Position numbers and translations under genes: made by a program
Notes under the pieces: model-generated
The model's input: the letters and a program-made list of their open reading frames with translations, nothing else
Told to the model about the DNA's origin: nothing
Databases searched by the model: none
In this document: one piece after another, positions 1 through 64,000 of the stretch
How positions within the stretch are numbered: position 1 is the stretch's first letter
Layout: every line of letters begins with the position of its first letter
From: an uncultured Spirochaetota bacterium
Lineage (GTDB): Bacteria; Spirochaetota; Brevinematia; Brevinematales; JAOACQ01
Length of the DNA stretch: 64,000 nt
Direction: 5' to 3'
NCBI GenBank assembly: GCA_963768055.1
Contig: CAVYGN010000002.1
Location: 1,568,001-1,632,000, forward strand

Positions 1-344
1 TTTGAAAGAAACATCGTATGTTTACTTTCTACTGTTTTCAAATAAGCCGCAACTTTTATTTCCGCATTTACATCCTTCTTTAATACTTTTATCGTTTTGT
101 TGTTAATCCACCCCAATACTTCTTCAGCTTTATCAAGTAAAAGCCTAGCCTTACCCTTTTTTGCAGTAATCGATTCTGCTTGTGTCATCCTTTTATCCAT
201 AACTTCAAATCTCTCAAATGTTCCGTCCAGGCGAATAATAAGATCAATAGAAAACGGCTCGTCTTTAATAGCGTCGTGCACCAGTTTCTTACTGGCGTTT
301 TCATTTCTGATTTTCTTACCTAGCTCACTTAATTCTTTAATCAT
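1..344 (-). CDS. cas8c: Type I-C Cascade large subunit Cas8c/Csd1, N-terminal part (runs off window start)
   Basis: Not in ORF track. Manual translation from ATG at 344 (ATGA overlap with cas5 stop): MIKELSELGKKIRNENASKKLVHDAIKDEPFSIDLIIRLDGTF...KKGKARLLLDKAEEVLGW, open to position 1. Position directly after cas5c. Confidence 0.8.
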   Translation of the reverse strand, partial: MIKELSELGKKIRNENASKKLVHDAIKDEPFSIDLIIRLDGTFERFEVMDKRMTQAESITAKKGKARLLLDKAEEVLGWINNKTIKVLKKDVNAEIKVAAYLKTVESKHTMFLS

Positions 345-1066
345 AATGCAGCCCTTTGTACCTCTTCATTTTCCTCAATTTGGTTGAAAGCGTATATTTT
401 AGAAGATATTAAAGAATCTTCCGGTGGCCTAATATGGCTGGACAACATCATTTTATCGTTTTCCGGAACTTCACAGTTCATTATACCATTTTCAATTTTT
501 ACATCATAGAAGAAGAGTGGGGAAGGTTTACCGGAATTATCATAGAAAATATCAAAGAGCATGCTTCCGATGGGAATAACTTCTTCTATTGTTTTTTCAG
601 TTCCATCTGTTTCCATAAATTCAGCAGAAAATTCCCTTGTTCCCAGATATGGGCGTCGCCAGCACTGGCCTTTTTTTATGCGTCTTCGGAACATTTCCAC
701 ATACTTTTTAGGAGGGTTTTTATCATTATATTCTTTCTGGAATATAGAAGCTTCAATAATATATTCGACATCCTTTAAAACAATGCTGTTTCTCTGGGCC
801 CTTTTTTCCTCAATAATTATTGGATTTTCTCCCTGCTTTGAATTGATTTCATTCCGTTTCACAGAATAAAACCGCACTAATTTCAAAACAGAAATCCTTC
901 TAACATACCAAATAAATTCCGGTTTCCATAATATTGAATCGAGAATACCACGCGCTGCGGAAGGTGTCATACATGGATAAGTCATTCTTTCCACTTTAAG
1001 ATCTGGACGTGTAAAACAGGCAAAATCACCTGTCAATTTGACTTTCACAATCTCTTTATCCAACAT
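341..1066 (-). CDS. cas5c: Type I-C Cas5c (Cas5d), crRNA-processing subunit
   Basis: GDFACFTRPDLKVERMTYPCMTPSAARGILDSILWKP and PYLGTREF motifs of Cas5d. Confidence 0.95.
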   Translation of the reverse strand: MLDKEIVKVKLTGDFACFTRPDLKVERMTYPCMTPSAARGILDSILWKPEFIWYVRRISVLKLVRFYSVKRNEINSKQGENPIIIEEKRAQRNSIVLKDVEYIIEASIFQKEYNDKNPPKKYVEMFRRRIKKGQCWRRPYLGTREFSAEFMETDGTEKTIEEVIPIGSMLFDIFYDNSGKPSPLFFYDVKIENGIMNCEVPENDKMMLSSHIRPPEDSLISSKIYAFNQIEENEEVQRAAL

Positions 1067-1080
1067 AAACCCTCCTCCTA

Positions 1081-3255
1081 TTATACAATTAATATATCCG
1101 CTGTCATTGGTTCGACGGAAATTCCTGTTTCTCTGTTATAATTACCATACCAAATTTTAAAACCATGACGGTTTTCCTGATAATTTTCTTTGTTTTTTAT
1201 CAAAAAATCCGGATAAACTTGCACCATATAAGGCTGGATTTTTTCCCAGTCGTCCCGGTTCATATAAACCAGCTTATCCAGATCATTTGCAAGCTTGTTG
1301 CTTGCATCATTGTAATTATAAATAAAAAGTCCTTCAGTCGGTGTTTCGATCAGACGGTATGAGTTTGCTACTGTTTCAAAATTCATATCTTTTCGTGACT
1401 TATCGATATTTTTTGCATCAATATCTACAAAAAGGCTTACTACTTGATTGTAGTAGACCTCAAAAAATGAATGTTCATACAAGGGTGTAAGATTATCTCT
1501 GATTTTATCCATAACAAAATTCGCTAACGATCCATAGAGCCTGTCAGGCATTCTGCTGTCCAACAACCTGAATAAATAAACCTGGCCTTTTTCAGACATT
1601 TTCCCTTCCCGGTTACAACGTCCGGCAGATTGGATAATGGATTCAAGCGGCGCTATTTCACGGAAAACAAAAGGAAAATCGAAATCCACACCGGCTTCAA
1701 TAAGTTGAGTTGAGGAAACAATGATCTTTCTGTTATTTGCCAGATCTTCCCGGATCAATCGGATAACTTTTTTCCGATGATCCGGGCACATTCCTGTAGA
1801 TAAATGATAAAATTTATCAAAATTTCCAGCACTTTTTACATTATCAAAAAATAAACGTGCTGATTTCTTTGTATTGAAAACACAAAGGCAAGATTCTTTG
1901 TTTAAAGTTTCAGATACCAATTCTTCCAATGAAATTTCATCAAATCCCCGAATAATATTATAATCAACCCTGCGTAATTTATTAAATAACATCTCTGGGT
2001 TTTCAACTAAGGATTGAATGTTTTCAATGCCATCAAATCTATCGCGTTTTTCAAATGCCGGCAATGTTGCAGTACAAAATAAAAATGATGTATTCATAAT
2101 ATTTTGAATATTTTTCAGCATAGTCAATGTTGGTTGTATCAATTCTTTGGGAATGCTTTGCACTTCATCGAAGATCACAACTGATTCAGCTATATTATGT
2201 ATTTTTCTACACCGTGCAGGTTTATTACTGAATAACGTTTCGAAAAATTGAACAGTCGTTGTAACGATAACAGGATAATCCCAGTTTTCACAGGCGAGCC
2301 GCTTTGAATATTCAATTTCCTGTGTGTCTTCATCAGTACTTATTCCCTGATTGTAGCTTGAATGATGTTCTAATACCGCTTGATCTCCAAAAATGCCCTT
2401 AAGAATCTGCGCTGTCTGGTCAATAATGTTGATAAACGGCAGGACAACAATAACCCGTTTCAATTTATTCGCCTTTGCATGATTAAGAGCCCATAAAAAT
2501 GATGTTAATGTTTTGCCCATACCTGTTGGGAGGTTCATAGAATAAAAACCAATAGGTTTAGAGGCCTTCGAAATCGAATAATCTCGTGCCTGATTACGAA
2601 GTTTATTTAATTCACCATCTTTGGGTTTTTTATTTAATTCATCTTCCAGCAGATGGATCATAGCATCAATATTAAGTGTTTCTTTACTCCTTTTTATTTC
2701 ATCTTCCGGATGATAGAATGATTCGGTATTCAGCCAGTCTGCATCAGTCAAGGCGCTGAAAAGATAGCGGACAAACAATTCCCGTTCAAAAGATTTGCCT
2801 TCTTCATCCATATCTTTAAATTTAGGACTGCCAATTTCTAAATTTTGTTCCGGTAACTGTAATTCATTTATAAAGTTTTTATAATGTTCCGGATGTTTTT
2901 TTATTTCGACAGAATATTGATTCATATCATTTTTCCAGTCAGGTACATCAATCAAACCTTTGTGATGGCCATTTACAGCAAGAGAAATCTCGCGAAGATT
3001 CTTCTTTTTTGCCAGGGCAGCACCCCAAGAAGCATGTGGTACACTCCCCCGCCTGCCGCCATTTATTAAATAGTTTTGAAATTCCGGCTGATATTTGCCA
3101 AAATCATGAAGCACTCCTGCAATCCTAAAATTTTGGGCTTGTTCTTTGTTTATAGCAAATGATTCTGCAATTTCAGATGTTTTTTTTAAATGTTCTGATA
3201 GAAGCTGCCATTCAGATTCTTGAGTATTTTCTTTTGTATGGGCATAGAATATCAT
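1081..3255 (-). CDS. cas3: Cas3 HD nuclease-helicase
   Basis: YAH...HDFGK...GHH HD domain; PTGMGKT, DEVQ, TAT, QSAGRCNR helicase motifs. ATG at 3255 preferred over GTG 3267 because of an AGGTG RBS. Confidence 0.95.
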   Translation of the reverse strand: MIFYAHTKENTQESEWQLLSEHLKKTSEIAESFAINKEQAQNFRIAGVLHDFGKYQPEFQNYLINGGRRGSVPHASWGAALAKKKNLREISLAVNGHHKGLIDVPDWKNDMNQYSVEIKKHPEHYKNFINELQLPEQNLEIGSPKFKDMDEEGKSFERELFVRYLFSALTDADWLNTESFYHPEDEIKRSKETLNIDAMIHLLEDELNKKPKDGELNKLRNQARDYSISKASKPIGFYSMNLPTGMGKTLTSFLWALNHAKANKLKRVIVVLPFINIIDQTAQILKGIFGDQAVLEHHSSYNQGISTDEDTQEIEYSKRLACENWDYPVIVTTTVQFFETLFSNKPARCRKIHNIAESVVIFDEVQSIPKELIQPTLTMLKNIQNIMNTSFLFCTATLPAFEKRDRFDGIENIQSLVENPEMLFNKLRRVDYNIIRGFDEISLEELVSETLNKESCLCVFNTKKSARLFFDNVKSAGNFDKFYHLSTGMCPDHRKKVIRLIREDLANNRKIIVSSTQLIEAGVDFDFPFVFREIAPLESIIQSAGRCNREGKMSEKGQVYLFRLLDSRMPDRLYGSLANFVMDKIRDNLTPLYEHSFFEVYYNQVVSLFVDIDAKNIDKSRKDMNFETVANSYRLIETPTEGLFIYNYNDASNKLANDLDKLVYMNRDDWEKIQPYMVQVYPDFLIKNKENYQENRHGFKIWYGNYNRETGISVEPMTADILIV

Positions 3256-3315
3256 ATTCGTTAACACCTATAAGGCCCAGTACAAGCATCCGTGCTATTT
3301 ACTGAAAAGTAGGGC

Positions 3316-3981
3316 CTAATTTATTCCCAGTATTATATTGGATTTTCTGATACTATCCTGTATGTCTTTATTCGAGTATTTCAAATATACCAATGTATTC
3401 ATAATGTTTGCATGGCCCAGGATTGTTTTTACCTGGACTAGATTAACGCCGCTATTTAACAGCTGTATTGCCCTGGAATGTCTTAAGGTATGAAGATGGG
3501 CCAGGTCCTGATACTCCGTTCCCAGGATTGAAACAATATATTTTTTTAACGCCTTGTTGGCAGCCTGAATGGAAATCGGCTTGTTTCCTGAATTTTTAGC
3601 AAAAAGATAATCTGTTTTGATAAGTATTTTTAATTTTTCATACATCAGGATCCGGTTGATCAGAGAATTCGAAAGAGTAAGGACGCGCACTATGTTTTTA
3701 TTTCTTCTTTTCAACGTGGCCAGTTTTACTGTTTTGTTATAGAAATCGATATCATGAATTTTTACTTGAAGGACCTCGCTGATCCTGGCGCCGGTTTCAA
3801 AGGAAAATGAAAAAAGCATCTTATGGAATTCGTTAGTGATTCCATCGAGTAATTTAATAATCTCTGATTCATTAAGGTACTTTATCTCTTCTTCATAGTA
3901 ATTTTTCCAGGATGATTTATACTCCACAAGTTCAGTTTTGTTATGCTTAAGCTTTTTATTTTCATAAATTACTGCATGCAT
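3316..3981 (-). CDS. Short tyrosine recombinase (putative TnpI-like resolvase of Tn-A)
   Basis: ETGARISE, HTLRHS, LGH, VYL catalytic motifs; likely start MHAVIYEN at 3981 with GAGGTG RBS; lies between the IRs. Confidence 0.85.
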   Translation of the reverse strand: MHAVIYENKKLKHNKTELVEYKSSWKNYYEEEIKYLNESEIIKLLDGITNEFHKMLFSFSFETGARISEVLQVKIHDIDFYNKTVKLATLKRRNKNIVRVLTLSNSLINRILMYEKLKILIKTDYLFAKNSGNKPISIQAANKALKKYIVSILGTEYQDLAHLHTLRHSRAIQLLNSGVNLVQVKTILGHANIMNTLVYLKYSNKDIQDSIRKSNIILGIN

Positions 3982-3995
3982 TAGCCCACCTCGCT

Positions 3996-4121
3996 GGTTA
4001 AACTTAAATTGTAAATGAAACTTTCCGATAATAATTTTATCGTTTTCAAGCAAAATATGGAAGAAAATCGGGTTAAAAAAATTAGAAAAGTTTAACTTAT
4101 AATATGTTTCTTAAACTTTTT
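3996..4121. promoter_or_regulatory. Candidate resolution site / divergent promoter region of Tn-A
   Basis: Inverted repeat AAAAGTTTAA-N15-TTAAACTTTT at 4086-4120 plus further TTAAACTT-like copies near 3998 and 4016, between recombinase and tnpA. Confidence 0.4.
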
Positions 4122-4148
4122 CATGATAAATTAAATTCGGGGGTTTAC

Positions 4149-7118
4149 ATGAAAAAAAACTGGGAATTGGATGAATTAATCGAACATTTTACCTTTCTTC
4201 CAAACGAGCTTTCACTTATAGGCAACAAAACAGGAGAGACCAGACTCGGTTTTGCAGTCATCTTTAAGTATTTTCAACAAGAGGCCATATTTCCGAATTC
4301 AAAATCAGATATTCCAAAGGTTGTTATTGATTATATATCCAAACAAGTAAAAGTCGCTGGAGACCTATATGATAAATACGATATCAATAGCAGAACCTTC
4401 TTTAATCATAAAGCACAAATAAGGAAATTTTTCGGGTTTCGAGAACCAACTACAAGGGATACGAATGAAATGGCCACATGGCTTGAAAAGCAAGTCCTTT
4501 ATAACAATTTTGTTTTAGACCGAATAAAGGTTGAAGCATACAAACACTTCCGGGAATTACATATCGAGCCGCCTACTGACGAAAGAGTTGACCGTTTAAC
4601 TAGGTCGGCTATAGCTTCTTTTGAAAACCAATTTTTCAGAGATATTTACCAAAAGATACCCACTGAGTGCTTGTCAAAGATGGATTTATTGATTAATAAC
4701 CTTACATCATACGATGAAAACGAACAAGATTACAGTATTAATAAAGAAGTTATTTCTTTTAGCGACCTGCGTAACGATCCTGGTCGAGTCGGTTTGGAAA
4801 GCGTTTTTAAAGAATTGGGTAAGCTCCAGACGATCCGGCAATTGGGATTACCTGTAGATCTGTTCAACAATATCCCCCAAAAGGTGCTGAATAGATATAA
4901 ATTCCGGGCTGTTTCAGAAAAGCTTCCGGAACTTCGCCGGCATCCCGAACAACTCAGATATACGATCCTGGCTGCCTTTTTTTGGGTCAGGGGCAGAGAG
5001 ATAACCGATAATTTAATTGAATTACTAATCCATATTATTCATCATATCGGGGTCAGGGCCGAAAATAAAGTTGAAAAAGAACTTATTGATGATTTCAGAC
5101 GAGTCAATGGCAAAACAAATATTCTTTTCCAGATGGCTGATGCAGCCCTTGATAATCCAGATGGTATAGTCAGGCAAGTACTGTTTCCAGTCGTCGGTGA
5201 AAACACATTAAAAGCATTGGTAAAAGAGTATAAAAGCACCGGCTCAGCATATCAACTGAAAGTATATACGATAATGAGAGCATCTTATAGCCGTCATTAT
5301 CGCCGGATGGTTCCTGAATTACTCGATAATCTTACCTTCTGTTCTAATAATGATGTTTACAAGCCTATAATAAGGGCTTTGGATTTAATTAGGAAATATA
5401 ATGAATATGGGACAAGGTTCTTTGCAGATTTTGAAGACATTCCTATCGATAATGTAATTAAGACCTCAATGAAGGAGTTGATAATCGAGAAAGATAATAA
5501 ACGTCAGGAACGCATTAACCGAATCAATTATGAAATAGTAGTTTTACAGGCGCTTCGGGATAAACTACGTTGTAAGGAGATATGGGTTGTTGGGGCTGGA
5601 AGGTATAGGAATCCCGATGAAGATTTACCTATCGATTTTGAAGAACACCGGGAAGAACACTACAGGGCCTTAAAACAGCCTTTAAATCCATCTGAATTCA
5701 TTGATAAAATCCGCCAAAATATGATTGCTGGATTATCAAAACTCGATGCAGGTATGCCTAAAAATACTAAAGTCCAGATTACCAAAAGAGGTAATGGATG
5801 GATAAAAGTCTCTCCTATTGAGGCCCAGCCGGAACCTTTAAACCTCGCAATGCTCAAAACCGAAATAACAAGACTATGGCCTATGACAAATCTTCTCGAT
5901 GTGCTTAAGGAAGCCGATCTAAGGCTCAATTTTACAGATCATTTTAAAACAATGGCCGCTCATGAAAGATTAGACAGAACTTTAATCCAAAAACGTTTAA
6001 TATTGACTTTGTATGGAATGGGAACGAATACGGGTCTAAAACGAATAGCGGCTGGAAATCGTGGTGAAACCCATCAGGACCTGTTTTATGTCCGGAGAAA
6101 ATTCATCAATAAGGATAACTTGAGAGATTCCATATCATCAGTGGTTAACTCCATCCTTAAAGTCCGAGTTAAAGACGTTTGGGGAGATGGGACTACAACC
6201 TGTGCCTCAGATTCAAAAAAGGTAGGAGCATGGGACCAAAACCTGATGACTGAATGGCATATACGTTATAGAGGACGAGGTGTAATGATCTATTGGCATG
6301 TTGAGAAAAAATCTGCTTGTATTTATTCTCAATTAAAAGCATGTTCTTCATCTGAAGTGGCTGCCATGATAGAAGGGCTTTTAAAGCATTGCACTGATAT
6401 AAATATCGAAAAGAATTTTGTTGATACTCATGGCCAAAGCGAGGTTGCTTTTGCTTTTTGCCATCTTCTCGGATTTAACCTTATGCCCAGGTTTAAAAAC
6501 ATTGGCAGTCAAAAGCTTTACAGGCCAGATTCTGGTATGGCAGACTCCTACCAAAATTTACAGCCGGTATTAACACGGCCAATTAACTGGGAGCTTATAC
6601 GTCAGCAGTATGACCAAATGGTAAAATATGCTACAGCTCTGCGTTTGGGAACAGCCGAGACTGAAGCGATCCTGAAACGGTTTACCAGGAATAACTTAAA
6701 ACATCCCACTTATCTCGCTTTTGCCGAACTTGGAAAGGCCATAAAAACTATATTTATCTGCGAGTATTTGAATTCCGAAGAACTTCGACGCGAAATTCAT
6801 GAAGGACTTAATGTTATTGAAAATTGGAACTCCGCCAATTCTTTTATTTTCTATGGTAAGGGAGGCGAGATCTCAACCAACAGGATAGAGGATCAGGAAC
6901 TAGCAATTTTATGCCTTCATCTGCTGCAAAATTGCCTAGTTTATATCAACACGCTTATGATTCAACAAATATTATCTCAAAATAAATGGCATGATTTAAT
7001 GACAGCAGAAGATTTCAGGGCGCTTACGCCGCTTATTTATAATCACATTAATCCTTATGGGCATTTTAACCTGGATATGAATGAAAGAATTCCTATAGAG
7101 ACTGATATTGCTGCTTAA
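4149..7118 (+). CDS. tnpA: Tn3-family DDE transposase (intact, ~990 aa)
   Basis: RLGFAV N-terminus, [31 protein letters not shown]-terminus; stop just before the right IR. Confidence 0.95.
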
Positions 7119-7163
7119 TACAATCTACTTTTCAGTACATAACACGAATGCTCCCATGGGGCC

Positions 7164-9338
7164 TACAAGAGTATAATCAACAACCCCCTTTCTAAGCCCA
7201 AAATATTTGGGTGAATGGCGGGAATTGATAGTATTAATCCGGGTCTCATATTTCTGACCATCGCTGCTGGAATGAATAACTTCATCAATATCGTAATACC
7301 TGAAGATCGGCAGATTGGCTGTAGCGTTGCTGACACGGTCGTTTGCTTCTTTCAGGGTTTCCAGGCGAATGAAATTATCTGACGCGGCAGCAAGCGTGGA
7401 ATAGCTGATATCTGAAGTTTCCCCCATCGTCCCCAATCCCATGTTGGTTCCCCAGGCAATTATGCAGGCAACAAGGATACGGTTGTCCCCAACTTGCTTT
7501 GTATAGCGCCCCAGGACGTGCTCAAATACTTCAAGAAACTGGCAATGCTGGTTAACAAAATGCATGACGCTCCCAAGTTCAATCTGCTTTAACGCGTCAA
7601 AAAACGGGTTGTTTATAGATTCATCGTCATCATCATTGGAATATTGAAGCACCCAACGGCTTTGTTTTCCACGTTTATTGATTTTGAAATGTTCATTTTC
7701 TCCGGATGCGATACGCCGGTTGACCTCTGCAATTCGGGATTCAAGCTTTTGTTCAAGTTCTGCCAAATGTTCCCTGACAGGTCGATCAAAGATAGTAAGG
7801 CTAATATCGGATATCAGTTTTTCTTTATTCTGCCATTGCTGGTCGTCTATCAGATCATCTTCAAGGCTCCGGAACCGTACGCTCTCACGGCAAAAGATAT
7901 CGCCGGCTTCCAGACTGTTTCGCAAAAGGCGATAAACCTGAAATTCATAGCGGTCCGGCGATACAATATTTTGATGGTAGATATAACGCTTTACACTGTC
8001 AGAAATATACTGGGTTGGCAAAGTTTCTGAAGAATATTGTCCAAGTGGCTTGTTTTTGATAAACGCCAGTTTTATGAAGTCAATAGCCTCAATCAGTGAA
8101 TCATTCGTCAAGGGGGACGCAAAATCAACCATTAGTAATATTTGCCGCAGGTGTCGTTTAAACTGCAGGGACAGTTTATCTATGTGCTCCCATTGCAAGG
8201 CAGTTTCATCGAATTTTGCATCGGTAGTAATTTGATAGGCTAAAGTCTCAAGCTTTTGCTGCTCCAGGATAGCAAATGCTATTTCCTGGACATAATGGAA
8301 AGGTGTGTCAGCCGCAATACTATCATCGGTGAATATCTTAAGCACCTGGCCGGCCTTTTTCAAGTTCTGGTTGTTTTCCACCAAATACTCATATACCCGT
8401 TCCTTAGCCGCGAATTTTGAAGCATCTACGTAACTCCTGACATTGTAAATAAGGGTGTTAATAAGGTTGTCATGCACCTGCTGAAAACGATGATAGATGT
8501 AACATAATAAATAGACATAGACCAGCCACTCATTAAGTCTCTTTAGCCTAAACACAGAGTAATAGTCTATCAATGAGGCATAGTATTTAATGCTTTCGTT
8601 AGAAATGCCCAATTCCGGCAATAGCTTTTGAATAAGCCGATACAAAGGCTGTATTCGTTTGCCCCGGTCAATCTCACGGTTGATTTCGCCAAGGGTAAAA
8701 TCTCTTGGTTCGTGTTTAAGTTGCGTGATCTCATATAAACCGGTTGAATCTTCTAACAGCCGTTTCATATCTTCAATATCCGATTGCTTTAGGTTATTCC
8801 GCATTATTGTGATTAAACGGGCTTGTTCATAAGTGATTGCCCTTCCTATCATTACCCTCATGTATCTGTAGCCGGGAACCACGATACGTTGACTGTTTAA
8901 ATAATTCATGATTTCACGGAAAATATAGACCGGTTTACTGCAGAGCGCTGCTGCCCTACGCGCTTTTTCCTCCAGATTCTTCCTTTCTTCAGAATCACAA
9001 TCACGATAATTGAACAGTTTAAGAATAAAATTCTGCTGTTTTAGCCGAGTATCTTTATCAATTGGACTAAAATCAATGATTTCATTGTTGCTGAAATGTT
9101 GTCTCAGCACATACTGGGAATCCTCTGCAACTTCATTGAAATTGAATGTAAAAAATAAATGCTTTGCTTTAAAATACCCGAGTTGTAGAACGAAATAAGC
9201 CCGGGATCTGATGGAATGTAACATCTGTAACAACTCTTTCTCTGGTTGAGTTAGGGAAAAATAACTATGCCTCTCCTCATCCGTAAAACAGGGTCTGCCA
9301 TAAATGGCTTCTACTTCATCTTCTCCAAGTATTTTCAA
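7164..9338 (-). pseudogene. tnpA: Second Tn3-family transposase (Tn-B), C-terminally truncated by Tn-A
   Basis: Tn3 motifs through HSSSDGQK...GVVDYTLV. The frame then runs into the Tn-A IR, which supplies GPMGAFVLCTEK. The later DDE residues are missing. Confidence 0.9.
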
Positions 9339-9415
9339 TAGTTTTTGTTCGGCGTCTGGTCCGTTTTGAATATTAATCGTATCCGTATTTATATTACCCT
9401 CTCTACCAGATAACG

Positions 9416-10060
9416 CTAATTCAGCCCCAACTTCAAATTTGCCCTCTGTACGGCCTCCGTTATCTGCTTGTTGGAGAATTTAACATAGATTAATGTAGAA
9501 GCGAGGCTACGGTGGCCCAAAAAGTCCTTCAACCGCACCACGTCGATCTCCCCGGATTCCAGAAGCTGGATCGCCCTGGTATGCCTCCATGTATGTGGTT
9601 TTGCCTTATCCGGTTCAATTCCAAGGTCCCGGCAATGCCGGAGCATGGATTGTCTCACGACCTGGCGGGAGACGGCCTTTTGTCCGGGGCCTTGAGCAAG
9701 GATATAATCCGAGGGGGATAGTCCTTTTTCCAGCTGGTGCTTGAGTATCATGGCTTTCAGCTTGTCTGATATCACAAGGACCCGGAATGCCGAACGGCGC
9801 TGCTTAAGAGTTGTGACTTTGATTTTGTTTGACTTGAAATCCATATCCTTGATCCGTATTTCCCGCGCCTCCTGGATCCTGCAGGCTGTCTCGAAAAGCA
9901 GGAGGTATACAAGCTGATACCAGGCGTTTACAGAAGCAAGCAGCCTTTCAGCCTCATCCATCGAGAAATACTTGATGGTTTCCCCGTCATACCAGTCGCC
10001 CTGTTCCTCATCGGGTTTTTTCAGAGAAACGGCCGTCTTCCGGATTGTTAGTTCTGGCAT
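9416..10060 (-). CDS. Short tyrosine recombinase (putative resolvase of Tn-B)
   Basis: ETACRIQE, HTWRHTRAIQLL, LGH, IYV; clearly homologous to 3316-3981; immediately upstream of tnpA-B. Confidence 0.85.
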   Translation of the reverse strand: MPELTIRKTAVSLKKPDEEQGDWYDGETIKYFSMDEAERLLASVNAWYQLVYLLLFETACRIQEAREIRIKDMDFKSNKIKVTTLKQRRSAFRVLVISDKLKAMILKHQLEKGLSPSDYILAQGPGQKAVSRQVVRQSMLRHCRDLGIEPDKAKPHTWRHTRAIQLLESGEIDVVRLKDFLGHRSLASTLIYVKFSNKQITEAVQRANLKLGLN

Positions 10061-10068
10061 ATTCCCTC

Positions 10069-10260
10069 TTATACAGCTTTATTATTTGAGAGTACTGCAT
10101 CGACAAATTTCCAGCCATCGGCTTTCAGTTTCTTTTCGTTCGCCTGGATACGCTCGGCGAATTTGTCCCAGTCGTTCCCGCATTCTTCCTGTATTTTCCT
10201 GCCAGCGTTCCTCATTTCATCGACAATAGGGTCGTTATTAAGATATTTCATCTTCCTCAT
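10069..10260 (-). CDS. Small protein, probable antitoxin partner of the PIN toxin
   Basis: 63 aa, DPIVDEMR motif, overlaps the end of the PIN gene. Confidence 0.6.
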   Translation of the reverse strand: MRKMKYLNNDPIVDEMRNAGRKIQEECGNDWDKFAERIQANEKKLKADGWKFVDAVLSNNKAV

Positions 10261-10747
10261 CCTCCCATGTGTTCAACTCTCTCAATTCTTGCGGTGTGCA
10301 GATTAACGGCGTAACAAGGCCAAGTTCCTTATTCAGATTCTTTAATCTTTTTTGAACATAAGCATTGGCCAGATGTGTAAAATTCCATGTCAACAGGGCA
10401 TCCATTTCATAGTGGACCGAATAAGCTATGTGGTACATATCCATGTACAATTTTTCAGGGAAATCGAAGTGTTCCATATACTGCCGGGCAAGATCCTTGA
10501 TCTCGGGTTTGTACTCAAGTATGTTCAAGCCTCTGACCAGATCAAGGCGTTTCTTGGCGTAAAGCTGGTCCCCGCCCTTTATCTCGTCGATCACGACTTC
10601 GGAAATATGCAATTCATAACTTTTCCTCTCTTTTTCCCACCACATTATAGATATTTCCTGGCGGGAAAGGGTAATCAAGTCGCGGCTCAACTGCGAAACA
10701 ATATAACTTGGTATCGTGGAATCCAGGTAAACCTTTTCTTTCTCCAT
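10238..10747 (-). CDS. PIN-domain (VapC-like) toxin
   Basis: VYLDSTIPSY, SEVVIDEI, DMYHIAYS, LLTWNFTHLAN pattern typical of PIN ribonucleases. Confidence 0.85.
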   Translation of the reverse strand: MEKEKVYLDSTIPSYIVSQLSRDLITLSRQEISIMWWEKERKSYELHISEVVIDEIKGGDQLYAKKRLDLVRGLNILEYKPEIKDLARQYMEHFDFPEKLYMDMYHIAYSVHYEMDALLTWNFTHLANAYVQKRLKNLNKELGLVTPLICTPQELRELNTWEDEEDEIS

Positions 10748-10768
10748 TATGCCTCAGTTTCCATTTCC

Positions 10769-10878
10769 ATATTTTGACAACATTATAGCTTAAAAAGGCT
10801 TAAAAGTAAAGTAAAATTGACCGATTTTCCGGCCTGTCTTATACTTTATGTTTACAAAATAAGATATTTTGACAACAT
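10769..10878. promoter_or_regulatory. Candidate tyrosine-recombinase resolution site of Tn-B
   Basis: Inverted pair ATGTTTACAAAATA-aga-TATTTTGACAACAT (10848-10878) plus a direct copy ATATTTTGACAACAT at 10769-10783. Confidence 0.5.
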
Positions 10879-10897
10879 GTAATTATTCCCCGGATTC

Positions 10898-10931
10898 CTT
10901 AGCGATTTTTTCCGTTTCGTGAGTTGACTCC
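10898..10931 (-). repeat. Tn3-type terminal IR (34 bp, shortened)
   Basis: Reverse complement GGAGTCAACTCACGAAACGGAAAAAATCGCTAAG; shares the CTCACGAAACGGAAA core with IRs at 26822 and 34199. Confidence 0.75.
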
Positions 10932-11025
10932 ATGAAGAAAAAGGGGCTGAAATACGGAAGAACAGACGATATTAATACATTCCCATGAATTTAATCCGAT
11001 TAAAAAATATTTAGAAAAAAGGGCG

Positions 11026-11859
11026 TTGATAGTAATGATCATCACTTTGGTAATGATGGTCACTGAAATCATCTCAGGGCTATTGTTTAATTCGGTGGCT
11101 TTATTTTCGGATGGCTGCCATATGGGGACACATTTTACTGCTATAAGCATAACATTTCTTACATTCCTGATGGCGAGAATCCACAGGTGGGATAACAAGT
11201 TTGCTTTCGGGACCTGGAAAATTGAGATACTCGGAGCTTATACAAGCGCTATAATATTGGGCATCGTTGGGCTTTTTATGGTATATGTTTCTGTTCAGAG
11301 GTTTATAAAACCGGAAGCTATCAATTATAATTCTGCGCTCCTTGTTGCCGGGCTTGGTTTGATTGTCAATATTTCAAGCATGTTTATTTTAGGGTTCGAT
11401 AATGAGACTCACCATCATGACGTTTCCAAAGATCATGGGAGTGATTTGAATATTAAATCGGCGTTTATTCATGTTGCGGCAGATGCTTTTACCTCAGTAT
11501 TAATAATCACAGCTCTTCTTGGGGCGAAATATTTTAAATGGAACTTTCTTGATCCAGTAATGGGGATGTTGGGTGCTATCCTGATTTTCATCTGGTCTTT
11601 TTCTTTATTGAAAGATACCTTTAAAATCCTGACAGACAGGGAAATGGACACCCCAATAGTACAGGAGATAAAAGACATAATAGGTAAAGACAGCGGCACT
11701 CAGCTTAAAGATATCCATGTCTGGAGGGTTGCTCAGGATAAATATGCCTGCATACTGTCGATATTTTCAGAAAAAGTATGTACCGTGGACGATTATAAAC
11801 AAAAACTGCTTAAAATGAACAATCTGGTACATGTTACGATAGAACTTAATATTTGTTGA
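11026..11859 (+). CDS. Cation diffusion facilitator (DmeF-like Co/Ni/Zn efflux)
   Basis: SVALFSDGCHM, FAFGTWKIE, HHHD, HVAAD, DIHVW motifs. The frame extends upstream (HSHEFN) without a clear start. Confidence 0.9.
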   Translation: MIVMIITLVMMVTEIISGLLFNSVALFSDGCHMGTHFTAISITFLTFLMARIHRWDNKFAFGTWKIEILGAYTSAIILGIVGLFMVYVSVQRFIKPEAINYNSALLVAGLGLIVNISSMFILGFDNETHHHDVSKDHGSDLNIKSAFIHVAADAFTSVLIITALLGAKYFKWNFLDPVMGMLGAILIFIWSFSLLKDTFKILTDREMDTPIVQEIKDIIGKDSGTQLKDIHVWRVAQDKYACILSIFSEKVCTVDDYKQKLLKMNNLVHVTIELNIC

Positions 11860-11901
11860 AGAACTTATACAAAAATTAATAATGATCGAATTTTGTGAAT
11901 T

Positions 11902-11935
11902 CTTAACGATTTTTTCCGTTTCGTGAGTTTACCCC
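11902..11935 (-). repeat. Tn3-type terminal IR (34 bp)
   Basis: Reverse complement GGGGTAAACTCACGAAACGGAAAAAATCGTTAAG; direct near-copy of 10898-10931. Confidence 0.8.
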
Positions 11936-11936
11936 T

Positions 11937-11962
11937 ATTTTGTCCGAATTCTTCGTCCACCC
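11937..11962 (-). repeat. Partial Tn3-type IR abutting the previous one
   Basis: Reverse complement GGGTGGACGAAGAATTCGGACAAAAT; resembles IR 29759-29796. Confidence 0.6.
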
Positions 11963-12004
11963 AATTTTGTCCTTACCCAATTTCATCCGGTTAAAGATAT
12001 TTAT

Positions 12005-12033
12005 TTGACAATAGATAATCATTTTCTTATATT
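12005..12033 (+). promoter_or_regulatory. Sigma70-type promoter of the ArsR operon
   Basis: TTGACA-N17-TATATT. Confidence 0.6.
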
Positions 12034-12073
12034 ATTGCATAGATGCGTAATATTGCAAATAAGGATATTTAAA

Positions 12074-12406
12074 ATGAATCAAATGGAGAACAAGGAACTT
12101 TACAAAATGCATGCAGATTTCTGTAAATTCATGGGCAGTCCCAAAAGGATTGAGATTTTATTTGTACTGGGAAACGGTGAGAAATGCGTTGATGAACTGG
12201 CGCAAATTATGGGAATCAATATTCCAAACGTTTCTCAAAACCTGGCTATTATGAAAGACAGGGGAATTGTTGAATCAAGAAGAGATGGCACAAAAATTTA
12301 CTACAGATTATCAAATCCAAAAGTCCTTGAAGCTTGTATGATCGTGAGGGATTTAATGTTTGAACAACTTAATAAAAAAATTAATATGTTTGGAGGAAGT
12401 AAGTAA
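12074..12406 (+). CDS. ArsR/SmtB-family transcriptional regulator
   Basis: PKRIEIL, GEKCVDEL, VSQNLAIM, RRDGTKIYYRL wHTH. Confidence 0.9.
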   Translation: MNQMENKELYKMHADFCKFMGSPKRIEILFVLGNGEKCVDELAQIMGINIPNVSQNLAIMKDRGIVESRRDGTKIYYRLSNPKVLEACMIVRDLMFEQLNKKINMFGGSK

Positions 12407-12646
12407 TGAAATACAGAGAATCAGGAATGCCCGATGAAAATTTGTGGAACAGCTTTTTCGATCGGGTTAAAATCTTTAATTTAATGGAAATTGATAAAAC
12501 AGTAAATCTTCTTATCGATATTGGTTGCGGATATGGAACTTTTTTATTCCCGGCTTCAAAAATAGTCAAAAAAGTTATCGGTATTGATATTGATCCTCAA
12601 ATGATTAAGTTTTGCAAAAATCAAATTAAAGAAAATAAATACGGAA

Positions 12647-12778
12647 CTATACCTTTGACAAACCATCTATCTTAACCTCAAAAATAGCCTTTATCAATTC
12701 TTCGGGTTTTAAGGGATAGGCCGATATTGGTTTATCATACTTTTTCCCTTCGTTTGTTCTCGTTTTTCTCTTTCTCAT
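12647..12778 (-). CDS. 43-aa ORF at the IS end (MRKRKTR...PISAYPLKPEELIKAIFEV)
   Basis: Manual translation; the stop lies inside the IR. Confidence 0.35.
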   Translation of the reverse strand: MRKRKTRTNEGKKYDKPISAYPLKPEELIKAIFEVKIDGLSKV

Positions 12779-12862
12779 TTCATAACCCCATTTTTATATA
12801 CTTGACATAATATATATAATTCCTTTATAATATTTTAGGTAAATCATTAAGGAGTATAAAAT

Positions 12863-13018
12863 ATGCCAAACCCCAATAATGTTGTATGGAAATCATTAGT
12901 CGGTCATCACGAACCTCTTGAAGGTGAGGATATAAGCACATTGTTTGATACCCCTCAAACAGAAACTACTACACAAGAAAATAATAATAACTCTAATAAT
13001 AGTACATCAGATAATTAA
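12863..13018 (+). CDS. 51-aa peptide with Asn/Thr/Ser-rich tail
   Basis: AAGGAG RBS, TTGACA-N18-TATAAT promoter (12802-12831); MPNPNNVVWKSLVGHHEPLEGEDISTLFDTPQTETTTQENNNNSNNSTSDN. Confidence 0.55.
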   Translation: MPNPNNVVWKSLVGHHEPLEGEDISTLFDTPQTETTTQENNNNSNNSTSDN

Positions 13019-13665
13019 TTCTTAATTGTTTCATCTTTAAAAAATTCAATATAATCTATTTTCATTTCGGGTGTTATCAATATCCCATCAATTAATTTTT
13101 TTTTGCCTTTCTTCAAAAGAATAGGGTTATAATAAGGATGAGATAATATTTCTTCTTCATTCTTTTTAAGATAAGGATTCTCAACAAATATATATTGACT
13201 ATCTGGACTATCAGAATATCCATAAATTTGACCTATAATAATTTGACCATTAGACATATGGATATTTGCCCAATTTTTCTTTCCCAAATTTGTTTCCATA
13301 ATATCGTTCCATATAGACATTCTTGATGTTTTTTTTGTGATCTTAATTGTTCTGAAAAACCAATGGAAAGCGTCTCTGTATATTAATACGCCAAATAATA
13401 TTCCATAAAATATACTTATTCCAACCAATTCTAAATATTGAGTAATACACATATAATCATAATTTTCCAGAAAGTTTATGATTTTTTTTCCGTTAATTAA
13501 TTGATAAGTAATGTAAATAAATACTGAAAATATCAATGCTTCAACTATTAAAGTAAACTGATCCCGTCCTTTTCTTACAATTAATGATTCTACAAATATT
13601 GATGCTAATAATCCTGGCATTAGAAAAAACAAAATCTGTATAGTCTCTTTACTTATGCTATCCAT
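13015..13665 (-). CDS. Membrane protein, DUF6338-like, IS passenger
   Basis: FFLMPG start of three TM helices, SIWNDI, GQIYGYSD, GILI; overlaps the transposase stop. Confidence 0.6.
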   Translation of the reverse strand: MDSISKETIQILFFLMPGLLASIFVESLIVRKGRDQFTLIVEALIFSVFIYITYQLINGKKIINFLENYDYMCITQYLELVGISIFYGILFGVLIYRDAFHWFFRTIKITKKTSRMSIWNDIMETNLGKKNWANIHMSNGQIIIGQIYGYSDSPDSQYIFVENPYLKKNEEEILSHPYYNPILLKKGKKKLIDGILITPEMKIDYIEFFKDETIKN

Positions 13666-14615
13666 TAAAAAGCCCCCTTATATTTTAATCTTTTTCCGAC
13701 TATCCCCCTAATAGCGTTTTCTGTTCTTTCTCCATCGCTTTTTTTCCTGTTATTCCATCTGAAATTAAATTCCGCACAATACCTGAAAAGATGTTTTTTA
13801 GAAATATGATGGAAGGTTCCTACGATTCCCCTCTTTAAGAGTGAAAAATATGATTCGGCGGTATTTGTATTGATCCCATTCTCTGAATACTGGCCTATCC
13901 CGTGATTAATTACTTTATGGCCGCCTTTATACTCTTTTTCAATCCCGTTATAACTTCTCCATTCGTCAGTAATAATTGTTGATTCTTTATTAACTACTTC
14001 TTTAATGGCTGACTTTAATGTTTCCCCGGTTACATCGGGAACAGGATGAGATACGGCTTTACCGTTTCTTTCAACCAATACCATTACAGGGACTTTTTCA
14101 GTTCCTCGCCCTCTTTTGCTGTTGCTGTTATTTCCCTTTCTCGGCTTCCCGCCAACATAGGTTTCATCGACTTCAACTTGTCCATTGAGCATATTTGCTA
14201 AAGGCTCCTTTTTCATCGTCATCCTAATCCTATGGGATAAATGCCATGCGGATTTATAAGTATGTAATCCGAGGTTTCTTTGTAACTGGAGAGACGAAAC
14301 ACCCTTTTTATGAGAACACATTGAATAATAAGCCTGTACCCATTGCCTTAATGTAATATGTGACCCATGCATTATTGTCCCGGATGTAACTGTAAATTGC
14401 TTTCTGCAATCCTTACAGCGTATAAGACCATCTCTTATGGTTTTTGCTTTTCCGATGATTCTAACAATATTTTTACTTTCACAATGAGGACATATTATAC
14501 CATCCTTCCAGCGAATATTTTCTAAAATTGTTCTCGCTTCATCTTCCGATAATCGGCAGACATCAATATAAGCCATTTCGCTCATATTCTTATATTCAGG
14601 AAGATTAAATTTCAT
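13665..14615 (-). CDS. IS1595 (ISXO2-like) transposase
   Basis: CPHC..CKDC zinc ribbon, VEVDETYVGG, ITDEW, NTAESYFSLLKR. Confidence 0.95.
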   Translation of the reverse strand: MKFNLPEYKNMSEMAYIDVCRLSEDEARTILENIRWKDGIICPHCESKNIVRIIGKAKTIRDGLIRCKDCRKQFTVTSGTIMHGSHITLRQWVQAYYSMCSHKKGVSSLQLQRNLGLHTYKSAWHLSHRIRMTMKKEPLANMLNGQVEVDETYVGGKPRKGNNSNSKRGRGTEKVPVMVLVERNGKAVSHPVPDVTGETLKSAIKEVVNKESTIITDEWRSYNGIEKEYKGGHKVINHGIGQYSENGINTNTAESYFSLLKRGIVGTFHHISKKHLFRYCAEFNFRWNNRKKSDGERTENAIRGIVGKRLKYKGAF

Positions 14616-15049
14616 ATTTTTTCTCCTATTCATTTATTTCAAGAATAGTATAACTCATTTTCTTTGGTTTGTCAAGTATATAATTCCGAATAAATATAAA
14701 AATATTGAACTTATTTCTGGTGATATTTCACAGAATCATACCTTAGAATTATTAAATCCCTATTTGAACCGGATTGATTATATTACCCTCTTTAATATTC
14801 TTCATTGTGAAGAACCTGTAAAACTTTTAGAGTCTGTTTTTAAAATTCTTAAATCTGGCGGGAAGTTAGGTATAGTTCACTGGAAACATGAAAAGACGCC
14901 AAGGGGGCCGTCTATGGATATCAGGCCGAAACCGGGTCAAATTATTGAATGGGCGGAAAGTGCCGGTTTTATTACGCATAAGCAGATCGAATTGCAGCCT
15001 TATCACTTTGGTATTATTTTTAAGAAGAGAAAGGATAAGGAGGATAGTT

Positions 15050-15655
15050 ATGGAAAAAACCGCGAAAAAATATGATCGTGCATCGAAGACTTATGATTTT
15101 TTTGAAATGCCTGCGGAAAAATTGCTGTTTTCCAGGCTTCGGAAACAGGCATTCAGTAATATTTCAGGGAAAATTCTGGAAATCGGCGTAGGAACTGGCA
15201 AAAACATGCTTTATTATCCGTCAGTCGCCGAAGTTACTGCAATTGACTTCAGCGGCGGCATGCTTGATAAAGCAATGATTATGAAAAATAAGCTCGATCT
15301 GTCAAATGTTAACCTTATAAAAATGGACGCTCAAAATTTGAAATTTGCCAACAGCACTTTCGATTTCGTTATTTCCGCTTTTGTTTTCTGTACAATACCT
15401 GATCCTGTTAAAGGGCTCGCTGAAGCATACCGTGTATTGAAACCTGACGGAAAGGCTATCTTTATCGAGCATATGAAAAGCAGTTCATTACTTTTAAATG
15501 TCATGCTTAATGCGATGAATCTAATTACAGTACCTATGATGGGGACATACATGAACAGGGAAACGCAGAATAATATCGAGAAAGCGGAATTCAGAATAGA
15601 AAGCGTTGAAAAACATGTATTTGATATCGTTCGCCTGATCGTTTCACGGAAATAA
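15050..15655 (+). CDS. Class I SAM methyltransferase
   Basis: ILEIGVGTG, FCTIPDP, YRVLKPDG; AGGAGG RBS before MEKTAKK. Confidence 0.9.
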   Translation: MEKTAKKYDRASKTYDFFEMPAEKLLFSRLRKQAFSNISGKILEIGVGTGKNMLYYPSVAEVTAIDFSGGMLDKAMIMKNKLDLSNVNLIKMDAQNLKFANSTFDFVISAFVFCTIPDPVKGLAEAYRVLKPDGKAIFIEHMKSSSLLLNVMLNAMNLITVPMMGTYMNRETQNNIEKAEFRIESVEKHVFDIVRLIVSRK

Positions 15656-15669
15656 ATAGGGAGGAATTT

Positions 15670-16302
15670 ATGAGAAAGCTATTGTTTTTATCATTACTGG
15701 CATTAATGTTAGCTGGTTTTGTTTATAGTCAGGAAAAGCCGAAAATCATCGATACCGTATTAAACGAAATCCGGCAGGAACAGGGATTAACAAACGGACA
15801 GAAAATTAATGCGGATAAAGTAAGTTCTCTGAAACTTGAGGAATTAGGCGATTCCGTAATGGAAGCAACGATAGGTAATACTGAAAGGCACGAACTGATG
15901 GATAAAATGATAGGCGGAGAGGGTTCCCAATCACTTACAGCTTTTCACCAGAGGATCGGCTACAACTACCTGGCGGGTTACCCTCTTGGAATGATGGAAG
16001 TAACGGGTTGTCCATTTTTCGGAAATTTGAATTCGGGAGGTTATAATATGATGAATGGTTATGGCTACGGGCCGGGAATGATGGGATGGGCCGGATTCGG
16101 CTGGGGAGGAATGTTTATGGGTTTGATATTTCTTGTATTAATAGTGCTGGCAGTCTTATTTATAGCAGGGATGTTAAGAGGAGGCAGTATTATAGGCCGT
16201 TCTGCATCGGAAACACCGCTGGATATACTGAAAAAACGTTACGCAAAAGGAGAAATTTCCAAAGAGGAGTATGAAAAAATGCGTAAAGATCTACTTTCAT
16301 AG
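15670..16302 (+). CDS. Exported His/Met-rich domain + TM + SHOCT protein
   Basis: Signal peptide, HELMDKMIGGEGS domain, Gly/Met linker, TM helix, LKKRYAKGEISKEEYE SHOCT. Confidence 0.75.
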   Translation: MRKLLFLSLLALMLAGFVYSQEKPKIIDTVLNEIRQEQGLTNGQKINADKVSSLKLEELGDSVMEATIGNTERHELMDKMIGGEGSQSLTAFHQRIGYNYLAGYPLGMMEVTGCPFFGNLNSGGYNMMNGYGYGPGMMGWAGFGWGGMFMGLIFLVLIVLAVLFIAGMLRGGSIIGRSASETPLDILKKRYAKGEISKEEYEKMRKDLLS

Positions 16303-16312
16303 GAGGCATTTT

Positions 16313-17185
16313 ATGATGGGAATCAGAATATTACTTGCCGGAGTGTTACTGGCTTTCCCGATGTTCATGTTCTCTCAGGGGATGATGGGAAACGGCAACG
16401 GCTACGGAATGGGAATGATGCGCGGCTATTATAACGACCGTGGGGAAGCCCTGGAAAAATCCGAGGCTGTAAAATCTGTACTTGCAAAAATTAGGAAAGA
16501 ACAGGGTTTGAATGAAGAAGAGCCCATCGATCCTGAAAAGGTCAGCCCAAAGCTCCTTGGAGAATTAGGGGACGCAGTCATGGATGTTATGATAGGCAAC
16601 AAGGAACAGCACGAGTGGATGGACAATATGATGGGCGGGGAAGGCTCGGCGTCGCTTGAAAGAATGCATGAGCAGATGGGATACCGGTACCTGCACGGGC
16701 AACCGATTGGAATAATGGGCAGAGGTTACGGCCCCGGATACGGCGGCATGATGGGGTATTACAGCGGATTTTACGGAAATAATCCGTATATGCCTATGAT
16801 GTCGTTCGGTTCTTTTATGGGAACCGGCACTCTTATGGACATGAATTGGATGCTGGATTACAGGTTCGCGGGATACCTTAGCTTGTCAAAAGACCAGGTA
16901 AAAAAGATAACGGACTTAAAATCAGATTATGAGAAGGAAACCGATTCCTTAAGGTCACAACTGCTTGAAAAAAGACGAAACCTTTTCGATCTGTGGTCCA
17001 CGGCCAAACCGGATGAAAGCGCTATCAAGACTGCCAATAAGGATATATTCATGCTTCTCGCATCTCTTTCGGATAGGGAAACGGATTACCAGATAAAGGT
17101 CCTGGAAATACTTACACCTGATCAGAGGAAGAAAATGGATTACAGAGGTATGATGAATTATCAAAGTAATTACACAAATAATTAA
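16313..17185 (+). CDS. Exported His/Met-rich domain + Spy/CpxP-like periplasmic domain protein
   Basis: Signal peptide, HEWMDNMMGGEGS domain, LSKDQ and ILTPDQR (LTXXQ) motifs. Confidence 0.75.
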   Translation: MMGIRILLAGVLLAFPMFMFSQGMMGNGNGYGMGMMRGYYNDRGEALEKSEAVKSVLAKIRKEQGLNEEEPIDPEKVSPKLLGELGDAVMDVMIGNKEQHEWMDNMMGGEGSASLERMHEQMGYRYLHGQPIGIMGRGYGPGYGGMMGYYSGFYGNNPYMPMMSFGSFMGTGTLMDMNWMLDYRFAGYLSLSKDQVKKITDLKSDYEKETDSLRSQLLEKRRNLFDLWSTAKPDESAIKTANKDIFMLLASLSDRETDYQIKVLEILTPDQRKKMDYRGMMNYQSNYTNN

Positions 17186-17265
17186 AAATACTCAATAAGC
17201 GACGATATAGATTTGATCAATAATGTTGTATGAACACGTAATTCAGAAAACAATAGGAGGTTTCA

Positions 17266-17586
17266 ATGAAATTTGGCATTATTCTTGAAACAAAAGAATA
17301 TGAAAAAGCCTGGAACGCTTTTCGTTTTGCTGTAACATCAAAAAAGAATGGGCATGAAGTAAAAGTCTTTCTTATGGGTGAGGCTGTAGAATGTGAAGGG
17401 TTAACTCACGAAAAATATAATGTCGATGAACAATTGAAAATGTTTGTTAAAGATGGTGGAGAAATACTGGCTTGCGGAACATGCTTGAAATTAAGAAATA
17501 TGGATGGTTCTGAAGCCTGCCCTATTTCGACAATGGTTGACTGTATAAAAATGGTTGAATGGGCGGATAAAGCCATAACATTTTAA
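17266..17586 (+). CDS. DsrE/DsrF-like sulfur relay protein
   Basis: AWNAFRFA, VFLMGEAV, ILACGTCL, ACPISTM. Confidence 0.9.
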   Translation: MKFGIILETKEYEKAWNAFRFAVTSKKNGHEVKVFLMGEAVECEGLTHEKYNVDEQLKMFVKDGGEILACGTCLKLRNMDGSEACPISTMVDCIKMVEWADKAITF

Positions 17587-17618
17587 TTTTATTTGCCCCT
17601 GATTACACCGATGCTCCC

Positions 17619-17914
17619 ATGAGGCTTATTGTTGTAGTTTTTATTGATAAAAACAGCCCGATCGGCAGATTATACCAAAAAAAGAAAAAAGAAAGGCTAT
17701 TTTACAGGTATGCTCATTTTTATTCAGTCAAGAAAGTTACAAATAAATTGAAAAAAGCCGGTTTCACCGGATTTTCATACCGACAGACCCTAAACAATTT
17801 AAATAATGAAACAGTCCAAACATTCGAGGAAGGTTATGGGAAGGGTGGTTTTGTTGTCATAAAAGGAAATAAAATTAAAAAATATTATCATTCCCTTGAA
17901 ACTCCTTTAGATAT
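17619..17914 (+). pseudogene. C-terminal fragment of a SAM methyltransferase
   Basis: FIDKNSPIG...FYRYAHFYS...GKGGFVVIKG, with no N-terminal SAM motif; ends at an IR-like site. Confidence 0.5.
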
Positions 17915-17942
17915 GGGGCCAGTACACAAAACGGAAAAAATC
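17915..17942 (+). repeat. Partial Tn3-type IR
   Basis: GGGGCCAGTACACAAAACGGAAAAAATC, lacking the final ...CTAAG. Confidence 0.55.
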
Positions 17943-17944
17943 CT

Positions 17945-17991
17945 TTGACAATAAGTTGGTCTTTAGATATAATTAGCATATGCTAATTATA
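17945..17991 (+). promoter_or_regulatory. Consensus promoter overlapped by a perfect 24-bp palindrome
   Basis: TTGACA(17945)-N17-TATAAT(17968); TATAATTAGCATATGCTAATTATA at 17968-17991. Confidence 0.8.
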
Positions 17992-18001
17992 AAGGGTTAT
18001 T

Positions 18002-18466
18002 ATGCCTCGTCCTTTTAAATGCAGGAAAGTTGATTACAGCCCTGAAACCACCTTTTTTAAACCTGCAGGGATACCAATAAACGTGCTAGAAGTCATAGTT
18101 CTTTCGCTGGACGAGCTTGAAGCCGTTCGCCTCGCTGATTTTAAAGGTCTGTATCAAGAGGAAGCCGCTCAAAAAATGGCCATTTCAAGACAAACCTTCG
18201 GAAATATCGTTTCTTCCGCGAGAAGCAAAATTGCGGACGCGCTTATAAACGGCAAAGCAATAAAAATCGAAGGCGGATTTGTTGAGGCGATTGAAAGAGA
18301 ATTTATCTGTCCTGACTGCAAGCATAAATGGAGTTTACCCTTCGGCACGGGCCATCCGGCTAAATGTCCGGATTGCCGGAGTATCAATATACATCGCAAT
18401 CAGGAAGATCATGGACAATCATACCATGACAGAGGATGCAATAATCAGCATAATGGGAATCATTAA
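18002..18466 (+). CDS. DUF134 (UPF0251) HTH protein with C-terminal zinc ribbon
   Basis: MPRPFKCR, ELEAVRLADFKGLYQEEAAQKMAISRQTF, CPDC..CPDC. Confidence 0.9.
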   Translation: MPRPFKCRKVDYSPETTFFKPAGIPINVLEVIVLSLDELEAVRLADFKGLYQEEAAQKMAISRQTFGNIVSSARSKIADALINGKAIKIEGGFVEAIEREFICPDCKHKWSLPFGTGHPAKCPDCRSINIHRNQEDHGQSYHDRGCNNQHNGNH

Positions 18467-18479
18467 ACAGGAGGATTAT

Positions 18480-18848
18480 ATGATATTAGCTATCCCTACG
18501 GAAAACATGAGCGGGGAAATATCAACCATTTACAGTCACTTCGGAAGCGCTCCATTTTATGCCTATTACAATACGTATGATGAAAAACTGGATTTTGTCA
18601 ACAACGGGAACAAGGATCATGAACACGGCCGGTGCCAGCCGGTAGATGAATTAAGGGAAAAGAAGGTTGAAGCCGTCGTTTGTAACGGAATGGGGCTTCG
18701 TGCTATCAACAATCTTAATTCGCTTGGCATTAAAGTCTATTTTGCCGGAAACGCACTTAATATCGCGGAAGTTGTAAATATGCTTAAAAATGATGAATTA
18801 AAGGAGCTTCTTCCGGTCAACGCATGTATGCGGCATAATTGCCGCTAA
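18480..18848 (+). CDS. NifB/NifX-family (FeMo-co binding-like) protein
   Basis: HFGSAPFY, HEHGRCQP, VVCNGMGLRA. Confidence 0.85.
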   Translation: MILAIPTENMSGEISTIYSHFGSAPFYAYYNTYDEKLDFVNNGNKDHEHGRCQPVDELREKKVEAVVCNGMGLRAINNLNSLGIKVYFAGNALNIAEVVNMLKNDELKELLPVNACMRHNCR

Positions 18849-18929
18849 AAAGACTGAAATAATTGATCGCCGCAATAGCCCCAATCCGGTCTGAAAATAG
18901 GCCGGTGTACCATGAAAAAACCATGCGGT

Positions 18930-19949
18930 TCATTTTAGCACCCAATTGAACAAGTAGCCGATAATAATTATTGTAACTATCATTATGCTTGTAAATACAG
19001 CTAAAAGTCTCGGCTTTAAAACTTTTCTTAAAATAATCATTTCGGGGAAGCTTATGGCCGTGATGGACATCATAAAAGCAAGAGCTGTCCCCATCGGTAT
19101 TCCAAGCCTTACCAGTTCGTTTACAATCGGTATGGTGCCTGCCGCGTTGGAATAAAGAGGAATACCGACAATGACAGCCACCAGGACAGCGAAAGGATTG
19201 TTTTTACCGACATATTGCGAAAGCCACCCGGTAGGAGCCCAACCATGCATGACGCCTCCTATGGCTATACCGATTAAGACAAAAGGCCAAATTTTATGCA
19301 AAATTTCAAGGACATAGTTTTTCGCTCCGAGTAATCTTTCCTTCCAATACAGCTTTTCCATTAAAGAATCATTCATTTTTATTTTATATACATATTCCTC
19401 TACATAACGTTCCATCTTCAAAACGCCGATAGTTAAACCTCCGACGATTGCTATAATAACCCCCGTCGCGATATAGAGAAGGGCTATCTTCCATCCGAAA
19501 AGCCCCCATAGCATTACAAGCGCCACTTCGTTCACCATAGGGGAAGATATTAAAAAGGAGAAGGTTATTCCAAGAGGGACGCCTGCTTCGAGAAATCCGA
19601 TGAAAACAGGAACCGCGGAACATGAGCAAAATGGAGTTACAATCCCTAAAAGCGCAGCCAGGATATTTCCGGGAAAACCTTTCGCTTTACCTTCACCAAG
19701 GAGTTTTTTAGTGCGCTCGGGCGGAAAATAACTTCTTATGATCGAAACTATGAAGATAATAACAGTCAGCATAAGAAATATTTTCATCGTATCATAAAAG
19801 AAGAAATTCACTGCCCCGCGGTAATGATCCGAATTAATGATACCTGTATCAATTCGGAATAATTCCATTAAAAACCTGAAAAAGGTTGTCAGCCAAACAC
19901 TGAAAATTGCCGCAAGTTTATTTAAAACCCAATTTATCCCTGAAAACAT
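18930..19949 (-). CDS. ArsP/DUF318-family permease
   Basis: TPFCSCSAVP, SFLISSPMVNE, GIPLYSNAAG, ISFPEMIILRKVLK. Confidence 0.9.
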   Translation of the reverse strand: MFSGINWVLNKLAAIFSVWLTTFFRFLMELFRIDTGIINSDHYRGAVNFFFYDTMKIFLMLTVIIFIVSIIRSYFPPERTKKLLGEGKAKGFPGNILAALLGIVTPFCSCSAVPVFIGFLEAGVPLGITFSFLISSPMVNEVALVMLWGLFGWKIALLYIATGVIIAIVGGLTIGVLKMERYVEEYVYKIKMNDSLMEKLYWKERLLGAKNYVLEILHKIWPFVLIGIAIGGVMHGWAPTGWLSQYVGKNNPFAVLVAVIVGIPLYSNAAGTIPIVNELVRLGIPMGTALAFMMSITAISFPEMIILRKVLKPRLLAVFTSIMIVTIIIIGYLFNWVLK

Positions 19950-19979
19950 TGAATGGCCTCCAAATTAAACTCAATATCA

Positions 19980-20342
19980 CTAAACCTTCTGTCCAATATT
20001 GATAGCCACCTTTTCAATGACTTCAGGAGTAATTTCTGTTTTACCCTTTTCAACTCCAAATTCTGTGGTAATAAAGTGTTCGAAAGGAAGCCCCAACTTT
20101 TCAAAAATATTTTTCCCACATGAAACTGGACATCCGTCAATCACGACATTTTTTTCAGCACATCTGGCTGATTCTACAAAACCAGAAAGTTCAGCTCCCA
20201 TAGCCGCAAGGCAAGTCATTTTACCGATATCGTCTTTCATCATTTTCCTTGCTATAGCATCCGCCAGATATCCCGTATTAGCGGCGCCGGAACAAGCATA
20301 GATCAATTTAATTTCCTGGCTTCCGCAACAGCAATCTGTCAT
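19980..20342 (-). CDS. DGC-domain putative zinc-binding protein
   Basis: YACSGAANTG, MTCLAA, IDGCPVSC. Confidence 0.85.
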   Translation of the reverse strand: MTDCCCGSQEIKLIYACSGAANTGYLADAIARKMMKDDIGKMTCLAAMGAELSGFVESARCAEKNVVIDGCPVSCGKNIFEKLGLPFEHFITTEFGVEKGKTEITPEVIEKVAINIGQKV

Positions 20343-20343
20343 A

Positions 20344-20583
20344 TTATTTTACTCCTTTTAGAATATTTATGATCTGTTCTCTATTTAATACCCTTCCCGT
20401 GCTTTTGACAACACCGTCAACGGCAAGAGCAGGAGTCGACATCACACCATATTCCATAATTTTTCCAATATCAGTTACTTTTTCTATCTCCGCTTGGACT
20501 CCACTAGCCTTTATCGCTTCCTTAGCATTTGCTACCAGCTGTTTGCAATTCGGACAACCTGAACCTAAAATCTGAACCTTCAT
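20344..20583 (-). CDS. Small redox-active disulfide protein (MTH895/thioredoxin-like)
   Basis: ILGSGCPNC, YGVMSTPALAVDG. Confidence 0.9.
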   Translation of the reverse strand: MKVQILGSGCPNCKQLVANAKEAIKASGVQAEIEKVTDIGKIMEYGVMSTPALAVDGVVKSTGRVLNREQIINILKGVK

Positions 20584-20745
20584 AAATCACCTCTTTGGAT
20601 TAAATTTTCTCTTAAAAAAAAGCAACCGAGATACATTTTTCAGAAAATTACCGCATCGACATTATGATATATGTCTAATTATAAAATCAAATATTTGCTT
20701 TGTCAAATAATTTATTTTATAATTTCTATTAAGAGGTTATGTAAA

Positions 20746-21087
20746 ATGCGAGAGTTAGTCGATCTGCTTAAAGTTCTGGCCGATGAAAGCCGTCTAAAAA
20801 TTATTTTTGCATTGGAAAAGAAACCGGCTTGTGTATGCGAATTGGCTTTTTTTTTAAAGTTGACACAAGCTACTATTTCAAGCCATCTAAAGCAGCTGCG
20901 TCAAGCAGGATTAGTCGATTATAAAAAAGACGGTAAATGGGTAGAATATTTCCTGTCTGATAATGATACATTCCGTACTATGATGACACAGTTGAAACTA
21001 TATATACCTGATAGGGACAAATTTGATTATGAAATGAATAGAATCGTCGATATAAATCGTGATAACCTGAAAAAATTATCAAAATAA
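20746..21087 (+). CDS. ArsR-family regulator, divergent from the permease operon
   Basis: ACVCEL metal/arsenite motif, ISSHLKQL, DGKWVEY. Confidence 0.9.
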   Translation: MRELVDLLKVLADESRLKIIFALEKKPACVCELAFFLKLTQATISSHLKQLRQAGLVDYKKDGKWVEYFLSDNDTFRTMMTQLKLYIPDRDKFDYEMNRIVDINRDNLKKLSK

Positions 21088-21297
21088 TTTATCAGGATTT
21101 ATTTATGGCATCCTTTGAAAATATCAAACAAGTTTTGAAAAAACTGGACCTGTCCGAGAGAGCATGCTTAATCAAATCGACGAGCATTTCAGGGAATTGA
21201 TCCATAAAAAATCATTATTTGAGGTTCCATTGGCTCTATCAGAAAAAATATTTTATAGAATCAGAATCTTTTTTAAAATATATTTCCCATATTTTAC

Positions 21298-21323
21298 ATA
21301 GTATAGGATACCGGGTATACTAT
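21298..21323. promoter_or_regulatory. CsoR/RcnR-type operator
   Basis: ATAGTATA-GGATACCGGG-TATACTAT: AT-rich inverted arms around a G/C tract, just upstream of the repressor gene. Confidence 0.65.
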
Positions 21324-21339
21324 TCAAAGAGGTAATAAA

Positions 21340-21594
21340 ATGACAGAACGAAGAAAGGAGACTTTAAATCACATCAATAGAATTCAGGGGCAGCTTAAAA
21401 CGCTGGTTCGATACATTGAACAGGAAAAAGACTGTATTGATATTGCCATTCTGGCAACATCAATAGCTAAATCGATGGACTCATTAAGATTCAGAACTCT
21501 GGAAGGGTTTATCATAAACAATTTTATGGAAAACCCTAACGATGCTGAAAAAATAAAGGCGTTGAATGAATTGATTTCTCTATATAAAAAATAA
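21340..21594 (+). CDS. CsoR/RcnR/CstR-family repressor
   Basis: INRIQGQL...KDCIDI. Confidence 0.85.
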   Translation: MTERRKETLNHINRIQGQLKTLVRYIEQEKDCIDIAILATSIAKSMDSLRFRTLEGFIINNFMENPNDAEKIKALNELISLYKK

Positions 21595-21609
21595 TCGGAG
21601 ACTTGATAA

Positions 21610-21999
21610 ATGAGTTTCCCACTGTCAATCCCGATCCTAATATTAATCGGAATAATTTCAGGCATCGTGACCGGTTTTTTCGGACTGGCGGGAGGCTTGA
21701 TAATCATCCCGGCCCTGGTTTACTTAGCCGGATTTTCACAGCAAACGGCCGTGGGGACGAACCTGTTTGTCCTTCTATTGCCTGTCAGTATAGCATCGGT
21801 TATGGAATACTATCGCAACGGACATGTGGACATTAAAGCCGGCATTATTATAGCGATCTCTCTCCTTATTTCCGCATGGATATGCTCGAAAATAGCTCTA
21901 AAGATCAATACCGCTTATTTAAAATTTGCGTTCGGTTTGTTCGTAATAGTCATGGGTGCTTATATTTCATGGACGTCTTTTATTAAATTATCAAAATGA
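21610..21999 (+). CDS. TauE/SafE (TSUP) half-size permease
   Basis: GFFGLAGGLIIIPAL, AVGTNL. Confidence 0.85.
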   Translation: MSFPLSIPILILIGIISGIVTGFFGLAGGLIIIPALVYLAGFSQQTAVGTNLFVLLLPVSIASVMEYYRNGHVDIKAGIIIAISLLISAWICSKIALKINTAYLKFAFGLFVIVMGAYISWTSFIKLSK

Positions 22000-22035
22000 A
22001 TCATATTAAGAACTAAAAATTTCAGGAGGTGTAAG

Positions 22036-23310
22036 ATGAATAAAAAAGGAATAATCGCCAGGATTTTTGCCGATGGCGGGATAATAGTGTTTTTTATCAT
22101 GGCTTTTGAATTTATGATAATGATAAGCCCTTTCGCTTTTTTCTTTTACTCCGTTTTCAATCCGTTTTTTAACTTCCTGGGCCAATACACTTCTACAAGA
22201 TGGCTGACCTCCTTCTTTTTGCCGCATATGATATTGCCGCCGACCGTTTTCCTGAAAACCATCCGCGTAGCCGGTTCCTTTCTGTTTATCCTGGGGCTGA
22301 TGTCTTTTGTAGTATGCGCGCTGCAGGTATATCTGGGAAAGATTTTCAAATGGGGTATAGCCGACAAGGGGATATATAAAATAATCAGGCATCCTCAATA
22401 CCTTTCACTCGCTTTATGGGGCATCGGCATGAGCATATTGTGGCCTCGATTCATCGTCCTTGCCACTTTGTCGATCATGTTCATTCTTTATTATTTCCTT
22501 GCAGTAGACGAGGAACGCCGGATGTTGAATCAATACGGCGACAGCTATAAAAAATATATGGAAAATACCGGCATGTTTTTTCCGATGTTTATCGATAGAT
22601 GGTTTAAACCTATTGATACGCTAATCCCGAATAAAATCCTGAAAAATATAACGATTCCTCTTTCGCTCATAATCATCGTCATGGTATCAGGCTTCGCCCT
22701 TTATAATATTACCTTGAATTCCCTTGAAATCAAATCAATGAGAAATTTCAGCCTGGTATCGATGCTTCCGGAAGACTCCGTATTGATGTCGACCGTTGCC
22801 GATGAACTGGAAAAAGACCATAGCCAGGGTAAGATAGATCAATTAGAAGAAAACAAGGTTTACCTCGGCTATCTAATGCCGGTCGATTTCATTATGCAGG
22901 GTATGATAGCAGATACCGAGGAAAACTTTCATCTGTACAAACAGCATCATACCGTTTCTTTGATTAATGACTGGATTTTACATCCTTTTCAGCATTTGAG
23001 GGCGTCGCCTGTATTAAACATGGCTCTGATGAACCACGTTGATCCGGCTGTCGCAAGGAGGCATCATTGCCCCCTCGGCATAAACGACCAGTCCCTTAAT
23101 TGCAACGACTGTCCATACAGAAGGGTGATCTTTACCGAAATTCAAATCAACGGTACAAATCATATCCAGGGGGAACAGTTATTGGCTTTCGATACGATTA
23201 AAATACCATCGTTTTATGCTGATATTGATACAAGGACCGGTAAAATAATAAACCTGAAAGCTGTGAAAAAATCCACGGCCTGGGAAAATGTTCCCACCCC
23301 TGCTTATTGA
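22036..23310 (+). CDS. ICMT/PEMT-like membrane methyltransferase with Cys/His-rich C-terminal domain
   Basis: GIYKIIRHPQY and EERRM..YGDSYKKY motifs; C-terminal RRHHCPLG..CNDCPY. Confidence 0.75.
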   Translation: MNKKGIIARIFADGGIIVFFIMAFEFMIMISPFAFFFYSVFNPFFNFLGQYTSTRWLTSFFLPHMILPPTVFLKTIRVAGSFLFILGLMSFVVCALQVYLGKIFKWGIADKGIYKIIRHPQYLSLALWGIGMSILWPRFIVLATLSIMFILYYFLAVDEERRMLNQYGDSYKKYMENTGMFFPMFIDRWFKPIDTLIPNKILKNITIPLSLIIIVMVSGFALYNITLNSLEIKSMRNFSLVSMLPEDSVLMSTVADELEKDHSQGKIDQLEENKVYLGYLMPVDFIMQGMIADTEENFHLYKQHHTVSLINDWILHPFQHLRASPVLNMALMNHVDPAVARRHHCPLGINDQSLNCNDCPYRRVIFTEIQINGTNHIQGEQLLAFDTIKIPSFYADIDTRTGKIINLKAVKKSTAWENVPTPAY

Positions 23311-23369
23311 TCAACCTTAAAGAAAGATTTGAATTGAATATTATAAACTTAAGTGCCTTGAATTATTAA

Positions 23370-23405
23370 CTTAGCGCTATTTTTCCCGAATTCTGCGTTC
23401 ACCCC
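23370..23405 (-). repeat. Tn3-type terminal IR (36 bp)
   Basis: Reverse complement GGGGTGAACGCAGAATTCGGGAAAAATAGCGCTAAG; 110 bp from the CRISPR trailer. Confidence 0.8.
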
Positions 23406-23515
23406 TATTTGGGGTAACAACATCATAGCTGTAACCAGGGGCAAAGTAGCTTTCAATTAATCTACCGGATGATTTTTTTATGTTCCGTGAATTAAACATT
23501 CGGATTACCTTAATG

Positions 23516-24340
23516 GTTTCAATCCACGGGCCCGCGTGGGGCCCGACATCTGGGCGGCAATACCTCCGGTAAGGTAAACAGTTTCAATCCACGGGCCCGC
23601 GTGGGGCCCGACTTCTTTTCTTCGTTTTAGTCAATTTGGAGCCTGTAGTTTCAATCCACGGGCTCGCGTGGGGCCCGACTGATTATTTTGGCCTCTTGCC
23701 AATCAATTATTCAGGTTTCAATCCACGGGCTCGCGTGGGGCCCGACAGAACCTCTGACCAAGTGCTGTGCCGATTCCCCAGTTTCAATCCACGGGCTCGC
23801 GTGGGGCCCGACAGAACCTCTGACCAAGTGCTGTGCCGATTCCCCAGTTTCAATCCACGGGCTCGCGTGGGGCCCGACTTTAAAGGTGCTCCACATAATA
23901 CGCAGGATTCCGGTTTCAATCCACGGGCTCGCGTGGGGCCCGACTGAATAAGACGGTTATTCAGTGCAACAGTAATAGTTTCAATCCACGGGCTCGCGTG
24001 GGGCCCGACTCTTTAGCATCCATAAAAACACCTCCTTCTAAAATGTTTCAATCCACGGGCTCGCGTGGGGCCCGACCTTAGTCCGTTGGGATTCTGGATT
24101 GGCAATGTATTGTTTCAATCCACGGGCTCGCGTGGGGCCCGACATATTTTATTTGCGGAATCCGGTATAAATAACCGGTTTCAATCCACGGGCTCGCGTG
24201 GGGCCCGACTCAATACAGGATTATCAGCTGATCATAGGGGATGTTTCAATCCACGGGCTCGCGTGGGGCCCGACGTTGTACCAAATACGGGAGTTGCCGC
24301 TGAAGCCAGTTTCAATCCACGGGCTCGCGTGGGGCCCGAC
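23516..24340 (-). CRISPR. Type I-C CRISPR array, 13 repeats / 12 spacers (33-35 bp)
   Basis: Repeat GTCGGGCCCCACGCGAGCCCGTGGATTGAAAC (32 bp). Plus-strand starts: 23516, 23581, 23648, 23715, 23781, 23847, 23913, 23978, 24045, 24112, 24178, 24243, 24309. Confidence 0.98.
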
Positions 24341-24511
24341 TGTATCTCTATAAATTACTGATAGGATATCTAATTATAAATTCATTCCCGCGAACCGGCA
24401 ATCCAAGAACAAAATATAACCCCAGAGATACTGTTTATTTCAATAATTCACCACAGTTCTAACACCGCGATACTCCCGCTCTTATTATGTTTCCTATAGC
24501 TTCGCGGAAAC
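24341..24511 (-). promoter_or_regulatory. CRISPR leader
   Basis: AT-rich non-coding stretch between cas2 and the first repeat, with CGCGAA / TTCGCG motifs. Confidence 0.75.
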
Positions 24512-24799
24512 TCAAACCATCAATAATCCTTCCGGATCATAACTTTTTTTTGCCCCAATCTGTTCAACACGATTTTTCCAGTTTGCACCAAGGAAATAAA
24601 AACGAAGACTATCGAATTCCGGCTTAATTTCATCAATCAACTCTCGGCGTAATTTAGTCCACTGTGCAGGGTCTACCAGGCATTCAAATACAGAGTATTG
24701 TACACGCTGACCATGATTTTCACAGACTTTAGCTACATGCCTGAGTCTTTTCTTTCCGTGTTCATCCTCAGCTACATCGTAACTCACCAATACCATCAT
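24512..24799 (-). CDS. cas2: Cas2
   Basis: VLVSYDV, GQRVQYSVFEC, DSLRFYFLG. Confidence 0.97.
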   Translation of the reverse strand: MMVLVSYDVAEDEHGKKRLRHVAKVCENHGQRVQYSVFECLVDPAQWTKLRRELIDEIKPEFDSLRFYFLGANWKNRVEQIGAKKSYDPEGLLMV

Positions 24800-24805
24800 A
24801 ACCCG

Positions 24806-25837
24806 TTACCTCCATAAAAAAGGCGGATAACCGTCCAGATCGCCCCGGATATACCTGGCCAATAAAATTGCCTGGGTATGGAACAGCAGCCCGATATGCA
24901 TATCGTCATCCACAAACGGGTGATGAACCGCGTCCTGTTTTCGCTTCTGATAAGCTGCCAGAACTGTCTTTCTTGCAGAATTATTCATCAGCACAGCGCC
25001 GTTATCCAATACTTTAAATTGACCGGTCTCAATCTGCCTCAAATTGATAAGCGACAGTACCAGCCGGTCGGCAAAATAGGGCCTGAATTCTTCCATTAAA
25101 TCAAGGGCAAGCGAAAGCCTTCCAGGACGGTCGCGATGAAGAAATCCGACAGCAGGGTCCAGTCCGACACATTCCAGTGCAGATCTCATATCATGATAAA
25201 GAAGGGTATAGATAAAAGACAATAAAGCATTCACACGGTCCAGCGGCGGACGGCGGGAACGCTCGTGAAAGATAAAATCAGTCTTTTGTGCTACAATCAG
25301 TTCATTAAAAACACTGAAATAACGCCGGGCTGCGTCCCCTTCGATACCGCGCAGAATTTCCGGGTCACTGCTATTTTTTGCATGATCCATGGAACGTTCC
25401 AGCTCATTTACAGCATTCCGTAAAGTATCTTCATTGATTTTCCCGCTGTGATCGCGGAGGGCCCGTTGAAGGACCGTACGGCAATTAGAGATTTTCCCAA
25501 TGACAATATTGCGGACAATCGCGGAGCAATTTACCGGATCGTCAGTAATGCGGTATTGTGAACGCCGCAGAAGAACATTTCCGGAAACCGGGCCCTGTAC
25601 CCTAGCCAAAAATTTACCGTATTCTGATAGAAAGCTTATGCTTACACCGCATTTTGCGCACTGTCCAAGGAGAAAAGGGCTAATACCGATATTACCGAAA
25701 CAGACAATACCGGAAAGGTTGATTAGTGGAAGCTGGAGCTTGGTTTCTTTGCCCAATTTTACCACCAATGTTTCACCCTGCTTTTTCAGATACATCTTTT
25801 GTGTTGTTACAAACAGTGTATTCAGAAGCCTTTTCAT
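24806..25837 (-). CDS. cas1: Type I-C Cas1
   Basis: MKRLLNTLFVTT, LRGIEG, RSRRPPLD, LDLMEEFR, YPPFLWR. Confidence 0.97.
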   Translation of the reverse strand: MKRLLNTLFVTTQKMYLKKQGETLVVKLGKETKLQLPLINLSGIVCFGNIGISPFLLGQCAKCGVSISFLSEYGKFLARVQGPVSGNVLLRRSQYRITDDPVNCSAIVRNIVIGKISNCRTVLQRALRDHSGKINEDTLRNAVNELERSMDHAKNSSDPEILRGIEGDAARRYFSVFNELIVAQKTDFIFHERSRRPPLDRVNALLSFIYTLLYHDMRSALECVGLDPAVGFLHRDRPGRLSLALDLMEEFRPYFADRLVLSLINLRQIETGQFKVLDNGAVLMNNSARKTVLAAYQKRKQDAVHHPFVDDDMHIGLLFHTQAILLARYIRGDLDGYPPFLWR

Positions 25838-25838
25838 T

Positions 25839-26483
25839 CTAAACCCCCGGTCCTTCGGTTATTTCGGATTGGATCATCCGGTCCATATACCGGCCCACCT
25901 CTTTCTTCTTTCCCAATACTTCCGGCATACATTGTTCCTTCAATGAACAGGATTCACAACGTTTGGTATAAACGGGGGGCGGAGTTTTCCCACTTTCAAG
26001 CATTGTCCGTGTTTCGCGGATTACATTCTGAGTCAGTTTCCGCAAGGCTTCATCTAAGACAACACGCAACCTTTTTTTAATGCGGAAATAGTAGATAAAA
26101 CCCTCTTCAACTTTGCTGTGCAGCATTTCCTCTATACATAGGGCTTGCGCGCAAAGTTGAACGGTGTCCATGTCTTTCAGCTTAGGTTTTCCACGCTTGT
26201 ACTCCAGAGGAATAAATAGCCCTTCCGGCATCTCCATAACACAGTCTGCCTGACCTGTAATTCCCAATTCCAGCGACCGAAGCGGCATACCGAAAATTCT
26301 GCGGCAATCGGGCCTGGTCTCTACAGCGTTATGATGCGCTCTTTGATGTAAGCATCTTCCTTCTGCTGTTAGAGCATTTTCTAACCACTCGCCTTCAATA
26401 TGAATGAGTGCACATCGTCGGGGACAAAAAATATAATGAACAAGTGCAGAAATCATAATTAAATCCGATTCTATATAGGCCAT
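25839..26483 (-). CDS. cas4: Cas4
   Basis: FCPRRCAL, EYKRG, QLCAQALC, CESCSLKEQC Fe-S cluster. Confidence 0.97.
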   Translation of the reverse strand: MAYIESDLIMISALVHYIFCPRRCALIHIEGEWLENALTAEGRCLHQRAHHNAVETRPDCRRIFGMPLRSLELGITGQADCVMEMPEGLFIPLEYKRGKPKLKDMDTVQLCAQALCIEEMLHSKVEEGFIYYFRIKKRLRVVLDEALRKLTQNVIRETRTMLESGKTPPPVYTKRCESCSLKEQCMPEVLGKKKEVGRYMDRMIQSEITEGPGV

Positions 26484-26537
26484 ATATTGATCCCTCTTAT
26501 TCCAAAAATTTCATTCCATTTTTGTTGGAATCAAATG

Positions 26538-26821
26538 TTATACTATACTTAGTCCAGTTTTTTTCAGCATTTCATTATCAAGTATCCCTACCATAAACCC
26601 GATAAAACTATCATATTTATAATCCCATTTATATAAACCTGGTTTTTGCGAAAATTCTTGAATTCCTAATTCTTTAAGACGATATCCCCAAATCTGCACA
26701 GAGCCATTCTGAATATCTCTCCAATCAATAGATACATAATTTTCTATTTTTATGATGAGTGTTTTATCAACAACAACAATATAAGTATCATTACTAATCA
26801 CCTTAAATTCTTTTTCTACTT
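26538..26821 (-). pseudogene. Hypothetical ORF, probably 5'-truncated by Tn-C
   Basis: The frame (VEKEFKVISNDTY...) stays open from the annotated GTG up into the IR at 26822; no RBS. Confidence 0.45.
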
Positions 26822-26950
26822 GAGGTCAGCTCACGAAACGGAAATTTAACCACGCTAAGAATATGAAATATTATAACTGATTGAGATATTAAAAGTGGAT
26901 AATTCATTCACCAAATAATGTTAAAGATCCCACACAGATCCGGCCCAGTT

Positions 26951-27029
26951 GGGGTACTATCGGCATTTCCGACAAAAGTACCGCTAAGCCTGTTTTCTCA
27001 CAAAATTTTCTGAATTTTGTAGCGCTAAG
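26951..27029 (+). repeat. Tandem Tn3-type IRs (one intact, one degenerate)
   Basis: GGGGTACTATCGGCATTTCCGACAAAAGTACCGCTAAG (26951-26988), then a second 38-bp unit ending TTGTAGCGCTAAG (26992-27029). Confidence 0.7.
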
Positions 27030-27114
27030 CAATATTTCCAAGATTTAAAGGCCTCAAATCGTCGGCTTCGGTTTCTTTTTGAACATTGAAGTTGTAATCT
27101 CCGAGAAAATTAAT
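27025..27114 (-). pseudogene. 3' remnant of a further Tn3 transposase
   Basis: Manual translation INFLGDYNFNVQKETEADDLRPLNLGNIA*, comparable to HINLTGDYSW...FRRL of tnpA-C; the stop overlaps the IR. Confidence 0.7.
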
Positions 27115-27214
27115 GGCAGATTTCCCCGGCTGTCCAGGACGATGGGTCGCCGCCACGAAGGAGACGGCAAAGGTAATCAATCATCTGCACCTGCGGCCCT
27201 TCGGGCACAAGCAC

Positions 27215-28231
27215 TCAAGGGCGCACAACCCGGAAGCTGAAATCGTTGATACTGTCAGACGGGAATTGGTTGCCGCGAAAGGTAAGACTGGCTTCAGACG
27301 CATCGTTACCGTTGCCGTAACTGCTACCGCGTATGACGCGGGAAAAGCCCGAAGCCCATGCCTGCCCGCTAAAGCCGGTAGGATCGATAAGCGAACCCGT
27401 ATACGGAAAAGTTCCAAACATCGTAGTCGAATCCCACGCATCCCAGCACCATTGCCATACATTCTCGCTCATGTCGTAAAGGCCGAGTTCGTTGGGAAGC
27501 AATAACCCGACACCTTCCGCTGATGAGTGTGAGGCCGGAGGACCCCAGGCGTAACTATTGATATAGGTATAAGCGTTTCCCGGTTCTTGACTACCCGCAT
27601 AGCCCTTGGAGTAGCCGTTCATGTTCGTCCCCCCGACAATATCGCCGGCCCGGGTGTCGTTGGTCGCCCCCATCGCCGCCCACATATATTCCAACTCCGT
27701 AGGCAGGCGGTATCCGTTTGCCGACCAGTTTACCTGAACCGCATCCCATGTAGCATTATCCGACGTCGGTATTGTACCCCAGACGGAAGGAGACATGCTG
27801 CCGTTAATGGTATATACCGGGGTCAGGCCTTCTGCTATACTAAGATCGTTGCAGAACACAAGTGCCTCGTACCATGTAACATTTTCAACCGGGTGATTGT
27901 ACACGGAAGAATCATGGCTTGGGTCCGTAATCCCTGTTACATTTTGGAATTCTGTGCCGGTGATATCGTTTTTGCTCATATGAAAAGCCGCCGATATAGT
28001 ACAAACGTCGCCCGCCGTTCCGTCATACTGAAAGGCGCCGGCGGGAACATAGATCAATGTTCCGATATTCGGAGATGTATAATTGGTCGCTGTTGAAGGT
28101 TCACTGGAAGATGACGAAGTACTACTGCTTGAACTACCGAATGTGTTTCCAAGATCGGGCGGCTCTATGAGGGCGCAGGAAACTACAACGGCAGTTAAAA
28201 ATATGGCCGATAATAAAACATATTTTTTCAT
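27215..28231 (-). CDS. Lipoprotein with FGE-sulfatase (C-type lectin fold) domain
   Basis: GGAGG RBS, MKKYVLL...VVVSC lipobox, Ser-rich linker, HPVENVTWY, YRLPTE, PNELGLYDMSENVWQWCWD, FRVVRP. Confidence 0.88.
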   Translation of the reverse strand: MKKYVLLSAIFLTAVVVSCALIEPPDLGNTFGSSSSSTSSSSSEPSTATNYTSPNIGTLIYVPAGAFQYDGTAGDVCTISAAFHMSKNDITGTEFQNVTGITDPSHDSSVYNHPVENVTWYEALVFCNDLSIAEGLTPVYTINGSMSPSVWGTIPTSDNATWDAVQVNWSANGYRLPTELEYMWAAMGATNDTRAGDIVGGTNMNGYSKGYAGSQEPGNAYTYINSYAWGPPASHSSAEGVGLLLPNELGLYDMSENVWQWCWDAWDSTTMFGTFPYTGSLIDPTGFSGQAWASGFSRVIRGSSYGNGNDASEASLTFRGNQFPSDSINDFSFRVVRP

Positions 28232-28242
28232 GCATTTTCCTC

Positions 28243-29553
28243 CTATATCCTGACGCCGATGCTCAGCATTGGATATATCTGTAAACTCGGCGATATTCCG
28301 CACCTCACTCCGCCGCCGATAAAAAATCCTCCCCATGACAATTCGAGCTTCAGGACCGGAGATATAATGATCGGAGATGAAAAATAAGAGAACGCCGAGG
28401 CGTCCACCCAGACCCTGAAATCGCCGGATTTCAGGAAAGAGAAAGCGATCCCCGCTTCGGCTTCCGGCACTATCCCTTCGCCCGGATAATAAATGGCTCC
28501 TCCCTCGGCGAAAGCCCTGAAGCTGTCGGTGAAATACCAGCCGAAACCCGCTTCGCCTCCGAGCCCGCCTTCCAGAAGCTCGACAGGGAAATAGAACTGC
28601 CTACCTCCCAATGAAAACTCGACCGGAAGCGTCTTCCCTTCCCCGACCGTCACGGTTCTCGTATCTATGATCTTATTGTCCTTTTCTATACGGATTGTAT
28701 GGTTCGTATCTGATTTAAGGTTATTTATGACAATCTCGCCGCTTTTTTCAGTCTCGCCGGCAAACACGTCGTCGGCGAAAACCTTTATTCCTGGCGCGCC
28801 AATCCTCACGTCGACGGTGCCGGAGGGGGTGTATGTAATGATCCTGTCCTCGCCGTCTTTTAGGGTAACCGTTTTATGATAAACTTCCTGCTCGTTTTCC
28901 GCCAGTGTAAGCGATATTTCAAGTGGTTCGTCCCCGGCTTCGTTTTCCCTGAAGCCGTCATTTCTTGTGATCTTTTTCCGGAAAACCTTGTTTATAGTCA
29001 GGTTATAAGTCGAATCGGATGAAATATCAACCTCCAGGCTTCCCATTGTCACTGTATGTCCGACCAGTTCGCTCGATATGTTCCGTATGAGTTTATCTAT
29101 AGTGTCGAAGATGCCGGCGCCCGAATCGCCCGAATAGTCCCTTTTCAGCTTGAGCTCGGCGGTAGCGGGGTCATAAACATAAACGGTGATCTTTATCGTG
29201 CCGTTCTTTTTATTGACTTTATAAGTCCCCGTTACCACTTGCTTTACAGCGAGGTCGAGCCCCATTTCCACGGCGGTATCGACGTCGAGGTCTTTGGACT
29301 GCCAGAAATTTTTTTCAAGGGCAAGTTTTTCCATCGCCTCATAGGATGTAACCTTTGTTCCGCTGATATTTCCCAGGAAGGTTATGAGCGATTTGCTGAT
29401 GACTTTATTTATCGAATCGTCAGTTTTATCGCCCTGGTTGATAAACCCTACTACGGCTATGGTTTTAACATCCCCCACCTGCGCGGTCGATAAGTCTGGA
29501 AGACTAAAACAAATTGAGAAAAACAGTGAAATAAACAGGACATACTTTTTCAT
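28243..29553 (-). CDS. Exported protein: TolB-N/CsgG-like domain, PEGA-like repeats, C-terminal beta-barrel-like region
   Basis: Signal peptide, IAVVGFINQG, VVTGTY, alternating aromatic beta strands at the C-terminus. Confidence 0.6.
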   Translation of the reverse strand: MKKYVLFISLFFSICFSLPDLSTAQVGDVKTIAVVGFINQGDKTDDSINKVISKSLITFLGNISGTKVTSYEAMEKLALEKNFWQSKDLDVDTAVEMGLDLAVKQVVTGTYKVNKKNGTIKITVYVYDPATAELKLKRDYSGDSGAGIFDTIDKLIRNISSELVGHTVTMGSLEVDISSDSTYNLTINKVFRKKITRNDGFRENEAGDEPLEISLTLAENEQEVYHKTVTLKDGEDRIITYTPSGTVDVRIGAPGIKVFADDVFAGETEKSGEIVINNLKSDTNHTIRIEKDNKIIDTRTVTVGEGKTLPVEFSLGGRQFYFPVELLEGGLGGEAGFGWYFTDSFRAFAEGGAIYYPGEGIVPEAEAGIAFSFLKSGDFRVWVDASAFSYFSSPIIISPVLKLELSWGGFFIGGGVRCGISPSLQIYPMLSIGVRI

Positions 29554-29710
29554 TAAAACCCCCCGCTCGAATTAAAAAGTAATAAAGACATCGGAAAACC
29601 AAAAGTTTTTTTTCATGTTTGTCCCTCATTGTGTTTTTTATATCCGTTATTAGCTACCTTTCATTATTGATAATATTTTATTGAATCATATAATAATAAT
29701 CAAACAAATT

Positions 29711-29796
29711 GGGGTGGACGCAGGAAACGGATAATTTTGTACGTTAAGGAAGTTACTTGGGGCGGACGTAGAATTTGGACAAAATTGTACGCTAAG
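29711..29796 (+). repeat. Two tandem intact 38-bp Tn3-type IRs
   Basis: GGGGTGGACGCAGGAAACGGATAATTTTGTACGTTAAG (29711-29748) and GGGGCGGACGTAGAATTTGGACAAAATTGTACGCTAAG (29759-29796). Confidence 0.85.
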
Positions 29797-29820
29797 GTTT
29801 TAAGGGTGCCACCGCTTTTT

Positions 29821-30117
29821 CTATGCTGTTATCTTTTCATCGAATTTTATAACGTTTCGCGGTTTTTTATATGCCTCCCAGTAGTTTAACCTGGTCTGCA
29901 TATTGTACCAGCTCTCCGGACTCGTGTTTGTAGCCTCGCCAATCCGGATAGACATTTCAAGGCTCAAGGCGGCATGCTCGTGGATTATATCAACAAGCAT
30001 TTTTCTGGTGATCCCCAGCCGTTTAGCCGCCTCGGTTACGGTCATTCCCAGGGGTTTTATTACGTCTTCAAGCAACACTTTTCCTGGATGGGTGGGTCGC
30101 CTTTCTGTTATATTCAT
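29821..30117 (-). CDS. higA: HigA antitoxin
   Basis: PTHPGKVL, HTH, TSPESWYNMQ. Confidence 0.92.
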   Translation of the reverse strand: MNITERRPTHPGKVLLEDVIKPLGMTVTEAAKRLGITRKMLVDIIHEHAALSLEMSIRIGEATNTSPESWYNMQTRLNYWEAYKKPRNVIKFDEKITA

Positions 30118-30129
30118 TTTATTGTCCTC

Positions 30130-30408
30130 TCAATGATAATCTTCATAATCAACTGAAACAACATTTTCATTTTCAAATTTAAAAGTCAGTCTCCAATTCC
30201 CGCTAACATCAGCCGCCCATGTACCTCTACGCTTGCCCTGAAGTTCATGAAGTCCGTATGCCGGAAGATTCATGTCGGATGGTGCTTTTGCGGTCGCAAG
30301 CCTATCGAGCATCCTAAAAAGTTTTTCGGCATGGTTGGGATCGATGCCCTTTTTAGTGCCTGTGTCAAAAAAGGCTTCAAGCCCTTTGTGTCGGAAAGAC
30401 TTTATCAT
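30130..30408 (-). CDS. higB: HigB toxin
   Basis: MIKSFRHKGL...LHELQG...VSGNWRLTF...DYEDYH. Confidence 0.92.
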   Translation of the reverse strand: MIKSFRHKGLEAFFDTGTKKGIDPNHAEKLFRMLDRLATAKAPSDMNLPAYGLHELQGKRRGTWAADVSGNWRLTFKFENENVVSVDYEDYH

Positions 30409-30415
30409 ATAGTTA

Positions 30416-30444
30416 ATTGTAATATGAGTAGTGCGGCTTGTCAA
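30416..30444 (-). promoter_or_regulatory. higBA promoter
   Basis: TTGACA-N17-TACAAT ending 7 nt before the ATG. Confidence 0.7.
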
Positions 30445-30495
30445 GTTGATTTATAGAATAGGTCCGGGTTGAAATATGATCTATGGCCAATAATC

Positions 30496-30615
30496 TGTCA
30501 GAATGAAGTATACTCTAATCTGACGTCAGGATACCTGCCTAAAACACGTCAGAATAAAGTCATATAATATATTTATTGACACAATTATAAAAAGGTCTTA
30601 GACTCTAATCTGACA
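30496..30615. other. res site (subsites I-III)
   Basis: TGTCAGAATGAAG-TATA-CTCTAATCTGACG (site I, central TATA), CGTCAGAATA...TATTGACA and ACTCTAATCTGACA upstream of tnpR. Confidence 0.8.
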
Positions 30616-30634
30616 TATTTCATAGAGGTATGAT

Positions 30635-31213
30635 ATGACAGAACATAAAGTGGGTTATCTTAGGGTTAGCTCTATCGACCAGAATACTGACAGACAATTA
30701 GAAGGCCTTACTCTGGACAAGGTATTTATTGATAAGGCATCCGGCAAAGATATTAAACGTCCGGAACTCGAGAAACTGATCGAATTCGTCCGAAAAGGTG
30801 ATACGATCGTTGTACACAGTATGGACCGGTTAGCCCGCAACCTGGATAATCTGAGGCAATTAGTTCAAAATCTTACCAGTCGCGGCATCAAAATCCAGTT
30901 TTTAAAAGAAAACCTTATTTTTACAGGCGATGATTCCCCGATGTCAAACCTCCTGTTATCAGTTATGGGGGCTTTTGCGGAATTTGAACGGGCGCTGATA
31001 CGGGAGCGGCAGCTTGAAGGAATAGCCCTGGCTAAAAAGAAGGGAGAATATAGGGGCAGAAAAAAAACTCTGTCAGCCGAACAAATAAGACAAATCAGGG
31101 ATAGGGTAGCAGCTGGGGAAATGAAATCTAAAATTGCACGGGACATTGGAATCAGCAGGGAAACCCTTTATCAATACCTGAAAGGAAATGGAAATTTGAA
31201 TGCCCCGACGTAA
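30635..31213 (+). CDS. tnpR: Serine resolvase
   Basis: GYLRVSS, SMDRLAR, EFERALIRERQ, ISRETLYQYL. Confidence 0.95.
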   Translation: MTEHKVGYLRVSSIDQNTDRQLEGLTLDKVFIDKASGKDIKRPELEKLIEFVRKGDTIVVHSMDRLARNLDNLRQLVQNLTSRGIKIQFLKENLIFTGDDSPMSNLLLSVMGAFAEFERALIRERQLEGIALAKKKGEYRGRKKTLSAEQIRQIRDRVAAGEMKSKIARDIGISRETLYQYLKGNGNLNAPT

Positions 31214-34166
31214 AATATTTTCTTCCGAAGAATATTTATCATTGCTTGCTTTCCCAACTGAACAGGCCGATCTTGTCCAATGCTATGCCTTTTCAGAAAA
31301 CGATCTGTCTGTCATAAGGCAGCATCGTGGGAATCATAACAGGCTGGGGTTCGCCATTCAGCTATGCTGCCTTCGTTATCCCGGCATAACTTTAACCCCC
31401 ACTGATCAACCGCCTGCAGACCTGATAATTTTTGTAGCCAGTCAACTGAATGTCAATCCGGATGATTGGAATAATTATGCTGAAAGGGACCAAACCCGCC
31501 AGGAACACTTGCTTGAAATTCAGAAAAGATTCAAATTCCAGATGTTTTCAACAGTCTGGTATAGACATTTTATAAAAAAACTGATGAACCTTGCCTTACA
31601 GACTGATAAAGGGATAGTCCTGGCAACCGCATTAATTCAGGAACTTCGTAAAAAGCAAGTTATCATTCCGTCAATGGATGTCATTGAACGGCTGGTATCA
31701 GAAACAATCTACCAGGGAACGAACAGAATATATCAAATTCTTGCCGGATCGTTTACAGAAGAACAACGCCTGAAACTGGATAGCTTGTTGTCATTGAAAC
31801 CGGACACGAGAATAAGCGTCCTGACATGGCTGAAGCAGCCTCCCGGACCTCCAAAGACCAAGCATATATTGAAACACATTGAACGTTTAAAATACGTGAT
31901 GTCATTCTCCATAGATGATGAGATCGGACGTCTGATACATCAAAACCGGCTTCTGAAAATTGCCCGGGAAGGCGGCCAAATAACAGCCCAGCATTTGCGT
32001 GATTTTGAGACTAGGCATCGTTACGCCACACTGACGGCTATCCTTATAGACGTCAAAGCCACCCTTATTGATGAAATTGTGGATTTGCATGACAGGATTA
32101 TGGGGAATCTTTTTAACAAGGCAAAGAACAAACATGCTGAAAAATTTCAGAAATCAGGTAAGGCCATTAATGAGAAAATAAGGTTATACTATCAAATTGG
32201 CCAGGCATTGCTTGATGCAAAGATAAATGGCACTAATCCCTTCGAAGCGGTTGAGGCAATTATTCCATGGAATGATTTTACACAGAGTATTAACGAGGCC
32301 CAGAAACTCATGCAGGCAGAAAACTTTGACTATCTATATCTTATTGGTAGTGGATACACACATATCAGGAAGTATGCCCCGGCACTACTGGACATCCTGC
32401 AGCTGAAAGCCGCGCCTTCGTCCCGGGAATTATTAGATGCGATAGAAATCCTGAGGAATATGAACTCAAATAATATCCGGTCTGTTCCGGAAAACGCTCC
32501 TGTCGGATTTGTAAGGAAACGCTGGGAGAAACTGGTACTTACCAATGATGTAATTGACCGCCGGTTTTATGAGTTATGCATCCTGGCTGAATTGAAAAAT
32601 GCTTTGCGGTCAGGCGATATCTGGATAAAAGGGGCGCGTCAATATAAGGATTTTGAAGAATACCTTCTACCTGTCAATCAATTCACAGAATTGCTGGATA
32701 GGAAAGAACTGCCAATAGCCGTTGTTACAGACTTTGATGATTACATTAAGGAACGATTTTCATTGCTGGAAGAAATACTGCAAACCGTGGACAGTCTGGC
32801 AAGCCAGAATCAATTACAGGATGTCTCGATCACAAAATCAGGTCTTAAAATATCTCCTCTGGCAGATGACGTACCCGATGAAGCCAAAGCCTTAACAAGC
32901 CGATTGTATTCCTTTCTGCCTCACCTGAAGATTACTGATCTTCTTCTCGAAGTGGATAATTGGACCGGATTTACCAGTAAATTTACCAACATGAAAACAG
33001 GAGAGGCTGCTAATGATCGCGCCCTTCTTCTGACCGCGATCCTTTCTGATGCCATTAATCTTGGATTAAGAAAAATGGCCGAATCCTGCGAGGGTATTAC
33101 GTATGCCAAGCTATCATGGCTGCAGGCATGGTTTATAAGGGACGATACTTATTCTGCAGCATTGGCCGCTCTTGTTAATGCTCAAATTGGACAGCCTCTT
33201 GCGTCATATTGGGGCGACGGCACTGCTTCCTCATCTGACGGCCAGTATTTCAGGTCAGGCTCACATGGTAAAGCGTCAGGCCGTTTTAATGCAAAACATG
33301 GTGATGAACCCGGAATCATGTTCTACACCCATGTCTCGGATATATATGTTCCATTTTATGTTCAGCCTTTACATCCTACAATGAGTGAATCGCCCTTTGT
33401 AATTGACGGCCTTCTTTACCATGAATCCGAGCTCCGGATTAAAGAACATTTTACCGATACGAGAGGTTTCAGCGACCATGTGTTTGCGTTAATGCACCTT
33501 CTTGGATTCAATTTCGAACCACGTATCCGAGATCTTGCCGATAAAAAGCTCTATATCCCTGGAAACCAGAAGGCTTATCCAATATTATCTCCATTGATAG
33601 GCGGCAGCATTGACAAAAAACTGATCCGGGATAATTGGAATGAAATACTTCGTCTTGCAACATCAATCAAACAGGGAACTGTTACAGCCTCTTTGATGTT
33701 AAGAAAGTTGAGCGGTTATCCTCGGCAGAACAAACTCTCGTTAGCCTTGCGTGAATTTGGCCGTATAGATCGTACACTATTTACCTTGAACTGGTTAAAA
33801 GATTTAGAAATGCGAAAGCGAGGTCAGATTGAGTTAAATAAAGGAGAATCTGAACACTATCTTGATCGGGCTGTTTTCTTTAATCGGCTTGGAGAGATCA
33901 GAGACCGGAGTTTTGAGAACCAGCGTTTCAGGGCAAGCGGCCTGACTACTGTCGTGGCGGCTATCATACTTTGGAACACTGTTTATCTAAACCGGGTATT
34001 AACCGAATTAAGAGATAAAGACGAAATAATAGATAATGACTTGCTTCAGCATGTTTCACCTTTAGGCTGGGAACATATCAATCTTACTGGGGATTATAGT
34101 TGGCGGCAAAATAAACAGGTTGAGAAAGGCAAATTTAGACGGCTGAATTACTTTGAAAATCCTTAA
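31200..34166 (+). CDS. tnpA: Tn3-family transposase (Tn21-like), intact
   Basis: MPRRKI, NRLGFAIQL, SSDGQ, TDTRG, LNKGE, SPLGWEHINLTGDY. Confidence 0.96.
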   Translation: MPRRKIFSSEEYLSLLAFPTEQADLVQCYAFSENDLSVIRQHRGNHNRLGFAIQLCCLRYPGITLTPTDQPPADLIIFVASQLNVNPDDWNNYAERDQTRQEHLLEIQKRFKFQMFSTVWYRHFIKKLMNLALQTDKGIVLATALIQELRKKQVIIPSMDVIERLVSETIYQGTNRIYQILAGSFTEEQRLKLDSLLSLKPDTRISVLTWLKQPPGPPKTKHILKHIERLKYVMSFSIDDEIGRLIHQNRLLKIAREGGQITAQHLRDFETRHRYATLTAILIDVKATLIDEIVDLHDRIMGNLFNKAKNKHAEKFQKSGKAINEKIRLYYQIGQALLDAKINGTNPFEAVEAIIPWNDFTQSINEAQKLMQAENFDYLYLIGSGYTHIRKYAPALLDILQLKAAPSSRELLDAIEILRNMNSNNIRSVPENAPVGFVRKRWEKLVLTNDVIDRRFYELCILAELKNALRSGDIWIKGARQYKDFEEYLLPVNQFTELLDRKELPIAVVTDFDDYIKERFSLLEEILQTVDSLASQNQLQDVSITKSGLKISPLADDVPDEAKALTSRLYSFLPHLKITDLLLEVDNWTGFTSKFTNMKTGEAANDRALLLTAILSDAINLGLRKMAESCEGITYAKLSWLQAWFIRDDTYSAALAALVNAQIGQPLASYWGDGTASSSDGQYFRSGSHGKASGRFNAKHGDEPGIMFYTHVSDIYVPFYVQPLHPTMSESPFVIDGLLYHESELRIKEHFTDTRGFSDHVFALMHLLGFNFEPRIRDLADKKLYIPGNQKAYPILSPLIGGSIDKKLIRDNWNEILRLATSIKQGTVTASLMLRKLSGYPRQNKLSLALREFGRIDRTLFTLNWLKDLEMRKRGQIELNKGESEHYLDRAVFFNRLGEIRDRSFENQRFRASGLTTVVAAIILWNTVYLNRVLTELRDKDEIIDNDLLQHVSPLGWEHINLTGDYSWRQNKQVEKGKFRRLNYFENP

Positions 34167-34226
34167 CGTGGTTAAATTTCCGTTTCGTGAGCCGACCCCT
34201 ATATAAGTAAAATTAATGCTTCGGTA

Positions 34227-34550
34227 ATGTTTAAAAGAGGTAGTTTTATGGTATTGAGGCTGTTAAAACTCACTTTTTTTTCCCTGGGGATAGCTGCCGC
34301 TGTTTTTTTAATATTGAGATTGTTTTTTAATATCGCCGTTTCAGGTGAAATAGCTCTCTTGATCTTTATTCTTCAATTGCTGGTAATGATATTGCTGACA
34401 TCGAAGAAAATGGCTACGGTCATGGCCGACAGGACGATAAAGTGCCCCCACTGCGGCTCAGATGTCGAGGCGGCTTTTATCAACGGTTCCCTCGCAATGA
34501 GTTTCGAATGCCCTGCATGCGGTAAGATAATCGGCGGCGACAGCGTCTAA
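34227..34550 (+). CDS. Membrane protein with zinc ribbon
   Basis: Two TM helices, CPHC..CPAC. Confidence 0.6.
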   Translation: MFKRGSFMVLRLLKLTFFSLGIAAAVFLILRLFFNIAVSGEIALLIFILQLLVMILLTSKKMATVMADRTIKCPHCGSDVEAAFINGSLAMSFECPACGKIIGGDSV

Positions 34551-34591
34551 ATATAAACACAACATTATCGGGTTATTTTTAAAAAAAAGAG

Positions 34592-34643
34592 TTGACTAAT
34601 CGATTTTTTTTATGTTATAATAGTTGATTGATCAACTATTATA
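34592..34643 (+). promoter_or_regulatory. Promoter and MarR-type operator
   Basis: TTGACT-N18-TATAAT (extended TG); perfect inverted repeat TATAATAGTTGAT-TG-ATCAACTATTATA at 34616-34643. Confidence 0.8.
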
Positions 34644-34657
34644 CGGAAGGATCAATA

Positions 34658-35083
34658 ATGGAATTTATTTCAAGGTTCTTCTGGCAGATCAATAAGAATA
34701 GTCAGGTTTTTATTGCCTGCAGGTTAAAAAGGTTTAAGATAGGAAACGGCCAGCTTCCATTACTTATGCTTCTTTTCAATTATAAGGAATGCTTAAACCA
34801 GGAAGAGATTTCGCAATTATTAAATATCGACAAAGGGGCTACCGCGAGAGCGGTCGGTAAACTCCTGAAAGAAGGATTTATAAATAGAAGCCCGGACGCT
34901 AAAGACAACAGGATGCAAAGGATCAGTTTATCTGAAAAAGCGCGTAGGATGAAAGATGACTTTTTTAATATCGCGGATGAATGGCAAAATATTTTATTAA
35001 AAGGCGTTTCCAGAAAGGATAAGGAATATTTTTTGGAAATTCTAAAAAAAATAAAAAAAAATTCACAAAATTTTAGAGATTAA
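34658..35083 (+). CDS. MarR-family regulator
   Basis: NQEEIS..IDKGATARAVGKL..D.KDNR. Confidence 0.9.
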   Translation: MEFISRFFWQINKNSQVFIACRLKRFKIGNGQLPLLMLLFNYKECLNQEEISQLLNIDKGATARAVGKLLKEGFINRSPDAKDNRMQRISLSEKARRMKDDFFNIADEWQNILLKGVSRKDKEYFLEILKKIKKNSQNFRD

Positions 35084-35084
35084 T

Positions 35085-36422
35085 ATGAAAATATTGCTGG
35101 TATATACTAACCGTTACCGGTATATCCCGCCGCCGCCGGTAGGACTGGCTTATCTTGTAAATCCGTTAAAGGCCCGGGGGCATGATGTGCATGTGCTGGA
35201 TTTAATGTTTTCAAAAAATCCTCATCAGGATATTGAAATCTCCCTTCATAAATTCAATCCGGATTTCGCCGGTTTTTCGATAAGAAACCTCGATAATCAA
35301 TACATGCTGGATCTAAAGAGCCCCCTTCCCGATATTAAAGAGTATGTCGCCGAAGTAAAAAGTAAAGGGGTTACAACTATACTGGGAGGCACTGCGTTTA
35401 CAACCATGCCGGTGGAGATGCTTGAATATATGGGCGCTGATTACGGAATAGCCGGGCAGGGGGAAGAAAGCCTTCAGGTACTGATCGAGGCGATAGAAAA
35501 AAAGAAGGATTTAACCGGCATATCCGGCCTGGTTTATAGATCCGGAAGCGCAGTATATGTGAATCCTCCGGTAATAAAAGGTTACAACGGCAATATTTGC
35601 GCCGATTGGAGCTCCTTCAACACAAAACCTTACAAGAAAAACGCGCTTCTGACTCCCGCGGGCGTTGTTGTTGTGAAAACAGGCTGTCCTTACGAATGCT
35701 CTTATTGCGATGTAAGGAGCACTATGGGCGGAGTTCCTGTTTTCAGGGAAACCGTTAAAATTCTTGATGAAATCAAGTCGATAAAAAAAACACAAAAGAT
35801 ACGTAATTTCTTCCTGGTAGATCCTTGCTTCAATTCGCCACTGGACAAGGCAAAAGAATTTTTAAACGAAATGATCGCTGCCGATCCGGGTATTCGTTTT
35901 ATATCGCGCTGCAATCCCGTACATAATTCTTTTGACAATGAATTTTTCACCCTTTATAAAAAAGCCGGAGGATATTCTATTAATTCGGCCATCGACTCTT
36001 TTTCGGATGCAATGCTTAAAAACTATCGAAAGCCTTTCTTATTTGAAGATATAGCCCTTTTCAGCAGATTGGCGAAAAAGAACGGAATCCGCTTTATATC
36101 GGAAATGCTTTTCGGGGGGCCCGGGGAAACCGTTGAAACAATTAAAGATTCTATGGCTTTACTGCCTTATGTCGAATATTCCATGTTCTTATATTCTATC
36201 GGGGTAAGGATCAGCCCGCGCACTGCGGTGTTCGCATCAGCAGTAAAAGAAGGCTTTATAAGGGATTCTTCGGAACTCCTTTTTGCAAAATTTTATGTTT
36301 CAAAGTATATCGATGTCGGATGGGCTAAAAAATTTATCGGCGAATCGGTTAAAAAATATTCCTACCGTTACCGTAGAATGGCGCCGGTAATATTGCGGAA
36401 TGTGCTGGATGCGATTCTATAA
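35085..36422 (+). CDS. B12-binding radical SAM protein
   Basis: PPVGLAYL cobalamin-binding N-terminus; CPYECSYC; GGPGET. Confidence 0.9.
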   Translation: MKILLVYTNRYRYIPPPPVGLAYLVNPLKARGHDVHVLDLMFSKNPHQDIEISLHKFNPDFAGFSIRNLDNQYMLDLKSPLPDIKEYVAEVKSKGVTTILGGTAFTTMPVEMLEYMGADYGIAGQGEESLQVLIEAIEKKKDLTGISGLVYRSGSAVYVNPPVIKGYNGNICADWSSFNTKPYKKNALLTPAGVVVVKTGCPYECSYCDVRSTMGGVPVFRETVKILDEIKSIKKTQKIRNFFLVDPCFNSPLDKAKEFLNEMIAADPGIRFISRCNPVHNSFDNEFFTLYKKAGGYSINSAIDSFSDAMLKNYRKPFLFEDIALFSRLAKKNGIRFISEMLFGGPGETVETIKDSMALLPYVEYSMFLYSIGVRISPRTAVFASAVKEGFIRDSSELLFAKFYVSKYIDVGWAKKFIGESVKKYSYRYRRMAPVILRNVLDAIL

Positions 36423-36457
36423 TGTTGTAATCGCAGATATACAATCAATAGACATAT

Positions 36458-37405
36458 TTATTTATTAGGAAAGTATTTCAAATTTATCTTAGCCGATATT
36501 TCCTCTGTAACCGGGGTAGGGACATTTTCTTCCTTTCCCATGCTTATTATCGACATGCCGAAAATATTTCCCTCGTTTTTGCCGCCCGATTCAAGGTCGC
36601 GCTGGTAGGATGTTTTTGCGTCCGGGGTGAACAAACGAGCCTTCTCGATAGTTTCTTCGATAATTCCATCCGGCAGGGCCTTTCCAGGGCCCTTCTTAAC
36701 GGAAATGGCTGCGATCTCTTCCAGGATATTCCTGACAAGAATCAGGGTTTCAGGATCGGCATAAACTTCCCCGATCGGCTTGCCTGAAAACGCCGTCACC
36801 ATGCCGTAAGAGGCGACAAAGAGGTATTTACCCCAGATCGCCGGATACGGATCGTCGTACCACCGGCAATCGATCCCCGCCCTTGTGAATAATTCAACCG
36901 TTTCTTTTTGTTCGAAGGAGCGGCCTCGCTCATTGCCTATGTAAATCCTTCCCGCGGACCCGCTCTGAGCGACAATGCCCGGCCGTTCTATATGAGTGCC
37001 GACATAGGCGCAGCCCGGGAGCAGAATTCCTTCGTTATAGAACCGGCGTATCCTCCGGACTATATCAACGCCGTTCAAGAGAGGGATTAAACCAGTCTCT
37101 TTTCCGGAAACGATTGCGATATCCCTCACGGCTGCCTCTAAATCATATTCTTTGACGCATAATAAAACAATGTCGGGACGGGGGAGTTTCTTAATATCAT
37201 CGCCGGCGGAGAAAGGCCGGCATACCGATACGGTATTTCCAGTCTTAAGCAGGAGACCGTTTTTCATGATTTGATCAAGATGTTCGCCCCGTGCTGCAAA
37301 AGAAACCTTTATTTCGGCTGATTTTTCGTAAAAAGAGGCGAGCCTTCCGCCAAAGTAGCCTCCCACCCCTCCGACGCCATAAATCATTATGTTCCGTATC
37401 ATCAA
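36458..37405 (-). CDS. panE: Ketopantoate reductase family
   Basis: GVGGVGGYFG, LLNG, WGKY, TSYQRD, E. Confidence 0.88.
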   Translation of the reverse strand: MMIRNIMIYGVGGVGGYFGGRLASFYEKSAEIKVSFAARGEHLDQIMKNGLLLKTGNTVSVCRPFSAGDDIKKLPRPDIVLLCVKEYDLEAAVRDIAIVSGKETGLIPLLNGVDIVRRIRRFYNEGILLPGCAYVGTHIERPGIVAQSGSAGRIYIGNERGRSFEQKETVELFTRAGIDCRWYDDPYPAIWGKYLFVASYGMVTAFSGKPIGEVYADPETLILVRNILEEIAAISVKKGPGKALPDGIIEETIEKARLFTPDAKTSYQRDLESGGKNEGNIFGMSIISMGKEENVPTPVTEEISAKINLKYFPNK

Positions 37406-37497
37406 AACCCTCTAGTTAATATATAGTAAATATAATACAGTATAATTAAAGTCGGAGGTCTTGTCAATAGATTGTCTTCATCGAAGCTATTTTTCAT

Positions 37498-37526
37498 TTG
37501 ACAATCAATTAATCAAGTCTTATAAT
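37498..37526 (+). promoter_or_regulatory. Consensus sigma70 promoter
   Basis: TTGACA-N17-TATAAT. Confidence 0.7.
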
Positions 37527-37570
37527 CGTTCTAATTATTTAGCGCAAAATGGTAAAAGGGGCAAAGATTT

Positions 37571-38326
37571 ATGAAAGAAAAAACAATTTTATTTGCTTTC
37601 AGGCCGTCTAAAGAATTGCTGATCATACTATTGATTTTTGTCGCAGGGGTGTTTTTTAATTTTATCGCCGATTATTCAGGAAGAGGCACTTTTCTGTTTT
37701 ATTTATTTTACCAGGTAATATTTGTCATTGGAATATGCATTTTCATTCCTCTTTATTATACCGTTTTTTATAGGAAAGAAAAATTGGAGACGATCGGTAT
37801 TTCTTCTAAAAAATGGCTGCAAGCTGTATTGATCGGGCTCCTTATTGCCGGAATAACAGCCGGGGGAAGCCTGATTCATAAAACTATTATACTCCCGCCG
37901 ACTGATAAACTGGTATATCTGGTACTATGTTTAATAATGTCGACCTTATTTGAAGAAGTGTTTTTCCGCGGATTTCTGCAAACCAAATTCGAGAATTATT
38001 TCGGCATGGTACCTGCCATCATCATAGCCGGCATATGTTTCGGCCTGTATCATATGGGTTATTCCGATATGCGGAATATAAATGACCTGCTGATTTTATC
38101 AACGGTAGGGATAGTATTTTCAATTTCATTTCGAATAACAAAAAATATTATTACTTCTTACATAGTCAATCTGCCAAATGCAGTTATAACATTTCTGGTT
38201 CGAAAAACCTATTTTAATATGGATGCCGCCGTTATTTCATTAATAGTAACTATCGTAGCAATAACGTTGATATATTACTTCGGCAGGAGTTCTAAAACGG
38301 CCGGCGATATCGCCGGTCAAAAATAA
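37571..38326 (+). CDS. CPBP (Abi/CAAX) intramembrane protease family
   Basis: EEVFFRG and FGLYH motifs; multi-TM. Confidence 0.88.
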   Translation: MKEKTILFAFRPSKELLIILLIFVAGVFFNFIADYSGRGTFLFYLFYQVIFVIGICIFIPLYYTVFYRKEKLETIGISSKKWLQAVLIGLLIAGITAGGSLIHKTIILPPTDKLVYLVLCLIMSTLFEEVFFRGFLQTKFENYFGMVPAIIIAGICFGLYHMGYSDMRNINDLLILSTVGIVFSISFRITKNIITSYIVNLPNAVITFLVRKTYFNMDAAVISLIVTIVAITLIYYFGRSSKTAGDIAGQK

Positions 38327-38338
38327 AAGGATCTAATT

Positions 38339-39400
38339 ATGAATTTTCCAACCAGCGTGTCTTTTACTATTACCAACGCCTGCAACTTGCGCTGTAAAAT
38401 GTGCGGGCAATGGAACGAGAGGGGTTATATTCAAAATCATAAAGATCAATTACAGCATGAAATTAAGCTCTCCGTCTGGAAGAAATTGATTGATGAAATG
38501 GCTGAAAATGAGGTCTTTTCTGTCCTTCTGCGCGGCGGCGAGCCGTTTATGCATCCTGATATTATCGAATTGCTGGAATATATTCATTTTAAGGGTTTAT
38601 TTACTTCGATAGATACGAATGGAACTTATCTGGAAAAATACCTGAAAGATATAGTCAGAATAGGCAAAATTCATCTTACTATTTCTGTTGACGGTCCTGA
38701 AGAAATACATGATTATGTAAGGGGTATTAAGGGGAGCTTTCATAAAGCCAGGGAAAATATTCTGGCTTTAAACGAACTGGAAAAAGAAAGTCCGAATAAG
38801 ATCGGCAAATCTATCAACTTTACTATAAGCCCTCATTCCTATAAAGGACTTGGCGCAATGCCGGAAATTGCAAGAAGCTTGGGAATTAACAGCATTTCAA
38901 TTGTCCCATATTACTACGTCACCGACCGGATGGGGAAAGAATATGAGAAAATCCTGAAAGATAATTTTAACATTCGGGCTTATTCATGGAACGGTTTTTA
39001 CAATGCGGATTCCGGGATCGATTTTGAAATCTTTAAAAATGAATTTCATAAATTTATGGATAACTTAAAAGGTATATTTAATTTTCCTTATATGGGTTCC
39101 GGCAGGGAGGGGTTCTCTTTAGAGGATTATCGAGTTTGGTTTCATGATGCAACTACACCGGCGGGAACTTTTAAATGCATGAATGTCGAAAGATTTATCG
39201 ATATTCAGCCCGACGGCAACGTAAATTTTTGTACTGATTTTCCGGATGCGGCATTAGGTAATGTTTTGAAAAATTCCATACATGAAATATGGAATGGTGA
39301 AAAGGCTGAAAAATTCCGGGAATACCGCCGGAAAAAGATGCTTCCCGTCTGCTTCCGGTGCGGGGCCAAATATATGTCTGAGGTAGCGGATAAATTATAA
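38339..39400 (+). CDS. Radical SAM / SPASM-twitch protein
   Basis: CNLRCKMC, GGEP, C-terminal C..IQPDG..FC..CFRC. Confidence 0.9.
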   Translation: MNFPTSVSFTITNACNLRCKMCGQWNERGYIQNHKDQLQHEIKLSVWKKLIDEMAENEVFSVLLRGGEPFMHPDIIELLEYIHFKGLFTSIDTNGTYLEKYLKDIVRIGKIHLTISVDGPEEIHDYVRGIKGSFHKARENILALNELEKESPNKIGKSINFTISPHSYKGLGAMPEIARSLGINSISIVPYYYVTDRMGKEYEKILKDNFNIRAYSWNGFYNADSGIDFEIFKNEFHKFMDNLKGIFNFPYMGSGREGFSLEDYRVWFHDATTPAGTFKCMNVERFIDIQPDGNVNFCTDFPDAALGNVLKNSIHEIWNGEKAEKFREYRRKKMLPVCFRCGAKYMSEVADKL

Positions 39401-39445
39401 GTCAATATTTGGCGTTATGTTTATTAACAGGGGCCTTTTAAAATC

Positions 39446-39937
39446 ATGAAAGAATTTTTAGTTTCAGGAATATTGTTTTTAGCCGCACAGTTGTTTTTCA
39501 TAAACTCCGCCTGCTGTGAACTGCGTGAAGTGACATTCTTCAATCCTCCCGACGCATACGGCACAATAAGTCTGCAGGAGCTGTACGGAAAAGGCGGCGC
39601 TCTCCTGGTGGTAAAAACATACTATTACAGGGCGAAGAACCCCAGGATTCTGGATAGAATCGTTCTTTCGGACGCTTCCGCCAAGGTCCTGCGGACATTT
39701 GACTGCGATTTTTTCGGCATCATCCATAATCCCAGGTACATGTGCCTGGACGGGGATTGTAATATAATAATCGAAAAAGAAAAGCCGGTATTCGTAAAAC
39801 TCTTCCCTGCCGCAGAACCGGCGGTTACAACCAACATATACAGCGCCGGGTACCTGGTCAAGTCCGTGAAGACTATATTCGAATGCAGCAACGTCCTCAA
39901 GGGGACAGATTTGACCAATTGCAGATATGTCTGGTAG
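39446..39937 (+). CDS. Hypothetical exported protein
   Basis: Signal-peptide-like N-terminus; co-oriented within the gene run. Confidence 0.5.
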   Translation: MKEFLVSGILFLAAQLFFINSACCELREVTFFNPPDAYGTISLQELYGKGGALLVVKTYYYRAKNPRILDRIVLSDASAKVLRTFDCDFFGIIHNPRYMCLDGDCNIIIEKEKPVFVKLFPAAEPAVTTNIYSAGYLVKSVKTIFECSNVLKGTDLTNCRYVW

Positions 39938-39964
39938 GGATAAAACTGAAACAGGGGCAAAATT

Positions 39965-41422
39965 ATGATCAGGTTATTTTTTTCAAAAAGGTATTCCATC
40001 ATTCCCGTAATTATTTTTTCATCTATATGTTATTTCCTTTCTACAGGCCTTCAAGGCGATTTCTGGTTTTTACTATGGATAGCTCCGGTCCCGATTCTTC
40101 TTTACAGTTATTATAACTCCGGAATATCGACCTTTCTTATCGCGGCGGCGATATTCTTAATTTCAAAAATAAACCTGTTAGCATACTGGATTAAAGTTTT
40201 AACGCCTTCACTGGCTTTTTCGCTGATTTTGATTTTATCCGTTTTATCTGCATGTATATTTTTATTGAATAAAATTATATCATCGAAATTAAAAGAACCC
40301 TTTGCTATTTTTGTTTTTCCGCTTTTATATACGTCAGTTGAATTCCTTGAAAGTTTAATTCTTCCCGATATCAGTTTATACAGCCTCGCTTATACTCAGG
40401 CGGATAATACATTAATAATTCAAATCGCCGCTTTGACAGGGATGTACGGAGTTACCTTTTTTATTTCATTATTCGCGTCCTGTTTTGCATACCTGATTTT
40501 AATAAAGGCCAATAATAGCCGGTTTTACTCATTTATCGCCGGACCCTTGATATTATTATTAGTTCCGGTTTATGGAATTGTCAGGATGAATCCAATATCA
40601 AATAACAATGATATACATTTTAAAGCGGCATGCATTAGAGTCGATTCACTAAGTCATGGAGAAAATATATTCAATTCGAAAAATGGAAATCTTGTTTTTA
40701 AGGAATATTCAAACCTTATCGATCAAAATATAAAAGAAAGGATCGACTGTATTCTGCTTCCTGAAAAAATGATAGAACTTCATCAGGAGGAAAAATCGAA
40801 TTATTATCCGGAATTTTCAGCGATCGCATCCGATAAAAACGCTATAATCACAGCGGGATTTAAAATAAAGAACAAGGACCGTTATGAAAATATTGCTGCC
40901 GTTTTTTTCCCCAATGGAAAGACTATTATGGAATATCAAAAAAAATACCTCGTCCCCGGCTGGGAAAGTAAATTCGACAGCGGGGATAAATTATTAATAT
41001 TCAAATATAAAGAGTTGAATATCGGCGCCGCAATTTGCAAAGATATGGATTTTCCGGGCTGGATCAGGAAATATTCTTCGATTGACATCATGCTGGCGCC
41101 TTCCTGGGATTTTCAGGAAGATAACTGGATGCATTCCCGCCCTGCGATTTTCAGAGGGGTTGAAAACGGTTTTACAATGATAAGATCGGCAAGGGAAGGG
41201 GATCTGACAATTTCAGGCCCTTACGGCAATATTATTAAACAGGCCGTCTACGATAAAAAAGACGGGGAAGATATTTTAATGGCCGATATTTATTCGGTAA
41301 AATTGGATACCTTATACTCAAAATTCGGCGACTGGTTCTGCTGGCTGAGCATGATAATCCTGGCTTTCTTTGCTTTCTTTTCGATATTTAAAGTAAATTT
41401 AGGATTGAAAAAACGGATTTGA
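39965..41422 (+). CDS. Apolipoprotein N-acyltransferase-like (nitrilase fold) membrane protein
   Basis: TM N-terminus; LPE, KKYLVPG, AICKDMDF catalytic triad. Confidence 0.85.
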   Translation: MIRLFFSKRYSIIPVIIFSSICYFLSTGLQGDFWFLLWIAPVPILLYSYYNSGISTFLIAAAIFLISKINLLAYWIKVLTPSLAFSLILILSVLSACIFLLNKIISSKLKEPFAIFVFPLLYTSVEFLESLILPDISLYSLAYTQADNTLIIQIAALTGMYGVTFFISLFASCFAYLILIKANNSRFYSFIAGPLILLLVPVYGIVRMNPISNNNDIHFKAACIRVDSLSHGENIFNSKNGNLVFKEYSNLIDQNIKERIDCILLPEKMIELHQEEKSNYYPEFSAIASDKNAIITAGFKIKNKDRYENIAAVFFPNGKTIMEYQKKYLVPGWESKFDSGDKLLIFKYKELNIGAAICKDMDFPGWIRKYSSIDIMLAPSWDFQEDNWMHSRPAIFRGVENGFTMIRSAREGDLTISGPYGNIIKQAVYDKKDGEDILMADIYSVKLDTLYSKFGDWFCWLSMIILAFFAFFSIFKVNLGLKKRI

Positions 41423-41558
41423 ACCGCGGATTAAGCCCTGGAGAGGTAAGCAGATCCCCCATTTATGATGGGTGGCACAGATTATTATCTGGAATATCTG
41501 TGAAATCGTGGTTTTATTTTATGGTTCAGGAGCTTTTGTAATAAAGGTAGGAGGAATC

Positions 41559-42731
41559 ATGATTTATATAGTATTATCGATTGTTTTGATAACCTGCCAG
41601 GTCATCATCCTGGTTTTCCCGTTCATCTATAGGATGCCGATAGAAATGAATGCAGCGGCCCTGATCTCTCTCGGAATTTTGGGACTGCACTGGCTTTTAT
41701 ATCATGATAAAACAGGTATCCATGTCTTCGGGATTATCCTTATGTTTTTTGTTATTTTCATCGGATTTATGTCGCTGGTCAGCACTTATACAGTTCTCAT
41801 AGGGGCCGACAGCGCACGGAATAGAAAACCGGTTGTTTTTGGAGCAGGCGGCGATAAATCGATCGCAATAGTCTATCATCCCGGCGGTTCCGGATTTCAG
41901 AAAAGGATCAATACACTCATTGCCGATAAGCTCGCCCTTAAAGGGTTCAGGGTTACTCTTTATACAGCCAGCCCCAGTCTGAAGATCGACCCGAAAGAGG
42001 TATCGGCCATAATCCTCTCGTCGCCTGTCTACGGCGGCAAACCCCGTCCCCCTTTTGTCGATTTTATAAATAATGCCGGCCTGAAAGGCGTTAAGTGTTA
42101 TGTTATCCTTAGCGGCTGGTTTACAGATATTAACCCTGAAATGAAGGAAACCATGACAGGCAGGATGAAACAGCTTATAGAATCCAGGGGCGGCATATTT
42201 ATCGGCTACCGGAAATTCAGCGCCTTCGTCTCGGATCTGGATAAAGAATCTCTCACTCTGACAGAAAGCCTGGCGGAAAAAATTATAGAAGCTGTTGAAA
42301 ATTATTTTCGTGGCAGGAGTGAAGGTGATCTTGACAGATGCAGTGCAATGCCCGGAGGCACGCTGGGTCAATTAAGAAAAATATTTCGTAAGAACGGGTT
42401 TGATCTAAACGCGGGTTTTCTTATAAGGGAAGATTTCTGTCTGGAAGAGAAGATTGAAATGTCTCTTATAAAATTTGAGAGAAAAATTACCGGGATAAAA
42501 CCGGTTAGATTAGATAAAAATTGCGATCTTTGCGGTGTATGTGCAAGGATCTGCCTGCGAGGCAATATCCGGATAGAAGACAAAAGAATAACATGGAACC
42601 GGGACTGCGAAATGTGCTACGGATGTTTTCAATGGTGCCCCAGGGAAGCGATACATCTTAGAAGCGGCATGGATAAAAAAGCCGGATATCATCATCCTGA
42701 AATTATCCTGAATGATGTTATTTTAAGGTAA
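41559..42731 (+). CDS. Membrane flavodoxin-like protein fused to an EFR1-type ferredoxin segment
   Basis: AGGAGG RBS, TM helices, SPVYGG, CDLCGVCARIC and CEMCYGCFQWCP. Confidence 0.65.
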   Translation: MIYIVLSIVLITCQVIILVFPFIYRMPIEMNAAALISLGILGLHWLLYHDKTGIHVFGIILMFFVIFIGFMSLVSTYTVLIGADSARNRKPVVFGAGGDKSIAIVYHPGGSGFQKRINTLIADKLALKGFRVTLYTASPSLKIDPKEVSAIILSSPVYGGKPRPPFVDFINNAGLKGVKCYVILSGWFTDINPEMKETMTGRMKQLIESRGGIFIGYRKFSAFVSDLDKESLTLTESLAEKIIEAVENYFRGRSEGDLDRCSAMPGGTLGQLRKIFRKNGFDLNAGFLIREDFCLEEKIEMSLIKFERKITGIKPVRLDKNCDLCGVCARICLRGNIRIEDKRITWNRDCEMCYGCFQWCPREAIHLRSGMDKKAGYHHPEIILNDVILR

Positions 42732-42769
42732 GCATGAGTATTTTAACAATATTTGGATAGACGACCTTT

Positions 42770-45112
42770 TCACCACTTCATCCAGACTCCCACTTCGGGA
42801 TAGATGCCTATCAAATTGGTATTTTCAACCATAGTACTATAGTTGTTTATATATGTAACATAAGTTACCGGCCTGTAATTATAGACATTGTTTACCTGGA
42901 GGTAAACGCCTGATGGAAGGCCGAACAGCATACCGGTGTATTCAAGCTTAAGGTTGAGGGAATTTACGTCGGGAAGCCGGGCGGAATTGTAGGTGTCCCA
43001 CACCGGAGTATATATAGTATAATTGCCGCTGTTATTTGTCTGGACCGACGCAAGCGGTGTGTACTGGCTGCCTGACTGCCACAGGAATTCCGATGTAAAA
43101 GACCAGTTCTTGCTTAACTGCCATATAACAACCAGGTCCAGCTTGTAAAGGAGGGAGCCCGGGTCGAACCACTCGTCCACAGGAGGGCTGCCATACTGGC
43201 CATATATGTTCAATTCGGGGCCTATAATCAGGGATCCCTGGTCAAGATTAAGAGTGTCGGGGTCAAGGCCGGAAGTGCGGTATCCCCTCACAAAATAGCT
43301 GCTTAAACTCAGCCATCCGTATAACGGGAAATCGTCGCTTTTCTTCGTCAGAAGGAGATCGATCCCATAAATCTGGCGCTGTTCCCCGGCGGTCTGTAAA
43401 AGGTATTCGATATTGGATTCTCGGGAAATGTAATTTTCATATTGTTTAAAATAACCCTCCAGGCTTATATTAAAAACACTGCTGAAATCGAGCCCTGTCC
43501 CCAGGACGTAATGCCAGCAGCCCGGTATGCTAAGGCCGGCGTTAGTGTCAAGGACGGCCAGGTCGAAAGAATCGGAAGGAAATTCCGAAAGATAGCCCAC
43601 GCTTATATAAACCCTGTCCCGGGGTGTAAACCTGTAACCTACCGTAAGGCGCGGATCGAGAGAGTATTTTTTTATATAATCCACGTAATTGAACCTTAAT
43701 CCGTCCTCGATATAAATACTTTTATCGAAGAGATCTGATCGGTTTTCAATAAAGGCCGAATAAATCCCGAACGTCCCCTGGTAGGAATTGTTGTCGAAAA
43801 CAAGCCATTCCCATCCGGTAATCCGATCGTCTGCAAAGCCTCCGATATAGTTTGTATAAAATAGTCCGGGATAATAAATTATCTCCAAGCCGATATCGAA
43901 AGATACGTCTCCGGGCGGGGCGTAGCCGGCGAGCCCCTTGTATCTAAGGTTATACGCAGAGTCCTTCATAAATGTAATACTGTCGGGATTTGTTATTTCT
44001 AAATCATCATAGTTCCACATGGTGCCGAAAGACTGATCAATAGACCATTCCCCTGAAAAAGAGTGTTTCCAGTCAAGGTTAATCACGCTGTTAATATAAT
44101 CCATGATCCCCAGATCATTTACATTATTAGCCGGAACAGCATTTGGTCCGCTATTGGAAAGCCAAAAATTCGTATAGTGCATGGATTCCTCTGAGAAAAG
44201 CCAGACAAGGGAAACCGTATCGGCGCCGTCTTTATACTGGATCTTTCCCTGCGAGTCCAGGTAATACGGGGCATGAAAATTCGAACTTCCCTGGACAAAA
44301 TAAGGCAGGACGAGGTCGTACTGCGTCCTCCTGATCCCCCCGGCGAAATTCCATTTCTGATCTTCCGAAGCTCCCGAAAGAGTAATATATGTGTTGATAA
44401 GCCCCAAGTCAACTTTGCCATGAAACCCCGGTTCCCCCTCGATCGTGTTGACCTGAAGGAGACTCGACATAGCCTGCCCGTGCTCCGCGGGCAGGACTCC
44501 CTTGTAGAGGTCTATGCTGTCGACGATGTCGTCGATAAACACGGAGTCGCCGATAAAGTGATGGTAAGGGTATTGTATCAATGCGTCGTCAAGCAGAGCC
44601 GCGTTTTCATTGCCAGTGCCTCCCCTGACGGAGAGTTTTGTATTATCCTGAAGGTTTCCTATTTGAAGGTCCCCGATACCGAGATCTTCAACCCCCGGCA
44701 TCAGGGTTAACGAGTGCAGCGGGTCGCCTGTGACAGACTCCGGGGCTTTTCCGCGAAGGTCTTTAGGCATGATGTTCTTAGACTCGGTATCCTTCAGCTT
44801 TTCTCCTGTAATGTCAATTTCCGAAAGATAAAGTGAACTTTGGGGGATCAAGTAGAAATATATATTGATATCTGATTTTAGTGTTATCTCTTTCGACTCC
44901 CGGTAATACCCCGCAGCCATCGCCGACATGGTGTAACTTCCTGCCGGAGCGTCGATAATATAAGAACCGTTATCTTCAGTCCGGGCTGTTATTAATGTAT
45001 TTGTTCCCGATTTGAGAACAACCGCAACGGAAGGGATTCCTGCAAGCGTATCGGACCTGAAAACCCTCCCCCTTATCTGGAAACCGAACATCATTGCAGG
45101 CAGAATCAGCAT
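42770..45112 (-). CDS. TonB-dependent receptor-like outer membrane protein
   Basis: Carboxypeptidase-regulatory-like N-domain, plug (LMPGV, SVRGG, ENAALLD), beta-barrel with terminal W. Confidence 0.85.
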   Translation of the reverse strand: MLILPAMMFGFQIRGRVFRSDTLAGIPSVAVVLKSGTNTLITARTEDNGSYIIDAPAGSYTMSAMAAGYYRESKEITLKSDINIYFYLIPQSSLYLSEIDITGEKLKDTESKNIMPKDLRGKAPESVTGDPLHSLTLMPGVEDLGIGDLQIGNLQDNTKLSVRGGTGNENAALLDDALIQYPYHHFIGDSVFIDDIVDSIDLYKGVLPAEHGQAMSSLLQVNTIEGEPGFHGKVDLGLINTYITLSGASEDQKWNFAGGIRRTQYDLVLPYFVQGSSNFHAPYYLDSQGKIQYKDGADTVSLVWLFSEESMHYTNFWLSNSGPNAVPANNVNDLGIMDYINSVINLDWKHSFSGEWSIDQSFGTMWNYDDLEITNPDSITFMKDSAYNLRYKGLAGYAPPGDVSFDIGLEIIYYPGLFYTNYIGGFADDRITGWEWLVFDNNSYQGTFGIYSAFIENRSDLFDKSIYIEDGLRFNYVDYIKKYSLDPRLTVGYRFTPRDRVYISVGYLSEFPSDSFDLAVLDTNAGLSIPGCWHYVLGTGLDFSSVFNISLEGYFKQYENYISRESNIEYLLQTAGEQRQIYGIDLLLTKKSDDFPLYGWLSLSSYFVRGYRTSGLDPDTLNLDQGSLIIGPELNIYGQYGSPPVDEWFDPGSLLYKLDLVVIWQLSKNWSFTSEFLWQSGSQYTPLASVQTNNSGNYTIYTPVWDTYNSARLPDVNSLNLKLEYTGMLFGLPSGVYLQVNNVYNYRPVTYVTYINNYSTMVENTNLIGIYPEVGVWMKW

Positions 45113-45280
45113 CGGTATTAAAAATATACGTATCTGTTATTCCTTCAATATAATTAATATATAATTGTCGGAATAAAAACTATTTAGATTCAGGGATTTT
45201 ACAGGCCCTTTTCGCCGGCAGTTGCAACTTCTTCCAGCACATACCGGGTATCGTTGTAGCCGCTTACCTTGAGGTTTAGT

Positions 45281-47449
45281 CTATTTCCCGGATTCTTCCA
45301 TCAGGTTTCCTTTCAGGTCGAACTGTACTACCGCACCCGCTGAATATTTTTTGCCGCCTATCTCCGTGTCATCAGACAGGGTGCCTTTTTTAAGAGATCC
45401 GTTTTCGTAGAATGTCAGCGAGGTCCATTTCTGGAAGGTAATTCCCTTCAGCTTGGTATCATCCCGAAGAGACCCGCTCAGGAGTTTTCCGGAGGGATAG
45501 AAACTGGCGTAGCTGTTTTTTTTGAAAACAATGTCCTGGCCTTCGCCCTTTAAATAACAGTCGCTTGAAAGCATACCATTGGAAACAATGCCGTTTTCAT
45601 AAAGGGCAATATCCGAACCCTGCCTGAATTCCGTATCCTGAAGCGTTAGAGCCCGTGAAAGGGTGGCGCTTTTGACTTTGCCCGATTTATAAAATGCCAC
45701 CCTCCCGTTGATTTCAAGATCACCTATAGTAGTTTCATGAGATAAAATCACGTTTTCAACAGCCCCTGTGTCATAAAATGAAATTCCCGGCAAATATACG
45801 TTCGATAACGATTGGTTTGTGCCGAGATCGTTGGTGATAATTTTAATTAAAGGTTTTAAACTTATCCCTTCAAGGGCCTCGGTTTCATCCGCGAGCGCGC
45901 CGTTAGATATTACGCCGTTGGAATATAAGGAAATAACCGTACCGCCTTTAAATACAAGAGAGGAAAATCCCTTCATGAGTTCCTGGTCGCCGGATAATGT
46001 TCCGGAGAGTACCCTTCCATTGGGGTAGAACAGAATTTCGGAATTAGACTGGTATGCGATATTTTGTATTGCTGCATTCTCGACCGTTCTTACCTCCGAT
46101 AAACCTCCGTCCTGGTAGAAACGTGCAAAAGTTCCTGTTTTATAAACGAATCCCCTGATCGAGGCATCCGCTCCGAGCGTTCCGGAAAGCGCGCTGCCGT
46201 CGGGATAAAAGGCCGTTTCAAAACCGCCCAGGAAAGTCCTTTTTCCTATCGTTATATTAGTGTCCGTCGTGCCCAGTTTAACATGCAAAACGCCGTAAAA
46301 TTCAATCCTGGTTTCAGCCTTGAAAGGATAGGGGCCTATGACCGTCCTATCGGCTATCGTGCCTGAAACCACTGCGCCTTTATTGTCGAATGATATCTTT
46401 TCGCCGTCCTTCCAGTTTATTCCTCCTATGTTTGTCTTATCGGAAAGGGTCGCGGACATCACGGATCCGTTCTCGAAAAAGGAGATATCAGAGTAACCTT
46501 TGCAGGGAAGCCCTTTAATCACGGTATTGTCGTAAAGCGTGCCGGAGGAAACGCTTCCGTTTTTGAAGAAACCAAGAGAGTAACCCCCCTTGTATTTTAT
46601 ACCGTCGATTTTAGCGTCGTCGGCCAGGTCTAATTTTTCAGGCAGAATCATCTGACCCGATTTGGAGAGATTGAGCCTGGTGCTTCCAGGAAGTTTCATA
46701 TGCCTCATTTTTATAGAGTAAGATATAATGCCGCTTTTCGGCCTTCCGCTTCCGTAAAGGGTGATTTCACTGCCTCCCTTGAACGGTATGCCTCCGATAA
46801 GCATGTCTTTCGGCAGGTCGACTGTTTGGGGAAGGGATGGAAAGCCGTTTTCCGAGAAGAATATCTCGGCACCGCTGCCGACCGGGATGCCGCCGATAAC
46901 AGCATCGCCCGACAAAATCAGTCCCATAATCCCGCCGGATTCATAGAAATAGATTTCCGTTTCAGCCGGAAGCTTTATCCCCTGCATGAGAGTTTCCTCT
47001 GCCAATGTTCCGTAAGAGGCTTTACCGGAGTCATAAAAGTAAATATCGCTGCCCCCTTTGAACAGTATCCCCTGTAACTTTGTATCCTCGACCAGCTCCA
47101 TTTTTGAAGGCATAAGGACCCTGCCGCCGGCATCGAATAACAGAGACAGGCCCGCGGGAAAGAGAATGCCCTGGATCCTTGTATCGGAGTCGAGTTTAAC
47201 AGCGGCGATCTTTTCATTTTTTAAATAAATTTCCGCATAGGCATGAAATTTTATGCCCTGAATTTCGGATTCGTCGATAAGTTTTATATATATGAGTTTT
47301 TTATTCGCATCGATCGCGACTTCCGTGCCCTCTTTAAGGAAGAAACCATGATAAGTGCGGTCATTCGTGAGAGTTATTGTTTTTCCCTCAAAGGGATAAA
47401 TACAAGTGAAGAATGATAAAAACATTGCCGATAATATTATTTTTTTCAT
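45281..47449 (-). CDS. Secreted 30-aa repeat protein (MORN-like beta hairpins)
   Basis: Signal peptide; many GIxFKxGTxIxFYxxGxLxSGTLxxDTxI units. Confidence 0.75.
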   Translation of the reverse strand: MKKIILSAMFLSFFTCIYPFEGKTITLTNDRTYHGFFLKEGTEVAIDANKKLIYIKLIDESEIQGIKFHAYAEIYLKNEKIAAVKLDSDTRIQGILFPAGLSLLFDAGGRVLMPSKMELVEDTKLQGILFKGGSDIYFYDSGKASYGTLAEETLMQGIKLPAETEIYFYESGGIMGLILSGDAVIGGIPVGSGAEIFFSENGFPSLPQTVDLPKDMLIGGIPFKGGSEITLYGSGRPKSGIISYSIKMRHMKLPGSTRLNLSKSGQMILPEKLDLADDAKIDGIKYKGGYSLGFFKNGSVSSGTLYDNTVIKGLPCKGYSDISFFENGSVMSATLSDKTNIGGINWKDGEKISFDNKGAVVSGTIADRTVIGPYPFKAETRIEFYGVLHVKLGTTDTNITIGKRTFLGGFETAFYPDGSALSGTLGADASIRGFVYKTGTFARFYQDGGLSEVRTVENAAIQNIAYQSNSEILFYPNGRVLSGTLSGDQELMKGFSSLVFKGGTVISLYSNGVISNGALADETEALEGISLKPLIKIITNDLGTNQSLSNVYLPGISFYDTGAVENVILSHETTIGDLEINGRVAFYKSGKVKSATLSRALTLQDTEFRQGSDIALYENGIVSNGMLSSDCYLKGEGQDIVFKKNSYASFYPSGKLLSGSLRDDTKLKGITFQKWTSLTFYENGSLKKGTLSDDTEIGGKKYSAGAVVQFDLKGNLMEESGK

Positions 47450-47465
47450 AAAACCACCCCTGAGC

Positions 47466-48806
47466 CTACTTTATATTGCCGGAACTGTCGAACTTGACCT
47501 CTGTCAATGCCTCGACTTTCCTGCCGTTAATCTCAGTGTTTTTCAGGGGCTTAGCCGAGAGAAGGACACCGTTTGTGTCCAGTTTTATATATGTGCCGGC
47601 TTCCAGGCTGAATTTATAAAAATTGCGGCTTTCCCCGATAGTTCCGCCGCTGACCTGTCCGGTTTCGAAGAATGAAACGCTTGTATTTTTCTGGAATTTA
47701 ATGCCGCCGTAAGATGTATCGTCAGCCGGTTTTACCGATTTTAATTTTCCGGATTCGTAAAGAGAAACAAGGGTACCGGTAGTAATCTGTATGCCGGACA
47801 GGGATGTGTTCTCTCCCGATATCCCCGTATAGAGCTTTCCCGAAGGATAAAGAGAAGCCTTCGACCCTGCTTTCAGCAGGATTCCGCCTGCACTGGCGTC
47901 CTGGGCCATAATACCGGAAGAAAGCTCACCGGTCTCGTAGAAGTCGAGTTCCGTCCCCTCCTTGAAAACAAAAGGCGGGAAACCGGCATCATTTTTAAGA
48001 ATAGCGCTTTCTAGAGCGCCGGAATCGTAAAATTTAAGTAATGTGCCATCTTTGAAATTCATATTTTTAATTACCTTATCTTCGCCAAGGGTTCCCTTTC
48101 CTACGGTTTCGAACGGACCGAAAGAGACCTCGGTTCCGCCCTTGAAAACCATGCCCTGTATTTTCGTGTTTTCAAGTAAATCTATGCTTTCAGGCATGAT
48201 GAGTGCTCCTGTTTTGTCGAAATATAAGAGGGTTCCGGATTTAAAAAGGATGCCCTGGACCCTGGCGTCCGATCCCAGGCGGGCTGTATCCAGGCTTCCC
48301 CCGGAGCTGAATCCCAGTTCCGTACCCGCCGGAAAATCCATGTTCCTAATCCTGGCGTTCGAACAGAGAGTCGCCGACACAAGGGTTCCCGATTCGACGA
48401 AGTTGACCGGAGTGGAGGCTTTGCAGGGGATGGAATCTATCAGCGTATCCGATCCCGGTATTACAAAATCCAGCTTGCCGTTTTCATAGAAATAGGGTGT
48501 TGAGAAGGCCTTGAACTTCCTGCCCTGGATAACCGAATCTTCGGCAAGAACGCAGGACCTCAGGTTCCCCGACTCATAAAAGGAAATTTCATAACCCTTG
48601 CGGCAGGCAAAGCCATGAACCCTGACGTTTTCATTTAAAACCCCCGACTTCAGGCTTCCCGAGGGATACTTGTAAATCCATCCGCTCCTGATGGGCAGAC
48701 CCTGGATCTTTCCCGTAACTCCGAAATATTTCCACCCGGCATGCAGGGCCATCGGATAAATAAATAATAATGCGGTTATGATCCAGATTTTCATAATTCC
48801 TCCCAT
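47466..48806 (-). CDS. Secreted 30-aa repeat protein, paralogue
   Basis: Same repeat; signal peptide ending ALHA. Confidence 0.75.
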   Translation of the reverse strand: MGGIMKIWIITALLFIYPMALHAGWKYFGVTGKIQGLPIRSGWIYKYPSGSLKSGVLNENVRVHGFACRKGYEISFYESGNLRSCVLAEDSVIQGRKFKAFSTPYFYENGKLDFVIPGSDTLIDSIPCKASTPVNFVESGTLVSATLCSNARIRNMDFPAGTELGFSSGGSLDTARLGSDARVQGILFKSGTLLYFDKTGALIMPESIDLLENTKIQGMVFKGGTEVSFGPFETVGKGTLGEDKVIKNMNFKDGTLLKFYDSGALESAILKNDAGFPPFVFKEGTELDFYETGELSSGIMAQDASAGGILLKAGSKASLYPSGKLYTGISGENTSLSGIQITTGTLVSLYESGKLKSVKPADDTSYGGIKFQKNTSVSFFETGQVSGGTIGESRNFYKFSLEAGTYIKLDTNGVLLSAKPLKNTEINGRKVEALTEVKFDSSGNIK

Positions 48807-49945
48807 CGGAACATAGACAGGGCCGGATCGTTTTTAAAGTTCCGTTTTATGAGTTCCAGATTGTCCCCTCCGTATCGTGAAATTATTGCATTGGCTATAT
48901 CGACGGCGACGACATTTTCGATGACAACCCCGCAAGCTGCAATGGCCGTAACATCGGACCTTTCCGTCGCCGCATTTTCCGCTTCTTTTGTGCCGATGTT
49001 GACCGACATTAGCGGAGCCATAAGAGTAGGAATGGGCTTCATAACCGACCTGAAGACGATCGGCGAGCCGTTGGTCATTCCTCCTTCGAATCCACCCGCA
49101 TGATTGGTCTTTCTGTAATACTTTTTCAGGCTGTCGTTATAATATATCTCATCATGAGCGAATTTTCCAGGTGTCGAAGCATAATTAAATCCGATGCCGA
49201 ATTCGATGCCTTTGACGGCCTGGACCCCGAGAACGGTACAGGCTATCCTGGAATCCAGCTTTTCGCCGAAAGTCTGAAAACTTCCCAGGAAGGGAGGTAC
49301 GGGGCTTATGATCGTTTCAATCACGCCTCCCACCGTATCCCCGGCGGTTTTAGCGCTGTCTATAAGTTCTTTTATCTTTTCCAGGGTACAGGTGTCGCAG
49401 GCACTCCTGATCTGTGAATCGGCGGCCCTCTTTTTTATTTCACCTATAGAAAGCCCTGAGGTATCGACTTCAATACCTCCCCAATTGACCACATGTGAAA
49501 AGATATCTATACCGAATTCATTTAGAAAAATCCGGGCTATGCTTCCGGCGGCAACCCTTGCAGCTGTCTCACGGGCGCTGGACCGTTCAAGGACCCTCCG
49601 TATATCGTCAGTCATACCGAATTTGTAAGCCCCTGTAAGATCGGCATGTCCCGGGCGGGGCCTTTGAACGCTTTCCGTTTTTTTGTTTTTCCAATTTTCA
49701 TAATCTTTGTTCCAGATAAGGATATTGATCGGAGCACCGTTTGTAATGCCGCCAATTACTCCGGATAATATATCCGCCCGGTCGCTTTCGATTTTCATTC
49801 TCGACCCGCGCCCGTATCCCCCCTGCCTGGCTGACAATTGCCTGTCGATAAAATCAACATTGATCTTCAGATTTGATGGAATCCCCTTGATGATCACAGA
49901 CAAGCCTCTACCATGCGATTCGCCCGAGGTGATATATTCAATCAT
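48791..49945 (-). CDS. aroC: Chorismate synthase
   Basis: TSGESHG, PRPGHAD, ERSSARETA, MKPIPT, ERSD. Confidence 0.97.
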   Translation of the reverse strand: MIEYITSGESHGRGLSVIIKGIPSNLKINVDFIDRQLSARQGGYGRGSRMKIESDRADILSGVIGGITNGAPINILIWNKDYENWKNKKTESVQRPRPGHADLTGAYKFGMTDDIRRVLERSSARETAARVAAGSIARIFLNEFGIDIFSHVVNWGGIEVDTSGLSIGEIKKRAADSQIRSACDTCTLEKIKELIDSAKTAGDTVGGVIETIISPVPPFLGSFQTFGEKLDSRIACTVLGVQAVKGIEFGIGFNYASTPGKFAHDEIYYNDSLKKYYRKTNHAGGFEGGMTNGSPIVFRSVMKPIPTLMAPLMSVNIGTKEAENAATERSDVTAIAACGVVIENVVAVDIANAIISRYGGDNLELIKRNFKNDPALSMFRWEEL

Positions 49946-50010
49946 ACAACTACCCTTATTATTGATTTTCAATAGAGATAATTCTATTCTAATTGGAAAA
50001 AATCAAAATA

Positions 50011-51570
50011 TCAATCAATCCTGAAATGAGCGCCGATGCTTTCCCTATTGGCGCGGGCATGCCTGGCGACCAGGAGGGCGGTCTGGACTGCATTTCTCAG
50101 TTCTATAATGGTCCTGCAGACCTTTGTATCGCGGTAAAAGTCCTCGACGTCGACATTCAGATTATTAAGATCGATTATAGCACGTCTCAATCTTTTCGAT
50201 CCTCTGACGGCACCTACATAATTCCACATTATATTTTTAAGAAGGTTCCAATCCTGGTTGATAAGGGCAGGGTCCGCTTTATCCGAAACCCCTGTATCTA
50301 TCCAGTCGAGGATCTTTGAAGACCCCGGATCGGTCAGATAATCTTTCTTATTTTTGCCGATATAGGCGGCGGTCCTCTTCCCGAAAATAACGCCTTCGAG
50401 TAATGATGTGCTGGCAAGCCTGTTCGCGCCATGAAGCCCCGTGCAGGCCACTTCTCCGACTGCAAAAAGACGTTCTATATTCGTCCTGCCGTTCATATCG
50501 GTGAGTATGCCTCCGCAGGAGTAATGAAAAGCGGGAACTATCGGTACAGGCGCAAGGGTCAAATCGAAGCCGTATTCAATGCAGGTACTGTAGATATGGG
50601 GGAACCTCGTTTTTATCTTTTCAGGCCCCATCCCGGTAATATCCAGATAAACGAATTTTTCTCCCGATTCGAGCATCTCGTTAAGTATTGCCCTTGTAAC
50701 GATGTCCCTCGGGGCGAGCTCTTTCAGAGGATGGTAGTCTTCCATGAATGCCCGGCCGTTTTTATCTATGATTACAGCCCCTTCTCCCCTCACGGATTCG
50801 GATATTAGAAAATTATGTGCCTTGGGATGATAGAGAGTCGTGGGGTGAAACTGGGTGTATTCCATATTAATAAGCCTGGCCCCGGCCCGATTGGCCATGG
50901 CGTAGCCGTCCCCCGTAGCCTGGACCGGATTTGTCGTATGAAGGTATATCTGCCCCAATCCCCCTGTGGCGAGGATTACGATCCTTGAAAGAATCTTTAT
51001 CACTTTATTAATTTTATTGTCAACCGCGTAAACGCCCATGGATGTAATGGGCTGGTATTTGCGGTATTTGTCTGTGGAATGGTGGTCAAGCGTAATTATG
51101 TCAATCACGGTATGATCGGTGAGAAATGTTATGTTTTCGCAGTTCTCCAGGGTTTTGAGCGCTTTTTTCTCTATGCTTCTGCCGGTAGAATCGAAGGTAT
51201 GAAGGATCCTGCGGGTCGAATGCGCCCCCTCCTCGGTCAGATCGAAACGGCCCTTTCCATCCTTCGAGAATTCAACGCCGAAGTTCCTGATAAGGACTTC
51301 CTCGACCGCGCTTTCGGATTCCAGGGCCACCACACGGACCGCTTCCGGATTCGATATGCCGCCGCCTGCACTCATTATATCCTCGTATAAAAGCCCGGAA
51401 GAATCTTTTTTCCCCTTGTAAACTATACCGCCCTGGGCATGAAAGGTATTGCTCTCTTCGAGGCTTTCCGCCTTGTTGATAAGGCAAACTGAAAAGCCGT
51501 CCTTTGAGAGATAATAAGCGCTTACACAGCCGGCGATTCCGCTGCCGACGACAACTGCGTCGAATTCCAT
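50011..51570 (-). CDS. nadB: L-aspartate oxidase
   Basis: AQGGI, EGAHSTRRILH, QFHPT, GLHGANRLASTSLLE. Confidence 0.96.
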   Translation of the reverse strand: MEFDAVVVGSGIAGCVSAYYLSKDGFSVCLINKAESLEESNTFHAQGGIVYKGKKDSSGLLYEDIMSAGGGISNPEAVRVVALESESAVEEVLIRNFGVEFSKDGKGRFDLTEEGAHSTRRILHTFDSTGRSIEKKALKTLENCENITFLTDHTVIDIITLDHHSTDKYRKYQPITSMGVYAVDNKINKVIKILSRIVILATGGLGQIYLHTTNPVQATGDGYAMANRAGARLINMEYTQFHPTTLYHPKAHNFLISESVRGEGAVIIDKNGRAFMEDYHPLKELAPRDIVTRAILNEMLESGEKFVYLDITGMGPEKIKTRFPHIYSTCIEYGFDLTLAPVPIVPAFHYSCGGILTDMNGRTNIERLFAVGEVACTGLHGANRLASTSLLEGVIFGKRTAAYIGKNKKDYLTDPGSSKILDWIDTGVSDKADPALINQDWNLLKNIMWNYVGAVRGSKRLRRAIIDLNNLNVDVEDFYRDTKVCRTIIELRNAVQTALLVARHARANRESIGAHFRID

Positions 51571-51585
51571 CGGTACCTCCTGTAA

Positions 51586-52353
51586 CTACAGGCTGGAAAG
51601 GATAAGCGGTTCGCCGTCTGTAACGGCTATGGAATGTTCCCAATGGGCCGCATATTTATGGTCGGCTGTAACTACTGTCCATCCGTCTTTCTCAATTCTG
51701 ATCTCATGGCTTCCCAGGGTTATCATAGGCTCAATTGCAAGGACCATTCCCTTTTTAAGTCTCGGCCCTTTGCGCTTCGGATCGTAATAATTAACAATAG
51801 GCGGTTCTTCATGCAGCGCTTTACCGACTCCATGGCCGCAGTAATCCCGGATAATGCCGTAACCCCTTGGATTGAGATAAAAGTAAATCGCTTTTCCTAT
51901 ATCGTTCAAGTAATTGCCCTCCCTGGCGGCGTCGATACCCAGCATCAGTGCGGTCCTCGTGTCCTCGACGAGTTTTCTATGATCGGGTTTAATGCTTCCT
52001 ACGGCATATGTGTATGCCGCGTCCCCGTAATAACCCGAAAGTATTGTTCCGACGTCGATGCTGACAATATCCCCGTCTTTGAGAATGTAATCGCCTGGTA
52101 TTCCATGGATGACCTGATCGTTGACAGAAATGCAGGTCGCCGCCGGGTATTTCGGAATACGGGGCGAGGGAGTGTAGCCCTTAAAAGAGGCAGTCGCGCC
52201 CTTCGACAGGATAAAATCCTCGGAAATCCGGTCGAGTTCCCTGGTACTGATGCCGGCTTTTACACTCTTTTTTAAAAGGTTAAAAAGCTCGGCGATAATG
52301 CGGTTGCTTTTCCTTATGTATTCAATTTCGAAACTGTTTTTTAATTGGATCAT
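51586..52353 (-). CDS. map: Methionine aminopeptidase type I
   Basis: CISVNDQVIHGIP, GHGVG..LHEEP, AIEPM, HWEHS. Confidence 0.96.
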   Translation of the reverse strand: MIQLKNSFEIEYIRKSNRIIAELFNLLKKSVKAGISTRELDRISEDFILSKGATASFKGYTPSPRIPKYPAATCISVNDQVIHGIPGDYILKDGDIVSIDVGTILSGYYGDAAYTYAVGSIKPDHRKLVEDTRTALMLGIDAAREGNYLNDIGKAIYFYLNPRGYGIIRDYCGHGVGKALHEEPPIVNYYDPKRKGPRLKKGMVLAIEPMITLGSHEIRIEKDGWTVVTADHKYAAHWEHSIAVTDGEPLILSSL

Positions 52354-52357
52354 TTTT

Positions 52358-52828
52358 TTATTTGGCCGAGGCTTCTTTGACTTTAAGTTCCGACATTTTT
52401 TTCTTTTCGTCATCGAAAATAGCGTCGAAGTTTATAGCTGGCCCGGAGGTATAAGCGTCTTCTATGATCTTGTCGACGTCCTTTTTTTGCCCCGCAGTTA
52501 TGATTATATTGCCTTTAACAACAACACCGGGCTCCATGGAAAGCTGGGGCGTTATAATATTTCCCAGAACCCTTCCCGTAGAAAGAAGCCTGACTTCCTC
52601 AAGCGCTTCTATATCGCCAAGGACTATGCCGGCTATCGTGACTTTTTTAGCGCGAATGACCTCCGTTTTGACCTTGCCGGTCTCGCCGACGTACAGATGT
52701 TCCTCGGACCTTATCTCCCCCTCGAATTTTCCGTCAACCTGGAAAGACCCATGTACGAAAAATTTCCCCTGAAAAACTGAACCTTCCCCTATCATAGTAT
52801 TGAGAGGCCCTTCGATTTTTGGCGGCAT
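52358..52828 (-). CDS. Bactofilin (polymer-forming cytoskeletal protein)
   Basis: TMIGEGSVFQG...VDGKFEGEI beta-helix pattern; AAGGAGG RBS. Confidence 0.9.
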   Translation of the reverse strand: MPPKIEGPLNTMIGEGSVFQGKFFVHGSFQVDGKFEGEIRSEEHLYVGETGKVKTEVIRAKKVTIAGIVLGDIEALEEVRLLSTGRVLGNIITPQLSMEPGVVVKGNIIITAGQKKDVDKIIEDAYTSGPAINFDAIFDDEKKKMSELKVKEASAK

Positions 52829-52939
52829 AAAAACCTCCTTATCAATAATACGTCCGGACCGATGCCGGAACATAAGTAATAGAAACAATTATAACATAAA
52901 AAATAATTTCATGGTTAATTTATTGAACTATTTCCGGGT

Positions 52940-53785
52940 TTATCCCGAAACTTCGGGGAATATCCCGAATCCGGGAAAGTATTTTTCAGCCCTGTCAATG
53001 CCAATGCCGTAACTGCCGACATCGCCGTTCGTTTCGTCGCCATGAAAATCGCTTCCCGCGGTAAGAATCAGCTTTTCGGAAAAGGCTTCCTCGATTTTGC
53101 GGGATAGCCTGCCTGTGATTTTGGGATGAGAGAATTCGATCCCCGATAAACCGGCTGAAATCATTTTATGTATGTATTCCCAATTCCCCTGAGATCTCAA
53201 AAAAAAGGGATGAGCTATAACTGCAAGGCCGCTATTCTCCCTTATAGACCGGATGACGTCAAAGGTATTTATTTCCCTCCTGGGGATGTAGCAGAGACCG
53301 TCCCTCCCGAGATATTTCTCGAAGGCTTCGTTAGTATTGGCGGTATATCCAAGCCTTGCCATTTCCCTGGCGATATGCATCCTTCCTATCGGGGCGGGAC
53401 TTTTTTTTAACAAATCGTCTATGGGAATATCTATTCCGCATTTTTTCAGGCATTCCCCAATCCGGAATGCCCGCTTTACCCTCGATTTTCTAAATTCGGT
53501 CAATATGCCGCTCATTCCATTATAGGATGCTCCCGGAAAATATCCAAGCATATGAATTTCCCCCAGGCTTTCCAGATAAGTTGAGAATTCACAGCCGGCA
53601 ATAAAAAGCACCGGCAGTTTCCTCTCCCTGATAATTCGTATAGTATCTGCGATCCCGTCGAAAGAGTCATGATCGGTGAGGGAAAACCCGCCGAGTTTTT
53701 TTTCAATAACGAGGTCTATTATTTTCTCCGGGCCGAACAACCCGTCGGAACGGTTCGAATGAATATGCAGATCGACTGTTTTCAA
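52940..53785 (-). CDS. PHP-domain phosphoesterase
   Basis: DLHIHS..SDG, LTDHD, AHP, GSDFHG. Confidence 0.92.
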   Translation of the reverse strand: MKTVDLHIHSNRSDGLFGPEKIIDLVIEKKLGGFSLTDHDSFDGIADTIRIIRERKLPVLFIAGCEFSTYLESLGEIHMLGYFPGASYNGMSGILTEFRKSRVKRAFRIGECLKKCGIDIPIDDLLKKSPAPIGRMHIAREMARLGYTANTNEAFEKYLGRDGLCYIPRREINTFDVIRSIRENSGLAVIAHPFFLRSQGNWEYIHKMISAGLSGIEFSHPKITGRLSRKIEEAFSEKLILTAGSDFHGDETNGDVGSYGIGIDRAEKYFPGFGIFPEVSG

Positions 53786-53851
53786 GAAAGACTCCTTTTA
53801 CTTATTTTACGGATTTAATTAGAATTAATCAAGAAAGGAGAGGTGTGATAT

Positions 53852-53886
53852 AAAAAAACCGCCGTTCCCCTGACGAGGAGCGGCGG
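53852..53886 (-). terminator. Intrinsic terminator after the ankyrin gene
   Basis: CCGCCGCTCCTC-loop-GGGGAACGGCGG followed by T7. Confidence 0.75.
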
Positions 53887-53942
53887 GGAAATGCTTTCCA
53901 GAAAGTATAAAAGGTCCAGGCTTATTTGATAATAATTGAACC

Positions 53943-54554
53943 TTACTTAGCACTCGAATCTTTTAAAAGCTTGATGATATCATCGTTTCTTGCCAATGTC
54001 AAAGCTGTTTTGCCGTCATGATTAACCAATCCTGTATCGGCTTTCGCGTCGAGAAGCACTTTAACCACCTCTGTTTTACTATTTTCGACCGCGTACATCA
54101 AAGCTGACCAGCCTGTATGGGACACTGCATTAACCTTTGCCTTTTCGGCTATTAATGTTTTTAATGTGTCCATCTGTCCGGTTTCGGCTGCCGCCATCAA
54201 ACAGGTCGTCAAATCGGGCGGGATTTGCGCGTTGATGTCGGCTTTTGCAGCAATCAATGCTTTTACTATATCCGTGTGCCCGTTCCAGGAAGCCGCAAAC
54301 AAAGGTGTCCAACCGTTGTTATTAGTGGCATTTACATCGGCCTTCAATGCGATCAATGCATTTACAGAATCTGTTTTACCTCTGAAGGCCGCTGCCGTTA
54401 GAGCTGTCCAGCCGCTATTATCCGCTGCGTTTAAATCGCCCTGATAACCTTTAATAAATGCGGCATCACCGTTTTTTGCCGCATCCAGCAGGGACTCTTC
54501 TGCAAACATGAAGGCCGGGATTGTCAAAAGGATACAAATCAACCAGTTTTTCAT
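53943..54554 (-). CDS. Exported ankyrin-repeat protein
   Basis: Signal peptide; GWTAL / GWTPL / GWSAL / GKTAL repeats. Confidence 0.9.
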   Translation of the reverse strand: MKNWLICILLTIPAFMFAEESLLDAAKNGDAAFIKGYQGDLNAADNSGWTALTAAAFRGKTDSVNALIALKADVNATNNNGWTPLFAASWNGHTDIVKALIAAKADINAQIPPDLTTCLMAAAETGQMDTLKTLIAEKAKVNAVSHTGWSALMYAVENSKTEVVKVLLDAKADTGLVNHDGKTALTLARNDDIIKLLKDSSAK

Positions 54555-54577
54555 ATCGATTTTCCTCCTAAAAAATA

Positions 54578-55357
54578 TTATTCTATCTCCTGGACCATAA
54601 TCCTGCATCTTCCGTACAACGCTTTCTGGGCCTCTTCGAGCTGTTCGGTGAACACCCCACCGGGAGCATAACCCACGGGAATAACCGCCTTAGCGCCGGT
54701 CCATTCCGCCAGTGTAACAAGTCCGGAAATATCGGCCGGCTTAAGGTAAATGCTGGCGATCAGAATGTCGCAATGAATGTTCTTCATTTCGGGTATCAAT
54801 TGGGAAGCTCCGGTATAATAGATCCTGACGCCGTCGATAGTGATGATATACCCAAGCCAGTTATAGGCTTTCATACGGTCGACAACGGCGATATGCTGTA
54901 AAATTATATCGTAAGCGGGGACCGTTTCAATAAAAAGACCGCCGATTCTCCCGGATTCGCCGGGTAAAAAGCCGTAGGCTTTATAACCGGGATGGACATT
55001 AGTAAGATAAAGCGCTTCCTGGCTGGGCATAACGATAAGCGTCGATCCGTTTGTAAGGATGTCGATCTGGGACTTTACATCAAGCGTTCCTAAATGGCTT
55101 ATGTCATGGCTTATGAATATTATTCCGGCAGTATAAAAATCGTCTTTGCCCAGCCTCTTTACATACTCTCTGGGGCTCGGGTCGAAATAAGCCTTAAGAC
55201 CGCCAAGATCCATACTGAAGGTATAAAGGCCATGCCACTTAAACCCGCTGATAATAGAAGATATCTTCTTATCATCGGGCGCTCCTGAACAGCCGCAAAA
55301 AAAAGATAACAATATGAGCGCGGCGGCGGCTTTGGGAAAGTTGAGAAGTGTTTTCAT
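54578..55357 (-). CDS. MBL-fold lipoprotein with degenerate metal motif
   Basis: Lipobox FCGC; IFISHDISHL, VPAY, RIYYTG. Confidence 0.7.
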   Translation of the reverse strand: MKTLLNFPKAAAALILLSFFCGCSGAPDDKKISSIISGFKWHGLYTFSMDLGGLKAYFDPSPREYVKRLGKDDFYTAGIIFISHDISHLGTLDVKSQIDILTNGSTLIVMPSQEALYLTNVHPGYKAYGFLPGESGRIGGLFIETVPAYDIILQHIAVVDRMKAYNWLGYIITIDGVRIYYTGASQLIPEMKNIHCDILIASIYLKPADISGLVTLAEWTGAKAVIPVGYAPGGVFTEQLEEAQKALYGRCRIMVQEIE

Positions 55358-55653
55358 AGTAACCTCCTTTTATAAAGTCAATATAAATTTCTTTTTTTAT
55401 CGAACTGTAAATTATTTTTACTTGTCTCCTCACATTCTAACATTAAACAATCCTTTATTTGTAAACATTTTTTTAGGAAATCATTTACATTTTCCTTTTT
55501 TTTATCAAAGATTTCCGGTAATGCTGAAAAATTAACTTTTGACGGATGGTAAAAGCGCAGGGTCAAAAGCGCCGGATCAAAAGTTGAAAGTTCCCATCCG
55601 GTGTTATAAAATAATTGTTTGGCGGCTGAATGCTATGCAATGAGGAGAGGTCG

Positions 55654-58104
55654 ATGGAAGGGTCGTACGATTTTTTAAAGATAGAAAAAAAATGGCGGGA
55701 TTACTGGGATAAGCACAAAACATTTAAAGTCAAAGAAGACCCCGGATTTACCGATGAAAAGCGCATTTACGTTCTCGATATGTTCCCTTATCCGTCCGGG
55801 TCGGGCCTCCATGTCGGTCACCCTGAAGGCTACACGGCTACCGATATCTATACGCGATATAAAAAACTGCAGGGTTTCAATGTGCTTCATCCGATGGGTT
55901 TCGATTCTTTCGGACTGCCGGCTGAAAATTACGCCATCCAGACCGGGACGCACCCCTCTGAAACCACTTATTCCAACATTGACCGTTTCAGGGAACAGAT
56001 AAAATCGCTCGGGTTTTGTTACGATTGGGATCGCGAAGTCAGGACCAGCGACCCGGAATATTACAGGTGGACGCAATGGATATTCATCCAGCTGTTTAAA
56101 AAAGGACTTGCTTACGAAGCTGAAATGCCCATAAACTGGTGCCCGAATTGCGGTACCGGCCTTGCAAATGAAGAAGTAAAAGACGGGCGTTGCGACAGGT
56201 GCGGAACCCTGATCGAAAGGAGAAGGATCAGGCAATGGGTACTCAAAATAACGGCGTATGCCGAAAGGCTCCTGGACGACCTCGACATTCTCGATTGGCC
56301 TGAACCGATAAAACTGCAGCAGGAGAACTGGATCGGGAAAAGCGAGGGCGCCGAAGTAGATTTTGCCATATACGGGGGCGAAGGTAAGACCGAAGGTAAG
56401 ACCGAAGGTCTTATCCGGATTTTCACCACCAGGCCTGATACTCTTTTCGGAGCGACATACATGGTCCTGGCACCCGAGCATCCGCTCGTGGAGAAAATAA
56501 CCCTTCCGGACATGGCCGACGAAGTAGAAAAATATATTGAAAAAACAGTTTCTAAATCCGAACTTCAGCGTACTGAATTAAACAGGGAAAAGACCGGGGT
56601 ATTTACCGGGGCATACGCAATCAACCCCGTCAATAATGCAAGAATACCGATATGGATTGCGGATTATGTCCTGTGGGGATACGGTACCGGGGCTATCATG
56701 GCTGTACCCGCCCATGACGAACGCGATTTCGAGTTTGCGAAAAAAAACAGCCTTCCCGTTATCCAGGTCGTCAGCCGGGACGGTAGCCTTTACGAAATCG
56801 AGGAAGCGGAAACTCTCGATGGAATAGCGGTAAATTCCGGAGAATGGAGCGGCCTGAAAACGGCAGAATTCAAGAAAGCTATAACGGCATGGCTTGAAAA
56901 GAAAAAGCTGGGCCAGCTTAAAATAAACTATAAACTGAGGGACTGGATCTTTTCGCGCCAGCGGTACTGGGGCGAGCCTATACCCGTAGTGCATTGCGAA
57001 AAGTGCGGAATCGTTCCCCTCGATGAAAAGGACCTGCCGCTGATACTTCCCGATGTAAAATCATACAAACCCACAGGCACGGGGGAGTCTCCGCTCGCTT
57101 CGATCGAGGAATGGGTAAATACAAAATGCCCTAAATGCGGCGGCAAAGCACGGCGGGAAACTAACACCATGCCTCAATGGGCGGGAAGCTGCTGGTATTA
57201 TATAAGATTTACTGACCCTCATAATGGTAAAGAATTTGCGGGAAGCGATAAAATAAAATACTGGCTTCCGGTCGACCTTTATGTGGGCGGAGCGGAGCAT
57301 GCGGTGCTTCATCTGCTTTACGCGAGGTTCTGGCATAAATTTCTTTACGATATAGGGGCGGTTAATTCAGCCGAACCTTTCTCGGCACTGAGAAACCAGG
57401 GAATGATACTGGGCGAGAATAACGAGAAAATGTCAAAGTCCCGGGGCAATGTTGTTAATCCTGACGACGTGGTGGCCGAATACGGGGCCGATACGCTCAG
57501 GATTTACGAGATGTTTTTAGGGCCCCTTGCAGCCGACAAGCCCTGGAACACCCAGAGCATAATCGGCATCAAGCGGTTCCTGGATAAGGTGTGGAGGCTT
57601 TTCGACAGATGCTCTGCCGACGAGGCGGCCATACCTGAAGAACTCTTGAGGCTGAGGCATAAAACCGTAAAGACAGTGACTGAAAAAATTGAAACCCTTG
57701 AATTCAATACGGCGATAAGCCAGCTGATGATTTTTACCAATGCGCTTCAAAAGGAAGAATCCCTGAGCAGGGATATACTGCGCGATATTGCCGTTATCCT
57801 TCATCCCTTCGCGCCTTTCATAACTGAGGAACTCTGGGAAATCCTCGGTGAAAAACCCTCGATAATTTCGGCCGGCTGGCCTGAATACGATCCTTCAATG
57901 ATTGCCGAAGATACGATAAATATTCCGATCCAGGAGAACGGGAAACTCCGCGATACCATCATCATGCCTAAAGATGTAAGCAAAGAAAAAATGGAAGAAT
58001 TGGCCAGGCAAAGCAGGAAGGTCATTGCGGCCCTTGAGGGTAAGGAAATAATAAAAATAATTACCATACCTGGCAAGGTAGTAAATATCGTCACAAGGGT
58101 GTGA
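55654..58104 (+). CDS. leuS: Leucyl-tRNA synthetase
   Basis: MFPYPSG..LHVGH, TTRPDT, KMSKS. Confidence 0.98.
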
Positions 58105-58219
58105 ATTACCGGCTTTTAACCCCTGCTTTTGAAAAATTTGACAACCGGCGGTCCGAAATGTTATGATGTTGAATAAATGAAAATTTTGTTTTGAATAAAA
58201 AATTATCGGGAGAGTCGCT

Positions 58220-59143
58220 ATGAAAGATAATGACAATTCCGTCCAGCTTTCCACCCTTCTGAAAGGCAGCACGCCGCAGTATGTAATGTCCGAAGTCAAA
58301 AGGATATTCCAGTTCTCTTATCCCGCCAGTCTTTTTTCCAGAGTGCTCGGCAATTTCAAAAACGTTGTCAGCCTTTTCGATGGGAAATTCCAGGGGTACC
58401 AGGGGTGCAATACAGAGTACCACAACCTGGGTCATTCGCTTGACGCTTTGCTGGCGTCAATGAGGCTTATAGACGGCTACAACCTTTCCGAAGGTAAGTT
58501 GAATGAAAAACTGGCCGTCGATCTTCTGCTGGCAGCACTTTTTCATGATACCGGATATATACAGGAGGATTGGGACAAAAACGGCACAGGGGCGAAATAT
58601 ACGAAGAGCCATGTCGATAGAAGCATAGAATTCATCAGGAATAACAGCGGCAAGCTAATGATGGATAAGGATGAAGTGGATGTTATAGCCCATATCATTT
58701 CATGTACGGGCCTCCAGATGCGCTGGGTCGACATATCTTTCAGCAGCAAGCAGGAGGAAATAGCTGGCGCAATCCTTGGCGCTTCCGACCTTCTGGGACA
58801 GATGGCCGATAGGCTTTACCTTGAAAAGCTGCTCTTCCTTTATAATGAATTCAAGGAAGCCGGTATTCAGGGATATGAAACCGAATTCGATATCATAAGG
58901 AAAACCGCTGCCTTTTACGCAGTCACGGCGGAAAGGCTGAAAAAAGACCTCCTGAGCGTGCATGAGCTCGCAAGGGTCCACTTCAGGGAAAGGATCGGCA
59001 TCGACAGGAACCTTTACATCGAAGCGATCGAGAAGCACATGGATTACCTGAAAAAGATAATAGACGACGGTTCTTCGAATTTCAGGTCAAAGCTGAAGAG
59101 GAGAAGCTCTTATACTTCAGCCGTTGAGGCGCCGGTACATTAA
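58220..59143 (+). CDS. HD-domain protein
   Basis: YHNLGH, FHDTGY, HVDRS, DLLGQMA. Confidence 0.85.
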   Translation: MKDNDNSVQLSTLLKGSTPQYVMSEVKRIFQFSYPASLFSRVLGNFKNVVSLFDGKFQGYQGCNTEYHNLGHSLDALLASMRLIDGYNLSEGKLNEKLAVDLLLAALFHDTGYIQEDWDKNGTGAKYTKSHVDRSIEFIRNNSGKLMMDKDEVDVIAHIISCTGLQMRWVDISFSSKQEEIAGAILGASDLLGQMADRLYLEKLLFLYNEFKEAGIQGYETEFDIIRKTAAFYAVTAERLKKDLLSVHELARVHFRERIGIDRNLYIEAIEKHMDYLKKIIDDGSSNFRSKLKRRSSYTSAVEAPVH

Positions 59144-59315
59144 GGGGCCTGGCTGCAGGGTTGCAAAGGTAAAAGTTATAAATACCCCCGTTTCTGTTGC
59201 TTTTTACACACTATTTCTGTAAAATATAACGGCATAATCTGTTAACAAATCATTCCACTCTAAAAATGTCCAAAAAGACTTTATCAGGGTTTAATGACTT
59301 TTTCGGAGGAAACAT

Positions 59316-60131
59316 ATCTGGCTCTTACTTGTTCCTTTAGGTGTCCTGGTCGGGGCGATCGGCACGATCATAGGCGCCGGCGGGGGTTTTATATTGGTCC
59401 CCGTTCTGATCCTGCTTTACCCTGACAAAAGCCCTGAAAGCATTACAAGCATATCCCTTACAGTGGTGTTTTTTAACGCTTTATCAGGCTCCTTCGCTTA
59501 CGCGAGGGATAAACGGATAGACTATAAATCAGGACTTATGTTCTCAGCGGCAGCGGTACCCGGTTCAATATTGGGTGCATTGAGCTCAAGTTTTATTCCA
59601 ATCAGGGTCTTCGACGGTACTTTGGGTGTATTGATGATAGCAGTATCTTTATTTTTAATAATAAAACCTGAAAACGGCAAGAATGTCCTGCACAGGCATA
59701 TTTCAGGGCATTTTTTCCGTGAAATAACCGACGCCCGGGGAAATAACTACAAGTTTTCATACAATCCCATGAGGGGGATTATCATAAGCGTATTTACAGG
59801 GTATTTTTCAAGCCTTCTAGGGATCGGAGGGGGAATAATACATGTACCGGCCATGGTAAATCTGCTTAATTTTCCCGTACATATCGCAACTGCAACATCG
59901 CATTTCATACTGGGAATTATGTCCTTTTCGGGCTCCCTTGTTCACCTGATAGTGGGAAATCTGAAGGGGAGCGCCCTGTTAATCATCGCTTTATCGGCAG
60001 GGGTCGTTATAGGCGCCCAGGCCGGAGCCGCGTTATCAGGGCGCTTTCACGGGTCCTGGATAATAAGGGTGCTGGCTATTGCGCTTGCCCTCGTAGGAAT
60101 CAGGATCTTTATTATGGCTTTCTGGAGGTAA
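59316..60131 (+). CDS. TauE/SafE (TSUP) permease
   Basis: GTIIGAGGGFILVP and SLLGIGGGIIHVP; the frame begins at ATC 59316 after GGAGG. Confidence 0.85.
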   Translation: MWLLLVPLGVLVGAIGTIIGAGGGFILVPVLILLYPDKSPESITSISLTVVFFNALSGSFAYARDKRIDYKSGLMFSAAAVPGSILGALSSSFIPIRVFDGTLGVLMIAVSLFLIIKPENGKNVLHRHISGHFFREITDARGNNYKFSYNPMRGIIISVFTGYFSSLLGIGGGIIHVPAMVNLLNFPVHIATATSHFILGIMSFSGSLVHLIVGNLKGSALLIIALSAGVVIGAQAGAALSGRFHGSWIIRVLAIALALVGIRIFIMAFWR

Positions 60132-60136
60132 CATTT

Positions 60137-61048
60137 ATGTACAAAGTCTATCTTTACGGCATGGTAACGCCAAGTACCGTTTACAGGCTGCGCGAGGATT
60201 TTACATTTCCAAGGCAGAACACATACGCCGAAATAAAAACTTCGTACCCGTCCATAGGCGGAGAAGCGGCGAATTCGGCAATAATGCTTTCCAAGCTGGG
60301 TGTCAGGACCAGGCTTGACGGAAACTATCTGAGTAAAAAACATGCGCCTTTAGTCAGGAATATGTTCAGGCGTTTAGGAGTCGATGTTTCGCGCCTCAAG
60401 GCAAAAGAAAACTCGGGGACTGAGGAGTTCGTGATCACCGACCGGGATTCAAGGACGGTTTTCGGCAACTACGCCTCTTTCCATGAAGGGGAAAAACAAT
60501 GGAACGATCCCAGGGAAGAAGATATACGGCGCGCCGATTACGTTTCTATCGATCCTTATTTCCGGCGTGAATCGGTCGAAGCCGCAAGGTTATCGATTAA
60601 ATCAGGCAGGCCTTATGTTTCAAACGACTGCATTTACGACGATTATATAACAAAAAATGCAGCTGCCATGATCGTCGGGCATGAACTTATGGACCGAGAC
60701 TATAAGGGTTTAGACCTGGAAACTGTTTTCGTAAAATACCTCGAAAATTGCAGAGGACTCTCCATATTTACCTTCGGGAGCGACGAGTTATGGTTCGCGC
60801 GGCCCGGCGATAAGATAAATAAATTCAAGCCCTTCAAGATAAAACCGGTCGATACGGCAGGCGCCGGAGACACCTTCAGGGCAGGGATAATTTACGGTCT
60901 GTTAAAATCATGGGAAGACGCCAGGACCATAGAATTCGCCTCGGCTGTGGCGGCCTGTGTCTGCCTTTCGATACCCCATTCCCTTAACGCGCCAGGACTA
61001 AACGGAGTCCTTGAATTTTTATCGCAGCAAGGTTCTAATTACTCTTAA
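60137..61048 (+). CDS. PfkB-family carbohydrate kinase
   Basis: GGEAANSA and DTAGAGDTFRAG. Confidence 0.9.
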   Translation: MYKVYLYGMVTPSTVYRLREDFTFPRQNTYAEIKTSYPSIGGEAANSAIMLSKLGVRTRLDGNYLSKKHAPLVRNMFRRLGVDVSRLKAKENSGTEEFVITDRDSRTVFGNYASFHEGEKQWNDPREEDIRRADYVSIDPYFRRESVEAARLSIKSGRPYVSNDCIYDDYITKNAAAMIVGHELMDRDYKGLDLETVFVKYLENCRGLSIFTFGSDELWFARPGDKINKFKPFKIKPVDTAGAGDTFRAGIIYGLLKSWEDARTIEFASAVAACVCLSIPHSLNAPGLNGVLEFLSQQGSNYS

Positions 61049-62183
61049 AATCCCCTATAAGGGTTCTGATGAAAGGTACCCTCAGGCTTATGGCGCTTTC
61101 GGGGCAGATTTCCTGGCAGCAGTAGCATCGGATGCACCTTTGATACTTGTATGATGGCGGCCTGTCTTTTTTAGCGTCATGCCAGTCGACGGCTTTAGGG
61201 CTGACGGGGCAGATCTTAACGCAGGTTCCGCACCTTGTGCACTTGTCCGGGATTATATAAGGCCTCGGGACAAGAAGGTTTTTCGCGAATTTTACCATGC
61301 CCCCGGAAAAAACAAATGGCCTGACAGGGTTTCTATTAATATCGAAAGACTTGTCCGTAAATTCCGATAACGCGTCTCCGGCAAATTCTATGTCAGTACA
61401 GGAGCCCAGGCCCGCCTCCATTCCGGCTTTAACCGTCGGAACTATAGAAGGCTCGAGGCCTATCATCATGCAGACCGAAGCATCCAGGGCGACCGGATCG
61501 GATGAAAAAATCAGTACATTCATCTTTTTTAGATTACCGCCCCTTGGGCCGTTTCCCTCCATCGCCATTATGCCGTCCATGATAAAGAGCCTGGGTTTCT
61601 TGAACATATTAAGATCAACCAGCATTCTGGCGAAAGCTTCGGGCTCGGGTGTTTTGACGTGATACTCGGTCTTGCGTAATCCGGGAATATAGCCGAACTG
61701 GTTTTTAATGCATCCGGTCATTTTCTGAAAGCCGTGGGTCTTTAGTTTTGGAAGGCTTATTACAGCGTCGCAGTCAAGAACCCCTTCAGCTATATGAAGT
61801 TTTTTATTCTGCACCGCTTTATCAAAAACAACGTCCCTGCCGTTCTTGAAATCGGCCAGGGGAATGTCCAATCCGGCGGCCTCAGCGGCTATTCCTGAGA
61901 TTCTGGCGACTGCTTCAGGAGTCTGAAAAGCAGGAGAATCTCCGTAAGACAATTCCGCACCCGCTTCTATAAAAAATTCGGCAACTGCCTTGAAAACAGC
62001 GGGGTGGGTTGTCACACACTTTTCAGGGGGCTCCGGCGCTAAAAAGTTCGGTTTAAGAAGGACCTTCTCCCCCTTTTTTATAAAGTTCGAGGAACCGCCC
62101 AGGAGTTCCATCCCGCGCCGGACAGCCGCGTTAACTTCATCATATTTGTAACTCTCACAACGGACAAGAACGACTTTCGGCAT
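61035..62183 (-). CDS. DUF362 protein with 2x[4Fe-4S] domain
   Basis: VLLKPN, TTHP, KLKTH, EGNGP, two CxxCxxCxxxCP motifs. Confidence 0.9.
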   Translation of the reverse strand: MPKVVLVRCESYKYDEVNAAVRRGMELLGGSSNFIKKGEKVLLKPNFLAPEPPEKCVTTHPAVFKAVAEFFIEAGAELSYGDSPAFQTPEAVARISGIAAEAAGLDIPLADFKNGRDVVFDKAVQNKKLHIAEGVLDCDAVISLPKLKTHGFQKMTGCIKNQFGYIPGLRKTEYHVKTPEPEAFARMLVDLNMFKKPRLFIMDGIMAMEGNGPRGGNLKKMNVLIFSSDPVALDASVCMMIGLEPSIVPTVKAGMEAGLGSCTDIEFAGDALSEFTDKSFDINRNPVRPFVFSGGMVKFAKNLLVPRPYIIPDKCTRCGTCVKICPVSPKAVDWHDAKKDRPPSYKYQRCIRCYCCQEICPESAISLRVPFIRTLIGDFKSN

Positions 62184-62317
62184 ATTCGGCTCCTTAGTTT
62201 TTATGATAAAGGGAGGTGATGAAATTTTCCAGTTTCCCTTCGAAATGACAATCCTTGTACAATATTTGATAGTTCGGGGGGCATGGATTATAATACTGGA
62301 ACGCATATTTTGTGTGT

Positions 62318-62405
62318 GGAGAGATGCCTGAGCGGTCGAAAGGGGCACCCTGCTAAGGTGTTGTACCCCATAAGGGTACCGCGGGTTCGAATCCCGCTCT
62401 CTCCG
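62318..62405 (+). tRNA. tRNA-Ser (GCT)
   Basis: GGAGAGA/TCTCTCC acceptor stem, CACC-CTGCTAA-GGTG anticodon arm, long variable arm, GGTTCGAATCC; no encoded CCA. Confidence 0.95.
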
Positions 62406-62551
62406 ATAGTTACCCTATCTCATTGCTGTAACTTCATACGGTGCAATGCATTTCGAGTTACCCATTCGACTCCCTCGACTGATACCATTTTGCCACCATT
62501 TTGATACGACCCGCTTCTGGAATAGCTGATTTTATTGGTTTGGAGGGCTAT

Positions 62552-63633
62552 ATGGGCCTTGTCAGAAGGGAAAATGGCGTTTATTATGTTCGCCTGCAGC
62601 AAAATAAAAAGTCAGTTATTTTCAGCCTAAAAACCAGAAGTACACTACTTGCTAAAGAATTATATTCAGTTTATCTTAAAAGCAGACTGGAAAATCGCTT
62701 ACAACCCATATTAATTGAGAACACTCCAGGCTCAAATATTTCAAAATTTGAAAAGCAAAAAGTAATACAGCCTAATAATGAGTCGATTCATAAAATATGG
62801 AAAGATTATTACCGTATCGCTGAACTTGTACCTCTTTCTCATGTTCAACTGAATATAAAATCACTTGTTAAGAAGCATCTGGATTTATATCAATTCAAAA
62901 CTTTCGCCAGCTTCAACCAGCTTAATTTGAACAAACTTTTCACATACTATAAAAGTAAATATCAGGATAATTCAATTAAAAAGTTTATGAATGAAATTAG
63001 ATGCTTTTTAAATTATGCCATTAAACTTGGTAAATATTCTATTGATGAATACAGGAAAATTACCTGGATAAAAGTAATTACAAGGGCAAAAACAACCATC
63101 TTCACTTTGGAAGATCTGAATTTGATTAAAGAAGCCATCAATGATGAGGATTTCAGAGTATATTTTAATACCTTAATTAGTTTATGTGCAAGGCCCGAAG
63201 AAATTTGCGGGGATACTGACAAAAAATATTGCGGAATAAAAGTCAGTGATTTTAATTTTAATAATAATACCTGCCATTATTATATGAATAAAAAAAAAAG
63301 TATAAGACTGTCCAGTTTTCAAAGGAATATTCTCAATATATCAAAGGAATAATAAAATCAAAAGGGTTGACCCCTGATAATAATATTGTCAGTTTCCATA
63401 AAAGAGACCACTACTCAAAGAAATTTTCGAGAATGAAAAGGAGACTATCCTTGAATCCTGTATATGATCTATATACAGTGAGGCACACAGTCGGTACTTT
63501 ACTTTATCAAGAGACAAAAGATATTGACTATGTAGCTCGCCAGCTCGGCGATACTATAGAAATTGTTATGAAGCACTATGTGAATAATACTATTGAAAAT
63601 TTTAAACAATATAGTGAGTCATTAAAAATATGA
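62552..63633 (+). pseudogene. Tyrosine integrase split by a frameshift at an A10 run
   Basis: N-part (ARPEEI) and C-part (YTVRHT, LGD, HYV) join in the -1 frame at 63290-63299 with no intervening stop. Confidence 0.8.
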
Positions 63634-63642
63634 CCTATAATT

Positions 63643-63670
63643 AAAAAGGCGCCCCGATTTGGAGCGCCTT
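63643..63670. terminator. Hairpin between the convergent integrases
   Basis: AAGGCGC...GCGCCTT stem with an A-run on the left. Confidence 0.65.
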
Positions 63671-63683
63671 AACGTAATAATTA

Positions 63684-64000
63684 TTAGCTGAACAACTTAT
63701 GTCCGGATAAATCATCATTATTAATGGAACTATTAATATAGTATTTCATTGCTATTTCCGGATTGTTTCCTAGAAGCAAGGAGGTTTTTTTGGTATCATG
63801 AGTGATATCATAAAAGTTTGTGGCTGAAGTATGTCTGAAAGTGTAAAGGGTATATTCACTGTTTAGTTTTAGTTCTCTTTTAAGCTTTGAAAAAAGTTTG
63901 GAATAATACTCCCTATTTAGAAAATGACCTTTGAACAGATAATCTTTTAATTCATGATCCAGGATAATTTTTTCCAGATTCAGTTCATTCCAGGCAGCTT
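63684..64000 (-). CDS. Second tyrosine integrase, C-terminal part (runs off window end)
   Basis: Not in ORF track. Manual translation: ...REYYSKLFSKLKRELKLNSEYTLYTFRHTSATNFY...LLGNNPEIAMKYYIN...*. Confidence 0.85.
   Translation of the reverse strand, partial: AAWNELNLEKIILDHELKDYLFKGHFLNREYYSKLFSKLKRELKLNSEYTLYTFRHTSATNFYDITHDTKKTSLLLGNNPEIAMKYYINSSINNDDLSGHKLFS

Follow-up and report, generated by a model that had tools for sequence, protein, structure and literature searches.

Among the described CRISPR-Cas systems, the closest to those reported here is the type I-C (Dvulg/Csd) system on the megaplasmid of Nitratidesulfovibrio vulgaris Hildenborough, with which the first of our two loci (locus A) shares the canonical gene order and the lack of cas6, and both of our arrays periodically match unannotated stretches of N. 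vulgaris plasmids, which we read as I-C arrays. Two features set the present region apart: the native upstream region of cas3 in locus A appears to have been replaced by a transposon (Tn-1), and a second I-C module, devoid of effector genes and of another lineage (locus B), lies 20 kb away. We take Tn-1 to be of the Tn4430/Tn5401 type, the Tn3-family elements that carry a transposase and the tyrosine recombinase TnpI. Like them, it pairs a DDE transposase of roughly 1000 aa, which matches NF033527 from end to end, with a tyrosine recombinase, and it has inverted repeats (IRs) of about 38 bp; family members in this genome show 5-bp duplications. Its closest plasmid relatives (60–66% identical) are on Bacillales plasmids that also have a tyrosine recombinase gene alongside. 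In Tn4430 the two genes are co-oriented, whereas in Tn-1 they are divergent, and the Tn-1 IRs, which match each other at only 30/38 positions, have GGCCCC rather than GGGG termini. A small element on the other contig of the assembly (C1) is presumably akin to the non-autonomous Tn3-family derivatives known as MICs of Xanthomonas and TIMEs, with which it shares two IRs, the absence of a transposase, a 5-bp duplication, and known empty sites; it differs from them in its content, a CRISPR array end and a recombinase gene stub, and our literature search, which took in part of the published record, found no paper on a Tn3 derivative with this combination.

The window, i.e., the whole stretch of 64,000 nucleotides analyzed, overlaps an accessory island of about 50 kb, composed mostly of Tn3-family transposons, that very probably contains two separate type I-C loci, in one of which Tn-1 abuts cas3 (Table 1). 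The island spans 50.3 kb (C2:1552080 to C2:1602396), where a genome of the same genus (G001) has approximately 220 bp and is colinear on both sides. The initial annotation had described a single I-C locus split by Tn3 DNA, based on the minus-strand order cas4-cas1-cas2-array-[insert]-cas3-cas5c-cas8c, which is indeed present, and had proposed that cas7, a second cas1, and an array be looked for to the left. All of them are there, forming with cas4 and cas2 a complete set that contradicts the split: Cas8c crosses the left edge of the window as an open frame of 616 aa without a stop, and cas7, cas4, cas1, cas2, and an array of five identical repeats follow in this order. Locus A, which extends on the minus strand from window position 3255 to a point 4.8 kb beyond the left edge of the window, therefore reads cas3-cas5c-cas8c-cas7-cas4-cas1-cas2, followed by a leader and the array, and each of its seven proteins exceeds the cut-off of an NCBIfam model, either for I-C or for a general Cas family. 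Its Cas3, found in a single place in this genome, is 74% identical to that of G008 over residues 1–724, and although the open reading frame spans 3267..1081, translation probably starts at the ATG at 3255, because this closest homologue opens with MTFYAHTKEN, compared with MIFYAHTKEN here. In 80/80 metagenome loci with relatives of this Cas3, the canonical cas3-5-8c-7-4-1-2 order is kept as far as the contigs extend.

Table 1. Features of the two CRISPR-Cas loci and of the surrounding transposons, in window coordinates
Feature	Position	Strand	Evidence or remark
cas8c of locus A, first 114 codons	1..344	-	TIGR01863, 306.8 bits (full protein; cut-off 218.65)
cas5c of locus A	341..1066	-	TIGR01876, 138.9 bits (cut-off 85)
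cas3 of locus A, HD nuclease and helicase, 724 aa	1081..3255	-	cas3_core, 161.3 bits; cas3_HD, 95.3 bits
Sole non-transposon DNA upstream of cas3, 18 bp	3256..3273	.	Holds AGGTG ribosome-binding motif
Tn-1 left IR	3274..3311	+	30/38 identical to Tn-1 right IR
Tn-1 tyrosine recombinase gene, tnpI-like	3316..4053	-	Phage_integrase, E = 7e-25; XerA/XerD-like matches
Tn-1 Tn3-family transposase, full length, 1004 aa	4104..7118	+	NF033527, 903 bits (cut-off 500), profile 4-953/954
Tn-1 right IR	7126..7163	-	38/38 identical to solitary IR beyond array A
Tn-2 (second Tn3-family element) transposase gene, cut after about codon 725 by Tn-1	7164..9338	-	NF033527, profile 1-697/954
Rest of Tn-2	9416..10931	-	Tyrosine recombinase 10060..9416, PIN-like ORF 10747..10238, IR outer end 10931
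Cargo and relics	10932..23405	.	Metal-resistance cargo, regulators, IS copy, solitary IRs
IR_B, 41-nt Tn3-type IR, outer GGGG end 23411, points into array B	23411..23451	+	
CRISPR array B, 13 repeats and 12 spacers	23516..24340	-	
Leader of array B	24341..24511	-	Position between cas2 and first repeat
cas2, cas1, and cas4 of locus B (adaptation module only)	24512..26483	-	NCBIfam
cas2 of locus B	24799..24512	-	NCBIfam Cas2, 73.7 bits (cut-off 24.5)
cas1 of locus B	25837..24806	-	NCBIfam Cas1c, 506 bits (cut-off 385)
cas4 of locus B	26483..25839	-	NCBIfam Cas4, 134.7 bits (cut-off 65)
87-aa ORF between cas4 of locus B and next transposon	26538..26801	-	No family match
Tn-4, Tn3-family element	26822..34197	+	IRs 26822-26862 and 34159-34197 (92% pair), tnpA 31215-34151

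Locus B (26483..23516) comprises cas4-cas1-cas2 and the 13-repeat array, and by sequence it is of a different I-C lineage from locus A. Its Cas4, Cas1, and Cas2 share only 55%, 65%, and 76% identity with their counterparts in locus A, values that bear out the fallback of the initial annotation, namely separate loci in a Tn3-rearranged region, and its adaptation genes are closer to those of two other genomes, G006 and G008 (79% and 75% identity for Cas1, respectively), than to those of A. The 32-nt repeats end in ATTGAAAC, and those of the two loci mismatch at 6/32 positions. No remnant of cas7 was found upstream of cas4 in locus B, where similarity to G006 and G008 sets in at the start of cas4; a tblastx search of this genome with the cas3-cas7 region of G006 matched locus A only, and effector genes for locus B were not found in this assembly, although they could lie in unassembled DNA, since the assembly is 94.75% complete. 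The effector genes of G006 are only 28–31% identical to those of A. G008 joins A-like effector genes with B-like adaptation genes in one genome, so modules of the two lineages can belong together, and a historical link between the effectors of A and a B-type module is conceivable from these comparisons.

The approximately 20 kb between the loci, previously taken for one insert, is a stack of nested or abutting transposons and cargo rather than an insertion into a single locus: Tn-1 (3274-7163), an intact transposon of the Tn3 family that has a tyrosine recombinase, the truncated Tn-2 (7164-10931), cargo, and an IS1595-family copy lying within the cargo (12631-14691). The cargo includes a cation-efflux gene with an IR ending at 11935, two ArsR-type regulators, a methyltransferase, Metal_resist and DsrE-like genes, and an ArsP permease, among others, and there are solitary IRs at 17915 and 23368-23405, the outer end of the latter lying 110 bp from the last array repeat (23516), as had been noted. 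The third transposon reported upstream of cas4 was also recovered, its IR from 26822 pairing with a second one around a Tn3-family tnpA (Tn-4), whose right end is 199 bp from the right edge of the island. Regarding the order of events, Tn-1 would first have inserted into the transposase gene of Tn-2, the missing C-terminal part of which is absent from the whole genome searched, and would then have reached cas3 via intramolecular, deletion-type transposition, the deletion taking what is missing from Tn-2 together with the native upstream region of cas3, and leaving no target duplication. The flanks of Tn-1, TATAA and TACAA, form no clean duplication. Such a history would leave unexplained a solitary perfect IR beyond array A (C2 1562899-1562936, 5.1 kb left of the window).

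The junction at cas3 is as the initial annotation described it, with the Tn-1 IR beginning at 3274, 18 bp upstream of the ATG at 3255, and with a Shine-Dalgarno-like AGGTG (3269..3265) retained as a putative ribosome-binding site, 4 bp from the IR. Because only these 18 bp are left, and the corresponding DNA of G008 is unrelated and transposon-free, the loss of the native upstream region of cas3 is supported by the structure; this part of the earlier interpretation stands together with its two-loci fallback, and the single permuted locus does not. Any cas3 promoter would therefore have to lie in Tn-1 DNA. The operon may be silent or may be driven from the transposon, in which case the likeliest source of cas3 transcription would be read-through from the co-oriented recombinase gene of Tn-1, which ends 60 bp ahead of the cas3 ATG. 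Such read-through is plausible from the arrangement, and the earlier remark that no obvious terminator intervenes agrees with a computed scan in which no terminator-like site appeared in 3000-4400. A promoter scan gave three promoter-like sites, compared with a shuffle mean of 5.1, none above chance, bearing in mind that the promoter type of the host may differ.

Next to array B lies IR_B, overlooked in the initial annotation, which faces the array (23411-23451) 5 bp from the IR ending at 23405. It is possible, albeit somewhat doubtful on balance, that locus B, or at least its array, was cargo of a Tn3-family transposon with IR_B ends, the window holding a truncated remnant of it and an internally deleted derivative of 387 bp having moved to contig C1. 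The outer GGGG end of IR_B faces away from the array, whose trailer lies on the inner side. The element on C1 (387 bp, C1:116595-116981) has IR_B at both ends (41/41 identical, inverted), is flanked on both sides by TAATG, a perfect 5-bp target duplication, and encloses two repeats, the first of them incomplete, which are separated by a spacer and followed by a trailer that shares 96% identity with window positions 23404-23562; removal of 387 + 5 bp restores colinearity with two empty sites, G002:C124 and the paralogous C2:2440-2630. It also carries a gene fragment that ends at the left IR, the final 54 codons of a tyrosine-recombinase-like gene, although this match is weak (E = 0.0013, below the Pfam cut-off). 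Among 75 related loci examined, at least 7 have an IR_B-type sequence immediately after the stop codon of tnpA, but the relatives of this transposon clade are normally without arrays. Also against such a cargo, no partner of IR_B lies to the right of locus B, the genome lacks a full-length master copy, IR_B occurs in this genome only among 401 sampled from the phylum, its exact 36-mer was found in no metagenome contig, and a place inside the element is evident for the array end only, not for cas4-cas1-cas2.

Locus A and the intact Tn-1 are together bracketed by perfect 38-bp IRs, and an unlikely but still appreciable reading is that locus A is the passenger of a 12,265-bp Tn3-family transposon (C2:1562899-1575163), ordered as perfect IR, array A, cas2 to cas3, internal diverged IR, recombinase, transposase, and perfect IR. 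The internal IR would then have been left by a related transposon, which inserted upstream of cas3 before recombining at the resolution site. Consistent with this, the outer IRs are correctly inverted and identical at 38/38 positions (43/43 with flanks), while the two IRs of Tn-1 itself agree at only 30/38; of the IR subtypes in the clade, the left IR is similar to one, and the right and solitary IRs to another. Twelve loci of related transposons were examined and the left end was not found in seven; in the remaining five, four IR pairs, in elements of 4.8–8.3 kb, are 36–38/38 identical and the fifth is 29/38. Besides, the genome has no second Tn-1 copy that could have left the solitary IR, and both CRISPR-Cas loci are inside the island missing from the same-genus genome. 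On the other hand, a direct target duplication is lacking, TTGTA and TACAA at the two flanks being reverse complements; the right flank is the Tn-2 tnpA, of which the left flank is not the continuation; and the DNA that separates the solitary IR from array A includes a relic of about 100 bp, 85% identical to the end of a 10-copy insertion sequence, so that this stretch is a patchwork. Moreover, cas genes occur within 10 kb of only 1/80 TnpA relatives examined (L081), with one other locus of the 80 (L035) having a candidate array-like run of at least three repeats, and neither a Tn3 transposase nor a TnpI match was found in the flanks examined of the 80 metagenome loci with relatives of this Cas3. 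The activity of the GGCCCC termini, as opposed to the GGGG of the clade, is also putative. If the 12.3-kb unit is real, it would resemble Tn7-like CASTs in having CRISPR-Cas genes and an array between transposon ends, but its transposase is of the Tn3 family and not TnsB, the HD and helicase domains of Cas3 and the adaptation genes are intact, and there is no sign here of RNA-guided targeting; the CRISPR-Cas system would thus be cargo and not part of the transposition machinery, and a whole system would be movable by the neighboring transposase.

It is very improbable that the arrangement is an artefact of metagenome assembly, with chimeric joins formed where transposon ends recur. The incompleteness of the genome, which is in two contigs, the density of repeated IRs in the region, and the lack of clean target duplications at several elements would fit such an artefact; nevertheless, both island flanks are colinear with the same-genus genome, the repeats shared by the junctions measure only 38–43 bp, short for mis-joins with contigs of 1.8 Mb, perfect duplications are present at Tn-L (left of the window) and at the C1 element, and the reading frames of the cas and transposase genes are all preserved across the joins. 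Weakest of all, a single type I-C locus, permuted and split by Tn3 DNA, with B as the 3' half displaced from the cas3-cas5c-cas8c operon, can hardly be maintained, for the shared strand and subtype, the transposon ends that border the 20 kb on either side, and the mixed gene set of G008 are outweighed by the genes and array directly following Cas8c, the divergence of the adaptation modules (55–76% identity) and of the repeats, the absence of a cas7 remnant at cas4 of locus B, and the composite nature of the supposed insert.

With two separate loci as the preferred reading, the crRNAs of array B might be used in trans by the Cascade and Cas3 of locus A, since the two repeat types have identical last 12 nt and the same predicted 7-bp stem and 5-nt loop. 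The predicted folds amount to -14.0 kcal/mol for the A repeat, -15.1 kcal/mol for the trailer form of B, and -8.3 kcal/mol for its main form; the 7-bp stem is perfect in the two trailer-end repeats of array B and has a mismatch in the other 11, and this weakened stem in 11/13 repeats may, according to the fold model, impair processing by Cas5c. No protospacers for the spacers of either array were found in the genome or among the phage and plasmid records searched. The 32-nt repeats of array B recur at a spacing of 65–67 nt, with spacers of 33–35 nt, the fourth and fifth of which are identical.

The region holds an ordinary pair of type I-C loci in an unusual, transposon-rich setting. The window corresponds to C2:1568001-1632000. 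The initial annotation had proposed a single, permuted I-C locus split by Tn3 DNA, and the layout it described is real: on the minus strand the order is cas4-cas1-cas2-array-(about 20 kb)-cas3-cas5c-cas8c, a Tn3-type inverted repeat (IR) begins 18 bp from the cas3 ATG, a second IR ends 110 bp from the last array repeat, and a third transposon stands on the cas4 side of the array locus. The split itself is refuted, since the halves are not complementary: cas4-cas1-cas2 is present twice, in sets 55-76% identical, and the repeats of the two arrays differ. A complete cas7-cas4-cas1-cas2-array set is found left of the window, which the initial annotation had itself named as incompatible with a split locus, and its fallback of two separate loci is correct. 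The transposon splitting and rewiring of an immune operon that made the finding unusual as first stated is not the case here.

The first of the two (locus A, at the left edge of the window and beyond) is a complete type I-C system comprising Cas8c/Csd1, Cas5c, Cas7/Csd2, an HD-helicase Cas3, an adaptation module and an adjacent array (array A), and all of its proteins, including the Cas3 core and HD domains, Cas4 and Cas2, score above the NCBIfam cut-offs. Cas3 is a single ORF that fuses cas3_HD (residues 23-181) and cas3_core (residues 247-572); its likeliest start codon follows an AGGTG motif (3269..3265), and the protein begins MIFYAHTKEN, compared with MTFYAHTKEN in the closest homologue. 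The cas8c frame crosses the window edge as a single 616-aa ORF, and downstream of it, on that strand, come cas7, cas4, cas1, cas2, a leader and array A. From cas3 to cas2 the genes abut with no extra ORF, and a cas6 gene is absent from the operon. An insertion sequence with ten near-identical copies in the genome has left a relic of its terminus (85% identical) 17 bp from the last array A repeat (C2:1563037-1563166, or 15037-15166 in L001, the 20 kb of C2 left of the window). The metagenome survey covered 80 cas3-centred and 80 transposase-centred loci; in the former, whose Cas3 is at most 60% identical to that of locus A, the gene order is canonical as far as the contigs reach (matches to cas5 in 72, cas8c in 66, cas7 in 55, cas4 in 40, cas1 in 34 and cas2 in 32), and a Tn3 transposase or TnpI was found in none of the 80.

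Features of the two CRISPR-Cas loci and of the transposable elements around them (window positions unless a contig, C1 or C2, or L001 is named)
Feature	Position	Strand	Details
cas3, locus A	ORF 3267..1081	-	start most likely ATG 3255
cas5c, locus A	1066..341	-	TIGR01876, 138.9 bits (cut-off 85)
cas8c, locus A, start in window	344..1	-	Cas8c/Csd1 TIGR01863, 306.8 bits (cut-off 218.65), profile positions 21-587 of 588
cas7/Csd2, locus A	left of window	-	TIGR02589, 303.7 bits (cut-off 182.25)
cas4, cas1, cas2, locus A	left of window	-	Cas4 147.2 bits; Cas1c 497.7 bits (cut-off 385); Cas2 78.5 bits
Array A	C2:1563185-1563480	-	5 identical 32-nt repeats
cas4, locus B	26483..25839	-	in window
cas1, locus B	25837..24806	-	in window
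cas2, locus B	24799..24512	-	in window
Array B	23516-24340	-	13 repeats of 32 nt, after 171-bp leader
IR_B	23411-23451	+	5 bp from IR ending 23405; GGGG terminus points away from array B
387-bp element	C1:116595-116981		IR_B at both ends, 41/41 identical; TAATG on each side
Tn-1	3274-7163		intact: 38-bp left IR, recombinase gene, transposase gene, right IR
Tn-1 tyrosine recombinase gene	4053..3316	-	co-oriented with cas3; stop codon 60 bp upstream of cas3 ATG
Tn-1 Tn3-family transposase, about 1000 aa	4104-7118	+	NF033527, 903.2 bits (cut-off 500), profile positions 4-953 of 954
Tn-2 transposase gene	9338..7164	-	Tn-1 sits inside; ends at profile position 697 of 954
Cargo genes	right of Tn-2		cation-efflux gene with another IR (11935), two ArsR regulators, methyltransferase, Metal_resist, DsrE-like, ArsP
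IS1595-family element	12631-14691		2,061 bp, transposase and DUF6338 ORF; 99.85% identical to C1:361235-363295
Solitary IRs in cargo stretch	17915; 23368-23405
Tn-4	26822-34197		right of locus B, own transposase
Tn-L	L001 7412-12242		left of locus A, perfect TAGTA duplication

The second locus (locus B) has a cas4-cas1-cas2 set and array B, and no cas3, cas5c, cas8c or cas7 of its own in an assembly that is 94.75% complete. Its products are 55% (Cas4), 65% (Cas1) and 76% (Cas2) identical to those of locus A, the repeats of the two arrays differ at 6 of 32 positions, and Cas1 B is nearer to the Cas1 of two relatives with I-C loci, G006 (79%) and G008 (75%), than to Cas1 A, while the effector genes of G006 are just 28-31% identical to those of locus A. 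Because homology to the G006 and G008 loci stops at the cas4 B start codon, no cas7 remnant lies upstream of it, and since a tblastx search with the G006 cas3-to-cas7 region matches locus A alone in the genome, locus B is an adaptation module and array lacking an effector in this assembly. GC content was discarded as a sign of separate origins, the difference between locus A genes (35-45%), locus B genes (40-46%) and the genome (41.5%) being too small. The repeat of array A and the variant at the trailer end of array B share their last 12 nt, and in both the predicted fold is a stem of 7 bp closed by a 5-nt loop (-14.0 kcal/mol for A and -15.1 for the B variant); it is plausible that locus A may use crRNAs from array B. 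With a complete system of its own subtype nearby, the effector-less cas4-cas1-cas2-array bears on spacer sharing between divergent I-C lineages. Within array B, the two trailer-end repeats have a perfect stem and the 11 leader-proximal ones a C-A stem mismatch (-8.3 kcal/mol). New CRISPR repeats are copied from the leader-proximal repeat, and array B therefore gained about ten of its spacers once the stem mutation had occurred; its spacers 4 and 5 have one and the same sequence. Matches of the spacers, in either array, to the rest of the genome do not exceed 18 nt, so that self-targeting was not found, and the whole arrays gave no protospacer matches in phage records and, in plasmid records, only periodic matches that we read as other arrays. 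In G008, the genome closest to locus A, cas7 and cas4 are separated by CRISPR repeats and a stretch resembling a leader (10250-10523 of L012, contig C27; 7784-8092 of L104, contig C19); these repeats are 1 nt off those of array A, both contigs terminate in a repeat, and the cas4-cas1-cas2 genes are nearer to lineage B than to lineage A. In the same-genus genome G001 the B-type repeat is matched 34 times at C22:42795-45151, mostly at 87-91% identity, and the Cas1 and Cas3 queries used found no match anywhere in that genome.

The proposal that cas3 has lost its native upstream region is supported by the structure of the junction with Tn-1, an intact Tn3-family element whose recombinase and transposase genes are divergent, 50-122 bp apart. 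Between the transposon and the cas3 ATG there are only 18 bp, with 4 bp between the ribosome-binding motif and the IR, and any cas3 promoter must therefore be in Tn-1 DNA. No terminator-like site occurs in 3000-4400, as had also been suggested, and the likeliest driver of cas3 would be read-through from the promoter of the Tn-1 recombinase gene. A promoter scan is uninformative in either direction (three promoter-like sites, compared with a mean of 5.1 in shuffled sequences), and the IR region upstream of cas3 folds no better than shuffles (z = 0.06). Locus A is thus a complete, apparently intact I-C system without upstream DNA of its own, the expression of which, if any, depends on sequences in an intact Tn3-family transposon, and it lends itself to testing, in a natural setting, whether a transposon can control a defence operon. 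Upstream of cas3 in G008, the closest relative (Cas3 74% identical), the DNA is unrelated and transposon-free; a 108-aa ORF there has no homologue in the 80 cas3-centred loci or in the source genome. Statistics on cas3 upstream gaps in 50 metagenome loci were discarded, as several of the "upstream ORFs" were Cas3 N-termini. An empty allele for the Tn-1 insertion was sought, and with Cas3 relatives no nearer than 74% (G008) and at most 60% (metagenomes), these are too distant for an empty site to be demonstrated.

Tn3-family elements make adjacent deletions, and a history of this kind would account for the junction: Tn-1 may first have landed in Tn-2, which is another Tn3-family element, and later moved next to cas3 by an intramolecular transposition of the deletion type, which would have removed the native upstream region. 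Tn-1 has no 5-bp direct target duplication (TATAA on the left, TACAA on the right, 4/5 matching), as expected if its left junction arose by an intramolecular event, and these flanks fit a deletion-type history together with the missing rest of Tn-2, the remainder of whose transposase gene is found nowhere in the genome. Also still present in Tn-2 are a recombinase gene, a PIN-like ORF and a single IR whose outer end is at 10931.

A second reading of the same IRs makes locus A part of a transposon. The right IR of Tn-1 (7126-7163) has an inverted, perfect partner 249 bp past array A, in the solitary IR C2:1562899-1562936 (38/38 identical, 43/43 with the outside flanks), whereas the left IR of Tn-1 itself matches the right one less well (30/38 identical; 32/40 in another alignment). 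Of the IR subtypes of the transposase clade, one is similar to the left IR and another to the right and solitary IRs, and both types follow tnpA in relatives; of 12 relatives examined, five had both ends, with four pairs 36-38/38 identical and one pair 29/38. With such outer IRs, C2:1562899-1575163 (12,265 bp) is built like a transposon carrying a complete I-C system. We regard it as unlikely that it is one: the outside flanks, TTGTA and TACAA, are reverse complements and no direct duplication, the left flank is no continuation of Tn-2, the insertion-sequence relic sits between the solitary IR and array A, and among the 80 transposase-centred loci cas genes occur within 10 kb in only one (L081), with an array-like run in another (L035). 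A possible origin of the solitary IR by inversion-type intramolecular transposition predicts native cas3 upstream DNA at C2:1562745-1562893, where no similarity to the G008 upstream DNA was found, which weighs neither way.

CRISPR DNA has been part of a transposed unit in this genome, an element bounded by IR_B, a 41-nt IR that also lies beside the array B trailer. In at least 7 of 75 related loci a sequence of the IR_B type comes immediately after the transposase stop codon, and IR_B is therefore a true Tn3-family end from the clade of Tn-1. On contig C1 it bounds a 387-bp element. A tyrosine-recombinase-like gene, of which the final 54 codons are present, ends at the left IR of this element (Phage_integrase E = 0.0013, below the cut-off); the element further contains part of a repeat, then a spacer and one complete repeat of the trailer variant, and a trailer 96% identical to window 23404-23562. 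When the element and 5 bp (392 bp) are removed, its flanks are colinear with contig C124 of the same-genus genome G002 and with the paralogous C2:2440-2630. With paired IRs, a 5-bp duplication and two empty sites, this is a non-autonomous Tn3-family element, and CRISPR repeats and trailer lay within it; the demonstrated content stops short of the cas4-cas1-cas2 genes of locus B. Neither a master copy nor a partner IR for IR_B was found in the genome. It occurs in one of 401 genomes of the phylum sample, the source genome itself, and is absent from the 34 further genomes searched in the order, and an exact 36-mer has no match in metagenome contigs. In L081 (5865-6239, 6877-13133 and 13159-13535), a cyanobacterial MAG contig, a same-clade transposon (transposase 57% identical, IR like IR_B) adjoins cas1-cas2 and is flanked by a 375-bp direct duplication containing two CRISPR repeats.

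Taken with the 12.3-kb unit and with array B in a second element of the same clade, the transposed 387-bp piece raises the tentative idea, which we do not favour, that tyrosine-recombinase-type Tn3 transposons of this lineage carry I-C modules as cargo and can move them. If true, transposons other than Tn7-like elements could come to bear nuclease-proficient CRISPR immunity, with a cas operon wired to the transposon's own recombinase promoter. Unlike CAST systems, which are Tn7-like, nuclease-deficient and devoid of adaptation genes, the transposase here is of the Tn3 family and cas3, cas1, cas2 and cas4 are intact. The perfect IR bracket and the 387-bp element indicate that transposable units of the Tn3 family can contain CRISPR DNA; in the parts of the literature accessible to our search no report of CRISPR-Cas as Tn3-family cargo was found, the nearest papers concerning Tn7-like elements, which hints weakly that such cargo is unreported so far.

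The same-genus genome G001 matches C2 colinearly as far as 1552080 and resumes at 1602396; it has about 220 bp between these points in place of the 50.3 kb here, and the same flanks lie close together in G002 and G003. Cas3 A has a best match of 36% identity in four same-genus genomes and no match in two of them; both CRISPR loci therefore lie in an accessory island made up largely of Tn3-family elements. No tRNA gene was found at its edges (20 kb left of the window; window 1-40000). The left part of the island contains a 117-bp tandem repeat (L001 5138-5508; 3.2 copies, 83% matches). Toxin-antitoxin-like genes recur in the elements: the PIN-like ORF of Tn-2 (window 10238-10747), an HTH_3 antitoxin-like ORF in Tn-4 (window 29821-30117) and, judged by eye, an overlapping two-gene pair in Tn-L (L001 11245-11875). 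Just after the left IR of Tn-4 is a 168-bp fragment (window 26947-27114) 96% identical to the end of Tn-L (IR and transposase 3' end). Two more solitary IRs lie about 490 bp apart at C2:1160990-1161517, around an ORF that by eye resembles an HU/IHF-type gene; one is 30/30 identical to window 23376-23405 and the other is of the Tn-1 type, with 3 mismatches.

Follow-up and report, generated by a model that had tools for sequence, protein, structure and literature searches.

Transposons of the island

The window analysed here is a stretch of 64,000 nucleotides from the genome of an uncultured Spirochaetota bacterium (contig CAVYGN010000002.1, positions 1,568,001 to 1,632,000). The segment from 10.9 to 34.2 kb forms the centre of an island of ~50 kb that is specific to this strain; in G001 the two chromosomal flanks of the island lie ~235 bp apart. 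Transposon Tn-B starts with a 40-bp inverted repeat (IR) on the plus strand (3273–3312, tip GGCC after one A) which is 80% identical to its right end (7125–7164, minus strand). It carries a tyrosine recombinase gene (3316–4053, minus strand; Pfam Phage_integrase 7e-25) and tnpA-B (4104–7118, plus strand), which specifies an intact Tn3-family transposase of 1004 amino acids (DDE_Tnp_Tn3 1-389/389, DUF4158). TnpA-B is 64–66% identical to Bacillus/Paenibacillus plasmid transposases adjoining a tyrosine recombinase. The right end is copied (39/40; 43 bp at 100%, inverted) at window position -5102, and a complete type I-C cas locus lies between this copy and Tn-B.

Directly beside Tn-B is the truncated tnpA-A (7165–9338, minus strand), which breaks off near codon 725, precisely where Tn-B ends, and retains only 2-135/389 of the DDE domain. 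Its remainder was not found in the genome, and TnpA-B, -C and -D queries recovered no orphan C-terminal fragment. The Tn-A tyrosine recombinase (9416–10060, minus strand; Pfam) is 37% identical to that of Tn-B. In both Tn-A and Tn-B a tyrosine recombinase accompanies the Tn3 transposase, an arrangement that we presume to be that of Tn4430 with its TnpI.

Tn-C lies between a left end at 26822–26859 (plus strand; class 1a, tip GAGG, 35/38 to the end at 34199) and a right end at 34162–34199 (minus strand; class 1a; 30.1 bits, E 1e-6). On the plus strand at 30635–34166 are the serine resolvase gene tnpR (30635–31213) and an intact tnpA-C of 988 amino acids (Pfam), the product of which is 59–61% identical to plasmid Tn3-family transposases. 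A HigA/HigB toxin-antitoxin pair (29821–30444; Pfam) and a pair of putative surface-protein genes at 27215–29553 are both on the minus strand; one product of the latter pair possesses an FGE-sulfatase domain and the other, of 436 amino acids, is without a Pfam match. Since the GAGG tip occurs in only 4 of 135 ends of the class elsewhere, Tn-C itself may be impaired.

A further intact transposon, Tn-D, is situated 36 kb upstream, outside the window, with an intact tnpA-D and a TAGTA duplication. A relic of it lies at 26951–27114 on the plus strand and comprises a 38/38 IR, subterminal DNA and the tail of tnpA-D; over 168 bp it matches the terminus of the intact element at 96% identity, and it is broken within tnpA. 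The tnpA tail that the earlier note described beside one end is real, 27028–27126 corresponding to amino acids 959–991 of TnpA-D at 85%.

Inventory of the ends

An IR profile of Tn3-type ends was run over the 3.69-Mb genome with a threshold of E<0.05, yielding exactly 12 matches, all of them inside two clusters. Seven lie in the 10.9–34.2 kb segment (10928/10931, 11935, 23405, 26822/26824, 29711, 29759/29760 and 34199) and five at C2:1161023-1178708. Outside these clusters no match below 0.05 was found genome-wide, the top one scoring 11.4 bits (E 0.97). The end at 26951 (8.9 bits) is below the threshold and yet identical at 38/38 positions to both termini of Tn-D, so that eight of the eleven ends listed in the earlier note (10931, 11935, 23405, 26822, 26951, 29711, 29759 and 34199) are confirmed as clear Tn3-type IRs. 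Of the remaining three, one is a fragment (11962) and another weak (17915), while the third, 26992, is not independent: it sits within the 168-bp copy of the Tn-D terminus, which has the same internal sequence, and was rejected as a separate end. Two ends absent from that list, 17627 and 23411, bring the count between 10.9 and 34.2 kb to 12 ends in six sequence classes.

Reading from the left, the minus-strand ends L10931 (10894–10931; 22.1 bits, E 4e-4) and L11935 (11898–11935; 25.8 bits, E 3e-5) both belong to class 1b; none of 135 ends of this class elsewhere has the GGAG tip of the former. L11935 severs a class-2 end of the 23405 type, leaving its genuine outer 27 nt (11936–11962, minus strand). 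L17627 (17588–17627, minus strand) is a Tn-B-class variant, with 32/40 positions shared with a Tn-B-class variant and 29/40, by hand count from aligned rows, with the copy at C2:1678559. R17915 (17915–17952, plus strand) is weakly IR-like (9.5 bits, E=4; 30 nt at 80% to 10931) and provides the -35 box of a consensus promoter. L23405 (23368–23405, minus strand; class 2; 18.6 bits, E 0.0055) is 89% identical to the end of a transposon in G006 and stands tip to tip, with 5 bp between, with IR_F (23411–23449, plus strand), a 39-bp end of Tn-B-family class with three perfect copies in the genome. On the plus strand R29711 (29711–29748; 27.7 bits) is intermediate between class 2 and class 1a, while R29759 (29759–29796; class 2; 21.5 bits) begins 10 bp inside it.

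End classes and pairing

The six classes are 1a (the Tn-C ends), 1b (Tn-A type), 2, the Tn-D class, the Tn-B-class variant and IR_F, and each matches a different transposase lineage. Class 2 comprises the ends of TnpA-C-like transposons in sister genomes: with transposases 56–61% identical to TnpA-C, such elements are flanked by perfect duplications in G003 (TACTT) and G006 (AGAAT) and, in a variant class-2-like form, in G004 (TTATT). We take class 1 ends (GGGGTC.GCTCACGAAACGGAAA...ACGCTAAG) to resemble those of the Tn21/Tn501 group, and the class 2 end that of Tn1721.

Cognate pairs share 30–38 of 38 positions and non-cognate pairs 13–29. By this measure 26822/34199 (35/38), enclosing the intact tnpR-tnpA, is the only cognate pair among the listed ends; L10931 and L11935 (33/38) are of one class and in the same orientation. 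The alternative partners which the earlier note offered to 34199, namely 29711 (28/38) and 29759 (19/38), fall below the range of true pairs, and its pairing of 17915 with 23405 (20/38) fails since 17915 is not a significant end. A CTCACGAAACGGAAA core is indeed exact at four sites, as had been noticed; as a hint of common recognition it carries no weight, this 15-nt core being a Tn3-family signature present at more than 125 loci across phyla. No 5-bp duplication was found for Tn-B, for Tn-C or for any R/L pair in the segment; the only ones are those of Tn-D outside the window and of the C1 mini-element described below (TAATG).

Cargo genes

The ends do fall between genes and flank the blocks named in the earlier note. 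The CDF cation-efflux gene (11026–11859, plus strand; Cation_efflux 3e-34) is flanked by the two class-1b ends and lies beside the broken tnpA-A; no close copy was found among 60 relatives. It is followed by an ArsR – methyltransferase – SHOCT – Metal_resist – DsrE arm (12005–17586, plus strand; Pfam), the ArsR to Metal_resist cluster of which recurs in G002:C111 (68–82% at the nucleotide level in seven segments) and there terminates, as here, in a Tn-B-class IR. The methyltransferase gene is interrupted by an IS1595-family insertion sequence (12631–14691, minus strand; Pfam), with a 100% identical copy at C1:361235-363295, and is uninterrupted in G002. A second methyltransferase gene (17625–17873, plus strand) retains the C-terminal 83 codons of a protein of ~216 amino acids and is cut exactly at the 17627 tip. 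Its product is 66% identical to residues 133–215 of an ORF in G002:C79, and the N-terminal part was not found anywhere in the genome.

The next arm (18002–23310; Pfam) contains DUF134, NifX-like, ArsP, DGC, ArsR, CsoR-like, TauE and ICMT-like genes. Its TauE-ICMT part is 82% identical to the G006 transposon, a class-2 element which carries DsrE, ICMT and TauE beside its class-2 end. Two arms are thus shared with other genomes, in each case together with the end class that they have here. A counterpart of the 27215–29553 pair, at 70–72%, occurs in G003, with a Tn-B-class IR behind it.

None of these blocks qualifies as a MIC or TIME. The ends about the CDF gene point the same way and are not inverted, those of the 17915–23405 block match at 20/38 with 17915 not significant, and the 27215–29553 pair is flanked by R-type ends only. 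Neither duplications nor second copies were found: in 60 relatives, and at 124 loci that have an end of the same class, no block occurs elsewhere with both its ends. An integron-like gene-capture array was also rejected; the delimiters are transposon IRs in six classes and not attI/attC-type sites, the recombinases are transposon resolution enzymes, and no family of repeated cassette sites turned up. The other blocks are best read as one-sided, end-proximal cargo arms of different transposons which have lost their transposase side.

CRISPR-Cas genes

Next to IR_F is the CRISPR2 array of 13 repeats (23516–24340, plus strand), with its trailer end 66 bp from IR_F, followed by cas2, cas1 and cas4 of a second type I-C locus (24512–26483, minus strand; Pfam). 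A 387-bp C1 mini-element consists of an end, trailer, repeat, spacer, part-repeat, recombinase tail and end; its 5-bp duplication is matched in the sister species G002 by an empty site. It contains a CRISPR repeat-spacer and the tail of a recombinase, and we regard it as derived by deletion from a transposon that bore cargo. We lean towards the view that Tn-B-class transposons carry type I-C CRISPR-Cas, IR_F, CRISPR2 and cas2-cas1-cas4 being a surviving arm and the C1 mini-element its derivative, and that their ends attract insertions. The complete I-C locus upstream, flanked by Tn-B and the copy of its right end, has a similar setting. Should the ends of such elements draw insertions, this would account for the densest stack of Tn3 ends among the compared loci.

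Probable origin of the stacked ends

Probably at least seven different Tn3-family elements inserted into or beside one another in the island and were then truncated. Most ends would accordingly be leftovers of stacked transposons later cut down, and not parts of one gene-capturing machine. Tn3-family elements would land in or directly beside earlier ones, and the lost halves would be removed by deletions starting at transposon ends, among them adjacent deletions by the left end of Tn-B and the right end of Tn-C. We infer the order of these events, since neither intermediates nor empty sites were recovered for events inside the segment. Directly visible are the identity and class of the ends, truncations exactly at end tips, the lack of target duplications, and the two recurring arms. 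The truncations concern tnpA-A at the Tn-B end, the methyltransferase at 17627, the Tn-D copy inside tnpA and the class-2 IR at nt 27. In simulation the ends are clustered (4/11 gaps ≤130 bp, p ~0.0013), which supports stacking, and their density is 7 profile matches per 23 kb against 1–4 per ~20 kb in 31 comparison loci. Against the model, the run of same-orientation ends which nested insertion plus deletion would explain is not significant (p ~0.18, simulation), and 5-mers flanking same-orientation ends match, TACTT at 26822 and 29759 and TATTT at 11935 and 23405. In favour of the model, neighbouring same-orientation ends are found elsewhere too (L053, L087, L109, L097, L064 and L047).

Tn-C itself is evidently a 7.4-kb composite that engulfed foreign ends: its pair encloses another transposon's end with a tnpA tail, two ends of yet another class and two passenger genes. 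It could plausibly still move as one unit, the inner foreign ends being presumably dead; in the relative G004, a transposon flanked by a perfect 5-bp duplication (L028) likewise contains an inner foreign end. In metagenome read evidence, which consists of low-depth contigs from mixed communities, homology to the flank begins at 34199 in a contig of run X3, and in an X4 contig a 29711-like end adjoins tnpA-C-like DNA. This joint and the 28/38 match to 34199 may mean that the 29711 class is usable by a close relative of TnpA-C. Judged by sequence, the transposases here may also accept non-cognate ends.

The earlier note had proposed outward growth by end-delimited modules, with one transposase moving nested subsets of the cargo. 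Accretion holds as history, in Tn-C and in the G004 element; a working multi-end array, in which a resident transposase moves alternative nested subsets, we think unlikely. It could draw on the cognate outer pair of Tn-C around inner ends, on the similar G004 transposon, on the X4 joint with its 28/38 end, on a non-autonomous IR-bounded element that did transpose in this genome, and on the alternative end pairs of Tn1721 (as described in PMC5736529) and on Xanthomonas, where MICs form tandem clusters and may have more than two IRs (as described in PMC4337579). Here, however, the ends inside each nest differ in class, no pair in the segment has a duplication, no block has an independent copy with its ends, 17915 is not significant, and the CDF block lies between same-orientation ends beside a broken transposase. 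Nor are the edges of the block shared with peat metagenomes (98–99.7%) IR tips, since that block runs from 17860 to 20610.

A similarly unlikely reading is that homologous recombination and gene conversion among related strains in a plastic island mainly built the blocks and the IRs are incidental. Identity to the peat-metagenome relatives varies by segment (98.3–99.7% in the near-identical block, 91–96% in its neighbours) with edges away from IR tips, the same genes are found in differing orders in G002, G004 and G006, and paralogous clusters are present elsewhere in the genome. Yet many junctions lie exactly at tips (7164, 11935, 17627, 23405/23411, 26822 and 34199), the ends cluster significantly, and the read evidence comes from the low-depth contigs of mixed communities. 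It is highly improbable that the ends merely reflect a loose consensus finding random matches in AT-rich DNA. Weak 25–27/38 matches do occur genome-wide, nine were obtained in a shuffled contig, and 17915 and 26992 do not hold as independent ends; but the 12 profile matches are confined to two clusters, pairs match at 38/38 and 35/38, and the same classes flank transposases in other genomes. For ten of the 12 ends chance can already be dismissed. Stacking followed by truncation thus remains our preferred explanation.

Comparison with known systems

On their sequences, the ends and transposases here are members of the known Tn3 family: the transposases are of ~1000 amino acids with a full DDE_Tnp_Tn3 profile (tnpA-B, tnpA-C), the terminal IRs are of about 38–40 bp with a GGGG/GGCC tip and a conserved inner portion, and the cointegrate-resolution module is a serine resolvase (tnpR) or, in two cases, a tyrosine recombinase. 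Since the closest plasmid-borne transposases are just 59–66% identical, these transposons are unnamed members.

As described in PMC5736529, Tn1721/Tn1722 possesses an extra 38-bp end oriented like a terminal end, with cargo between; next to one of its ends is a truncated copy of the transposase, and the element arose from two transposons plus deletion. Similar features here are L10931 and L11935 on either side of the CDF gene, and the 26951 relic to which a tnpA tail is attached. The three ends of Tn1721 are of a single class and its transposase is intact, with the result that both units move. Here the CDF pair, also of one class, adjoins the broken tnpA-A, its other end lost; unlike in Tn1721, the tnpA tail comes from Tn-D while the enclosing element is Tn-C, and the nested ends are of foreign classes.

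The TnXax1-related MICs of Xanthomonas, as PMC4337579 presents them, have Tn3-type IRs around passenger genes without a transposase, together with solo IRs and unit clusters in plastic regions; the IR-flanked passengers, solo IRs and clustering in a plastic region seen here are alike. The Xanthomonas MICs are of one IR class, with a cognate transposase, and 5-bp duplications flank many of them, whereas here there are six classes, and no block has a duplication or a second copy. Non-autonomous IR-IR elements are described in PMC4133298 as transposing with 5–6-bp duplications and as able to build mosaic transposons. This form fits the 387-bp C1 element and a 194-bp unit at C2:1168053-1168246, unlike any block inside 10.9–34.2 kb. 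As far as these descriptions go, the history of accretion at this locus has precedents in Tn1721 and in the Xanthomonas MIC clusters.

Layout of the segment

The source genome is 3.69 Mb in two contigs, C1 and C2, and the window corresponds to C2:1568001-1632000. ORF and Pfam maps gave the order of the segment, in window coordinates with negative values lying left of the window start. It begins with an intact Tn3-family transposon, Tn-D (-12588..-7758), a complete type I-C CRISPR-Cas locus (about -4816..3267) and Tn-B (3273-7164), which carries a tyrosine recombinase and intact tnpA-B. These are followed by a truncated transposase gene, tnpA-A (7165-9338), with its own tyrosine recombinase and a PIN-like gene; a CDF gene (11026-11859); a cluster of ArsR, methyltransferase, SHOCT, Metal_resist and DsrE genes split by an IS1595-family element (12005-17586); a DUF134 to ICMT-like cluster (18002-23310); CRISPR2 (23516-24340); cas2-cas1-cas4 (24512-26483); an FGE-sulfatase-domain gene with a 436-aa ORF (27215-29553); HigA/HigB (29821-30444); and tnpR with intact tnpA-C (30635-34166). 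Since the flanks (left of L001:4069; right of window 34399) lie ~235 bp apart in sister genome G001, roughly 50 kb (-15930..34398) constitute a strain-specific island. Its left part contains ankyrin-repeat genes and a weak match to Rep3_C, a plasmid initiator (L001 6963-7331, window about -13040..-12670), which point, tentatively, to a remnant of an integrated plasmid. The IS1595-family element (12631-14691) carries a DUF6338 passenger ORF and interrupts the methyltransferase gene; a 100% identical copy at C1:361235-363295 indicates that it was probably active recently.

Identification of the ends

A profile HMM built from 45 same-class ends of other genomes and 10 ends of this analysis was used with pairwise scans in place of an ungapped weight matrix, which missed the Tn-D class and ends with small indels. 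Exactly 12 matches at E<0.05 were found genome-wide, seven of them in the window (10928, 11935, 23405, 26824, 29711, 29760 and 34199) and five in a second cluster at C2:1161023-1178708; the top match beyond both clusters scored 11.4 bits (E 0.97). The pairwise scans cover the Tn-D class, which the profile underscores (8.9 bits), and two classes outside its model, the Tn-B class and a further one, IR_F. They revealed 17627 (32/40 to a Tn-B-class variant), 26951 (38/38 to both Tn-D ends, a value also returned by the pairwise matrix) and the 39-bp IR_F at 23411-23449, with three perfect copies in the genome.

The ends listed in the earlier note are real by these scans, with reservations about three. 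Position 11962 is a 27-nt outer fragment of a 23405-class end, cut by the 11935 tip; 17915 (9.5 bits, E=4 in the profile) is by itself indistinguishable from noise; and 26992, inside a 168-bp, 96% copy of the Tn-D terminus, is not an end, because Tn-D carries the same internal sequence. The tnpA tail said to precede one end was located at 27028-27126 (aa 959-991 of TnpA-D, 85%). At 17905-17962 a 10-bp direct repeat, CTTTAGATAT, brackets the weak 46-bp IR-like sequence at 17915; this sequence and the second copy of the repeat make up a perfect TTGACA-17-TATAAT promoter ahead of the DUF134 operon.

The second cluster has five Tn3-type ends and no transposase. Besides IS21- and IS3-type elements it includes a resolvase, a BglII-type restriction-modification pair and a 194-bp IR-IR unit (1168053-1168246) without a duplication. 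A class-2 end there precedes a HigBA pair with 67% identity to the Tn-C pair. Two further solo Tn-B-class variant ends lie in the same orientation 6.2 kb apart (C2:1672355 and 1678559); one of them, after a Gp49/HTH pair, adjoins an AEP-TOTE primase-helicase gene (a conflict-system domain).

End classes and tips

The CTCACGAAACGGAAA core proposed for four ends was exact at four sites. The pattern GRRGTNNNCTCACGAAACGGAAA gave at least 125 matching stretches in genomes of many phyla, the commonest form among those listed being GGGGTCAGCTCACGAAACGGAAAAAATCGTACGCTAAG, and the core is therefore a family signature; it presumably resembles that of the Tn21/Tn501 group. Among 135 such ends in the matches listed the tips were GGGG (130), GAGG (4), GGGA (1) and GGAG (0), so that 10931, with GGAG, appears to have a decayed tip, and 26822, with GAGG, has a rare one.

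In the pairwise matrix -5102 and 7164 share 38/38 positions, 26822 and 34199 35/38, 10931 and 11935 33/38, and 3273 and 7164 30/38; every other pair of ends, apart from those of Tn-D with 26951, shares 13-29/38. This sets the cognate pairs apart from the rest. Class 2 comprises 23405, 29759 and the 11962 fragment, with 29711 intermediate. It is the end of TnpA-C-like transposons (56-61% identity) in sister genomes: two copies in G003, L009 with the duplication TACTT and L027 without one, and one in G006 (L024 7354-14267, duplication AGAAT). G004 has a variant class-2-like end, 27-28/38 to 29759 (L028 5008-15690, duplication TTATT). This last transposon (10.7 kb; G004:C2:439007-449689) carries Gp49/HTH, a tyrosine recombinase and tnpA, downstream of which are TetR, LolA-like and MMPL genes, and it has a class-1-like IR relic between a toxin-antitoxin pair and the recombinase. 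No transposase of the TnpA-C-like lineage with class-2 ends remains in the source genome.

More than 121 metagenome contigs contain the inner 20-mer that IR_F and the Tn-B-class variants have; aligned Tn-B-family ends are 39 bp long, and in them the outer 19 nt vary (tip GGCC or GGGG) while the inner part is conserved. TnpA-B-like proteins occur at 26 of the 120 loci analysed, with at most 86% identity over short C-terminal stretches. TnpA-A yielded one weak match among 300 genomes of the phylum.

Truncation and clustering

Several units stop at the tip of another. tnpA-A ends at codon ~725, exactly at the Tn-B right end; the ORF at 17619-17948 corresponds to the last 83 residues of a methyltransferase of ~216 aa (66% to a G002 ORF), its cut falls exactly on the 17627 tip, and the N-terminal part is absent genome-wide; the Tn-D copy within Tn-C is cut inside tnpA. 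With full-length TnpA-B, -C and -D as queries no orphan tnpA-A C-terminal fragment was found.

Four of the 11 inter-end gaps are ≤130 bp (27, 6, 129 and 48 bp; simulation, p about 0.0013), which shows heterologous Tn3 ends to lie in clusters, about 130 bp or less apart; the orientation run LLLL R L RRRRR L (leftward and rightward) was not significant (p about 0.18, simulation). The density, seven profile matches in 23 kb, is extreme: the 31 comparison loci of at least 15 kb had, per ~20 kb, one (15 loci), two (13), three (2) or four (1). Same-orientation neighbours are found in comparison loci as well, for example the tandem 46 bp apart in a Hylemonella gracilis record (L109, 9955 and 10001). 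This tandem and the 264-bp IR-IR unit at L052 10001-10264 suggest that placing ends near ends may be a general habit of the Tn3 family.

The passenger blocks

The earlier note had read the blocks between ends as cassettes. No right/left pair of ends in the segment has a 5-bp duplication, perfect ones being confined to Tn-D (TAGTA) and an element on C1, and instead of end-delimited copies we saw arms, each accompanied by its own class of end. The CDF gene, which has same-orientation ends on both sides, has no close DNA copy in 60 relatives, nor was Tn-C found there as a unit; beside class-1 ends the sole match to its protein was 43% identical (one of 124 loci listed). When 22 passenger proteins were compared with these 124 listed loci, 19 had no match and three had distant ones (32-43%). 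TauE-ICMT (82% nt) and DsrE (85%) adjoin a class-2 end within the duplication-flanked transposon of G006; the ArsR-to-Metal_resist cluster (68-82% nt, seven segments) is bordered in G002:C111 by a same-orientation Tn-B-class IR; and the 436-aa ORF/FGE pair (70-72%) is followed in G003 by a Tn-B-class variant IR. In these alignments the recurring unit is an arm with its own end class. Such arms, common to several species, document the entry of metal- and sulfur-related genes into this transposon pool.

Two further possible traces of transposition were considered. An ATTGT duplication at -5102/17627 was ruled out, because the base before GGCC would have to be part of the end, for which the family alignment gives no support, and because the missing half of the cut gene is absent left of -5102 as it is elsewhere; no relative yielded an empty site. 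One-ended transposition, of which equal same-orientation flank 5-mers (TACTT at 26822 and 29759; TATTT at 11935 and 23405) might be signs, was also set aside: TATTT at 11936-11940 is a continuation of the class-2 IR, and coincidence is a possible source of the remaining equal 5-mers.

Contigs of four public metagenome runs were aligned to 15000-34900; given low depth and mixed communities they provide hints, and parts of the stretch which they leave uncovered are uninformative. Two freshwater sediment runs (X1, X2) match at ≥99% and probably contain the source strain; their loose contig ends are further copies of these IRs in the genome. Two peat runs of a different study (X3, X4) contain relatives whose identity varies by segment: 91-92.5% at 15000-15971, 98.3-99.7% at 17860-20610, 94.5% at 20645-21006, 94% at 21293-21618 and 95-96% at 27794-29254. 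Neither edge of the near-identical block (17860, 20610) is an IR tip. In X3 one contig agrees with the right flank beginning at 34199 (98.6%), and its preceding 100 nt fall off the aligned stretch, so that the match to the island breaks at the Tn-C tip; one X4 contig has a class-2 end joined to DsrE, as in G006.

Probable CRISPR-Cas cargo of a Tn3-family transposon

IR_F (23411) adjoins the 66-bp trailer end of CRISPR2. At C1:116595-116981 is a 387-bp element with a perfect IR_F at each end, flanked by the duplication TAATG. Inside it are the 66-bp trailer again, a single CRISPR2-type repeat, a spacer of 33 nt, a 16-nt part-repeat and the 3' end of a tyrosine-recombinase ORF; over 160 bp the element shares 96% identity with window 23404-23562. 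The orthologous site in G002 is shorter by exactly 392 bp, with CAATG present once. These features and the empty site indicate that CRISPR2 and cas2-cas1-cas4 are an arm of a Tn3-family transposon, a deletion derivative of which transposed. The window arm is the chromosomal parent arm linking such a transposon to a CRISPR-Cas locus. The parent's recombinase was not found elsewhere in the genome, IR_F occurred in none of 100 relatives' genomes at ≤3 mismatches, and in 120 metagenome contigs, mostly short, the Tn-B-family end motif had neither cas genes nor CRISPR-like repeats next to it. A G001 array that shares the CRISPR2 repeat lacks IR_F at the low-coordinate end. A search for a Cas7 remnant in orf87 (26538-26801) gave no match. 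Within CRISPR2 two successive repeat-spacer units (23715-23846) are 100% identical, a duplicated spacer.

The complete I-C locus (CRISPR1, cas2-1-4-7-8c-5-3) lies between -5102 (C2:1562898), a 39/40 copy of the Tn-B right end with identity reaching 4 bp into the flank, and Tn-B; no target duplication surrounds it. Just 5 bp separate the Tn-B left end from the cas3 ORF, which leaves cas3 no room for its own promoter. A literature search at record level turned up no Tn3-family transposons with CRISPR cargo.

Origin of the stack and known systems

Different Tn3-family elements probably inserted into or beside each other's ends and were later cut down, giving a stack of solo ends and one-sided cargo arms; deletions from the Tn-B left end and the Tn-C right end may have removed the missing halves. 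Tn-C, which alone in the segment combines a cognate pair of ends with intact genes, has engulfed foreign ends, like the G004 transposon with its inner class-1-like relic (L028:5810). Precedents are Tn1721 (PMC5736529), the MIC clusters of Xanthomonas, which include solo and extra IRs (PMC4337579), and TIMEs (PMC4133298). In place of the new mode of gene capture proposed earlier, the segment shows an ordinary, if unusually dense, outcome of what Tn3-family elements are known to do: insert into one another, become truncated and form composites, as in Tn1721 and the MIC clusters.
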